The notes under the pieces were generated by a model, which made no database searches, was not told the origin of the DNA, and saw only the letters and a list, made by a program, of their open reading frames with translations. DNA of 64,000 nucleotides from Phoronis australis (lineage: Eukaryota > Animalia > Phoronida). Positions 1 to 64,000 of the stretch are shown here, one piece after another. Location: the NCBI GenBank assembly GCA_002633005.1, contig NMRA01000044.1, positions 778,074 to 842,073 of the forward strand, written 5' to 3'. Each line of letters opens with the position of its first letter. Position 1 is the first letter of the stretch. Made by a program: the position numbers and the translations under genes.

Positions 1-121
1 CTAATTACATATTTTCACGATTATCTTCATACAGCTAGCTGGCTGGCTTCCCATCTCCTATGAGCCTGGTGAGTTCCGTGAGTATGACGTATGCTCCTGA
101 GTCTCTCATTCATTTCTATTA

Positions 122-460
122 GGTGCAGGCGCTGGATTGTTACTATCAGACGAGTGGACCTCATGAGTAAACATGCAAGCTACTTGTCAAAGACTTGCAA
201 GATCTGCTGTCATCACGTTGAGGAATTAATGTGTATGAATGCTAGAACAAAAAAACAAGCTGGTGTGGGATGCATTGCCAACTGTATTTGACGTTTCAAA
301 TCCTTCAAAACAAAAGATATCAAAAAGGTATCCTTTCACACCACGTGCCCCTCCAACATCGACTTTATGTAGTCTGACTCCCTCTGAGACATGTGGGGTT
401 GAATCTCCTGACTCTGTCTTTATTGACAATGTTGTTGAGGGAGAAACCAGTTCAGGTGGT
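122..460 (+). pseudogene. Frameshifted THAP zinc-finger fragment (DNA-transposon derived)
   Basis: RCRRWIVTIRRVDL..YLSKTCKICCHH, then a frameshift to KLVWDALPTVFDV (AVPT-like box); flanked by ttag and gtaag splice-like sites. Confidence 0.6.
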
Positions 461-1075
461 AAGTTACTATTGTTAATTGTGACTTGTTGATAAGGAGTAC
501 ATGAGAAACAACCGTTAGGGTGAGACTACTTTAAATTTAAATCATTGATTGACATCTCTCCAACTTTCACTTGATAGTAGTCATCGTCTTATTCACCCAG
601 TCATTATTTTGGACTCGTTTGCTCTAGAATACAAAATACATAAAATGAAGAAGAAAATGAAGCAATTGAAGATGCAGGTGTATATTGATCAGTTGATACT
701 ATTGAAGTTGTGTTGTTTTTGCCTTTTGTTATGTTTAACTAGAAAAGCATAAGTCTTTTTTATACAATCTCCCTGCTTGCATGTTTCATCACCTGACCTG
801 TAATTATCTGAGCCCCTCAAACTACACAGCGCATTAATCAATAGGCTTATCTTCTGAGTCTGCATTCACTCTGAGCAAATGCAGTAACCCAAAACAAATT
901 GAGTTTCAATATGAAGCACTTTTACAGGGCCCTGTGGTACAACAGCCTTTTCTATTGTTGCACACATAATTTCAGAGGACAAGGGGTGTCTAAGAGAACT
1001 AGTCAGATTTGTGTTTTAAGTACTTAGTCAATGACCAAAATGCTTGCTGTCTTGTGATTGTAAAGACTTAATCTT

Positions 1076-1112
1076 TTTTGTTTTGTTTTGTTTTGTTTTG
1101 TTCTTGGTTTTG
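1076..1112. repeat. (TTTTG)n microsatellite
   Basis: Seen directly. Confidence 0.8.
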
Positions 1113-4100
1113 GTTGGTAATTGTAATTCATAAAGTATTGAATAACACTTTCATGTGTGAGATGTGGTTATGAGGTTATGTATACCATACAAATCATAAA
1201 AAATCTAGTCTCCTATTGTGCATGTTTTTTCTGAACATCAGACTGCACTTCACGTTGAAAACATTCAACAGAAACCTCCTCAGTAAAAGAAATGAAAGAA
1301 AAGTTCTTAAGTTTAGACATCTTTAAAATGTTTTAACATTTTACAGTAACCACCAATTTCAAATCCAGTTTTTGATATCTTTTCAAAATAGATGTGCTTT
1401 CGTGCGTTGTTCTACGGCATAATTGACATATACATTGTGCGCTGTAATTTTCGCTTACTTATCTGATTATTCACCGATGTATTGACTCGGTTTGCTCTGT
1501 CTGTTAAAGATACAATTGCTTGGCATGAGATCACACTGGCTTTATCTCTTATGTATGTTAGGGAGCATCAGAATAAAATACAGTGTTGTGGTAATGATGA
1601 ATTGTCTTGCTTTCTTATTCTTACTCGTGTTACAACTACTGCACAAACCAAGTGTCTGGTGTCTGTACCGGTAGCAGCCTGGCGTATTCAATAGGGAACA
1701 CATTCAAAATTGTTGGGTGGATATGAAAGGAGAAGTCAGGTGGGAGTACTTTCTAATAAAAAGTTGAAAAACACCAAGGGTGGTACTGGGCCATGATGGC
1801 CACCAGTCATTACATGCAAATGTTCTTGGGAGTCATGCACACAACGAGGGCCAAATCTTATCACCACCTCAGCACATGTTGTCAATGGTCAGGGACGGGA
1901 GCAACCAAAATTTGTGACGATAGAAGGGTCGATTCAACACTCAAGTGGTACACTCCGTTGGTTTTTACCTTTTTAGCACTATTCCTATGCATTCCTCCCT
2001 GGGAGGGGATCAATACCCATTTGGCGCCCAGCTGGTTTTACCTGGTTTGCACTGCTCCCTTGGACCCCTTTCCGTGCTGGCAACTGACTGCAACTTCCCC
2101 TGAACCCCCAGCCGAGCAATCACTAAAATTAGGTAGTCCATGGAGGTATGAAATGTTATAAGGAACGATAATTTGTCTTATTAAGAACTCAAACATGAAA
2201 CAAAACCATGTTGGCTTTTGAAGGGAGCTTCAGAGAATAAACACAAATACACTTTAATATTGATTAAGACACACATTTTCATTCTCATTCGATTATAAAT
2301 AGATCTTATGTTTCAATCATTTTCTATCACATAGTAATTTTATTGTACGTCGAACGTCATTAAAGTATGAATTTATAGGTGTTTACATTGTTCGGACTGC
2401 GCTCCTAAGTAAGTGTTGATTATTCACCGCTTGGGGCGCTAGTATTTCGACCGGTAACCATTGCGGCGAATGACAAAATGGCGGAGTGAACTCTCTTATA
2501 TTACTACACTCTTTGCTACTACTAGTGTTGGTGTCTTGAAATGCTGCCATGCGTTTTTCTATGCCTTTTCAATTTTTGTTCTAACGCTTAGTCTTCTAGA
2601 GTACTATAACAGGACATGTTATTAATGAAGCCAGCTGGGCAAAGTAGCCATTTTCCTGCACAAACGTTTGTGACACATCCTTCACGTGACACCCGACAAA
2701 CAAACAAGATGTCAGAGGCAAAAACACTGTCGCTAAACAATGTTCCGGGTGGAATCAATTTTTGTTTTTGCACCCTCCGAAAACGCTTCGACCAACACAA
2801 CAGGCGATGCTTTTCAGCAGAGAATTGTACGTTCATGTTTGAGGAAAAGTATTTTGGAGCCAGCGAAAATCCGAAGAACCCCATGATATTGAACTTCACC
2901 CGACAAGTGACAAGGCCATTGATGCGATATGGTCATGTAAAGCTGGGTATGTACCTCAAAGTCAAATTATCTGTTCAACACCATAGATTTCAGGGTCTTT
3001 CGAACAATATCAGTAAAGGTTCACTGATATTTTTATTCTGTCGCCTGTTTAATTCCGTCAAATGAAAAGTAGGTCATGGTTGGTGGGACTCCCCGAGTAA
3101 AGTAAGTCAAGTCCATAGCATTGTTTACGCTTTTCTAATCTTCTAACGAAATATTTTGATTAAATAGCTCATGTTCATAGCTCAAGTACTCACTCACCTT
3201 GTCCTAGGCAAGCAGTTAGATCCGGTACATATGTCTAGGGCTGTGTCCACGACAATTTAATGCATGGAATTAGGCGCAATTGCACCATTAAGACATTCAG
3301 GTTAGGTCTACCTTCTGATGAACTTCGCATTTTTTGTAGTTTCTTTTCAAAAAGGTATCGTTCAGTTAATTTTAACGTACCGTGATCACTTTGGTTATAA
3401 AAGATGGTGTAAGTGCCAAAAAATGGCTATTTACAAAAGTAACTCAAATTCTTTTTTAAAGCTTCATAAATCTAAATACTATGTTTGAACAACTTAAAAT
3501 GAGCTGTCGCTAATTCTACAGACAAAAAGGTTCTGATCAAAAAGTAATTCAACTGTTTATTTTTTCGGGATTTAAGTTCAGTAATCCAATGCCATTCCTG
3601 TGCCGTTCGAATCTTTTAATTTTGGAAAGCAGTTGAACGCCAGCCGACGGGTACATACGAGTAACACAAAATGTATCTCTGCTACGAAACAAAACAATGT
3701 CCATTAGGTCGAAATATATGAAAAATAATATAAGTGTCCCTAAAAACAACAATTTCCAAGGACATTCTGCTAGGATCCAGCAGGTGCCTGTACAAAGGCG
3801 GCCAGAGGAGTGCAACTCCGGAGTCAAAATCAGATAGGCATACGCTGTAGCCACCAAACTGAAAACTGGGTATCTTGAAACAAATATGTTTGCGTATAAC
3901 CTTCGAGTAATCCAGCAATATTGCACAGTTTAGCTGCTCGTGTGGCAGTCCACACCCGGTTTTTGTCGATCGTTTACACAGTTGACATTTTTTTCGGCTA
4001 AGGGAATGCCCAAAAATGACGGGATACTCTTCTCGAGCTGCGTAACGGCTTTCAGGATTCTACCCGCCATATCAACATTGTTTCACCATTCTTATCGCAC

Positions 4101-4906
4101 AATTTCTTGAGCTATAGTCTAAAATACGTTTTACACAACAACGTGTTGTTTGTCGAGTAAAATAGCGGCTGGGAAAAGCAGACAAAGAAGTGTCGAAAAT
4201 GCTGCGTTCTAATTGGTCAGTTAAGCAGTCAGTCTTGACACGCGACCTCTGTGTGCAGTTAGGCACCCAGCTCGCAACAAATATTGGACGCTATTGGAGA
4301 TCTGGATTTCTTCGGGGCAGAAAGGTCAATGAGATGGACAATTGTTTCCAAACTTAGCAAATAAGTTAACCCTCATTCTGATACCATTTTTAATTCACGA
4401 TTTCACGAGAAATTTGAAAAAATTGACCATTTTGGAAAACATTGAAAATAGTAATTCTGCCAGCTTTCACTTGTTGGTTACTCTCACTTTCTGAGACAAG
4501 GTATTAGTGAATCTTGTTGTTCCTAGAACTGTTTGTGCCCTTAGCGTATCCCTCATACGTACGTCAAAGTGTAGCAAGTCGCGACGTGACAAATGACACG
4601 GTGACAACTGTCTCTCGTGTTTCATGATCTAGAATCTGCATTAGTCTATATTAGGATTAAGTTCAGTTTTACCTAGTTTGGCGTGTGTCACTTCACTTAT
4701 TACCTTAGAACTAGTTGCAGTCATCCTCGTTGTTTTTATCTGTTCCGACTATCCACCTCCCTAGCCAAACCTCATTTTCTCCTACACCATGCTTTCCAAA
4801 TTTTTCTTGGCCTTTTCTTATGACCATATCAAACAGGTTCTTTTCATTTCATTTCATATCCCCAACTGTTTTCGTTGCAACCAAAGCAAATGTCTGCATC
4901 AGTATT

Positions 4907-4912
4907 TTTATT
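4907..4912 (-). terminator. Polyadenylation signal AATAAA, copy A
   Basis: About 140 nt after the stop; retained at the paralogous position in all three copies. Confidence 0.6.
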
Positions 4913-5049
4913 CATTACATCGCTTAATGGAGTAAACCGTTCTACATTCTGCTCAATTGCTTCTCTAAGTCTTACTTGACAACTTTTACAATTTCTGTTT
5001 CAATTTCTTAAGAATTTTGTGTGCACTAATGCTTCTACCACGACCCCAC

Positions 5050-5246
5050 TTAGACGGGGCATTTAACATTGCAAGGGAAGTCGCAGCGACACAACCTAGT
5101 GGTGAACTGCAAACCCGCTGGACAGGCTTGAGTGGAAGCATCTTGTCCGGCAACGGATTCTTGGAATGTGGAGCAGCCGCTATTTGGGACGTAGTGGTAT
5201 GGAATGCATTCTATCGTCCGATCACAATACAAAGGATCTACGACGG
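5050..5246 (-). CDS. Copy A exon 4: chitin-binding (CBM14/peritrophin-A-like) domain and stop
   Basis: Acceptor ttgcag; AVVDPLYCDRTIECIPYHYVPNSGCSTFQESVAGQDASTQACPAGLQFTTRLCRCDFPCNVKCPV*. Confidence 0.85.
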
Positions 5247-8200
5247 CTGCAACAAAGACAACGTTTTGAGATTGGTAATGATTCATTTGTGTGTTCCGTC
5301 ATTAAAAGGATTTACAAGAATTCCTTTATTTCTGTATGATTACAGGTAATCCCGGTAGCCAAAACAGACAATTTTACAGTCTAGAAATCGATTCAACATT
5401 TTACCATCATTTATGCATCAGGTTAACTTCTGGTAACGTGCAATGGTTCGTTGGTTATTGAAACAAATATCAATTATCAAATAAGATTCCATGACTTACC
5501 TTTGCACACAAGAGGAATGAGTGATTCAACTAAGCTGGTCAAGTTGCCCACCGAAAGCCCAAACACGTTAGATAGTGAGCCCCCTATAGCTGAAATCTCA
5601 TTCCATCCATATTTCCACATGCCAGCACCGATAGCAAACAGAGATATTCCTTTTTGGCGAGCGATGTCTGAATGATTTTTTGCCACCTCCAAGCTCGTCT
5701 GACCGTCAGTCACCACTATACCAATCTTCTTTGCATTTGGTCTGCCTCCTCTTGCGGCAGTGAAATATGTCTTGTACATTTCTTCAATAGCTATCCCACT
5801 CCGCGAGTCTGTGACACATGTCTTAACTGCAGGGACACTGGGAGACTTCAAAGCCTACAAGATTGCATCAAGTAAACAGCAATGACATCAAAGTATTAGA
5901 AACAATTCAGACAGAGTACAGGGGTCATCTGTGCAAACAACCTGTGCAATATTCGGTGTCAGATATTGGTCTTATTAAACAAAATCAAATTTTATAATAC
6001 TAATATCTGAATTTTTTTCAAAATTCACATTCATCTTCATAGCAGTGGCAAAGCAAATAACGCAGGTTGGAGGAACAAAATACTGCTATTACTGTGAACT
6101 ATTTTGACGAAAGCTTTGAGTGTCTTTTTGCCTGTTCACAAAATTGCAGCATGACAATAAGTCTGTCACGGGTACACCCCCTCAGTGCTCTCGTTACGAT
6201 TGGTCAAGTGAGTGCGGATACCCATTTTCATGCACTACGCTCGCTTGCATTCGTTAAAACACTACCCCCAGCACACCCCAATCTCACCCTTTATCTAGAT
6301 AATATAATACTACGTTGAATATCACTTTTTATACGGACAATAGATGTACGTTTTCTGCCTTTGTACAGTTACATTCTGTGGCAGTCTAAGTGACCAGAGC
6401 CGGCCAAGGTTTAAAAACAGGCTTGAGTGTTTCGGGAAATGACCATAGGGAGCAGAAACGGTTTTGTATCAAGTCGTAATGTCAACTCACACAATAGGGA
6501 ACTCACATTGAGTAACGTGACGTTGGTTTGGTAGTGGTTCAAATCAAAACATTTCCCGTTGTGCGGGAAGGAAATGACTCCAACTTGGAATGCCTTCGGT
6601 CCAATCTCGAACGCCGACACGGTGTCGTGTAACACCGACAGTACGTGACCATAGTTGCCGCCCATGCTGCCCGAGTTGTCGATAGCAATCATCACGTCCG
6701 CTTGGCCATTGCAGAGGGATTCCACTGAAGAATAAGAAAGTATGTTCTGCGTGGAACTAAAGTGATATAGACCCACTTCCGTCCAAGAAGTGAACTTTTG
6801 ACTTAGACCACTTGGCTTTGTAGAATTGGTTTTCAGTTTTGTCTTACTCGGACGGGAAGTATTGTCTGGGCTTGCAAAGAACTAGTAGCTCGCAATTCCT
6901 TGAGATAATGCTTTCTTAGAGCATAAAATGAAAGGCCGTGACATGTTGCCATGTAGGGCCTGGTCTCGAATAAAAACGAATTGTGAGTTTTTTGGAAGTC
7001 AAATCCACTTTTACTAGGAATCAATTTTAGACTAATTTTAATAAGTTAGGTGGACTAGATCAAAAATTATATTTAGTGATGGAAGGCGGATTTTCAGCTG
7101 CTTTAAACGCCTGCTAATCTGTTCAGTCTCTCTTTAGCTTACTTTTAGTTGTAACTTGCAAATGCTTTAATTAGTCGCGTTCAAAATCTTTCTAAAAATA
7201 AAACTGCTGCACTAAAACGTTAGAATTCCACCTATGTAAAAAGTAATTGATGTATTTTAGGCGAATTGTAAAACTGGAAAAAGGTGTAAAACTTCTTGCA
7301 AACATCTAGAACGGAAGCATACAACGAGTGAGTGGGAGCCGGTGCAGCTGTGTGATTAAAGATACCGTTTACCTTCTCGCCAGTTCAGAGTACAACATTA
7401 AAATTCTAATCCGAACGCCAAGGCCATCTGAAGCAAGCGACGCAGTACCGAATAAAGTTACAAGATTACAGATATCCTAAGTATGTTGAAATTCTCAGGT
7501 TTCATCTTTTATCGAATCGTGATCGTTTACAGCAGTAGGAAGCACAAAATGAGACTTTGGTGGAACTTAATTTTTGTACTTCAGCTTAGGCTCTTTCCGA
7601 AACCAGCAACGTATCAAAGAATTTCTACCAAAATAACAGCAAATGTGTTAAAGTCGTTTAATCAATTTGAAACAGAATCTCATTATGTATTTTCACTGTT
7701 TTCAGCTCTGGTTACAAAACTTTGCACAAAACCCCAAGTCACACGAATTCCTGAGTAAGTTTGCATGCAATAGCAGAGAAGGAAGTTATCTTATAGCCTT
7801 TCTATAAAATTCATAAGGCCAGAGTTCAAGTCACAGGAACAACTTATGAGGTGTTTTAGGTCATGCGATAGTGTTGAAGTTCTGACGTTCTAATCGTGTC
7901 TTGAGATCGTCTTATAGTTATAGTCATTATCAAAATGTTTTATTTCGTAAGTCGCTAGGGCAGCAGTACTTACACACATCACTCTCCAGTCATTGGGTCA
8001 TTGGTAGGGAGGAACTTACAACTTGCGGCCCATTTTGGAGAACATATACACATTTCTTTTATCCAAAACTATGTGTCCAAGTTTCGTATCACCTACACCA
8101 TGTTTGGAACAGGTTGACGCATTCAACATGACAGTAATACCAAGAAGACAACTGCACCTTCTACATCTGGAAGAAGATCAAGCGGTTGTAACCACTGTTT

Positions 8201-11200
8201 TGGTTACGCAGTCAGAAGGTGCTAGAAAGAAAAGGGCGACGCTGGTGGCTGCAACTGTTAATCCGAAGTGTCACCTCTCTTCGATGAGCTGGACCTCGAA
8301 CAACCCGAAGTTTTAGCATCTTCGGGGTGAACCATTGCCTGATAACCGGCTTGTCGTCTATCGGGCCAGAGCCCAACTTTTCCGTGTGTAGGCATGTAAT
8401 TAGCAAAATGTCATATTTATCATGAGATTCAAAAGGCGGGAATATGACAAGGGTTACATACCCATGCACCTTATCCACTCACCACAACATTAACCTTGAC
8501 ACCTGCTCCCAGTTTTGCCTGCACGATTAGCAAAAAGGCCTGGGTTCGAGCCCCGGTCGGTACAGAGGTCATTTCAGTGCACAAAAGGGAGGGAGCGTGG
8601 GAAAGGTATTAATCGGTTGACTTGAGATTTTGTGGTACCTAGGGTAGGGAGCGTGGGAGAGGTATGAAATTGTCTAATTAGGAAAGGTTACGAGTGAATG
8701 TACTGTGGCTTGAGGCTGGGCCAACAGGAAGCTGGAGAGAAAGAACAAACAGCGCTACCATCGGACTTGGCAGGAACTAATTAGGAGTTGGATATGAAGC
8801 ATGAAGGGCTGTATAATATTTTCCCAAATAATACGATTTATGTCAGAGTGCCATAAATCTCATTATTGGGGACAAATAAAACAACAAGAATAATATATAT
8901 TTTAAGTTGTATTGGGGGAGAGAGAGAGAGAGAGAGAGANNNNNNNNNNNNNNNNNNNNNNNNNNNNNNNNNNNNNNNNNNNNNNNNNNNNNNNNNNNNN
9001 NNNNNNNNNNNNNNNNNNNNNNNNNNNNNNNNNNNNNNNNNNNNNNNNNNNNNNNNNNNNNNNNNNNNNNNNNNNNNNNNNNNNNNNNNNNNNNNNNNNN
9101 NNNNNNNNNNNNNNNNNNNNNNNNNNNNNNNNNNNNNNNNNNNNNNNNNNNNNNNNNNNNNNNNNNNNNNNNNNNNNNNNNNNNNNNNNNNNNNNNNNNN
9201 NNNNGTATTTCGTTGTTGTTTATAAGTCGAGGAATCTGAAATCTAATACAGGCTCTTGATGACAATTTGTTGGACGGAGGAATTAAAATTTTGGGTTGTA
9301 TTGTCGGTATAGTAGCTGAGTATTGATTCAGGTATGTAGGAGTTTTAATGTGTCTGGTTGGCTTATATTGGATGGGTTTACTAAAGAAGTTGTTACTGTA
9401 AAAATACTTAGGAAGCTGAGTATTGAGGAATTTGTAGTAAAATTTTGCAGTTGAGATTTTAAAGATGTCTTGAACTAGAGGGAGGCGAAGTTCCTTACAT
9501 ATGGGCAGAGAGTGAGCATTATAACTGGAATTTGATATATTCCTAAGGATTCTTTTCTGGGCTGTCTGAAGTTTCTTAGTGTTGCCAAAACCCCAAGTTG
9601 AAATGCCATAGTTTAAATGTGGAAGGACAAGTGAATTATATATCAACTTGAGAGCTGGAAGAGGAAGATAAGATTTCAATTTGTATAAGAGTCCACCGAG
9701 ATTGTTAAGTTTGTTTGAGATGAGGTTAATGTGGGGGACCATGAGAGGTTTTTGTCAACAGTAATACCAAGGAAATGAAAATTGTTCACATGGCATAATG
9801 TTTTGCTATTTATATAAATGGTGGGAATAATACATTTTTCAATTTTCTTTTGGGGGTAGTGGACGATCATTAATTTACTTTTTGATGTGTCAATTGAAAG
9901 TTTTTTCACAGAAAACCAGTCTGAAATAGATTTAAGGTTGTTGTTGATGGTGGTTGATTGCTGTAAAGTGTGTTGGGAAGATTCAGTCAGTTTGTAAGGT
10001 GTGACGAGGCAAGTTTCGTCAGCATAAAGAAGTGTGTCCATGGTAGAAGAAAACGAAAGATCATTTATGTAAACTAGGAAGAGAAGTGGGCCAAGGACAG
10101 AGCCTTGGGGAACTCCGGTAGATATTGGTAACCAACTGGAAGTTGTATCACTTAGTGAAACATATTGAGTGCGGTTTAAGAGATAACTTTTAAACAGTGT
10201 ATATTCAACTCCAATACAATAGTGATTTATCTTTTGCAAGAGTATTTGGTGGTCTATTGTGTCGAAAGCTTTTGAGAGATCTATAAAGATGACCAGGGGA
10301 TTCATGTCATTATCAAGATGGGAACAAATGTGGTCTAAAAGTTCAAGCGAAGCAAGTTCTGTAGAGTGACATTTCCTAAAACCATATTGATGTTTATTAA
10401 GTATGTCATTTTCATTTAGGAAAGTTGAAAGTTGATTATGGATAATTTTTTCTATAATTTTTGAGATTGTTGGAAGAATAGAAATGGGTCTATAATTGCC
10501 CGGGTGCTGTGGGTCCAAACCATGTTGTTTAAAAACTGGGATCACCTTAGCAATCTTTAGAATATCTGGAAATATACCAGTGTGCAAGCACTGGTTGATG
10601 ATGGTCTTGAGAGGTTCAATTACAAAAGGACTCCTTATTTTGATAATTTTAGATGATAAATTGTCATGACCAGTGCTATTTTTTGCGTCCATGTCTCTTA
10701 TAATATATAGTACATGTTTATTATTAATTGGTTTGAAATAGAACTTAAATTTGTTTGGCGTGGGAATATAGTCTTTGAAATTCTTGTTTTTATCATAGTT
10801 ATTGATTTAGAAAGGGATGGGCCGATTTGGGTAAAGTAGGTGTTGAATAAACTTGCCATTTCGAGTAGGTCACTGGTTTTAGTGTTACATGAACGTACGA
10901 GACATTCTGGGGTGTCATTGTTTGTTCGAACGCCGTTGTTCATAACTGTCTTTATTGTATCCCATGTTTTATTTATGTCATAATAGTAAGATTGCTTGGC
11001 GGAATCAATAGTTTTTTTGAGAATCTTGTTGTATACTTTAAGATTGTTTTGGCATGTAGCGTAGGATTGTGTGTTGCGAGGGGTTGTCTTGGTTTGTTTG
11101 TACAGTTTATCTCGGTAACGAATGGAAATTAAAATACCAGGTGTAATCCACGAGTTAAGCGCGTGTTTATGTTTATTATATCTAACATTTTTGGACCAAA

Positions 11201-11785
11201 GTGTTTTTTCGTGAGATATGTCAAAGTATCACTGAGTATTGCGTAGTTGTGATCGGGGTCACAATCTAGGCTGCGGTCTAGCTTTTCCATGATATTACAG
11301 TTCCGTAAGCTATTGAGAAAGTGAGTTTTTGTTGTGGTTGAGTATCAGAAATTCGAGAAATAGAACTTTTAAAAAATTGATTGCAATTACATATTTTGAA
11401 AGAATTAATGTCGCAGAATGAACACTAAATGAAAAAAAAAAACGTTTCGTCCAATATGTTTTGTTTCGACATTTGTTTAATGGCATTTTAAAGTTATGTA
11501 GGACCTTAATAAACGGCCTCTACTCTAGGTCAAATATCTATCAATATATATCGTCAAGCATTAAAAGTATAATTATGTGTTAGTCTAAGTTACCTTCAAT
11601 AAACAGACCCCCAAATGACACATTTTTATGGTCAACGACATTGAAGCAACCAAGCTTAGTCATGGGTAAGTTCGCCTGATTAGCTACGCTAACATTCACT
11701 TAAAAACCCTCAATTTGAAAGATTTCAAAAACTCACCTTGGTTCACTAGAAGAAGTGTGACAAAAGATGTCGCTAGCATCCTCAT
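5050..11785 (-). CDS. Paralogue A: secreted VWA + chitin-binding type-2 (CBM14) protein, 272 aa; complement(join 11737-11785, 6507-6724, 5500-5854, 5050-5246)
   Basis: Manually spliced. All introns are GT-AG with phases 1/0/1, giving an 819-nt open CDS. Signal peptide MRMLATSFVTLLLVNQVES; VWA motifs ADVMIAIDNSGS (DxSxS), GGRPNAKKIGIVVTDG and GISLFAIG; C-terminal C..C..CPAGLQF..CRCD..VKC. The structure is identical in two other copies. Confidence 0.9.
5500..5854 (-). CDS. Copy A exon 3: C-terminal half of VWA domain
   Basis: Acceptor ttgtag, donor gtaagt; RPNAKKIGIVVTDG motif. Confidence 0.9.
6507..6724 (-). CDS. Copy A exon 2: N-terminal half of VWA domain (MIDAS DxSxS)
   Basis: Acceptor cttcag, donor gtgagt; DNSGS motif. 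Confidence 0.9.
8918..8939. repeat. (GA)n microsatellite abutting an assembly gap
   Basis: Seen directly. Confidence 0.9.
8940..9204. other. Assembly gap (N run)
   Basis: N characters. Confidence 1.
9205..11340 (-). mobile_element. 5'-truncated, frameshifted non-LTR retrotransposon (CR1/L2-group) ORF2 reverse transcriptase in intron 1 of copy A
   Basis: Motifs NYRPISIL, QYGFR, FIDLSKAFDTIDH, GVPQGSVLGPLLFLVYINDL, YADE (for YADD), FLGI..D..LSW and LIYNSLVLPHLNYGISTWG across frameshifted ORFs 10698-10943, 9676-10692 and 9205-9742. Confidence 0.9.
11737..11785 (-). CDS. Copy A exon 1: signal peptide
   Basis: ATG at 11785, hydrophobic core, donor gtgagt; conserved in copies B and C. Confidence 0.8.
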
Positions 11786-11990
11786 TTTAACCACAAGTCC
11801 TGAAAGACGGAAAAAGATTAACAAAGCTATGGATATTGACCAATTATTGAAACCTAAGGAAGATCTTTGTGCTTTGATTTGAAACTAAAGGATACCCTAC
11901 CTGTATCTCGTATAGTTTGGTTTCGATATGCGCTTGTACCAATCTGCAATATTCTTACACGCAATCCTGAAAATGTTATTATGTTGCAAA

Positions 11991-11998
11991 TATTTATA
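11991..11998 (-). promoter_or_regulatory. TATA box of copy A (TATAAATA)
   Basis: About 90 nt upstream of a conserved donor (CAG|gtagg at 11901/11900) ending a putative 5' non-coding exon; the position is conserved in B and C. Confidence 0.6.
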
Positions 11999-12711
11999 GT
12001 ACGTCGACATGGCGATTTGCCAAGTGTTCATGTTGATAACTAAAGGCATACGCGAGTATTTCACGAATTTTTTTTTCATCTTATTTGACAGATTATTCAC
12101 AACTTCTTTTACATGGGACTGTTTCCAGGTGACGTGATCTCAACTTGAGTACTACAATTTTAGTATTAAAATCAAACTAAAAACTGGAGCGAAGAAAAAG
12201 ATAAGATAACACACTTTAAACATCACCGAGTTGCAAAAAGAACAGAGTAATATAGACCTTTGCAGAAGGTAGCAGACCTTCGAAGCACAAACTGTCGTTC
12301 TTTGTTACGGCAGTTTTTGATTGTGGGTTTGCTCATACTCTCGTAACCTCAAATTGCAACAATTTATGCAGAAATTGAAAGTGACGTACAATGGAAAATG
12401 GACATTAACACTGAGATATTGGGAATAAACAGTTGCCGTGTTATCGCCGTTCTGTCAACATTGACATCAGGGACTGCTTTACTCATACAGCTTAAAGTCG
12501 TTGTTTTTGATGTAGTTGCAGCGGGTTGTAAATTTTCAAGTGTAAGTACTGCAAAAAACACTCAATGTGTCCACAAAATTGCGACAGTTCGTACTTCTAA
12601 GGTCTGAACAAATTATCTCATTTTGACGGTAACTGGAGTTCGTTCAAATCTATAGACCACAAATTGTGACAATAAAACATTATGGCAGTTTGTCGATCAG
12701 AAGGTTTTTAA

Positions 12712-15504
12712 AGGAGAATGCCACCCAAAAAACAACGTATTTTGAATCAATTTAGATCCAGTAGTTCCACTCGATAACAGCAAGTTCAGTTGTTTTACCT
12801 GGCACCTAACGGCAGACGGAGGTGTTGAAATTAACCAATGACGTAATCGGTCCGAACGTACGGTCTGTTCAGCCTGGTGTCAACTTATCGCTTGAATTCA
12901 TCGTTTTACACCAATAAATCATCAAAATTCGATGTAAACCCCTTACAAGAACATCGAGTTCTTGAACAAACGTGTTGTTTTGCTTCACTGTTACGGATTT
13001 ATAGGTATTTGAATGTATCGTAGCCTACAGAGTTCGGTAGGCCAATTTGCCATGGTCGATCGCGGGAGATTGAGTCTGTCAGGTGTTAAATTCGAATCAT
13101 TCTTCCGTGAAATACAGTCGGGGAAACATAGCTGTGTGTTGTGCGATTTTTTCAGTTCTAAACACACAAAACGCTTGTTACTTCCCGCCAGTGGCTCGGA
13201 ACCGATCAGACCCGTCGAGGCCGCCGGGACTGGACATCACGAAGATAAACCAGCTTAAGTTGGAAACTAAACCTCCTGTCACGAAAAGACTATAATAGTG
13301 AGCCAAAGAAATAAATACACAAAACGTACCTCGATTGGCGTACATGAAGTAATATCCCACTCGACCTTATTCCGCGTGTCGACCGAGACCGAATTGTATT
13401 TATCCCATACGCTTCGAATTCCTAAGTTTGTTACATTTCTTCGGCAGATTTTTGAAATACTTGACCCAGACTGTTCACATGGCGGATCACATCCTATATG
13501 TATGTACTTGCGTGTTAGGTTGCAAGTTTTCTTTTGTAAAAGAAACAGTTTTAAAAGTAACGATTTATTTCTTGAAAAGAGGTAATAAAGATGAAAACAA
13601 AGGCAACTGTGCAGTGAACTTGAAACATCGCATGGAAATAGTTAAAAAAACAACAATATTTTATATTGTAGTTTCCTAGGAATCGGCGCCTGAGTTGCAG
13701 ACGATACAGTACTCAGCAATTGAAAATTGAGACGTAAGTGTCATATAATTAACAGTTTTGTTCCAGATTTTACGTTTAGGGCCTGGTTGCATATCGAGTG
13801 TTAGTTACACTGCTGCAACTGTATTACTTTAAACTATATTCGGAAAGTTTGATGATCGAACAGGCTGAAGACATCGAGTCAACAATGACCTACCTTTTGA
13901 ACTTTCCATGCCAGAGGTCACTGTTGAAGTAGTGCGGGAGGTGAATACGGAAAACTTTATTACATGGCCGTACTTCCCGCGACAGACTCAACGCGTATTG
14001 GGATAATGTGCACGTAACTATTTAAGTGAATTAACCACGAAACTGAAAATCTACTTGTCGGGTTAGGTTCTCCTTCCGCAGAACCGTCAGGGCAAATAAT
14101 GTATTTGTATATTTAAATAAAGATTCCCCTAAAGTGTGACTATAGGATATAAAATCGAGTTATTGTTTCACAATAGCTTTCTGTCAGCAAACACTGAATT
14201 AGCCTGCGCTCATACGGCCTCGGTTCCCGGTCAATTACCCATTACGGCGTTTTCCCGTTGCTCCCAACTTGTTCGATTCTATAGCTCAACAAGTTGGGAA
14301 GATCACCCCTGTAGCCAAAATCTTACACGACTGATTAGTTCCACTCTGGCATTTATGGTTGGAGAACCGGATCTCTTTTGTTCGATAATTGCTCTAATCT
14401 CCTATCAGATCGCATCAGCCTGACGGGGCTGTGCTGCTGAAAGTGAAAATTAAGTTATAACATATTTGAACATAAACCAATTGCATTTCTGAATTCCTTG
14501 TCAAATGCTGATCATGTTTAGTTTTTGAATCACCAAAATCGCCCAAACTACAACAGAAGTTAAGACAATCTATTCTGCCAGGTTTCTGTAACCCTTTCAA
14601 GCCGAGGAGATAATTGGCCTGCCTGTTGTCATACGGGACAAATCACCGTGCTGAACAGTTAACAAAGGAGCCAGATGTTATCGCACGCTCAGAACCCCTC
14701 ACGTCCGGAAAAGTTGCTGAACGATAGAACGCCGTCATGTTTATTGCAGTAAACCCGGTAACGCAGTGGTTTATTCATCGCTGATATCTCAAAACATTTG
14801 CACTCACGAATACTCCAAAAGCATTACAAATTGCATCTAATGAGACAGACTTTGTTTCAGTTGTATATAAGCATTGGTTAGGGTGAGAATTATTCATTTT
14901 GAAACAGAACGCAGAATAATAAACGTCTACGTGGCAAGTCGCCCGGCGCCAATCCCGACTTAGTCGAAAGCTCATCCGACGAAGACTTCACGGGTGGGAT
15001 CGTTAGGTTTCACAGACTATCAGTTTGAACAGGAATACACTGATCAAGAAATACTAGAGATGCGCCGTGAGCATGCACAGGCAACAGAATGTATGGATAG
15101 TTCTTTTTGGTAAGCCGGAATTCGTCAGAGAAATCACTGTCGACGAAATGCCGGCCACAGACACGGAGATGTTTCACGCCTCATATTTGCTATTAACAGC
15201 GTACTTTTCATTTTTCACTAAAGCGAGCGACATCCTAAGCATTTCGAGCTCTCGAGGAAGTCGAAAAAGCGATGTACCCGCTTTCTTCGCAGCTTCATAG
15301 TTCGAGCAAGCAGGAACAGTGCACCGCAATATAGCGGCATTCACGCTGCAGATGAACCACTGACGTCGCTGCGTCGTTTCTCACCTTCCTCACAGGTTAA
15401 CACGACACTTCTCGGCAAGGTGAGGTCAACCGTATAAGAGGCGATGTGGATATAGACCGATTAAGACTGTAAAAAGGACTAATTAAATCGGGTGGCATTC
15501 TCCT
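12712..15504. mobile_element. Non-autonomous Kolobok DNA transposon (15-bp TIR AGGAGAATGCCACCC, TTAA TSD)
   Basis: Perfect TIRs at 12712-12726 and 15490-15504; TTAA at 12708-12711 and 15505-15508; single TTAA at the paralogous empty site 41090-41093. Confidence 0.9.
15090..15340 (-). pseudogene. Degenerate THAP domain inside the Kolobok element
   Basis: RCTVPACSNY..GTSLFRLPRE, then a stop/frameshift, then KHLRVCGRHFVDSDF (C2CH signature). Confidence 0.7.
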
Positions 15505-17459
15505 TTAAAATTGTTGCAATTTTAGCATGATGACGACTCTTGGTCATACAGCTTCCTTAACACCTTTAGATGATGGAACCAATTCTTTCATGACAAGTCA
15601 TTTCACAATCGTTAAGGTGTCGCGAGTGGGGGAAATGCCCCTTTAAGTTACATCGACTGTAGACAAGAAATGGAGACAGGTGACAGACAATAGTGAAGAC
15701 AGAACGGAAGCACTTGCGTCACATTCAAAATTTGCAATTAAAAAACATTTTAGTGGAATCGGTTTGGAAGGCAATTTCTGTTCGTAGCAATACAGTGCAC
15801 ACGGTCCTAACCTTTTAGGATTCTACGCTGTATTTGACTAGGAGACACTTTTCCTTGCAAACTGTTGACATGTATATCGTTTAAGTTTATGAGCCTCGGC
15901 GAGTTGATTCTCGTGGAACTCTAGGCAGTCTATTATGTCGCCTATAGGGGGCAGGCTAGCCTAGTCCACAGATAAGCAATTGAAAAAATAGATGTAGACT
16001 TAACGAACGTGGAGGTGTTTCTAACAGTCTGGATTTTCGACCAAAGGACAGTATAACAATTGATGATAACCAAGAAATATTGTTGACCACTGGAACAAGG
16101 TGAAAACTCCACTAAGGGAAAATTTCGTACCTTCTCCTTTCGCCTCATTGTCAGTGAAAGTGTGTCCGAGTCGAACTATTTTCCGTAAATAGTTGATGGT
16201 TGTGGTACTTTTTCTCTAAATCGCGTGAGGAATCGTTGTAATTATATTTACTTAAACATTTAATGTTTCATATACCACCTGCCTTTTGGAACAATAAACT
16301 CAGTTTTACCATGACGCTCAATAAAAACAGACACATGAATTATTGAGATAATAAAACAATTATTCAACTAGACCTCTTGGAACAAACGTTTTCTTAGTTG
16401 AAATTAAAATATTCTGTGTAATTCTTTATTTCAGCTTACGAACAGCTCATACAGGCGTAGACAATCGATGTTAGTCACGAATTTACGGTGAGGCACGAAT
16501 ATACGCAAAATTTGAAGAAAGAATATGTATGTTATTTGGCTTCCATGCCAACTGGCGGCATAGTAACTGTCCGCAGTACATTTGCATGCGTAGCAGCGAA
16601 TGGCTGATATCGTTATGTTTCATTATTAAACACCACCGATTAGCACCGTCAACTGCTATCTGTAATTTGGTTCCGAGCTGAATCCATCTTTCATACCGCA
16701 GTTGCGACGGTTTTCGCTAATGCGACGAAATCTCTGATAGTATACGTAAGTGGAATTTTGGCCAATCTTCGTTTTCCTTTGCATAAAGTCGTTTTTCCAC
16801 TCCTGGAGTTTGTTAAATTTACACGAACACTAATTGAGGATGTTCTTGTAAACGTGAGAAGTGTGGGCGTACTCGTGCACCCGTGTCGTGCACCCGTGAC
16901 CAGAATCTGTCGATAAGAATTACTTAAAAGATATTTGGGGTAAGTTCTTCATCTACGACTGTTAGCTGGAAGTCTTGTGTTTAGCCAGTGTTTGCATTGT
17001 GTTTCTGGTAGGGTTGGAAAATAAGACATTTGTTGAAGAAATTTCAACGTGTGATTAAAAGTAGGTGTATTCCCCCAGTGAGCGCGAGCTCGAATTCTCT
17101 TAACATGATGAACTGATTAAACCAATGTTGAGGAATGCAATGTCAGTCTCGGTCAGCCGATTTATAACTGGTGTATGCGACAAATCTATGTAGATTAATA
17201 AGACACAAATTGAAGCTGACATAGCACGATACACGATGTTGCAACACAAAACGCATACAAGGGTCTAGTTCATAACAATGTCTACACAAATATTAAAAGT
17301 AGTACTAGCAACTTCTTCATAATAACATTTGTATGAAAATGAAGAAATCATGTCATGCGTATTCAATGTTTTACAGTGTAATTTAATTTAGAAAAAGGTA
17401 TACGGATATGAAATGATGGCTCAAAAACCGTACGGCCGTTTGACTATCCTTCGCCCTCC

Positions 17460-17460
<1 letters not shown>

Positions 17461-17504
<44 letters not shown>

Positions 17505-17510
17505 CCATCA
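17461..17510. repeat. (CAT)n microsatellite
   Basis: Seen directly; explains the poly-His and poly-Met ORFs. Confidence 0.95.
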
Positions 17511-17920
17511 TGATCTTCGTCGTTATCATCCTGACCAACATCATTTTCATTTTCACCAAAGTAATCGCCGTCGTCGTCATCATTGTCGCAGTGTTGCCTC
17601 TTCGTCATCAAAATTTATTTCCCAGTTTCTGAAGTAATTGTTGAATTTATAATCCGCGATATCTTAAATAATTTTCGTGGTCTCTGATTTTACCAGTTCT
17701 ATATGTTAGAGCATTTTCATAGACCAGAGGTAACGGGGTCAAAATGATGGTTTACGCTAAATCTCTCTGTCAGAAACTTAAAATCTGACCGGTAGCATGG
17801 CAGTTCCTTTCGTGTAAATATACTGAGCCACAACACCACGTTCCTTACAATATCTTTTTTATCACTCCGGCTGGTCTGCTCACTCAGCTTGTCCGGAACC
17901 CTGCTTTGCTGGTTGTTATA

Positions 17921-18184
17921 GCCCAGTTGGCTGTTTGGTGTACCCACTTGGTACTTTATATGATATTTGCCCATTTGGCAGTTTGTACCCACTTGGTACT
18001 TGTTATTGAATTTGCCGTTTTGCTCGACCCAGTTGGTAGGCAATCGGCCAATACCCATTTGGTATTATGTACCCATTTGGTACTACGCTAACCTGTGCCA
18101 CTTAGCATCCGATACTCAGTTGTACTTTGGGTATCGGAAATGTGTCTGTGTGTTATGTCTTGTAATTAAGGAACCCATCTGGTT
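17921..18184. repeat. Array of about 10 CCCA(C/T/G)TTGG quasi-palindromic motifs with variable spacers
   Basis: e.g. GTACCCACTTGGTACT twice, TACCCATTTGGTA twice, CCCAGTTGG twice. Confidence 0.7.
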
Positions 18185-19329
18185 CCTTCTGTGAAATAGT
18201 TATTTGTAGAGCTGTGACCCTGAAATTCCCAATACAACTTAAAATATACATTATTCTTGTCGTTTTATTTGTCCCCAATAATCAAATTTATACTCAAATA
18301 GTACGACGTGATTGGTTGAGTTTCGAGTCAAGGTCGGATTAAAAGCTGACCGAGTCGGAAATTAATTCCAGGGCCCAGAGCGTGTCACTTGTCGATGTCA
18401 CCAGAAATTGGTAAGGTTGTCCAATATATGCACGGCGTCGTATTCTGAAAGCTTGGTGGTAACTTTGTAGAATTCTGTGAGGTAATCCTTTGAAACCGAA
18501 TTAAATCCTCAAGCAAATATCTGGCTTGCAAAAAATGAAAACAACAACCGGTCTTCCAGGACGGGGGGCGGCCGGTCTAAATCCCGAGTGCCAATATTGA
18601 TGCCTTCTTGATTTAAAAAGTAACCCTTACGACACTCCTACCTGTGGTAATAGCTGTGTGGTACGTGAATTTTGACAATATGTCACCAGCCCATTTGTAC
18701 AGCGTTATCAGCACGAGATCATGGACCGTGCACAATTAAAAAAGTTAATCATCCAGTAGAGGTCGCTTTTTCTGTAACAGAATTCTGATTTAGTCATCAT
18801 TTGTTGGTTACTCTCACTTTCTCAGACAAGGTATTATTGAATCTTCGTGTTCCTAGAACTGTTTGTGACCATAGCGTATACTTTATACGTACGTCAAAGT
18901 GGAGCAAGTCGCAACGTGACACATGACACGGTGACAACTGTCACGAGAAAATTTGATTGGTTGATTAGTATGCTTTGCAGCCTTTGTTACTTTTCAAGAG
19001 ACAAGCCTATTTCACCGTCTTAAGTGTGTTTCATGATCTAGATTCAGCATTAGTCTATATTAGGATTAAATTCAGTTTTACCTAGTTTGGCTTATGCTGT
19101 ACGTTTGTCGCTTCACTTATTAGAATAGAACTATTTGGAGTCAACCTTGTTGTTTCTACCTGTTCCGATCATACACCTCCCTAGCCAAACCCCATTTTCT
19201 CCTACGCCATACTTTCCAAAATTTCTTGGATTTTTGTTATGACCATTCCAAACACGTACTTTTCATTTCATTTCATTTCATATCCCCGTTTTCGTGGCAA
19301 CCAAACCAAATGTCGTCTGCTTCAGTATT

Positions 19330-19335
19330 TTTATT
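19330..19335 (-). terminator. Polyadenylation signal AATAAA, copy B
   Basis: Paralogous position. Confidence 0.6.
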
Positions 19336-19477
19336 CGTTACATCAGTTAATGCTGTAAACCGTTGTACATTCTGTGCAATTGCATCTCTAAGTCTTACTT
19401 GACAACTTTTACAATTCCTGTCACAATTTCTTTAGAATTTTATTTGTAATACTGCTTCTACCACGACGTCACCCCAC

Positions 19478-19674
19478 TCAGACGGGGCATTTAACATTGG
19501 CAGGGTAGTCGCACCAACACAACCTAGTGGTGAACAGCAAACCCGCGGGACAGACTTGAGTGAAAGCATCTTGTCCGGCAACGGATTGTTGGAATGTGGA
19601 ACAGCCGCTATTTGGCACGTAGTGGTTTGGAATGCCCTCTATCGTCCGATCACAATACAAAGGATCGACAACGG
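19478..19674 (-). CDS. Copy B exon 4: CBM14-like domain
   Basis: Acceptor tttcag, TGA stop; homologous to copy A exon 4. Confidence 0.85.
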
Positions 19675-22600
19675 CTGAAACGAGGACAACGTTTCGAGAA
19701 TGGTAATGATTCAGTGTGTGTTCAGTCAAAAAAAGACTTACAAGCATTCCTTTACTTTTTCATGATTATAAGTACCCCCAGTACCCAAAACAGACAACTT
19801 TACAGTCCAGATATCGATTCAATATTTTATCTAGGCAACAGGTTAACTTCTGGTAACTTGCAATGGTTCGCTGGTCTCCAATATTCACTTTCGGGGATAT
19901 TGACCAATTCATAGACGGTTTTTGAAAATATAACTTGCTAATACTGTAACTACGAAATTCACGCTCCAGAGTGAAACTCGAAAAAAAATACATCTAATAT
20001 CATCCGACTGGCAAACACACTGTTGAAGGCCCTTGACTCACATCCCTAAACTCCACACACGCAACGAAAATGCAACATACCAATCCCGCAGACAAGATTC
20101 CATGGCTGCACCACAAGTCACCAGTCGGAATTTATGGGCACGACCATGGAATCTGGTCCCCAGTATTGGAGTTTGGTCATCACATGTGGAGGACTTTGGG
20201 TACCTGTGTGGAGCTCAGACGTGCGGTTCTTGACAATTGCAACGTGGGTTTGTTCTTTGCTGGTTCGGCACTGAAATTTAGAAGCTCTGTCATGGTCATT
20301 GAAGAACGTGTACTATTAGAGCATGAGTGTACTGAATTTCTTTGTTGTTTTTTTTTTCTTGAAATATAATAGACAAATTATAATCTAATAATTAATTAGA
20401 TTAAAGCTTGATGAAGAATACATTTTTCAAATCAATTGAAACAAATATCTATTTTCTAATAAGATTCCATGACTTACCTGTGCACACAAGAGGAATGAGT
20501 GATTCAACTAAGCCGGTCAAGTTGCCCACTGAAAGCTCGAAAACGTTAGACAGTGAGCCACCGATAGCTGAAAGCTCGTCCAAGTTTAAACCCCAGCTGC
20601 CGGTACCGATAGCGAACAAAGATATTCCTTTTTGGCGAGCGATGTCTGAACGATTTTTTGCCACGTGCAAATCCGTGAAACCGTCAGTCACCACAATACC
20701 AATTTTCTTTGCATTTGGTCTACCTCCTCTTACGGCAGTGAAATATGTGTTGTACATTTTCTCAATAGCTATTCCACTCCTCCAGTCTGTCACACATCTC
20801 TTAGATGCAGGAACACTGGGAGACTTCAAAGCCTACAAGATTGGATCAAGTAAACAGCATTGGCATCGAAGTACCCAGAGACAACTCAAACTGAACACAG
20901 GGGTCACCCATGCAAACAGCCTCTGCAATATTCGGTGTCAGATATAGGTCTCATTGAACAAAATCAAATTTTATAGTACCAATATCTGGAATTTTTCTTG
21001 AAATTCACAATTCATCTTCATAGCAGCTACAAAGGAGATAAGATAGGTTGGACGAAGAATATTGCTATTACTGTGCACTATTTTGGCGAAAGCTTTAATT
21101 GTCTTTTTGACAGTTCAAAAATTGCAGCATGACAAGAAGTCTGTGACTGGTACACTTCTCATTGCTCTCGTTACCCATTTCCTTGCACTACGTTCGCTTG
21201 CATTCATTAAAATACGATCCCAGCACACCCCAATCTCACCTTTTATGTAGATAATATAATACTACGTTGAATGTCAGTTTTTATACGTGCCTTTGTACAG
21301 TTTCATTTCGTGGCAGTCTAAGTGATCAGAGAGGTGAATTTTTCGGGAAATGACCATGGGGAGCAGAAACGATTTCGTATCAAGTTGTGACGTCAACCCA
21401 GACAATAGGGAACTTACATTTAGCAAGCCAGCACTGGTTGTGTATTGGTCCAAATCAAAACACTTTCCGGTGTGGGGAAAGGAAATGACCCCAACTTGGA
21501 ACGCGTTTGGTCCAATCTCGAACGCCGACACGGTGTCGTGTAACACCGACAGTACGTGGCCATAGTTGCCGCCCATGCTGCCCGAGTTGTCGATAGCAAT
21601 CATCACGTCCGCTTGACCATTGCAGAGGGATTCGACTGAAGAATAGGAAAGATTAACGTGCGTGGACCTAAAGCTATGAAAAATAAGACGCATAATTTCC
21701 ATAAAAATGATATTTTAATTCAGTGAAATTTTTTTCTCGTGTTCTCTCACATATAAATCACCGATATCCAATTTTAAAGCGGGTATCGTGTCGTCGGGAT
21801 CCTTTGACTTGAGCTTTGTAGTCAGTTGCTAGTGGTAAACTACTTTAGCAGACGATATTTTGCCGGTCCAAGCTCAGCCTGTTAAAATGTGTAGAAAGCT
21901 ATTATAGTTGCTAAACCTTAATTTATAGATTCAATTTATTTCTATTTTGTTTAAATTTTCAATTGGTTTTGAGTATAAGCAATATTTGACAAAAATACCT
22001 CGGCTTTTCTTAAAAGGTCACGACCTCCGACCCCGGGCCTCTGACATAGAAAGTAGTTACAAAGCCGAGGCGAGTCGAGACATGATTTCTGTAAACTATG
22101 TCTAGAGTGTGGCAGTGGCGGATCTACGGGGGGGTTCAGGGGGTTTAAACCCCCCCCCCTCGGGCCAGGACCCAAAAATTAGAAAAAAACAAAAACGTCT
22201 CCAGCAAAACAAAAACGGCACCGCCAGCGTGTGTAAACTCCAAGTAAACCAACTTGGAAAAAGACGAGGGGGGGGTTCACTCTAAAAATATTTTTTTGCA
22301 TTGTGAATTGCTGTTATGAAAATCAACGCGTTTCGAGTCTTTGTGACTCGTCGGCAAAACCCCGGAGATCAAATGTGCGCGCGCTTCCGACGACACTTCT
22401 GAAGTAGCCAAGCATTTTAGATGGATCCACGGCTGAAATAGCAGCTCTATAGCTGATTTCTTTAGGTAACTAGTTTCTTTACTCTAAGATATGTTTTGAT
22501 TTGATTAGGGGAAATACTGTGGTGCCACAATCCTGATATTCAAGCGAATTGACGTGCAACCTTTTTTACCTCATCTGTCATGCCATGTTACACCCCACAC

Positions 22601-24585
22601 GTTTGTAACTCGAATTTGACTGGTGCATAGTAAAGTTGTCTTGCGCGATATCATACAGTGTACATGTACATGTAATACTTGAAAAAAAACTCGTTTTCCG
22701 AAGAATTGCTATTGTGGCCTGCGCCGTGGTCTGGTCGCGAGTCTGTTTGAAGATGCTCTCTAACAAGTTATGTCTATACAAGGAATGACCAAGGGAACAC
22801 TCACATTGACAACGTGACAGCTTTCGCGAACAGTGTACAGTACCAGAAATTGCGAGGAGGCTGTATCTTCACAACAAAGTCTTGCGGTAGTTGTGCGATG
22901 TTCAACGGGCCTCCTAAAGAGCCCTAGTGCCGACCTCAACACCTACCGTCTTACTACCTGCAATAAGCACCACCGCCGTTTTCTATACTGGGAATTTCCG
23001 CATTAGGCCCACCCGAAGAAACGCCCGGCATGCCCATCGGCATTTATTTGATGTTAGTACTTCAGGTTTCAAGCGTTCAGACATTGGGACGTTTATTTCG
23101 AAAATTGCAAGAGATGCAAATGGGTCCTGGGATACATCGTCAAGGTTTGAAGTAGTCCATGATGAACGGATCGAATTTAGTTGCTCACGCTGTAAGTCTT
23201 TTGAATGGACTTGATTATCTCAGGGGGCTTAGTGCCAACTGAGCTTCGAAACGAAATTCTGACAATGTAGAGGCGTACAAGCTCATTGACACAGCAGTTG
23301 TCGAAGTGCAAGCGTTGGTAACAAACGTCGAAGATGTTTAGGTAGAATGATTTCAAGAGCAGCAAACCATTGGATCCGATGTACAGATTCCCCGGCAGTC
23401 TAGACAACAGAAAGATAGGACCAACGTTCCCGGAGAAACACCCAGGTAATAAGTTATAATTATACACAGTTTGTAATAATGTCTGTTTTTTATGATTGTG
23501 TACAATGAAAACGAAATAGAAATTATTTTTGGACATGCCAAATTTACCCAGTACAGCAGAGGGTCTACGAGGGCACAGAAACTGATTCTGGTTTGTATTT
23601 CCACTTGAGTCTATCTGCTTCATATCCAAAATCTTATTTCACGTAGTGCGTAGTTAAATCTGTACTCCATACTTGTTTCTTCCAGTGAGTACTACAGAAC
23701 GGTGCGAAAACCCTTCCTAGACAACCTCTCGCAGCAGTTGACCACCAGATGTATGAACTACACGTATGAGCATCCACTGGGGATTAAAAAGTGTNNNNNN
23801 NNNNNNNNNNNNNNNNNNNNNNNNNNNNNNNNNNNNNNNNNNNNNNNNNNNNNNNNNNNNNNNNNNNNNNNNNNNNNNNNNNNNNNNNNNNNNNNNNNNN
23901 NNNNNNNNNNNNNNNNNNNNNNNNNNNNNNNNNNNNNNNNNNNNNNNNNNNNNNNNNNNNNNNNNNNNNNNNNNNNNNNNNNNNNNNNNNNNNNNNNNNN
24001 NNNNNNNNNNNNNNNNNNNNNNNNNNNNNNNNNNNNNNNNNNNNNNNNNNNNNTGAGCCAAGTTCATGTGACGAAATCGAGAATGGTTTTTAATTATCTT
24101 AAGAAAAACTCCAGGGACATGTTAAGTGCCAGAAACGTACCAGGATGCATGGAAATTTCACTGTTTGGCTATAAAAACAAAAAGTTGTCTTACACGGGAG
24201 GGGGTTTACCCGGCCTTACCCCCCTCCCCGCTCGGCGTCACGCGCCTCGGATTCGACCTTTGCGGGAATCCTAAACCCCCCTTACTGAAAACGTAGATCC
24301 GCCACTGTGTGGTAGCTTTATAATTGCTTTTTAGTTTTTTTAACAATTGCTAAATGGGAGGGTGAGACCTAATTTCTGTCTTAGTTTAAGTTACCTTTAA
24401 TAACCAGAACCCCAAGTGACACGTTTTTATGGCCAATGACTTTGCAGTGACCAAGCTTAGTCGTGGGCAAGTTCGCTTGATTAGCTGCGCTAACATTCAT
24501 TTCAAAAATCTCAATTCGAAAGATCTTAAAACTCACCTTGTTTCACTAGAAGAAGTGTAACAAGAGATGTCGCTAGCATCTTCAT
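19478..24585 (-). CDS. Paralogue B: secreted VWA + CBM14 protein, 272 aa; complement(join 24537-24585, 21418-21635, 20478-20832, 19478-19674)
   Basis: Exon sizes 49/218/355/197 nt as in copy A, with GT-AG sites and no internal stops. Starts MKMLATSLVTLLLVKQVES and ends CWCDYPANVKCPV*. Confidence 0.9.
20478..20832 (-). CDS. Copy B exon 3: VWA C-terminal half
   Basis: 355 nt, flanked by ttgtag and gtaagt. Confidence 0.9.
21418..21635 (-). CDS. Copy B exon 2: VWA N-terminal half
   Basis: 218 nt, flanked by cttcag and gtaagt. Confidence 0.9.
22113..24307. mobile_element. hAT5-like non-autonomous DNA transposon (TIR CAGTGGCGGATCTACG, 5-bp TSD TGTGG) in intron 1 of copy B
   Basis: 16-bp perfect TIRs; TGTGG at 22108-22112 and 24308-24312; contains a gap and possibly nested decayed LTR-retrotransposon sequence. 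Confidence 0.8.
23795..24053. other. Assembly gap (N run)
   Basis: N characters. Confidence 1.
24537..24585 (-). CDS. Copy B exon 1: signal peptide
   Basis: MKMLATSLVTLLLVKQ followed by donor gtgagt. Confidence 0.8.
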
Positions 24586-24775
24586 TATACCAGCAAGTTC
24601 TGAAAGACAGAAAAAGATTAAAAAGATATGGATATTGACAAATTATTGAAACCTAGGAAGATCTTTATGCTTTGATTTCAAAGTAAGTGGTATTCTACCT
24701 ATATCTCGTACAGTTTGGTTGTACCAATCCACAATATTCTTATGCGCAATTCTAAAAATGTTGTTATTGTTTGAG

Positions 24776-24783
24776 TTCTTATA
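24776..24783 (-). promoter_or_regulatory. TATA-like box of copy B (TATAAGAA)
   Basis: Paralogous position in the GTCGACGTAC-TATAA context; 5' UTR exon donor at 24699/24698. Confidence 0.5.
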
Positions 24784-25223
24784 GTACGTCGACGTGGGAT
24801 GTGCCAAGTGTTCACGTCGATAACGAAAGTCATACGCGAGTATTCCACGAAAGAGTTTTTTTTCATCCTCCTTGAGATACGATTCATACCTGCTTTCACA
24901 CGAGACTGTTTCAAGCTGACGCCATTATAACTCTACTACTACAACTTTACTACTACAATTAACACAGATTTTTTGGGAACAAACAGTTGTGTTATCGCCG
25001 GTCTGTCAACATCGATATTATGACGTATATATGAATTGCTTTAAAAAAACAATTGCAGGCGGTCTGACACATGTTGTACCGGACTTGCGCAGGCCTCGCA
25101 TGTGGGCCCGTTGTACTGATCACCTGGAACTATTTTTATGTTTTATTAATATCTGGTTAAAACTGCTTCTACTCATCTATATATGAAATACTTATTTCGG
25201 ACCCAGATGCTGACATTCGACGC

Positions 25224-25884
25224 TGTCGGACACAAACAACTCGAGAGCGGCCGCGATTACACCCGCGCCGCCCGACGCCTCATTCCCATTTGTTCCCAAG
25301 ACGGAAAAGCGCTAGGTTCTGATGCGGAAAACCCGGGGTGATTTTTTTCTTTGTCTTATCAAGTCGTGGCTTCAGTCGATCGCACGAACGCGCTTCTTCC
25401 TCGAAGCCAAATTATTATTTGGGGTATTCGCCCCTAGCCAGACTTTACAGTTTACGTAGTACAAGGTTGCAGGTTCAATATTCGGCTGCGAGAGAAATCG
25501 AAGAAACGATGTAAACGTTGAATGAATTTTCAGAATTTCGAGTCGAACAAATTTCCGACTTCGGCATTATACGAGCACCTGTTTGCCACCGCGTATGAGT
25601 ACTTTGTGTGTTCCGTGTACTGCGGTCGAATCTGTGGCGGGAAGGGCTCTTGCCCGTTAGCGCGAGTCGCTATTTATATTCTGATGTCTATTGTGACGTC
25701 TACTTGAAGCTATTTGTTGACTAGTCAAATGCCCATGCGGGTTCTTTCGAGATCTCGTGGTTTGAGTGAGTCTTAAATCGGAGTTTGTGAAATGTGTTTG
25801 CAGTCGCTGATTTAACTGCAGTCGCTGGTCTGATTATTTATTATTTAATGGCGAACCCGTGACTTACGGCGCCCGAACAGGGAC
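25224..25884 (+). mobile_element. LTR-retrotransposon relic: putative LTR followed by a tRNA-Lys primer-binding site
   Basis: CGGCGCCCGAACAGGGAC at 25867-25884 matches 17/18 nt of the tRNA-Lys(UUU) PBS TGGCGCCCGAACAGGGAC; the LTR left edge is approximate. Confidence 0.55.
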
Positions 25885-26354
25885 CGGTGACTGCGATAAA
25901 GAATTCAGGACAGTTTGGGCTGTGAAAGTATTCTTTATCGTGAACATTTTGTGGGCTTACCTCAGGTGCTCACATTTTGACTTTATTTTGTGGACTTCGA
26001 CACTGAAACTACGAGGAGCGCAGTTGCTTTCGACCAAAGAGACTGCTATCTTCAGTCTGACTGTTAAAAATACGGACTCCGTTATTTGTGTTGCGCGAAG
26101 CTCGTGCTCTGTTTGGTCGGAGAATCCGGGTACGTTTCATCAAAATGTTTACGAAGTATGAGGGAAACCGCCTCGACACGTAGTAATGTGGAAAGTCTCT
26201 GAAATTTGAAAAAATGGTCTGTTTTGTGACCCGGCATGATTGCGGAAAAAACTCCGAAAGACACCAACCTGTAATCTGTACACAATGGCTAACAAGTTTT
26301 CGTGACGGCCGCAGAGTTAAACGATCGCATGACCTACTTCGTTTCAGATTAAAG

Positions 26355-26490
26355 ATGGCGCCGACTAGGACCTAGCTAAAATCTGGCTACAGTCACGTGC
26401 TCTGATTTAAAATACACGGCGATATCTCACGTAATCTCGCAGTCTTGCTTTTTAGCGAGGTCCTAGGGTTACTGAATGGGAAGCTGGTTC
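26355..26490 (-). repeat. Short palindromic MITE-like repeat (CTAGGACC family), copy 1
   Basis: Reverse-complement homology to 49292-49451 and 46280-46420. Confidence 0.65.
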
Positions 26491-28494
26491 TCGGACCTCC
26501 ATGACGTCACGGATAACGTGTGAAGGCCCAGGTCAAAGGTAAACTTGGTAACGGTCCAAGCCTTTCCCAAGTGTGCTTGGAAACTAAAATTAGCTGCACA
26601 TAGAAATAATCGTTAATTAACACAGGAATCACGTTTTTCACTTCATATTCTCCAGTTTCCCTGCCTGAACACATTCCAGGTAATTATCAAGTGTGCTGAA
26701 TGTTTCACCAACTTGGCAACTGGCTAGACTATTTTAGTTGTGTCAGTGAAATAAAACAGGGAAATGGGCAAACTATGTCGAACAGCACAAATATATAACT
26801 TTTGTTGTGGGTGTATCAAAAAGCGTGACATTCTGATCTTGTTGTGGGATGCTGGACAAAGTTTCAACAAGTTCGTCATTTTCACCAGAAACGTGTGCTA
26901 TGTTTTCACCGTCTACACAGTATTCACTCCCTAAGACACCGCAATTTTCTACGCTCCGGGTAGCCACAATTCTCAAGCTACACCCCTCCCCTCGTCGCCT
27001 TGATATTTTCTTCTCATTTCCCTCTTTCAAGCTAGGTTCTGTGGCTTTGAGGTTGGCCCCCGCACAACCTGAGGCTCCTGAGTCTTTCAGATCACCTTGG
27101 GTAAATTCGGAACGTCAAATTTCTCCTCGGAAGTGAACTTTTAAGTTAAAACTTGTGGGACTTTCAGACTTAGTGGAGAATGATTGGTCATAATGACCAT
27201 AGTTCCAACATATACTGAAAACATTTATCTTCAAGGGCATCAAGAGACCTTGGGTGTTTTCACCTAATAAGTAAACGCTATCTGCTCATGTGCGGACTTC
27301 AATTAGCCTATTATTCTGAAGACTGAAAATAACATGTCTTGCCATTTTATGGATAACGTTCATCGCCAAGAGGATATTTGAGGCTACGAAAGTACCCGAA
27401 GGGTTCTGTAAGTAGGAAAATAGCCGAGATGCTCTAGATGTTCCGATGGTGAATTTGTAGCTACAAAAATACCCAGGTGTCCCAAATGGTCCCCAAGCTT
27501 TAGTTTTATGCATAACCTAGTATTAGAAGAATCTCCACCTATTTAGACAGTGGCTAAACAATCATTGGCCGGAACTCAAACAACAAAGGTTTGTGGTCCG
27601 ACTTTTGGAGTTCAGTGAAAATGTACTAAGCCTAATGTTCAGCTGTTTTATTTTCTCACATTAAGCTTGAAGGAGTCTGCTCAGAAATTCCTGTTGTCAA
27701 AAATGAGTGTCTGGATACCAAAGCTTTAAAAATACAGATATCGTACTAAACCCCTTCTGCAGTTGGAAAAGGGTATCTTCTGCAGTGTTTTTAACTCCTA
27801 GAATGAAACCTGTAGTATTCCTAAGAAAAAGTTTGCTTTAGTAGGGATTTTTTCAAGCACCATTTTGTAGAGAAATTGTTTGCGAAAAATCACCCAGCTG
27901 AGTGTCATGTCCTGTATAAACGTGTGTGAGTACCCCCTTGGAATGGTTTCATGAGGGTACTCTAAAACCCTATACCTAACAATGTGGGTTGAACATCTTG
28001 GAAAGTACAAACACAATTGTCTATTTCAGAATGTGCTCCTCAGATGGTGTTTTCTGGCTTCCAGATTCCCTTCGAATTAAATTTCTTCAAGCTGTTATGA
28101 ACGTGTCTTCTATGAAAAAGAATAAATTTTGCTCTGAACAACTTATCACTGTGTACCGGGATTGGAATGACTAATGGCAAGAGGAAAAAATTCCAGTTGT
28201 TGTCCCGTTCCACAAATAAATAGGCTCGCGTAAGAAGTATTTTTTGTGTTGTAAAATTTAACTGAAATAAATGTTTTTGCATGAGTCAAAATAATCTTAA
28301 AAAGAGGAAGCTGGAAATCAAGTAAGACGAAATCAAAACAAAAAATAGGAAGTCCTCTCAAAAGAGAAAAATTCTTGTATATATCCTTGTCTCAACGTGT
28401 TCCTTAGTGGACTTGAAAGAACTCAAACTTTGTTATTGCTCAAAAGCATGGTTGGTGCACTTTGACCCGCGTGGTCAATCCAGGTTGTTTCGCC

Positions 28495-28960
28495 AGGAGA
28501 AACTAAGCATGTTAATTATCCAGTAGAAGTCATTCTTCCTGTCGTAGAATTCTGATTTAATCATCTTATTACGTAACTTTCACGTGTTATTATTAAATTT
28601 ATGGTGCACTGTGTGTTGAATTGTCTTCGTGGTGGTCTCTGATTTCACCAGTTTCATATAGCATGTTCATAGAGCAAAGATAACGGGGTCAAAATGACAT
28701 CTTAACGGTAAATCTACATAATTTCAATCAACACAATTGCCCAGAAGTCAGCAAGGCTCCGCAATGTATGCTTACCATCATAATATTCTGAAAGCTTGGT
28801 GGTGACCTTTGATTTTGTGAGGTGTTCCTTTCACAAATTGTTATCATTGCGTAATCAAGGATCATGAGAAACTAAGCAAGTTAATTATCCAGTAGAAGTC
28901 ATTCTTCCTGTCGTAGAATTCTGATTTAGTCATCTTATTACGTAACTTTCACGTGTTGAT
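28495..28960 (+). repeat. Local direct duplication of about 95 bp (28495-28590 and 28865-28960)
   Basis: GAGAAACTAAGCA..TTATCCAGTAGAAGTCATTCTTCCTGTCGTAGAATTCTG..CACGTGTT occurs twice. Confidence 0.8.
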
Positions 28961-29957
28961 TACTTCCACCTATTCATACAAGGTACTGAACACAGTTAGG
29001 TTACAATCATGAGCTATTTTAGTGTCTAGTATTTAAATAAAGGGGTGTCGGGTTTGGTGGCTGTTTTGAGGAATGCGCTCAAAACAATTTCAAGAAAAAC
29101 GATTTGCTTGTGCTTTTGAATGAGAAAAGCCAAGTGTTTTAGTCGTGACCTACTCTTGATCCAAAATGGTGGTTGCAGTTTTCTTTCAACCCTGTCGCCT
29201 GCTGTCGAGAAATCGACGGGGTGTGATTTCACGGATGGCTGTCAAACAGATCAAAATTGCCCAAGAAGTCAGCTGGTAAGGAGCGCACTGTGACCACGTT
29301 TTTAGAATCTAGAGAGAACAAGCTCTCTGAATCTGTAGTCAGATTTTTTCTAGCACTTGCAGGGAAGTGGTAGTTTTGGAAAGAAAAGTGTCAAATTTGG
29401 GGGTTTCTATGCCGTGATTTTTTCGTTGTGAATTAATGAATTAAAAATCTGTAGCATAATTAAGTTTCAATAATCATGAGTAGTGCTTGTGAGTTGGGAA
29501 TGCTACAAAACCTTTTGTTTTTTCAGACTCTTGATGAGGATGTGAGGTAAGGACTCATCACCACTTAGATGTACGTCGGCATCTAAAACCCTGTAATAAC
29601 GGTAGTGTCCCTCCTGAGCTCCCAGAATTGTTTGTGAGCATAGCTTTCCCGTACACGTACATCTAATTTGATTGGTCGATTATTATGTCGTGTAGCCTTT
29701 ATGTGTATTTCTCAGTTATTTCAAGAGTTTTCTACGTGATCAACAGGGTGCGTCATGATCTAGACTCTGCATTAGTCTGTATTCAGATTTATTTCAGTTT
29801 TACTCAGCTAGGCCACATAGCTAAACCGTATGTTATCCTACGCCATATTTTTCAATATTTGACCTTTTATTACGACCATTACAAACGCGTACTTCACATG
29901 TCATATTCGGCAACTGTTTTAGTTGCAACCAAAACAAATGTCGTCTACCTCAACATT

Positions 29958-29963
29958 TTTATT
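29958..29963 (-). terminator. Polyadenylation signal AATAAA, copy C
   Basis: Paralogous position. Confidence 0.6.
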
Positions 29964-30088
29964 CATCATTAATGTAGTACACATTCGTACATTCATTTAA
30001 ATTGCACGTGTATGTCTTGCTTGTCACCTTTTACAATTCTTGTCTCAAATTCGATAGAATTTCACTGAGAATAATTCTACGACCCCAT

Positions 30089-30285
30089 TCAGACGGGGCA
30101 TTTAACATCTGCAGGATACTCGCATCGACACGACCTGGTGGTGAACAGCAAACCCGCGGGACAGACTTGAGTGAAAGCAGGTTGTCCGGCAATGGATTGT
30201 TGGAATGTGGCGCAGCCGCTATTTGGGACGTAGTGGTTTGGTATGCCCTCTATTATCCGATCACAATACATAGGATCGACGACGG
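30089..30285 (-). CDS. Copy C exon 4: CBM14-like domain
   Basis: Acceptor tttcag, TGA stop. Confidence 0.85.
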
Positions 30286-33200
30286 CTGAAACAAAGATAA
30301 CACTTCGACAATGGTGATTTCAACTTTCAGTCATTAGGGATTTACAAATATTTTCTTATTGATGAGTATATTTATAATTTTACTTTGTGGTTATAGTTAA
30401 CAAAAATGGATAACATTACTGTCTAGAAATCGATTTAACGTTACATCTAGGCAACAGGTAAACAGAAATGAATAAGTATAGTGTCTGCTTTCTTCACTCA
30501 AAGGTTCGAATCCCCCTGGGACATATTGCTAGACCATGTACTAAGGTCCCTAACTCCTCAGCTAGGTTTTAACTATATATTGAAAAAGCAACTGGTTCCA
30601 GGTGATCTGTGCAAGGGGCCCACCTGAGCGGCCTGTCCACGTCTGGTACAACGTGTATCAGACCGCCTACAATTATTTTTAAACAACACAAAACACTAAT
30701 AATACGAATATATACACTATATACACAACCAGCTACGCAATAGTTACACAGTTTATCGTTAGTCACATGAACACATATAGATATCGTCAAGAAAAAATAT
30801 AACCTGGTTTTGTAAAGTAATTTGAATTCATAGCAGTTACAATGTACTTGCTATAAAGATAGGCTTAAGGTACCACCATAGTTGGGAACCTCACTAATGA
30901 GTAATTTATTTACGTCATGTGTCAAGTCATGAAAATCGACTCTTAAAAACGTATATGTATCAACCTGTCGTGGAATGGTGTTAATGTTGTCTTTTACATC
31001 GTCAGCAGCCACGAGCATCCGCAACAACGGATGGAACAAATGACAATGGATGAAGGATGGTACAAAAACATAATAAATTAAGATTTTCAGTTTCAGCATG
31101 TCCACAGTGGCAAAGTAGAAAAATATTTTCAAAACCGTTTGCCTGAATTTTAACAGTAATACTGGCCTTAATCCGTTCAAACGAATCTTCTTAGAGGAAT
31201 GATATTTTTTCGCAAAAGTATTGTAAAGTTGAAAATTGGACTTTAGTGACGATAAGTGTTTATTATGTTTATTGGAAAATGTTCCATGTATCTATGCGGT
31301 TAATGGATCACTGGAGAAAAGAGTTCATTACTCCCGGATTTTCTTGATTCTTCCTGTGTTTTAAAGTACAAGTACATTTCAAGATCGGAGCGTATTGCTT
31401 TCTTAGACTAGACGTGTACTGAACGAGAGTTTGAATTGTAGAACGTCAAACAGGATAAAGTTGGTCTATCTTGTATTCTCATCAACGGCAGACAGTTCTC
31501 AGTGGGTTGCTTGTCAAAAAGATGACTAAAATAAAACTTGAACCATTAAGATCAGTTAAATTTCCCGAATATTTCTTATAAGAACTGTTCTTAGCATTAT
31601 CTGGTGGGTCCTGATGGCGGGTCTCTCAACGCCGGGATGTCTGAATTTTTTTTTTTTGGTTGCGGTGGGCCCCCGATTCCGAGGAGTTTAGTTAAACTAG
31701 CACTTTTAAAATCAAGTCGAGGTCCGGCTTGATATACATATAGATATCAAGTACTTTTTCCCAAAATATTCCAAGAAAATTTGGTGGGCAATACTACTGG
31801 AAACTAAAAACATCAAGATTGTGCAAAGACTTTCTAAGTTAATGAGCAATGCGTTTAATTTGATTTAAGGACCGGAGATTAAAAAGAAATTAAAATTTCA
31901 TTTTATCAATGGTTTGTAAATTCAAATGTGAATACATTTTCGGGACACCTTGTAGAACTGATCGAATTTCATCAAAAGTTCTTTCAAATAGACAAGAATC
32001 GTTTAGATCGTCTCTAGTGTACTTTGCTTTTCTGGGGATCACGTGATGGATCGGATTTATCCAACTTCAGCCAGTAAGTACATACGTTCACTGAAGTATC
32101 ACCAGTTCTTACAAGATTAGATTTCATTTGTCAAACACCATCTATAAATCAGTCGATTTTCCTATATCCATAAAGATGTAAACCAGAAACCAACAAATTC
32201 GTCAAAATGGAACAATTGTTCCGGAAGGAATGCTTGCAGATGCTTGACTGGCAACCGGGGAGATATATGGGAGACTGGGCACAAGTTTCGGGTGTCCCTC
32301 AAGACAGTTTCCGAATTCATTGGTGTTTTAACAGCAATAAACTCGGAAATTTTCTGTTAAAACTTGAATTTTGATTCATTCCAGAGGTGGCTATTAGGGT
32401 TTACGAATTAAACTTGAACTCTAAAAATCATTGACCAAACTGCAAACATATTAGCTGCACCACAAGTTCCCAGAGTTTAGAGGCACGCCCACATGATCTG
32501 GTACTCAGTAGTGTAGTTTGGTCATCATGTTTGGAAGGATGTCGGTGCCTGTGTGGAGTTTACGCGTGCTGGTCAGGGGATTTGTACCGTGGGTACGGTG
32601 TCTGCTGGTTCAAGGCTGGATTTAAGGTTACCGTAGCTGGATTTAAGAAGCTCGATAGTGGAATTATTTGTACCCGTGAATTATGATTGCACTGGATGTC
32701 TTAACTGTCTACATAACTGTTTATTTCATTTTAAGAAATTGAACGACAAGGGATACAATTACTGCCCGCAAATCGATAACGTTATATGCAGGCAGGTTAA
32801 CAATTATACTAACGATAAATACAAAAAGGATGATTACTGACAGATATCAAAATTACAAAGAGACAATTTCTATTTTATAACAACATAATACGACCTACTA
32901 ACAGAAGAACACGCGTAAAAACACAGAAAGGCTATCTCAGTGAGGCTGTTAAGAAATTAAAATTTGAGATTGATATCATGAATGAAAGTGGATACTATGT
33001 CTATAAGAAAGATATTGCGATCTAAGTTCTAAGTTAAGTTGATGCAAACCATAAAGTGAAAATGAAGCACGTTGGGTTCGGTGTGGTAAATGGAAGTGAC
33101 ATCAATATTTGAATCAAGCGCATGGAACAGATGACCATGATCTATTTGACTGACATGACATTTAAGAAAAAATATTAACACTATTCAAGGAGCCCTATTT

Positions 33201-36200
33201 ACAAACAAATTGTGTCTCTTGAAAGCTTCAGAGTATTCAGATTCCAGTTAAGAGAGTTAAACTGGTTAAAAATAAACACCGAGAAACCAAAACTGTGCTT
33301 ATACAGATCTGTTAAGAATGACTATTGTGTGGAAGAGTATTTACGTCTGTCGGTGTCTCAGAGGTCCGTCATAGCTCGATTGAGAGCAGGTAAAAACGAA
33401 ATTGAAGATGAAGTTCATTTCATCTTTGATTGTGAAAAGTATTCTCATATTCGACCATTTATATGGGGTTCTGCCCTACCTCAAGTATTCCAAAATAACT
33501 TGAAAGGTATAGCAAAATTCCTTCAAGAAGCTTTGCAGCTGAGAAATAATTATTTGTTTGTAAATTAGTCTGAAGTTGTCAGATTTGAGTGTGTGCATTA
33601 TGTTATGTTAAGATTTAATTTTTATTAGGTGGCTGAGGAGGCCATTGTGGCTGGGGAGTGTGGTGAATATTCAGTACCTGAAATCATGTATTTACTGGCA
33701 CACTTATGTCACTATAATAAATGAATAATAATAATAATACAAACATTTGATTCATCTTGTAAATTATGTTGAAATTTTTGAGACCAGCTCGTAATTGATT
33801 ATTTTATTTCTGAATTTATTTGTTTTTTCGAAATATAATAACCATATTTACAGCTAAATAAGATACTGTTTACGCTTCATTTAAAAACATTATAATATGG
33901 ATTTTATCGCACTGGTTAGTTCATAAGCCCAAATAATACCCATTCAATACAAATTCAAATATTTCAAACTGACGAAACTTAACCTGAGTTCTAAATAGGT
34001 GGATGTAAAGTAGTGGTATCTTCAATCTGACATAAAACGCAAAAAACAGATTAAAATGCATTATTCAAAGTGGTTCTTAGAAGGTAAACTATTCACCGGG
34101 AATTTTTACGGTTTGTTGTGAAGATTTTGAATTCTGTTGATGCCAAAGCATTTTCCTTTAGATTCAAATTTCAAATAACGATCTGTCATTTCGTAGATTT
34201 TTCTCTCACATGGCAAACCAAGTCTACTTATTTGCTATGGCAAGGTCTTTGACTTTCCTTGTCAAAGCGATGGCGATTATGGCCTTGGAAAATGTTGATT
34301 GGGTACTTTTTTTAGTACATGCACGCATGTATATAGTTAGGGGCGATAATTTGAAAACTATTGTGATGAAAAAGTTCATTTTTCGTCTTTGTTTAAATAA
34401 TAGTGAATCAGACAATTTTCCTAGAAATTCTTGCAATATTCAAAGTGAATAACTCTCACTTAAGCCTCCCCCAAGAGGCAGGTCTGTTTAAAAGGTGTTT
34501 TCACGAGATTTAGCGTTCCATGGGTCTTTAAGATTCTGATCCGATTAGTTGATTTTAACTTGATGAAAGAATACATTTTCAAAGCCCTGTATTCAAATGA
34601 ATATCCATCATCTGGTAAGATTTCATAACATACCTTTGCACACAAGAGGAGTGAGTGTGTCAACTAAGCTGGTCAAATTTCCCACGGAAAGCCAGAACAC
34701 GTTAGACGGTGAGCCCCCGATAGCTGAAATCTCATTCCACCCGCTCTGCCACGTGCCAGCACCGATAGCAAATAGCGATATTCCTCTTTGGCGAGCGATG
34801 TCTGAACGATTTTTTGCCACGTACTCGTTTGTCCGACCGTCAGTCACCACAATACCAATCTTCTTTGCATTTGGTCTACCTCCTCTTGCGGCGGTGAAAT
34901 ATATTGTGTACATTTCTTCAATAGCTATTCCACTACGATAGTCTGTGACACAGCTCTTAACTGCTGGGAAATTAGGAGACTTCAAAGCCTACAAGATTGA
35001 ATCAACAGTTTCGACATCGACGTGCCAAGAGACAATTTGAACACAGACGTCTTTGCGTGCAAATACATGGGCGACGCAGCAATGAAATAAGTGGGGATAT
35101 AGCCCACCCCTCGGATCCCTATGGTACGCCCCCCATGAAATAATCTCTAAAATATTCATTGTCAGGCATTAGTTTTATGAAACAAAATTGATGCTTATAA
35201 ATATCTGAAAGAAGTATTTTTTCCTTCAAATGTGTCATCCCTAGTTGATTTTTAAAGCAGCAGTAAGGTGCAGTAGACTGCAGACTCAGCCTGGATGGAC
35301 AAAATGCTGCCATTACTTTGCACTATTTGGGCGAAAGATAGATTAAACTTCCTATTGGCATTTTCACAAAATGATTACATGTGTCCAATATGAGTAAGTT
35401 TATAATAATAACGGTTACTTTTCTGCTCTCGTTGTTATGATTGGTCAAGAGAGTAGCTGCCTTTGAGCATTTCTCTTGCACTACTTTCGCTTGCGTTCAT
35501 TATAAAATGATACCAACACACCCCATTCTCACCATTTGTGTAGATAATGCAACGCTGAATGTCAAAGTTAGAAGAAAATTGAAATAATAAATGTACTGCG
35601 GTTCAAACACGACTGTTTATAGACGGGCAATGTTGTCGGCCTCTGTAATTTTACATTCCGTGGCAGTCTGGTGAAACTGGGGGCCAAGTTCGAAAAAGCA
35701 TGAGACACTGTTTCGAAAAATGACTATGGGGAGCAGAAACGATTTCGTTTCAAGTTTTGTTACCAAGTCAGATAATAGGAAACTCACATTGAGTAACGTG
35801 ACGTTGCTTTGGTACTGGTCCAAATCAAAACACTTCCCGTTGTGTGGGAAGGAAATGACTCCTACTTGAAACTTGTTGGGTCCAATCTCAAACCCCGACA
35901 CGGTATCGTGTAACACCGACAGTACGTGGCCATAGTTGCCGCCCATGCTGCCCGAGTTGTCGATAGCAATCATCACGTCCGCTTGGCCATTGCAGAGGGA
36001 TTCGACTGAAACACGAAAACTGTTTAGCGTCAAGTATTTGCCGTAAAAATCATTGAGAACTTGAACCTTTTAAGGTTCAAGTTCTCAATGATTGCAGAGT
36101 TGTTGCAGAGATTTTAAAAAATCTCTGCAACAATAAATACGTTTTTCGTCCAAAGGCGAGGCTTTGATTTAGACCACTTTGCACTATGAAATTGTTTGTT

Positions 36201-39200
36201 ACACAGACGGGAAGTAATTTCTAGGCTTGCAAAGAACTGGCAGTTCGTAATCTCTTGACACTAAGCTCGGCACCGCACCCGTTGACATGCTAAGTTGTAG
36301 GGTCTGGTCTGGAGCAAAAACAAACTGTGAGCTCTTTCGAAGCTTTTGAATCGAATCCAGTTTGACTAAGGGACAGTTCAAGAGTGATGTCACAAAACTG
36401 TGTGATCTAGATCAAACATTATTTTTGTGATGGAAGGCGGGTTTCCAGCCGCTTTAAACGCTTGCTAATCTGTTCAGTATTTCTTAGCTTACGTTAACTC
36501 GTTAAAACTTGCGAATGACTTGAGTTGTCGCGTTCAAAATATTTCTAGAAATAAATTAAAAACCTAACTTCTGCATTAAAATGCTAAAATTCCATCTATG
36601 TAAAAAGTATTTGAGGTATTTTAGGCGGGCTCTAAATGTGATGGAAAAAGAGCCACAAAACTTATGGGAAACATCTAAACAAAAACATTCAGCGAGTTCT
36701 CACGCGGTAATGAGAGCCGGTGCAGCTGTGTGATTAAAATTTAGAGCCTAACATTGAGTTACTAATCTGAACACCGAGGCCATTTCATGTAGCTAACATC
36801 TGAAGTAAGTGGAGCAGTCGTTGACCTTAATAAATAAGGTTACAAATTTAGCCTACAGATATCCTAGACATGTTTGTTGAATTTTTTTTTATCTTTTATG
36901 GAATAGTTAATCGGATACAGAGTTGGCCTTTAAGCTGAAGGCACACAATACGATTTTGGTGTAACTTATGTCTTACACCTCACCTTAGCTGTTTTAAAAA
37001 TGTGTAGAAAAATCAAATTTTTGCGATGACTTCATGATTTTACGAGCAGCATCTCAAAGAATTTCTATTGTGTTTAGTAATGTGTTAAAGACGTTTTTAA
37101 ACATTTTAAGAACTTTAAAAAGTGCTTAAAATCACCAATTTTTATCAAAAACCCACCAGTTGATCAGCTGTCAAATTAGAACACCCGCAAATACTTACGT
37201 GACGTGATGTTGATAAGTTGACTAGAATGATTGGTGGATGTATACGTGAAACCAACCACAGCACCAGTCCTCCACCACTGTGTTGAGAGTCGGCAGATTT
37301 TGCTTCTCGTCTCCCGTAATTTTGGTATAATAATTAATGACGAGGTGTTGCTTTTGTGGTAACTGCGACAACTTAGTAGTTGGCGACGCTGTGACTCTTT
37401 TCACTTTCCGGCGGGACGTCGGAGAAGCGCGGATGCAACACACGTTGTGTACAAGAGACTCGCGTGCCGGTGGACATGCATGACGCACTGGCGCTGGGTT
37501 CGTTCACACTCACGCCCGTGGAGCAAAGAAATTTCAGTCGAAGTGACGATCTTTTTATTTTCTCATTTTTTGGGATATTGAGTTCACGATTGTAATATGG
37601 AGTGTTATAATGGTTAAATGATGACGACAATGTAGTCAATTGTCAAAACAAAATAAAGGGTGGTTCTAAGCACTTTAATTTAAAGCAGAAGCGTATTTAC
37701 GTTGTCTTAAGCTACTGTCACAAAACTTCGTACGAATTCCTTAGTAAATTTGCATACCAGAGTAGAGGGGGAAAACTGTCTTACAGCTTTTTTACGAAGT
37801 TCACAAGGTTACCGTTCAATTCACAAAACTAACTTAAGAGGTATCCTAGGTCATGCGATTGCGATGGAGTTCTTACGGTCTAAGCGTGTCTTGGGATCAT
37901 TTTACAACATAGAATGTTATATTTCGTAAGTCGTCAGTGCAGCTCTGCTTTGTGCTACTCTCAGCACTCTCGAGTCGTTGTGTCATTGGTAGGAAGACTT
38001 TACAACATCCGTGGAGTCACTGAGTCATTGGTAGGAAGGAAGACGAGACAAATTCCGGCGCATCTTGTCGAAAATATAAATGTTTCTTTTATCCAAAATT
38101 ATGAGTCCAAGGATCGCATCACCTATACCATATTTGGAAAAGGTTCACACAATCAACATATGGAGGAAGATCAAGCGGTTGTAACCACTGTTTACGGTTA
38201 GGTTGTGGCAGGAGGTGCTAGAAAGAAAACGGAGACTCTGTTGGCTGCAACTATTAATCCGAAATATCACCTCTATGAGCAGTTCGAGACTCTGTTCGAT
38301 AAGCTAGACCTCGAGCAACTCGAAGTTTTAGTATCTTCGGGGTAAACCGCTACCCAAAAACCCGCTTGTCATCTTAGTGGGCCAGAGTCCAACTTTCCCG
38401 TGCGTAGGCATGTAATTGGGAAAATATCATATTTAACATAAGAGCCAAGCGGCGGGAGCATCTGAGAAAATTAACACCCTTTGGCCACGTGAAGGTTTGG
38501 CTTCTAGAAGTCGAGACCTTCTGTGAGGAAGCAGTAGATCCACTTCCAACTTGTCCTGCAAATTATGTTTCTCCAACAGTTTTGTTTTCTTGATGATCGA
38601 TTTCCGAACTCGCGGGAAAACAGGAACATAAAAATGAAATCGTGAATGAGAAAGATAAACCGAAAATGCACCCAGTTAGGGAATTAGACGATGGGTTTTC
38701 GAAACTCTGCCACCTCCTCCCTAGTACTGCCAGCACTGTTAGCAAAAAGACCCGGGTTCTAGTCCGGTTGGCTCAGAGATCTTTTCAGAATTAGCTATAG
38801 GCCATGTGGTGTGACCAACATATGTTGTATTGGCACTGGTATTGTGTAAATACCTGGCCTTGTCCCGTCCACCGCGAATTAGTCGGGAGCTTTTCTCCCT
38901 GGTCTACGAGGTCTGCTTCTCTTGGCGTGAAGAGGGGACCCTCGCAAAGGACTGTGACGTGTAAAAGTGGTTCATTGGTCTTTGTTGTATGTTCCCAATT
39001 AGGAGCTTTGATATCTCGGCTCTGCTTCCCACCCATGGCCTTCTTGTGTAGCGCCTTGTGGAACTTTCTCCCAATGATGAAGACCTTGTTAATGGACTTG
39101 CCGTTGGCTACTACCAAGTCGCCTGCCTTCTTATTGTCTTGCAGCACTCGGGACAGGACGCTCACCGTCTGTTATGCGAGATGGAAGTATTGGTTTGGCC

Positions 39201-40288
39201 AGTGAGCATCACAGACTGTTCCACCAAGCGAAGGAGTCCCTTTGCGTCAACTTCCTCTCCCTTGCGCTGGGCTATCACTGGTTCCTGTCAAAGGGTGCCG
39301 AGCGGACCCTTGGTATTCGGCATACCCTGTTGCACATATCATAACTGCTGTCTGCAACGGCCACTGGCTTGTGAGCTGGTGGTGGCACTAAATCTAGCAC
39401 ATCCCCATCGAGGGGATTCACTGTTAGCTCTAGTTGTGTCCGACAGGGTGTGTGATAGAGTACGAATTCTTTTAAAGCTGTACTGGGCAAATGCTCGATA
39501 AAGTGCTTGGCTACGAATGCCCCCTGTTTTATCCACAGTGACCACTGCACCGATTTGACTGTAACCAGAGGGTCAAATCTAGCCACTTTAGTGGGTGGGT
39601 AATATGAGTCACCCTCCGAGTCGGAAAACTCGTGACTAGAGGCTATGCTACCACTGTCACCCTGATCACAGGCCCCGCGGGCTTGGGCTTCTCGACGGGA
39701 ATCACCGTCAACAGACTCAATGTCGGAGTCTGACCCCAGTCTTACAATGTCACCTGGGTCTAAGCGCTGACTATGCACTAACATTGACGGGGAGTCATTG
39801 AAAGCGGATACACCACGATATGCGGATATACCTCCTGTGCAAATAGACCGCCGTCTGCAGACCGCCAAGCGCGGTTAAGCCGTTGTCAGCATATTTACTA
39901 GCTGCCATAATGACAGTAAATTTACCCTCACAAAGGTGAATTTAGAATAGGATTTTTGCCATTTTCATTCGGGACTTATGTTTGTAAAATAGTTGAATTG
40001 AAGAACGATGCGTGCGCAATTTCTGTCTTTGAATGACTAGTGCGCAATCATTCTGGCGCAGAATGCAATTATTATAACAACTTCCGTTTTTATGAAATGA
40101 AATTACCTTCATAGAGACCAAGTGACATGTTTCTTGATGGTCAACGACTTTGCAATCCCAAGCCTAGTCGTGGATAAGTTCGATTGATTAGCTACGCTAA
40201 GATTTATTTACAAAAAAAATGTGAACGGTCTTAAAAACTCACCTTGGTTCACTAGAAGAAGTGTAACAATAGATGTCGCCAGCATCAT
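30089..40288 (-). CDS. Paralogue C: secreted VWA + CBM14 protein, 271 aa; complement(join 40243-40288, 35788-36005, 34634-34988, 30089-30285)
   Basis: Exon sizes 46/218/355/197 nt, GT-AG sites, open frame. Starts MMLATSIVTLLLVNQVES and ends CRCEYPADVKCPV*. Confidence 0.9.
33180..33740 (+). mobile_element. 3' fragment of a LINE with a (TAA)n tail, antisense in intron 3 of copy C
   Basis: KPKLCLYRSVK..EEYL..QRSVIARLRAG / IEDEVHFIFDC..Y..IR is a typical ORF2 C-terminus with an internal deletion; ends in ATAATAAATGAATAATAATAATAA. Confidence 0.7.
34634..34988 (-). CDS. Copy C exon 3: VWA C-terminal half
   Basis: 355 nt, flanked by ttgtag and gtatgt. Confidence 0.9.
35788..36005 (-). CDS. Copy C exon 2: VWA N-terminal half
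   Basis: 218 nt, flanked by tttcag and gtgagt. Confidence 0.9.
38850..39870 (-). mobile_element. Decayed DIRS/tyrosine-recombinase retrotransposon gag-like relic in intron 1 of copy C
   Basis: GC-rich broken ORFs with NPLDGDVLDL..HK....D, KGPLGTL*QE and GQTNTSISHNRR motifs resembling DIRS ORF1; absent from copy A. Confidence 0.45.
40243..40288 (-). CDS. Copy C exon 1: signal peptide
   Basis: MMLATSIVTLLLVNQ followed by donor gtgagt. Confidence 0.8.
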
Positions 40289-40495
40289 CTTTTTAACCTT
40301 AAGTCCTGCAAGACAGAAAAAGATTAACAATGCTATGGATATTGACAAATTATTGAAACCTTGCAAGATCTTTGTGCTTTGATTCGAAAATAAAGGATAC
40401 TCTACCTGTTTTTCGTGCTGTTTGGTTTCGATATGCGCTTGTACCGATCTATAACATTCGTACAAGCTATTCTAAAAATTTTGTTATGTGGCGAG

Positions 40496-40503
40496 TTCTT
40501 ATA
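40496..40503 (-). promoter_or_regulatory. TATA-like box of copy C (TATAAGAA)
   Basis: Paralogous position; 5' UTR exon donor at 40406/40405. Confidence 0.5.
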
Positions 40504-43500
40504 GTACGTCGACGTGGGATTTGGCAAGTGTTCATTACGTCGATAACGAAAGGCAGACGTGTGTATTCCTCGAAAGAGCGAGGAAACAAAAAGATAACAT
40601 ATTTTAAAAGTCATCGAGCTGCAAAAAGAGAAGAGTAATATGGACTTTTGATAAAGTAGCAGACCTCCGCCAAATTGTCGTTCTCTGTTTTACGGCAGTT
40701 TGTGTTTGTGGGTTTGCTCATACTCTCGTAGCCCTCAAATTGCAACAATTTATGCAGAAATTGAAAGTGACGCACGATGGAAAATGAACATTAACACTGA
40801 GATATTGGGAATAAACAGTTGCCGTGTTATCGCCGTTCTGTCAACATTGATATCGTAACGTATACGGGAACCGCTTTTACTCATGAAGATTCAAATCGTT
40901 GTTTTTGACGTCATTGCAGCGGGTTGTTAATTTTCAAGTGTAAGTATTATGTTCACAAAATTACGACAATTTGTACTTCTAAGGTCAGTTCAAATTGTGC
41001 CATTTTGACGGTAACGACAGTCTCTTCAAATCCACAAACCACAAATTGTGACACTAAAACATTATGGCAATTTGTCGGCCGGATGTTCGTTAAAATTGTC
41101 GCAATTTAGCATTACGACGGTTCGTGGTCATATAGCCTCCTTAACACCTGTTGATGATGGAAACCACTTCTTACATGACACGTCATTTCACAATAGTTAA
41201 TTTGTCGCGAGTGGTGGAAATGCCCCTTTAAGTTACATCGACTGTAGACATTAACTAGAGACAGCTGACAGAAAATAGTGAAGACAGAGCGGAAGCACTT
41301 GCATCACATTCAAAATTTGCGATTAAAAATCAACATTTAAGTGGAATCGGTTTGGAAGGCAATTTATGATCGTGGCAATACAGTGTGCACGGTCCTAAGC
41401 TTTTGAAATTCTACGATGTATTTGACTAGGAGACCCCTTTCCCTGCAAACTGTATACATGTATATCGTTTAAGTTTATGAGCCTCGGCGAGTTGATTCTC
41501 GTGGGACTGTATGCAGTCTATTATGTTGCCTATAGGGGGCAGTTTGGCCTAGTCCACAGATAAGCAATTGAAAAAATAGATGAAGACTTAACGAACCTGG
41601 AGGTGTTTCTAACAGTCTGAATTTTCGACCAAAGGACAGTATAAAAATTGTCGATAACCAAGAAATATTGTTGAGAACCGGAACAAGGTGAAAACTTCAC
41701 TAATAGAACATTTTCGTACCTTCTCGTTTCGCCTCATTGTCTGTGAAAGTGTCTCAACTATCCGTAAATAGTTGATGGTTGTGGTACTTTTTTTCAATAT
41801 CGTATGAGGCATCGTTGTAATTATATTTAGTTAAACATTTAATGTTTCATAGGCCACCTGCCTTTTGAAACAATTCTCACAGTTTTACCACGACACTCGC
41901 GGTCAGTAAATACAGACGCATGTGGCATAGAGATAATAAAAACAATTATTCAATTAGGCCTCTTGCAACAAGCTTTTTCTTAGTTGAAATTATTCTATGT
42001 AATTCTTTATTTCAGCTTACGAACAGCTCATACAAGCGTAGACAATCGATGTTAGTCACGAATTTACGGTGAGGCACGAATGAATGCAAAATTTGAAGAA
42101 AGAATATGTATGTTATTTGGCTACCATGCCAACTGGCGGCATAGTAACCGTCCGCAGTACATTCGCATGCGTAGCAGCGAGTGACTGATATCGTAATGTT
42201 TCATTATTAAACACCACCGATTAGCACCGTCAACCGCTATCTGTAATTTGGTTCTGAGCTGAATCCATCTTTCATACCGCAGTTGCGACGGTTTTCGCTA
42301 ATGCGACGAAATCTCTGCTAGTATACGCATGTGGAATATTGGCCAATCTTCGCTTTTCCTTTGCATAAAGTCATCTCTCCACTCCTGGAGTTTGTTAAAT
42401 TTACACGAACACTAATTGAGGGTGTTCTTGTAAATATGAGAAGTGTGGGCGAACTCGTGTACCGGTGACCAGGATCTGTCGAGAAGAATTACTTAAACGA
42501 TATTTGGGGTAAGTTCTTCATTTACGACTGTTATCTGAAAGTCTGTTGGTTTTAGCCAGTGTTTGGATTGTGTATCTGGTACGTTAGAAAATAAGACATT
42601 TGTTGAAGAAATTTCAGCGTGTGATTAAATGTAGGTGTATTCCCCTAGTGAGCGCGAGCTCGAATTCTCGTAACATGCAGAGAAATGTATTGATGAACTG
42701 ATTAAACCAATGTTGAGGAATGCAATGTCAGTCTCGGTCAGACGAGTGTGTTAAACTTTTTTAACGATTTACAACTGGCGTGTGCGACAAATCTATGTAG
42801 ATATATAAGACACAAATTGAACCTGACATAGCACGAAACGCGAAGTTGCAACACGAAACACATACAAGGGTCTAGTTTACCCGTGTTCCGCCAATTGTGT
42901 GAAAGACAACAAAACAGCCGTATTCACGTTTTACGTTAAATATCGGGTCGACCGTCCCTGTATATTGGCCTATGGTAGGCCTAGTCCATGTATCCACAGC
43001 ATGTTTGCCATTTGTGAGTAACCTTATTGAGCAACCTGGGATGAAGAGTTCACGAAATCCAAATTACCTCTCAAACACAGAATTAAGGAAGCGGCACGTA
43101 ACAGCCGGGGGGTGGCTTTTACGACCGACCGGCGCTGCTACATGTAATCCCAACCTGACAAGTCGGACACATACAGTCTGGACTCTTGATCTTGCTGCAA
43201 AGATATTATTTTCTGGCCTATTTATTCATTTTAAGAGGCATTACAGTAAATTTTTGTTGACCTCTGTCTAAACCTGCAAGCAAAACATTTCACACGGTTT
43301 CTGCATGGCCTTATAATACGCCAACTCAAGCAGTCAATTTGAAGGTGTTAGTGTAAACAGTTCGCGTTTCCACGCTAATTCGCAATCCATCGCCTGTAGA
43401 CTGATAAAATGAAAACGGAGAAATTGTTCTTCTCTAGTGCACTGAACCACGCGATCGTGAACTAAAGGGATTCCTGTTACAAGTACAGAATAGCAGAAGT

Positions 43501-46279
43501 GAGAGTTAAAGTAAAATGGTTGTGACAGTGAAAAATGCGTTTTCGCTTACAATTGCTCATCAAGTCGCATTTGATTGTTCAAGCGAATGACATCGATATA
43601 TCACGACTTAATTGTCAGTATTGAAAAACTGTCTAAATCTTGCTTCATTTGAAGTAACATTAGAGGCAGATCTACTGAGAAATCATACCAAGGGGCGAGA
43701 AAAAAGGCAGAATTATAGTAATAGACACATTTCCATTTTATTTATGTGTCGCTCAATGATTTCTGCTTGGTAATGAAATACAGGGTGTCTGAAAATATCA
43801 ATGCTTGATTCCTGTTTCGGTGTAGTTCAGTTTATGGAACAGTTCTCTGTAGCATGTTAATATTGAACACAAGTACAGAACAGCCAATGAACATTGAAGC
43901 AAAACATCGGCTGAAATATTTTATCATTTACGTTCAACACTTGTGGTTCCCTTACCTTGGATTTTTCTTCTGCGTTCCTGGTAGTGAGTTGTTTGTCATA
44001 AATGGGCCCTCGCGAAGGTGCTTTGGCCGGGAGTACACAGCTTTTTGACGTGGGTTGGGTGTGCCGCGGGGAAATTAAGATAGTCACTATTGTAGGGAGT
44101 CGGCAATATGAAATACACACAATTTTAGCGGGTTAGCACGATTAAAATGAAATCGTTTCAGGGATTTCAATCCCTTTTATCTATTGAAAAAAGTTGAATA
44201 AACAACCTTTCGGGCTGTATTTTATTTAACACAACAATTCTCAGTAAGATACGGATCAAACCCGCCTGTGAAGTAATGTTATACAATGAACCCAATTGTA
44301 ATATCATAACCCTTGTATGGGGAGTTTCGTATTCGGTAAAGGCACCCTCAGGCAGGGAAAGGGGCCTTTTGAAATTTACCCTTCTGATCAGCACGGCCTC
44401 TCCATTTTCAGCTCACAAAGCAACGCGTACCGTTATATCGGGCCGCGAAAGAGCCCGAGCCCCGCGGAATACACTCGTATTACGACGCACCAGCCGGATG
44501 ATCACCTGCATTATCCCGGATTAAAAAATTGGATATGAATTTTCAGCGTTTTCGGTATCGGTAAAACTGACAATTTTAAAAGTGCAAACAAACGTTTGTA
44601 ATCTGCCCATTGTGCTTGAGGTACTAGCGCTTTTGTCAGTGCGTCTCAAAGAAATCAAGGTGGACCCATAAGAATGAACAATCCACGAAACGTTTGCTTT
44701 GTTGCTAAGATATCTGCCATCGATTTTGCACTCATGCACCGGTGCGTGAGGCTGCGTTTGTATCCGTAATTAGGGGCATGCGCCTAGATGCGAAACACTT
44801 GAGCAAAAACCGAGGGTCAACTTTTTCAAGTAGCATACTGCTGAAATTTATAAATCCGTCACAAAACAGTGAGCAATGTCGTGTATTCAATTACACATGA
44901 ATTGAGTCCAACAAACGGACAAATGACACACTCTCGATTTAAGACATGAACATGCGTAAGGGACGCCGCATTTGTCTACAAGTGAAGCGTGTGAGCCAAT
45001 TCGTTTTTGAGAAAACTGCATGCGTACACTGCTTGCCTTGAGATTTTACGCCTCAGGTGTATGGTTGACCAATTTTACAAAGATCTTCTAAAGTGTACTT
45101 CGATGAGAACTGGACTGCGTTCCGCAAGACGCTTGCATGAGGAAAACAAGACTGTGATCACATGCTTTGCTTATAACGCATTACGATATCTTGCGCGATC
45201 TTGTGTTTTTGAGAGGTTCTTGCGTCTATGGAACTCTGCTCTGGTGACAAAACGTGTTGCGTGGTCCTGGAAGTTGTTTCGGTTTGTTTGTAACAGAAAT
45301 CTGCTGATCCAGGAGTTCCGACAAGGGACAAACATAATGGCTGCTTGAAATTCTTCCGGACTCCTTGAACCCCCATCTGGATGGATCCACACCTGATGAG
45401 ACACCGTCACACCCGACAATTTTTGTTCATTTTCACCATGTCATTAAGTAATAACATTAATTTTAATTCAATTTTATTTATTGTGAAAGTGACCTAGCAG
45501 AGGGGTCCGGTCTCGAAGTGCGTTTGTTTTCACCATAGAATTATTCAATTTGATAATTTTAATTTGAATTTAATCTCTGTATGCTTCTACTTCGTCATAT
45601 AGGCCTATTGTCTATCAATAATTTATTCCAGCGATACATTGACAGCCCGTCTGGGACAGATTTTATGTTCTTCTGATATATTTTATACAACGTTTGGCTA
45701 TGATGTGTCTGCCGCGCTCATGTCTGATCGACAGCCAGGGAAATCCTGACGCCCACAATATTTAATCTTGACGCGTAAATAGGTTTTACAAAATTATCTC
45801 GAAATAGATGACTAATTTATAGTTCAGTGCGAGGCTTCTGTAGACATCATTAGTATTTTCTCAACTTTGGAAGATATTGGCTAAAGGTAACCTACATCTG
45901 CAGCGAACAAAGCCAAACAATTTGATAACTTTGAGGTACTAACCTTTTTTACTTTAATGAAGTTAATATATACATGTTTTTCGAACCGCATGAGCATTTT
46001 AAAATTTGTTTTCCCGTTGACTCGGTTCATTCCTCATGACCGGTAGCGTCTGCCTGTTGTACCGCAATTCTTTTCTTACAGGCGCCTTTCTTTCCTCGCA
46101 AGTCACTTTTCACACTCAGTTAAGAATTGCAGACAGGTTTGAAACATGGCATCAATCACGTGCTTACGCACCCCCCCCCCNCCCCCCCCACGTCATACAA
46201 TGGTAAAAGTTCTAGAGGATTACGGTTTTCTCACACGTTGCAAGTACCGCGCTATTGTCTTGCTTCTGTGGAACGCAGC

Positions 46280-46420
46280 CCAGGCTCCCGTTCAGCAACA
46301 CTAGGACCATACTTTTTAGCAAGACTTCGCGAGATACTGTCAGGCATTTTAAGTGAGAACACGTGACTTTGGCTAGATTTTAGCTAAGTGCTAGCGTAGG
46401 TCCTAGCGTATGTCCTAGCG
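46280..46420 (+). repeat. CTAGGACC-family MITE-like repeat, copy 2
   Basis: Homologous to 49292-49451. Confidence 0.65.
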
Positions 46421-48038
46421 CCAAGGCTGATCGTGTCCTCGAGGGCAATTTCTGGTGAAAGAAATATTCAGCGATTGCTATCAGTGCTCATATTGCAGAA
46501 CCATTGAGACGAAATCCAAATAATTTCATGAACAGTCTCATTTTCAAGCCTGTCTGTCAACTACGCTCTTGCGTTCTAACATATACAGAAGGGAAGACAC
46601 GGAGATACTTCTTCACGGCTAAAGATGTCTGAAAACAATTAGAACCATTGTTCTCTGTTGGGTCACTGTCTTACGTCACTTTAATACAGATTGGGGTTAT
46701 TTTGTGCGCCAAGAAAATTGCGAACTCTAAACGCAATACGAGAAACCATATAACCAAGCTGTCAGTATTTTATCCCGAAGGTCAGTTAATTAGTTTTACC
46801 TGGCTGCCCTGGTGAGGGATTTTATCAGTATAAAAGCTTCATCTCATCAATAGTTTAGTTGTTGCGTGATCCGAAGGATCTGCAAGCGTATCACCAAGGT
46901 AACCATTTAAAAACGTTGTCGGCCGGGAGTAAAAAACAAGTGAACACCAGGATGGTATGTACTGTTGAGCTTGTCTTGTGATGTAGCGTGTCTTGAGACT
47001 TGCCATGTGCCTAAATATACATCTGAGTGCATGCGATTTCATATTTTATTGACTTAAACGTACACATTCTAAAGGAATTCTTCCTACAGATAATATCTGA
47101 TGATGAGCCCTAGAGCGTATACCGTTTCTGGTACACCACGTGAAAGGAAAACGCACCACCCACGTCAACATGAAATAAAGATCAATTTATGCAGTTAAGA
47201 GAGTGTATGTTTCCTACGGCACCGTTGGTTAGGTTTATTCTATATAACATCCAAGTACGTGTTGCCGTGTCCTGTTTCTCATGAAGAGTATTGTTGTCTT
47301 TGTATGACACTCGCTGACAATGTTCGCTTTAGGAAACATTGCAAACCACATGTATAGTTGTAGTTCCGAAAGTATACCTGTAAGCCGATATTCGGTAATT
47401 TTTTCGAACATAGGCCAGGGGACTGTATCTGGGGTGTCTGCTCGCCGAAACGCCCGGTATTAACAAACTAACTACCACGAGTATTTTAATGTGAACTACA
47501 GCAGTCACGAGGCAAATACGAAAGATCTTCAAACGCAAATCACTGTTGGATTTTATAAGCACTGTGCATTTTAGTGTCGGTTCTCTCGTTTGTACTTGTA
47601 TTTTATTTCTTTATTTTTGTGCTTTGAATGCTCACGATTTTATCTAGCATCACAACCTCAAATGAGATTTTGGAGAACTTTATAACAAACATGGTATTGG
47701 AGCTGCGTTGCGGTGGCGATTTATTTCACTATGAGGAATTTCGATGACACGAGAACTGCGTCGAGGCCGTTTCCTAGAATTTGGTTACGAGTGTAACCTC
47801 AAGATCGTTCTGGTTTTTGCAACACGAGATTGAAATTTGCCTATTTGCCAGAAAGTACTGCAAACTCCGTAGACCGATATGATCTGGTTACGTGGCATTC
47901 TGTAAACGGGTAAAGGTAAATAACGCAAGATTAATTTCATTACATCGACAACTGAAAACGGGCAAATAAAATACCAATTTCACTATCATTGCGGCAACGT
48001 TAATTTCCCGTTCGTTCAGTAGATCGAATTTGAAATCA

Positions 48039-48653
48039 CAGTGGCGGATCTAGGATATCACAAGGGGGGCCAACATGTTGTCTATAAACATTTGCGCAAA
48101 GCACGATTGTAGATGCGTATAGTATGGGGGGAGGTCGGGAGGGGGTTTTGACTCCCTCCCGCCAGGAAAATTTTTCTGTTTTTTTCCTCTAAAAATCAAG
48201 CATTTTCCTTGATTCCTGAAATATTATCAAGGAAAAAAAACACGAAGAACGTGTCAAACTTGCAAAACTGCAAGTACCAGACTCGAACTCACGACCTGGC
48301 GGATAGAACGCGTGCGCTTTACCACTGCACCACAATTATTCTAAGAGACCTACTTGTTTATGGTCCACAGCGTTTGCGCACGAAACCTACTTCTTTTTGT
48401 AATATTTATTACACTTTTTATATTTTGTGCAATCAGTTCGTAACAAATTTGTTGTATTTAAAATAGTCTTCAAGTGTGTTGGCATTAATGACGCGATTGC
48501 TTTGGAAATCGTCTTAAGTTAAGGTTTGACAAAGAGAGAATTATGAGTTTCTGAGTGATTCACTAAGGTTTCGATTAAAATTCACATCTTACTAGCAGCT
48601 TCTGTTTTTTCATCGTCACTCAGATTGGCGCCCCCCCCNTAAATCCGCCTATG
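48039..48653. mobile_element. hAT5-like MITE (CAGTGGCGGATCTAG...TAAATCCGCCTATG), 5-bp TSD AATCA
   Basis: AATCA at 48034-48038 and 48654-48658; imperfect TIRs. Confidence 0.75.
48274..48335 (-). repeat. tRNA-derived (SINE-head-like) sequence inside the MITE
   Basis: A box TGGTGCAGTGG and B box GTTCGAGTC; no clean cloverleaf. Confidence 0.55.
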
Positions 48654-49291
48654 AATCACACCACATCTTTAATATGTACTCAAATATTCAGAGCACATAT
48701 TTCCGCATCAACACATGAAAATATTTTTTTGCCATGTTCAGTTTAACTGCAACTATTATCGTTTGTGTTTACTAACCAGGCGCTCTATTAGACCCACAAT
48801 ATGTTATTGCCGCATGACAATTGTTAGCCAGAATGAAGCGCTTGATTACTTCTTCTTTTAATTAAAGTGAAATATAGCAGTGTTTATGCTGTAATACTAA
48901 TTACTTTCTACAATAAATCTGTGATACCAAACCGTAATACTAATTACTCGTGCTTTCGTCTGTGGCAGCTCTTATGATTACAAAATACGCTTTCCTTTGT
49001 TTCGCCATTGATGAAAGCATCAGTTTCATCAATCAAGTGTGTTATCGATAAAATAGCTCCATTTGGTAAATTACGCTCGTGTATGCATTCTGTACTATCA
49101 GCATTTCTGTATGAAAGAGGGTGGATTGTGCCTATCAACTTCAGAGAATTTTATTGTTGGTTGTGAATCACCAGAAATTTAAAATTCGGTTTCCGTGAAA
49201 TTGGGGCTTAGTATTCTTTTAATAGTCACATACTTCGCAAGCGACGTCGGAGTGTGTAAAATTCTGATCTTTAAATAATAAAGGCTAATGA

Positions 49292-49451
49292 ACCAGCCTC
49301 CCGTTCAGTAATGCTAGGACCTCGCTAAAAATCAAGACTTCGCGAGATTACGTGAGATATTGCCGTGCATTTTAAATGAGAACACGTGACTTTGACTAGG
49401 TTTTGGCTAGGTCCTAGCGTAGGTCCTAGCGTCTTCTGAACGCAAGCCAGG
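49292..49451 (+). mobile_element. CTAGGACC-family MITE, most complete copy
   Basis: Imperfect TIRs CAGCCTCCCGTTCAGTAATGCTAGGACC and GGTCCTAGCGTCTTCTGAACGCAAGCCAG. Confidence 0.65.
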
Positions 49452-52400
49452 TCTTAGGAGACTATTGTCTTGGCCTTGCGCGATGCGTTGACTAGATTAT
49501 TGAAACTCGTTGAAGCGCATTACATGACTGTCATGTATGGATTATAAAAGCATTTTTTTATAAAATGTTTTTTGCGTGTTCTAACACTCCTGGAAAATGT
49601 TTCTTAAGACCGCTATAAAGTGGCAAAGATGTGAATGACGGAGGATGTGACGCGAAGTCACTCAAACACGTCTACTCGCCATGTTAACCTAAACCGGAAG
49701 TCAGAAATAAATTCTTCTCTTTTATTTAAAAAGTTTGATGCACCCTGAGATCTTTGTTTTGCAGATTATTAACTATGTCTTGAATTTTCTGATGAGTGGC
49801 TGTTTATTTGTCGAGCCAAACGTTGGACATAAGAGTCAGCTTGCTGTAGCATCAAGTACATGTATATAGATGGCGCTTTTGCAGAAAAGGATTGCCGCTT
49901 GGCTTACACACCACCTTGAACAATCGACTAGTTTATTCAAATACTCCACACGTTACGTTTTTATTACATGTACTCAACTCCAGTGTTTCGCACACAAGCA
50001 CATGTATGTAATCTTAACATCGCCACGGGTCTGTTGTGACATGTATTGTCGCACCTGACTCATACTGTCGCTCAGGTGACAATATATATGTCAAGTGCGA
50101 TAGTATATGTCGCAACACAGGGGTCTCTTGTACCTGTATATGTTTTCGTTCTTTTCGTCCGTTACATGTACTTTTCAGTTAATTACTTAATGTAGATTTA
50201 GAATCATGTGAACTCCTCTGGCTACAGCTGATAGCTTAACTTCTCTCTCACTAGTATATGTGCACCGCATGCGCGCACCCAGCCTAAAAATGGGGGGCTC
50301 GAATTTTTTAGAATGTTGACCTTTTACTGAGATTCACGGGGTACGTTCAGAGCTATGAATTGTGCATTCGCCGAATTTGGTAGTTCCTGCCTTTTTGGTG
50401 GACTTTTGTGTCGTTTTCCACTTTTTTCGGAGGTTTTTGTTTCTCTAAGGCAGACCTGTTTACCCATTTCGCCAAATGGGGGGCTCGTTAGCCCCCCAAA
50501 ATGATTCCATCTCCCCCGAGTCTAGTCCCCCCCCGAGCCCAGCCCCCCGAGCCAAGCTTTCTCACCCACCATTTCAGTGGTTTCAACGGCCTGAACGTGA
50601 CAGAGACTGATAACCAGCGGATATCGTGCAACGTTTTCATTAAATTTGTTTTTAGAAGCATTCTTGTTTTTAGTTTTGTTTTTCAAGTTAAAAATTAAGA
50701 TGTTGAAGTAAATTTATGATATAATAAGTCAAAAACAAAAATGATTCTTTAATTCAAATTTGTTTTTCTCGCGATGAACGCGTAGAAGTCGTCCGATTCC
50801 TAACACAAGCAAATGCCATTCTACATCGCCATCTGGTGTTCGAGGATAAACGTAAACCTGTCTCAGGGATTGCTTCCGTGAGGCGGTATGATCATTAGGC
50901 TACCTAACGAGACTCAAGGGGACTTTTTATAATTCTTGTTGGTTTCTGTAGACTTCTTGGAGTCATTAGCTTTACAAAGAATCATAAAATAACAAAATCC
51001 GTTGTATTTTATTACGATTTTATTAGAAGTCACCGGTTCCCGACGTAGGCTGCCCATTAATTCTCAAGTACCCGCGACTGAATTAACTGAAATCGAGGTG
51101 CTCACGTACGTTGTCAGCTTATTGTTGTGCAGTGAAAAATAGCCGTCGTAAAAAAATCAAGATAGATATTTTCCTGAGTGTCTGAGAAGCAGAGACTGGG
51201 TAGCTGAAGCATATTGGAAGAATAAGGATCTGGGAACGAAATCGAGCGCGGGACTGTCGTGCGGGGTGAGTTGAGCGTTGATAGACAATATATAATGCTT
51301 GCAGAGTTTGACTAATTAACCTATTGACATCTTTGGTAAGTCTTACAATCAAAATAATTCGAATGTTCTTGGTCAAATACAAATAAAAAATTCGCTCTCC
51401 AAAATAGCCAACTATGCTTTGAAAACTAGATAACTTGATAATTATAACATCTTACCAATGCAGTTTTGATTGTAACAAAAACAGAGAATTGTATTTTTGG
51501 TTATCATACCTGAGCTTTGAAATTGCATACATTTGAGCCGGGCAAGGTGAGCTTGTGAGTAAGGCGGTAGATGAAGGTCACGTGGTAGGCCTGCAACGGG
51601 GAGGTCGATGATCATCTCGAAGTATTTTTAATGAAAAAGCTCCAAACAATTGAAGTGTTGTCTGACACAAAATTCGAATAACCTGTGAGGACGTCGTGAA
51701 CGATAATGTTACATGGGAAATATGATTTACATTTCGTATTCTTACACGAAGATTCGCTGGTTCCCTGCGAGCTGCTAGGTGGTAGCCAGCACGCAAGTAT
51801 CATTTAATTTTCCTCGGGAAATTTTTTACACCGGCGTTTCTGATTGGCTGGTCGAATTCTCAACAGGGAGCGCTTTACCCAAACGAATTGGCATGACTGA
51901 TGGAAGAAGTGTAAATATGGTCTGTTGTGCAGACAAATCGGTGCTTAAAATTCATGTTCAAGAAATGTGAATCCCCGAAAATTGTGGTTGCACCTCTTTG
52001 GAGTGCATCTTTCTACTATCGCTGACTTTTGTTTACGTTGCTGTCCTGTATTCATACAATAGGAATAACACACTAGTTAAACCGGCCAAATGACGACGTG
52101 TTTACTGAGTTGTACACGTATAAGCTTCAAGCACGCGGCTATTAACATTACTCCAGAAACAAAATAGTTGCTGCTACGACAATTGACAAGGCTAAAAATC
52201 GTTTGTAGTCCGCCATTTTCTACCTTTGGTGTAAAGCTAACCAATGACTGCCGAGGTTACATCAACCACTGATAATGCGCGTGCTGCTGCCTGCTACCTG
52301 CCTGCTGACTCCGCACGCAGGGAACCAGCGAGACACGGAGACAGCCACTTCTGTCCTCTGATTGGCTTAAACGTCGTGCGATTCCGGTATGAGGCAATAT

Positions 52401-54866
52401 GGCCTGGACGTCAGATGACACTACCTGTATTCGCGATATGACCAATCAGATAGTGCATAAATCATATATCCCGACAACGAAGCGAACAGGAGATGCTAGT
52501 ATACTAAGACAGGTAAGAATAAATGATCTAACAGAAGGGAGAATCCGGAAAGAAGCATCAACGATCGAGCAATATACTTCAATACCTCATGTGTTGATCG
52601 GTTAAATACCAACAAATAAGAATATATGTGTAGAAAAATATGAAAGATTTTTGACCCAGCCACGAGCTATGCAGACAGCTTGACCATAGGCTATCATAGA
52701 GTATCTATGGCTTGACAGTACCACTGTCCCAATTAGCCCAGAGTAGAGACGGTGTCCATCCCATAAGCCATCCATACTCAGGAAGCTTTTGGCGGTGAAT
52801 TATGCCTCATACTGATTAAACCATCAAGGTGCACATAGAGAGGAACAGTTTAGTTTAGGAGGCCGTCGATGTTAATTTTTTCCAGCTGGAACTAATACCT
52901 GCGGTACTCCGAAATCAAACTGTTTTCGAAAAGATCTTCGTTCAGTTGGCCAAATCGGCAAATGACCATTTTACATAAGGAGTATTTTTGATATAATGAC
53001 TTTAATTTTGTGTTAGACTTTATTTGGCCAGTTTTCACCCAAATCGGTGCACCAAAGCTACGAGTCTATCATGTTGGTGGTCTGTGACGTGAGCGAGGTT
53101 TGATGTGTTCCAAACTCGCTCGTTTCAAATGTTGTGTCCCAGTGGTGAGTGGCATTATAGTTACGTTAGCGATTAGCTTTAGCGTTCTTCTTACAAGCTC
53201 ACTTGAGTGATGCTCTAAATCAAAAATGCGGAAGGAGCAAGACGGTGTCGCCCTCAGGAATTCCAGCGTCGAACCCGTAAACCCAAGACCAGAATAGCAA
53301 ACCCCAAACCGCCCAATACCCGTTAAACGAACTTCATAACCGCCGGGTATTAAACTCCAAGCATAAACATACGTATCACGTTGTTTTATATCTAGTGACT
53401 CCAAGCCCGAACTAAGGGTGCGGGTGAAGAATAAAGTCCCCACGGCGGGCATGGAGTTTAGTCACCTGGCATGGCGTATTTACGGAGCATGCGTAGGATT
53501 TAAGGTTGCAGTTACAGCGAGTTTGCTCAGGACCACACACTCATCAAACTCCACACATTCGCCGAAAATGTTCGATGACAGGTGATCAAACCCCAACCCC
53601 GATGTTGAGCAGAGTCCTCGTCCGCACTTAAGGTCCGGATGGCTGTCGCTACGGGAATGGGATTTAGGGGATGTTAACAGCAAAGTATAAAAGCGTGTTC
53701 CACCGTTGTATGCAACCATTGAAAAATTCAAACGTGATTCTGACGATGAAAACAAAGAGCATTGGCAGCCTAACAATGCGGACTACACCGGCAACACACC
53801 ATGGGCTAGCCGAAAATTATCGAAATTAATGGCCAAACGAAGGAGATGCTGTGAACTGAATAAATAAAGAAAGCGAAGTTCGTCACTGCGTTTGGACAGC
53901 AGCATGCTAAGTCTATAGGACATGGCTGTAAGTAAAACGTTGATATAAGCAAATCAATGTTTTATCGCTCAAATGATGAGAAGTAGTGCACTGTGTTTTT
54001 TTCCAACAAAATTTGATGGTTAAGATACTACGAAAACTTTTGAAAACGTGATCGAGATGCGTCTAAAAATCGACAGGGATGTATCAAGATGTATGAAGTC
54101 ACAAAAATTTCTACTACAAGTTTTCAAAATGACGCCATGAGGTCTACGTCAACAGGTGTTTGTACAAAAATGTAAATCCGCGTTCCGCCCGCGCACCGAA
54201 TTTTTATTACTGTAAAATTGATCCCAACTAGTTCCTTTCTTAGAATGAAAAGTGATTTCTGCGTTTGCAAAAAATGGTAGTTCGCTATGCATGAGACCAT
54301 GTTCGGTGTATAAATTGACCCACCGTGACAAGCCAACTTGTAGGGTCTTGTCTCATGCAATAACATACTGCCTGAAATCATCTCAGCGTTATTCCATGTT
54401 CGTTGCGGCATGCAACAACATTTACCAAAGTATTGGGGTTTTAATTTATGCTCCTTAATCACTCATGTGAAGTCAGTTGCAGTGTTCCAATATTTCAACA
54501 GTATACAAACATTTGCTTGAAAAAGTTGATTTCTTATGAGGTTAATGAAGTATTGACCCCTTCATCCATCCATAGAAATGGTATTGTTCATGGTGGAATG
54601 TGCTTTCAGTCACATTTTTTCCTAAAAGTTACCTTGGTATCAATGTGTTCGCCATTTTGTTTCTGCGTTTGAGTTTACTGCAGTGAGGATCTGTTCCACT
54701 GTTTTAGTGTTTTCGTCCTGGTTTCCTAACTTTGCCGTCAGCACTTCCCAGTCGACGAGTACTCTACGACAAGCTAGGTTGTTAGAGAACTTAATTACGT
54801 TGGATTTAGGGGTTGTTTAGTTTGTAGCATCCTAAAAATGGCTAGAGTAGGCTACCCACAGACACA

Positions 54867-55941
54867 GTGACGAGGAGTTTTCTCGCGAACAGGCAGTGGG
54901 TGGATATATGTTTGAGCTCGAGTTTAGTGAGGCAGAATATGCAGACAGCTGCTAAAAGGTATGAGGAAGAGGCCGATGACAGACCTGGTGGGACGTCTTG
55001 GTCCAAATGCACGGTTTGCACTGTTATGCCGACCTCAATGGATGGTGACTTGAGCACCCAAACCGCTTACATCCCGCCGTGTGACTCTCTCGCCAAACAT
55101 CTGGCACCTTCTAAATAGTTCCAATTCTTTAGTCACATCCACCATAAACTTATCAACGTTTGGCTCACCGTCCTGTTCACTGGACGACGAACTGTCTTCC
55201 TCGTTGGGTGTCGAACTGAGCCTGTATTCACTCCCAATACTCGACATCTCTGCAGGGCTGCGTACAGGCTCCCGGTTGTAGATAACGATCCAATGCTAGT
55301 TCTAGGCATTGCATGCTGTGGGTATGTTCGGAGGTACGGGTGCCATTAGATGACGGGGCTCCAGCCACTGTAGAGGCCACAGCTTGCTTCATAAGTGCAC
55401 CCCTCGGGAGTGGCGACAGGGCATTGCAGGGAATCAATGTTTTGCAAGAACTTTCAACAATTCCGAGTACATTCGTAATCCAAAGATAGAAAATGCTTGC
55501 CGCACACTCGGTAATTCTCCGTTGCGTGGACGGGTAACGTTGTGCTCTTCACACGAAAGAGCCAAGTACTTACGGCGGAGCGTGTCATCATTCGGAAAGC
55601 GATGTAATGGCATACCCAAAGTGCGCGTGAGATAATAATGAGTACATCCCAGTACGCAGCAACCATGCGGCGTGTTGACTGACTCGTAAACAAACGCTAA
55701 CAACGACTGGTCTCATCACAACCAAGGTAAAACAATGACTGACTCGACAGCTCGCAAAGTCAGACTATATGAAAACAAAATGGAAGGAAATTCTTAACCC
55801 CCTAAACGCCACTTCCGGAATAATTCACGACTGATTAAGTAAATAACAGGAAGACATTATTAACTGAAAAATACGTCAGGGATAATCAACAAACCGTATA
55901 TTTACTAAAAATGACATGAAGAAGGCTGCCTTCTCCTTTAA
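54867..55941. mobile_element. Internally deleted Kolobok relic: THAP (minus) converging on a KolX/P2X7-tail-like fragment (plus)
   Basis: Minus strand GCCVLGC..LHRFPNDDTLRRKYL / YRVCGKHFLSLDY (55434-55693); plus strand DRPGGTSWSKCTVCTVMPT (~54977-55035); right end GGCTGCCTTCTCCT-TTAA resembles the TIR of 12712-15504; left TIR not found. Confidence 0.6.
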
Positions 55942-56692
55942 TAACTCAGATCAGAAACAATGTAATTGTTGTCACACTACCGCAGACAAGTTAAGGATAC
56001 TTTATAGGCTTTATTTTGTCAAACCAATACAAATTCAATTTCGATGCAAATCAACTTTATTAAGACGTATTCCCAAACGATGTCCTTTCAGCATGAAATC
56101 ATTTTTGCAAAATAAGCAGAGCATAATTCACAATTTTTCGTAATTCTAGGCTACTACACTTTCCTGATTAAATCCTCAGCAATAGCAATTTGATTAGTTT
56201 CCAGAAACACATGCCAGAAACACTCTGACGCATGTTACGCATACAAACACGTTTTTATTGTCTGCCTTTTCATGATCAGATTTAAGATCAACAAAAGTAA
56301 CTTGAGCTAAACCATTTAAATAGTACTTTTTGTCTGTCAGCCAGCGAGTTTACTTTGGTTCCCGCGCTAGATTCTATAATCTTCATCTACCACGGGTATC
56401 AGAAATGTGTATATCAGTTCGTGATTGGCTAGATACGTTATTTACAGTGCCCTCTACTGCTCAACATATGTGACAATTTAATCCACATAAATTTCATTTT
56501 TACAGAAAATGCGTGGCTTAAAATGTGGGAACGTTTGAGATATTGAATTAGGAATAATTAATCTAGTCTTACAGGTGAAAGTGCTCACGAAATGTTCTCG
56601 TATAGTTCTGGCCTCACTAGCCATAAATTAAGTTGTTGTTTTTGTAATGGCAGACGGCAGATTTGTGATCCCTTGAAAACAGAAGACCAAAT

Positions 56693-56945
56693 GTCATCAA
56701 CATCATCACAAACATCCTCATCATCCTCACCATCACCACCGACGTCATCAACACCACCGCCACTGTGATCACCATCGTCAACACCACCGCCATCACCATC
56801 TCGATCATCATCCACACCATCACCACTACCACTATCATCATCACCACCGTCGTCCTCAACACCACCACCGTCATCGTCAACACCGCCACCAACGACCTCT
56901 CCACCTCCATCACCATCCACACCGTCACCTCTATCATCTTCATTG
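56693..56945. repeat. Degenerate (CAC/CAT)n trinucleotide low-complexity tract
   Basis: Seen directly. Confidence 0.9.
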
Positions 56946-57111
56946 ACATTATCATATTTCTAATGCTGTTATTGCTACTTCTTTTTTAGTTGTTGTTTTG
57001 TTGTTTGCTATTGATGAATATTTGTAGTAACGACAGACTGAGAAATCTGACGTTCTAGACCTGATTTACCCCAAAGCAAAGTACCATTCAGTTAACATTT
57101 TCGGTTGTGTT

Positions 57112-57269
57112 CATGGGCGGATCCAGGATTTTGAGTTGGGGGGCAAGGCAGAGTATTAGCCAGGATTTTGCCTGTCAGACATTGGCACTCCCGAACTGCC
57201 CAATGGAATCTTGGAGAATTTTAGAGGGGGTTCCATGGCCCCCTTGGCCCCCCTCTAAATCCGCCACTG
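57112..57269. mobile_element. 158-bp hAT5-like MITE, 5-bp TSD GTGTT
   Basis: CATGGGCGGATCCAG...CTAAATCCGCCACTG; GTGTT at 57107-57111 and 57270-57274. Confidence 0.75.
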
Positions 57270-58260
57270 GTGTTACTTGTGATGATAATAATGAAAGCAA
57301 TTATCAACACTTCAATGTAATGTAGGCACTGACAGAAGTTTAGCCACCAATGAATTACTAAGAAAACGATATCTCAGACAATTCTTTTTATTTACCAAAC
57401 TTTGAATCAACTTACAGAAATTTCAATTACTTTCCATAAGCTATTAGAGGTTCCGGTTGCTATTTCCTACTACCGCTAGGTAACTTTTCTTTTTCGACAG
57501 AAAAACTCAATCACCATGAGAACACTGTGAAGTTGCTCTGACTGAGGCGGAAATAGCCGCATAAATGACGTCAATAGAGACCGTGTCAACAGCGCTCAGG
57601 CATGCTCTAGTAAAAGAGACATAGAACATAATGTGACGTGCAGTCATAAATTGTATGGGAACATCTCCGCTTTTGTGCAAGCGAGGTATTGGCATTTAAT
57701 AGAGAAAGGTTAAGTTGTTCGTTAAGGTTTGTAAGTTCAAACTACTAATTACACGCTCATCTATGTCCGATGTCAAATGCTGAAGTTTAATATCTAATAA
57801 ATTTCAAACTGCATTGCAGAGATTATCTAAATCTGATTACACTTTAATAATGAAAATTTCATTATGTGCTGAAGGAATTTTCCGCGAGATCTACCACGTC
57901 ACAAGAAGCCTACAACGTGTGAGCCCGTGTCGTCAGGTGGTTGACTGGAGCACTGAGTTCTTTGATAGCGGCCCAGTTGAAATACGTTTCTCTGAACGCC
58001 ATCGAAAGGGTGTGTCACGGTGTTTATCATCCTTATCCAGTCGCTATCGGTATCATGTTGATGACGAAATTTCTTCATTCACATTCGTCCAAAACGTTCT
58101 CAAACGCATAATCAGCTGAGGCAATCAAGGGCAAATTAGATAAGTCTTCTTTATTTTGCGCATGCCGGTGGCGTTACGAAAACGTGTAAGAAAATGTTTT
58201 TTTAAAAACTCTACGCGCCTAATCTAACAATAATGTCACTCATCGATGTCATTTTAGGTG

Positions 58261-58360
58261 TTTACATTCACTAGACACGCAAACAATGAATAGTGTACTA
58301 GTAAGGTTTTTTTACATTCACTAGACACGCAAACAATGAATAGTGTACTAGTAAGGTTTT
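58261..58360. repeat. Exact 50-bp tandem duplication
   Basis: 58261-58310 is identical to 58311-58360. Confidence 0.95.
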
Positions 58361-58655
58361 ATACGTGTTAGAAATCGATGAAATTCAAAGTGTACTGTGG
58401 TATCTTGGAAAGTGCGTACAGATTGTTAATCTTGCCTGCGCAATAAGTGTTGACGTCAGACTAAAGTGTACGGATGTTCTACTTAATCTTTTGTATACGA
58501 CCAGCCCATTTTATTAAATAGATGGTAATCGCATTAACCTCAGCGCTAAGCCCGATTGATATTTGCTTCGAACGGCATTACAAAATCATTTTACGTTTTA
58601 CGTTACCAAACGAGAAATAAAGTAGCAGCACACACAAACTGCCCGCTAAGTCTCA

Positions 58656-59122
58656 CCCTGGGGCTACTTCCATAGAAGAGGTATATGCGCGTGCCGCTTG
58701 GATGTCTGTTTTTTTTTTCATTACTAGTTTCCCCACAAAGGGTGCCTTTTCTGACAAAAAAGTACCAAAAGTGACTTTTCCCGCTTTTATTACCCACGAA
58801 CAGGATCACTTTGAGAGTTCAAAAGTTTACAGAATGAGATTATTTTTCCAAATAATGAAATCTGTAGATGGGTACAAGTATTAATTTTTTTACATTTTAA
58901 CATCTCGTCTTGTAAAGTAGTACAGTGTAAGGGTTAGATTAAAAAGACTACTCTTCAAGAACACCTCAAAAGGGTTAGGCTGACGGGGAGTTTGCAAAAG
59001 GTGTTGGTTCTGAAAAAAAACACCGAAAGGGTCTACAAGTGCGTATCTTGTCTACTCCAAATGGGTTGGCAGCCGTATTTCCAGCAGCATCCCCGTCAAA
59101 ACTATAATAGAGCACCCCCGGG
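58656..59122. mobile_element. MITE with CCCGGGGG..ACT / AG.ACCCCCGGG-type termini
   Basis: CCCTGGGGCTACTT at the left end and GAGCACCCCCGGG at the right end; no clear TSD. Confidence 0.45.
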
Positions 59123-60513
59123 TCTTACCACAGTTGTTATGTATAATTATTCTAAACTAGGTTAATATCAAGGTGGAACAATTTTGTTGCCTTCAAACTG
59201 AAAGAAAGAATCGGTCACCAGAAACGGATGTTGTAAAATCATTGCGATTGTACTTCATGGGCTGATGGCGTCTTTGAACTGTTTTGAACTGTCCGTCATT
59301 CGACTTACTAGCATTTCCTAATTCGTAAGCAATTACATGATCGTTTGTGTAAATTGTTTAATTAGATTTCGTTCTGATTACTCCACTTTCTAACAAGGTT
59401 AACAATTCTGGTATTTTGATAGGATTGCACACTGCGCAGAAGTTCTGTCATCTTGTCTGATATTTGTGTACCACATGTGGAGCTACAATAAACTACACTT
59501 CTTGTACTTTTATTGGAAAATCTTTCACAACCACTAACCTTTAAACGGAAACCACTCTGTTAACGTGCCTTTTGTTTTGACTGACAACTCGTTCATATGA
59601 AGCACAGCCCAGTCTGAATTGTCGGTAAATAATGCCAACGGACTACGTGATTCGAAACATTTCACGGTGAAAGGCGTACATATTGCAAAGATCGAAAATA
59701 GCATTTTTGATATGGCGAAATTTGGGCCAATATATGACCCACCAGGCTTCGGTCGTTAGCCCGGTGTCTGTGAATAAGCTACCTTTGAAAAAGGTGACGT
59801 CAATCCCCAAGTGGGTAATTCGCTGATTTTTAATCAAGTAACACCAAATTCACCCAGCTAAAATCATTTGCTAATGTTTTTCAGTTAATGAAGTTATCTA
59901 TGTTTAACGTGTGTGGCTGCAACTTTGGGCTTGACGAGCCGTCATCCAATTGAGTGTCGCATTGGTTCATTCAATTTCCTTGATGAAACACGAATACTGT
60001 GAATGCTGTTCATGTTCAAAATCGATGGCGGCAAACCAATTGAAGTAACTTCCAATATACGTGTTATTTATAATGAGATCACTAATCGGATGTTTGTGGT
60101 AAATCACGACCGCCGTTCAGCGGACATGCTTCTTGTATTTGGATCTTTAAGAGTCACATCTTGAATTCAACTCTCCTCTTCCGCAGAAATAGAAAAACGA
60201 AGTGCGTGATTGACCTTGTTTTCGAACAGTTAGGCCGATAAACGTTTTTGGACAAAGACGGACGAAAAGAACGACGCGACTTTCTAACAGCCGAAAACAT
60301 CCGAACCACAGGGCGAAGAGAACGTAATCTTTCCATACAACGCAGACTATCTAAAAAAGTAAGAGCAGGTAGACGTTGTAACAGCCGTGTGCGGGGGGTC
60401 GCTCAGTTGGGTCCATTGCGCTGGTCATTTGAAACCGTTTTTCTTGTTTTTTTTGAAATATATAGATAAAACCGAGGTGATGAACTAGAGGCCTGATTCA
60501 AGGGCCTGTCAGT

Positions 60514-60582
60514 GTGCTCCACTGGGACTCGAATCCACGACCTTAAGTAAAGGACTTTATCCCACTAGACCACACTGCCTCC
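60514..60582 (-). repeat. tRNA-derived SINE head
   Basis: GGAGGCAGTGTGGTCTAGTGG (A box) followed by GGATTCGAGTCCC (B-box-like). Confidence 0.55.
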
Positions 60583-63130
60583 TCCAGACGAACTAGTGTT
60601 GAGAACAGAATGAAGACACTAAATCGACGTCTTGTCTTCAAATAATACACCTGAATGAAATAAAAAGAGTCTTAATGAAAGAACTATGTAAACATTTTCA
60701 CAATAACAATGCTGCAAATCTGCCATGTGGTCCGCCGTCGTATTCCTTGTAAGCAGTGTCTCTTGTAGCTATTGCAAAAACGCTCTTTATGGAGAAATGC
60801 GGTTCGTTCCACAACACAATATACACCCACGATACACTCGTGGAGAGATGTTTTGGCTTACGGAGATGAATGAGTAATGTATTTACAATATCCTCCCATA
60901 ATACAACCATCCATTCTCGTCAATCCAGTAGTTATTGACAAGTTTTACGCTTAGGTCTCATTTTAGTTTCCAACCTCATTTGCAATATGCACTTAGATAA
61001 CCTAACAATGAAATTGTCTTACAAAATTTGTTTCTTAAGCTTATAAGAAAAATTCTGAACGTCCACTTGCCATTATATCAATAGTCTGGTATTGATCATC
61101 GTTCACCGATTTGGGGCCAAGCTTGAAACGAAAGCAAACACCAGGTAACACAATTTGTATTGGTCTATTTACAGTGGCACGCGTTTGGGTCGGTTATTTC
61201 TGCGGCCATCTTCAATTATTCCAGCGTTCCTAGGAGAACGAGCGCGAGTATCTGGTACACTCATGGTGCTGGGTCAGCAATTACCAGTATTAGGAAGTGC
61301 ATTTTTCTTGAACCACGGGACGACTCTTTCTCCCCCTTCCCTTCTCCCTCTCACTTCCTCTCCATCTCTCTACCCCCACGTACTGGCATCAAATATAATG
61401 TCATATAAGCACTTTGAAGTGTTCAAAGTTGGGGTATTAACATTGTCCAACTGACTTGAGTGACTTCAGCTTGTGTATACAAAGAGATAAGTGTTCCGTT
61501 TTCTGATAACGATTATGCTACGATTCATAAATTTAGGAAGCGGTTTCATAAATGATTCTTCTTCTATCTTTAAAAAAACGTCAATATTAAATTCATTGTT
61601 GTCGCCATGGCCCTGTACGAGTTCAGCTCTCTCATTCACACTCAAGAACAGTAAAACAAATAATGACCGTAGGTTACTGTGAATCGGATTTGCACTGAAA
61701 GTGATGGAATTCTTTGAAAGTTGTGAAAAAGTTAAGATCTAAGTTTGAGGTGGTTCTCTCGCGGACGTTGAATGTTTTGGATACAGGTGGTTTTTGTTTG
61801 AGTGCTCAATTTGTTAAGGTGAATCCTGATTTTTTTAGACCTTCATCTTAACTTGTGGGTAATTTCAGATAGTCATTGCTGCTGGTATTATGGGGCACAG
61901 AACAGTATCTCACAGGGGTTTGCTTATCAAAACACACGTCATTGGACTCGTCACCCTTTCTTCACTCTGTAGAAAATTGGAAGCAAAGAGCACATCACAA
62001 GCCCTACAGATGAGCAATGAAACTTATTACTCTCTTGTATTTTTATCCTTTTCGGGCTACTGAAAATAAAGGTAGACTAAGAAAAAAAGGGGAAAAGAAG
62101 GCAAAGTGGGCACTTTTCACCCCAAAGCCACCACTTCCCTGCCGTTGCATGACTAAAGTCAACAATAGAGTCTGAAAGCAAATTTCCTAACGATTCCAAA
62201 AAAGTTAGTGTGGTTCAAAAGTACTGTCAGTCTACTACTTTTTTGCAAATCTGATTTGTTTGAGGGCTACCTGAAATCGCAGCCAATTTCTCAGTCGTTA
62301 CCCAACAATGAGTCAATTGTAACAGGGGGCCGCCATCTTGAAGAAGAGTGTAGGTAGGCTACAGCCGAGCAAGTGGTCTTTTTCATTCTCAACATGTTCA
62401 CAAATACAAACAAACCACATCCACTTGGCCTATCTGCAGTACCTAACTAAAAATGCCTCCAAACCTGGCCTACCATTAGATTTTAATATTTTGGAGTGCA
62501 AATTGGCCGCAGCCGCAGCCCAACTGTTCAGTGCCACCAGCTACTGTGTTTCTGAACAAAGCATGTGCTATGCAACAGTCTGCTGTTATTCTTAGATCAG
62601 ATTGTGTTGCTACTCGTTTGTACTAGTAAATGATTTGTAAGTTGAAGGCGTTGTTTATGTTGGGTAGGAAAACCTTGTAGAAACGTGTGATATATGTTGC
62701 GTGCGTCTTCTCTGTAAGCTTAGCCAATTAAGTGCTTCTGGTACTATCGATTTGTCTGATCCTTTCATGATCCCTACTGCAAGCGTTCTAATGATATCAG
62801 GGACTCAGCACGTGCACTCTACAACATCGCAGCACAGAACCCCAGATTAAGTACATAAAAATTAATAGATGGCGAAGTCGTTATCTCCTGTAATCTAGAA
62901 CCCTCGTGAATTTTGAAGAATTGTTGCCCGAGGGCAATTCAGGGGATGGATGATTTTTACAAGTGAGAGAAATTGGCAGATAAATTTTACTGAAGGAACG
63001 ATGTAGTTTTTATTGAAATGTTACGTCTTATTTTTCACGGCGTAATAAATGTCGGTACAGTGCGGTTTGTTGAACGATTATTGCGCGTCTTCATTTAGTA
63101 TTCAATTTGCAGGTAAGATAACGTCAGCTG

Positions 63131-63205
63131 CTGAGTAGCTCAGTAGTTAAGGTGACTTCTGTCATTACACAAAACTTGTGAAACGTGTTCGAATCCGGCC
63201 TCGGG
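63131..63205 (+). repeat. tRNA-derived SINE head
   Basis: TAGCTCAGTAGTT (A box) followed by GTTCGAATCC (B box); the anticodon arm does not fold canonically. Confidence 0.55.
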
Positions 63206-63339
63206 TTCCCGTCAAAATGTTAATCAACACGCGTTAATTAACAAAATGGATTAATTAACTTTTGTGTTGCCATGTCAGGCTGATTATGTGGTACAATAGC
63301 ATTTAATCTATGATAGAACTCTAGGACTAGAGTAACAAT

Positions 63340-63790
63340 TGGAGACGGCTCTTGAATGTTGTTTAAAAGAGTACATCATTTTTTGTAATTTGGTAAATAA
63401 CTCCAAACTCATGTGGAACTTTGACCTGTTTCATAGCCAGATGTGGCCGGTTGAAAGGGATCTTTCGGTATTTTACCTCATGGTGTTAGAAAAGTCACGC
63501 AAGGGCTTGTCTCTGCTTTGAATCGGGTTATCCAATTTCGAAGTTTGTCATCAGCTCTCTTTGTAACACCATCCTCGTGAATGAGGATTCTGTTTCGGGA
63601 ACGGATGGAAGAGGTGTGCGTCATCTTCATAAAGGAGAGTGTTGGTACTCAGGGTATCTGGGAAACCTAGAATCCTTCTCTTGGGTAGTCCTGCGTTGAT
63701 GAACGCCGGTAGGGACTGCTGCGCGAGTTCACCATCGATACGAACGTAGTTGACACGATGGGATAGGATGGTATTGAAGAAGGGTGATAT
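63340..63790 (-). mobile_element. Highly decayed LINE reverse-transcriptase fragment
   Basis: ILSHRVNYVRIDGE..AGLPKRRILG/PDTL..LLYEDDAHLF, resembling FLS.R.Q.V..GVPQG..LG..LYADD. Confidence 0.55.
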
Positions 63791-64000
63791 TATTGGTTAT
63801 CAAATTACGTTATTGAATTCATCGTATTTTGACGCATTTTACGTATCGTATTTCATTAATTTGACGAAGAAAAGCACGCTTTTTTATAAAATGTAGACCT
63901 TTAAAAAGTTTGAAAATGGTTTTACTAGCGACATGAAATTAAAGTAGTCCCATATTACGCTTTCCTTCGCACCATCTTTTCGTATCCTTTGTCTTGGACA

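Follow-up and report, generated by a model that had tools for sequence, protein, structure and literature searches.

Proteins that combine a VWA domain with a chitin-binding (CB) domain are best known from skeletal matrices. PMC6231486 and PMC11291548 describe the VWA-CB dcps of lophotrochozoans, including Pif97/BMSP, as having a signal peptide, a VWA and then a CBM14 domain, and in 34 of the 50 Pif/BMSP members a laminin-G remnant lies behind the CB domain (PMC11291548). According to PMC6231486, VWA-CB genes number 2–19 per mollusc genome, six in Lingula, two each in Phoronis, Notospermus and Branchiostoma, and one in Ciona; single-VWA forms are found in non-molluscan spiralians and Octopus, half of the genes in the pearl oyster show no expression in shell tissue, and what the many members not employed in shells do is an open question. 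A second relevant group is the chordate VCBPs, which have a head of two Ig V-type domains, are expressed in the gut, bind bacteria and show an extreme diversity of alleles; bacilli are linked to chitin beads by VCBP-C (PMC6109156), and in amphioxus a new VCBP allele is found in every animal (PMC2632668). Finally, the adjacent C. elegans genes clec-60/61, which join a VWA to a lectin, are gut-induced and protective (PMC2895663).

The window analyzed here (the whole 64-kb stretch of DNA) contains, as the sequence-only reading had recognized, three intact minus-strand paralogues, A, B and C, which extend from position 5050 (the stop codon of A) to 40288 (the ATG of C; Table 1). Each has four coding exons and is predicted to encode a signal peptide (judged by eye from hydrophobicity), one VWA and one CBM14 in 272, 272 and 271 amino acids, respectively; all of their introns are GT-AG, the coding alignment is gap-free, and the coding comparison shows zero indels and zero stops. 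A TATA-like box and a 5' UTR intron are conserved among the copies; both lie outside the read coverage and are predictions only, and a weak search found no NF-kB-like site in the 900 bases upstream of A, B or C. No further VWA or CBM14 exon is present in the window, Rfam gave zero matches, and Pfam found only a THAP fragment in the 125 other frames. These genes are paralogues rather than mis-assembled alleles, an error that the sequence-only reading had been concerned about, because their introns and flanks differ by 13–28% between copies; the intron sizes are unequal as well. There are N-gaps inside intron 1 of A and intron 1 of B, and gene A was not itself a reference for read placement, so one might still suspect alleles or silent pseudogenes, but splice joints of B are found in runs that also have C reads, and 24 reads of run X3 carry an A-type loop. 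We consider this explanation largely refuted and its remaining probability very slight.

Table 1. Positions of the A, B and C gene features in the window
Feature	Position	Strand	Remarks
Gene A, coding exon 1	11737..11785	-	Predicted signal peptide
Gene A, exon 2	6507..6724	-	N-terminal half of VWA, DNSGS motif
Gene A, exon 3	5500..5854	-	C-terminal half of VWA
Gene A, exon 3 variable codons	106 = 5804-5806; 141-145 = 5687-5701; 166-174 = 5600-5626; 188 = 5558-5560	-	
Gene A, exon 4	5050..5246	-	CBM14-like, additional Cys 221 and 266, below Pfam cut-off; stop codon
Gene B, coding exon 1	24537..24585	-	
Gene B, exon 2	21418..21635	-	3' end (codons ~80-88) is a divergent tract specific to B
Gene B, exon 3	20478..20832	-	
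Gene B, exon 3 variable codons	106 = 20782-20784; 141-145 = 20665-20679; 166-174 = 20578-20604; 188 = 20536-20538	-	
Gene B, exon 4	19478..19674	-	CBM14
Gene C, coding exon 1	40243..40288	-	
Gene C, exon 2	35788..36005	-	
Gene C, exon 3	34634..34988	-	
Gene C, exon 3 variable codons	106 = 34938-34940; 141-145 = 34821-34835; 166-174 = 34734-34760; 188 = 34692-34694	-	
Gene C, exon 4	30089..30285	-	CBM14
TATA-like box and 5' UTR intron, gene A	11800..12000	-	Predicted; donor 11900, acceptor 11800
Same elements, gene B	24785/24698/24600		Predicted
Same elements, gene C	40505/40405/40306		Predicted

A secreted VWA protein with a CBM14 tail is an architecture already known, and its proposed presence here is supported by Pfam matches and spliced RNA joints. 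Pfam PF00092 (VWA) matched all four of the exon 2 and exon 3 pieces scanned, exon 3 of A, B and C with 40–49 bits and exon 2 of A with 34 (cut-off 23.8), and PF01607 (CBM14) matched exon 4 of B and C with 24.3 and 25.6 bits (cut-off 22.1) and that of A with a sub-threshold 16.3. CBM14 domains have a six-cysteine pattern; in this family the third cysteine is Ser238, an extra Cys260 is present, and the Cys-Asp/Glu-aromatic motif is retained. To judge from this domain the tail likely anchors the protein to a chitin layer. It is followed directly by the stop codon in all three copies, and the protein has no acidic, low-complexity or laminin-G part.

Among the matches listed, the best were collagen VI/XII- and matrilin-type VWA domains with 33–37% identity (for example Lingula XP_013410815.1 and mussel PTMP1, PDB 4CN8); the integrin alphaX I domain was also compared. 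These domains share the DxSxS and TDG motifs and the terminal cysteines with A, B and C, but they belong to multi-VWA proteins, and CBM14 was found in none of the 23 scanned. The best 150 of the 913 proteins found by HMMER at E<=0.001 are likewise all multi-VWA, in a ranking by whole-protein score that hides single-VWA relatives, so distant single-VWA+CBM14 homologues may exist. Word-index homologue searches gave no match, a metagenome scan gave 178 matching stretches of which none was confirmed, and no description of a hypervariable single-VWA+CBM14 family was found in the literature searched, in which subscription journals are thinly covered. The suggested likeness to molluscan Pif/BMSP holds for the architecture but does not appear to extend to the VWA itself: the VWA domains of three molluscan multi-VWA+CBM14-like proteins (our proxy for Pif) score only 22–38 bits against 70–92 for the best collagen-type domains, and lie at tree distances of 3.3–3.9 compared with 2.1–2.3. 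This argues against Pif/BMSP membership, which we regard as unlikely; the laminin-G remnant is missing as well. Compared with the VWA-CB dcps in general, A, B and C are a minimal 272-amino acid form lacking that remnant and the acidic part, with a variable MIDAS Thr column, and they are recent tandem copies with loop-focused divergence, a pattern that the passages of PMC6231486 and PMC11291548 consulted do not describe. The likeness to C. elegans clec-60/61/62 is that a secreted VWA is joined to a carbohydrate-binding module, although that module is a C-type lectin and not a CBM14 (PMC2895663). With the VCBPs our genes share predicted secretion, a variable N-terminal head, a C-terminal CBM14, clustered paralogues and a cluster for which gene conversion is invoked, but their single VWA in place of two Ig V domains excludes VCBP membership. 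By analogy they may nevertheless work like a VCBP.

The DxSxS motif (D32-N-S34-G-S36) is present in all three copies, and D139 aligns with integrin alphaX D240, in a column where 156 of 160 related domains have Asp. Column 106, which matches integrin alphaX T207 in the alpha3-alpha4 loop (PMC9440770), is the MIDAS Thr in 157 of these 160 domains, but it holds S, W or Y in A, B and C (and also L or F in RNA); the five-residue insertion beside it, which contains a cysteine, is absent from all 160. In the profile alignment the Thr register falls on column 106 in A and C, whereas B is aligned through T104, so the register of residue 106 is likely though uncertain; one RNA type has no Thr anywhere at 104–106. 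Because residue 106 aligns with the MIDAS Thr and adjoins a family-specific insertion, the metal site of the family is probably remodeled, and a working MIDAS appears doubtful given the five residues found at the Thr column. The Mg2+/EDTA dependence of any binding may not behave as the sequence-only reading expects.

As had been noted, A, B and C agree completely in GGRPNAKKIGIVVTDG, in GISLFAIG and over the first 37 residues of exon 2, and the variable segments TD[S/W/Y]RSG, DG[QTSLE/FTDLH/RTNEY], AIG[AGMWKYGWN/TGSWGLNLD/AGTWQSGWN] and VF[G/E/W]LS read exactly as first quoted; the comparison of A with B likewise gives 21 differences among 118 exon 3 residues and none among the first 43 of exon 2. 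To call the scaffold nearly invariant was an overstatement, however, since 61 of 271 columns vary and only 13 of these sit in the 16 loop codons then singled out (6 of the 8 residues 79–86 and 17 of the 65 CBM14 columns are variable), and blind sliding-window clustering of the variable columns was not significant (p 0.07–0.38 in six tests). AlphaFold models are too poor for use (pLDDT 42.5 for exon 3 and 47.5 for CBM14), so loop placement rests on the alignment, which supports the proposed assignment of the variable segments to the alpha3-alpha4, betaD-alpha5, betaE-alpha6 and betaF-alpha7 loops (loop identities from PMC9440770). With metal-face loops (58 columns) and bottom loops (40 columns) defined from the integrin alignment, and residues 90–97 not counted as a bottom loop (an assignment fixed after the variable columns had been viewed), three-state columns make up 9/58 of the metal-face loops, 1/130 of the other VWA columns (p=1e-4) and 0/40 of the bottom loops; radical changes number 12/58 against 7/130 (p=0.002). 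On the other hand, merely variable columns are no commoner in the metal-face loops (18/58) than in the bottom loops (11/40), and the DxSxS loop on the same metal face is invariant (0/10 columns).

Family RNA reads are spliced, strand-specific and abundant (high in two of three raw-read runs), and so confirm expression. The exon 2-exon 3 splice of B is seen in 25 + 12 reads and its exon 3-exon 4 splice in 13 + 7 + 1, and the exon 1-exon 2 joint of C is given by the consensus from the loose ends of 637 and 651 reads. Gene C dominates the transcripts of runs X2 and X3, where 1082 of 2009 and 942 of 1651 placed reads, respectively, are 99+% alike to it and only 43 and 30 fall at 95–99%; two runs that carry C almost unchanged are far from the amphioxus VCBP allele pattern (PMC2632668). 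Loop-focused variants were seen in four runs, as RNA alone with alleles and paralogues pooled. Versions found only in RNA, hand-translated from read consensuses, are RTGLS, QTGLA and RTNEL at 141–145, L, F and PHY around 106, and GRWEYG at 167–172; two loose-end consensuses with low agreement (0.79, 0.84) were left out of the type count. The marker of type D, a 20-base motif of which is absent from the 64-kb window, varies between runs from 0.08 to 0.97 to 2.53 reads per million, and that of type E from 16 and 18 to 1.5. A C-like sequence in runs X1/X4 has only four base differences from C in codons 132–207, two of which give Y145L, and a further two-base change, Y106L, is present in 19/28 X4 reads against 0/700 in X2 and 0/493 in X3. 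The second abundant RNA type keeps QSGWN despite about ten silent differences from C in codons 160–193, which suggests that the loop type is maintained.

The window's C and the C-like type are mutually exclusive across the four runs, as might be expected if the loop types were identity tags by which self and non-self, or gametes, are recognized on a coat of chitin, and clustered polymorphic VWA-containing genes of a sponge are proposed allorecognition factors (PMC5400394). We nonetheless think this improbable, as nearly identical C occurs in two runs and a membrane anchor is absent. A weightier alternative, though still an unlikely one, is a structural role in which the proteins cross-link a chitin-containing matrix such as shell, tube, bristle, radula or egg case, the tail holding chitin, each VWA face binding a different self matrix protein and the copies differing by tissue or stage. 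The collagen/matrilin type of the VWA, the high expression (as with structural proteins) and the strong variation of types D and E between runs all favor it, as do the pull-down of other shell proteins by the Pif97 VWA (PMC11291548) and the stage-specific use of VWA-CB genes (PMC6231486). Self partners explain poorly, however, why sequences that are otherwise nearly the same repeatedly differ by two-base changes at 106 and 145, and the matrix proteins' laminin-G remnant and acidic region are both absent, as is close similarity to the molluscan VWAs scored above.

The positive selection predicted at the loops is not robust. A plain test for dN/dS>1 gives LRT 14.1 (p=0.0009), but this drops to 2.5 when multi-base changes are allowed and to 0.0 with a rate class; of 40 simulated replicates of point-mutation selection, 23 had a plain LRT >=12, and in these the two values went no lower than 5.4 and 1.6, so falls of that size are rarely produced by such selection. 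We therefore reject simple point-mutation positive selection as proven. The four loops pooled have omega 1.3 (p=0.27 against 1). A blind site model gave seven sites a posterior >=0.95, all of them inside the metal-face loops. Silent differences are raised in the same top loops (15/38 against 20/106, p=0.015), which suggests that gene conversion has preserved or exchanged old loops. These results also feed the view that the loops are largely neutral: loss of the MIDAS Thr would have freed the top face, patchy conversion would have left old divergence, and the copies would do one job, duplicated for dosage. A comparable divergent tract at codons 80–88, off the metal face (p=0.004 for the run of A-C agreement), and the equal frequency of variable columns in top and bottom loops point in the same direction. 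We find this rather unlikely, given three copies free of indels and stops, the strict conservation of the DxSxS loop and D139, the restriction of three-state changes to top rather than bottom loops, the recurrence of aromatics at 106 and the survival of QSGWN. If it is correct, the locus amounts to an ordinary tandem expansion whose metal site has degenerated.

The reading that we prefer, with a little less than even confidence, is an expressed tandem family of recognition proteins in which the CBM14 tail would fix the protein to a chitin layer and the VWA head, with four loops that vary by copy, would grip different foreign targets such as microbes; that the loops around the metal site differ between copies makes tethering of different targets likely. 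Its top face may have turned into an aromatic-rich pocket that is largely independent of metal and is perhaps stapled by a C75-C102 disulfide, while gene conversion would homogenize the scaffold and divergent loops would be retained and recombined, so that a handful of genes and their alleles could yield a small repertoire. We hold more tentatively, as a possibility, the specific proposal of a VWA counterpart of the VCBPs that tethers microbes to chitin, with the Thr ligand as the most variable residue, a paratope-like aromatic pocket, and conversion-shuffled, individually polymorphic loops. On the side of recognition we counted the three-state and radical enrichment, the seven model sites, the RNA loop versions, column 106, the bare C-terminus and the precedents; against it, the dN/dS collapse, the raised silent changes, the invariant DxSxS loop and the C shared by X2 and X3, as well as the lack of an NF-kB-like site, the missing third CBM14 cysteine and the skeletal associations of VWA+CB proteins. 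If the copies do bind different foreign targets, the variable-head, chitin-tether design of chordate VCBPs arose a second time, independently and on a different fold; the VWA top face could then serve diversified recognition even where the MIDAS is incomplete, and the VCBP-counterpart proposal would give a testable account of the function of non-shell VWA-CB proteins. The proteins are small and secreted and differ at about 16 codons, which makes loop-swap binding tests easy.

Genes A, B and C belong to a real, highly expressed, lineage-restricted family whose proteins have a variable, probably remodelled VWA top face. They lie in tandem on one strand; their four coding exons measure 49 (46 in C), 218, 355 and 197 bases and are separated by GT-AG introns. 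The proteins align without gaps; exon 1 encodes a hydrophobic leader that, judged by eye, is a predicted signal peptide, and Pfam recognizes one VWA domain from exons 2 and 3 and a CBM14 domain from exon 4. The introns and flanks belong to the duplicated units and diverge by 13–28% between copies, so these are paralogues, and the mis-assembled alleles considered in the earlier sequence-only reading are not borne out. The motifs and counts quoted in that reading were all reproduced from the alignment. A search of the 64-kb window found no copies beyond these three.

Positions of the three genes and of other features in the window
Feature	Positions	Strand	Remarks
Gene A	11785-5050	minus	four coding exons, 272 residues
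Gene A CBM14	5050-5246	minus	under Pfam cut-off
N-gap	8940-9204		adjoins LINE-type remnant
LINE-type retrotransposon remnant	9679-11228	minus	gene A intron 1; RVT_1, 117 bits
Upstream non-coding stretch, A	15505-17270		1.8 kb
Gene B	24585-19478	minus	four coding exons, 272 residues
Gene B exon 2 3' end	21418-21450	minus	fifth variable segment; B-specific within window
Gene C	40288-30089	minus	four coding exons, 271 residues
GC-rich tract	38790-39874		gene C intron 1; long overlapping frames, no Pfam match
Upstream non-coding stretch, C	41090-42877		1.8 kb
THAP-domain fragment	55437-55712	minus	under Pfam cut-off
Degenerate trinucleotide-type repeat	56588-56989		open frames rich in Asp/Gly and in Thr/Ile; no Pfam match

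Expression was assessed in one RNA contig set (X1) and three stranded raw-read runs (X2, X3 and X4) under the same species label, with about 18–19% of each raw run sampled and with gene B and C exon 3 as mapping references. Read depth on B is restricted to exons, in a single orientation that fits the minus strand, and 21 and 37 reads cross splice joints of B itself. Reads 99+% alike to C exon 3 number 1082 of 2009 in X2 and 942 of 1651 in X3 (a level of roughly 240 reads per kb per million), and only 9 of 112 in X4; the A-type loop occurs in 24 reads of X3. A partial inventory, covering 40 variant rows out of 314 and 40 out of 116, holds further types with other loop versions (translated by hand from read consensuses). 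Type E, 30–48% of X2 and X3 reads at its marker sites, has QTGLA at residues 141–145 and Ser168, retains QSGWN, and has about ten silent differences from C in codons 160–193 (phase given by one X1 contig). Type D makes up about half of the X4 reads, with CATSFSS at 102–108 and RTGLS at 141–145, and its leader motif does not occur within the 64-kb window. Another type has PHYES at 104–108 (18 reads), and an A-like type has GRWEYG (12 reads). X1 and X4 contain a C-like type with two substitutions that each take two base changes, Y106L and Y145L; it also has R157K, N95D and I118T. Over the four runs this type and the window's C are mutually exclusive, as alleles would be, and from RNA alone it could also be a paralogue. 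The level of each type differs among runs.

Compared with 160 of the 549 full-length related VWA domains from the best 150 protein matches listed, D32, S34, S36 and D139 are canonical MIDAS residues, and residue 106 aligns to a position where 157 of the 160 have Thr. Residues 99–103 are an insertion that includes Cys102, and the F76–G109 spacing is 33 here, versus 27–30 in all other compared domains. Ungapped extension of the integrin alphaX alignment agrees (106 with T207, 139 with D240); T104 is preferred in one of three profile alignments, so the register of residue 106 is likely, short of certain. In passages of PMC9440770 the integrin MIDAS Thr is a metal ligand in the ligand-bound state. 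W, Y, L or F at 106 would abolish canonical MIDAS binding, and a variable aromatic group there would occupy the centre of the metal face.

The sequence-only reading had proposed a hypervariable MIDAS face, with substitutions clustered in four loops (16 codons: residues 106, 141–145, 166–174 and 188). Thirteen of the 61 variable columns (among 271) fall in these codons, and blind window scans for clustering are not significant (p 0.07–0.38). With loops assigned from the alphaX alignment (roles from passages of PMC9440770; partition corrected once, after the variable columns were known), three-state columns are 9/58 in metal-face loops, 0/40 in bottom loops and 1/130 in the remaining VWA, and radical changes are 12/58 versus 7/130 in metal-face loops and remaining VWA. 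The first MIDAS loop, DxSxS, is invariant in all three genes, and the variation therefore covers only part of that face. A fifth variable tract, residues 79–86, lies away from it; RNA reads add a third version of this exon 2 3' segment (91 and 58 reads, all at a single joint), and its variation creates or abolishes an N-glycan sequon at residue 84.

Overall dN/dS is 0.35–0.39. Site models (our own implementation, on three sequences) favour placing 8.7% of sites in a class with omega 5.5 (M1a/M2a p=0.0009; M8a/M8 p=0.0002), and the seven top sites (171, 170, 141, 145, 106, 168 and 172) are all inside the proposed loops, but the likelihood-ratio statistic drops to 2.5 when multi-base changes are permitted and to 0.0 with a fast rate class, so that formal support for positive selection is not robust. 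The collapse is informative because, of 40 data sets simulated under true point-mutation selection, 28 and 19 remained significant in the two stricter tests. Silent differences at invariant residues are more frequent in the top loops (15/38 versus 20/106, p=0.015), and one B-specific tract (p=0.004 for one pair among the three tested) suggests conversion. The pattern is one of blocks of old or imported sequence within a more homogeneous scaffold, as expected if selection shields divergent loops against conversion; patchy conversion plus relaxed constraint could also produce it.

The CBM14 tail, which retains the Cys-Asp/Glu-aromatic motif of the solved chitin-binding modules matched, likely binds chitin. 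Its third cysteine position is Ser238 and it has an additional Cys260; in gene A, Cys221 and Cys266, absent from B and C, may form a new disulfide or be a sign of decay. Judged from sequence, the proteins probably act as a chitin-tethered binder set whose specificity differs by copy. Microbial recognition is our tentative first choice of role, ranked above the cross-linking of matrix, which is rather unlikely, and above neutral loops, which are slightly less likely again; the VWA of Pif97 binds shell proteins, and Pif/BMSP proteins usually have a laminin-G remnant (excerpts of PMC11291548). The VCBPs, to which the family had been likened, demonstrably tether bacteria to chitin, but have Ig-V heads and hyperpolymorphic alleles (parts of PMC2632668 and PMC6109156), whereas the head here is a VWA domain. 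C. elegans clec-60/61, secreted VWA+lectin proteins of gut defence, are a precedent (portions of PMC2895663).

The VWA+CBM14 architecture itself is already known. Sections of PMC6231486 report 2–19 VWA-CB genes in molluscs and others in Lingula, Phoronis, Notospermus, Branchiostoma and Ciona, the forms outside bivalves and gastropods having a single VWA; in pearl oyster, half of the genes show no expression in shell tissue, and the paper treats the ancestral role as an open question. Among the matches listed, the top-scoring named relatives are all distant; most come from a brachiopod, molluscs, amphioxus and a nemertean, and one from a fish. Because the VWA lies nearer to collagen/matrilin-type domains, with which it shares 33–37% identity, than to those of three molluscan multi-VWA+CBM14-like proteins, a separate fusion is suggested. 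A literature search with most subscription journals outside its scope found no account of this family.

The THAP-domain fragment is probably a DNA-transposon remnant, and the GC-rich tract is possibly a mobile-element remnant. The upstream stretches of A and C are 87% alike, with no match upstream of B, and could be a common regulatory block or an inserted element.
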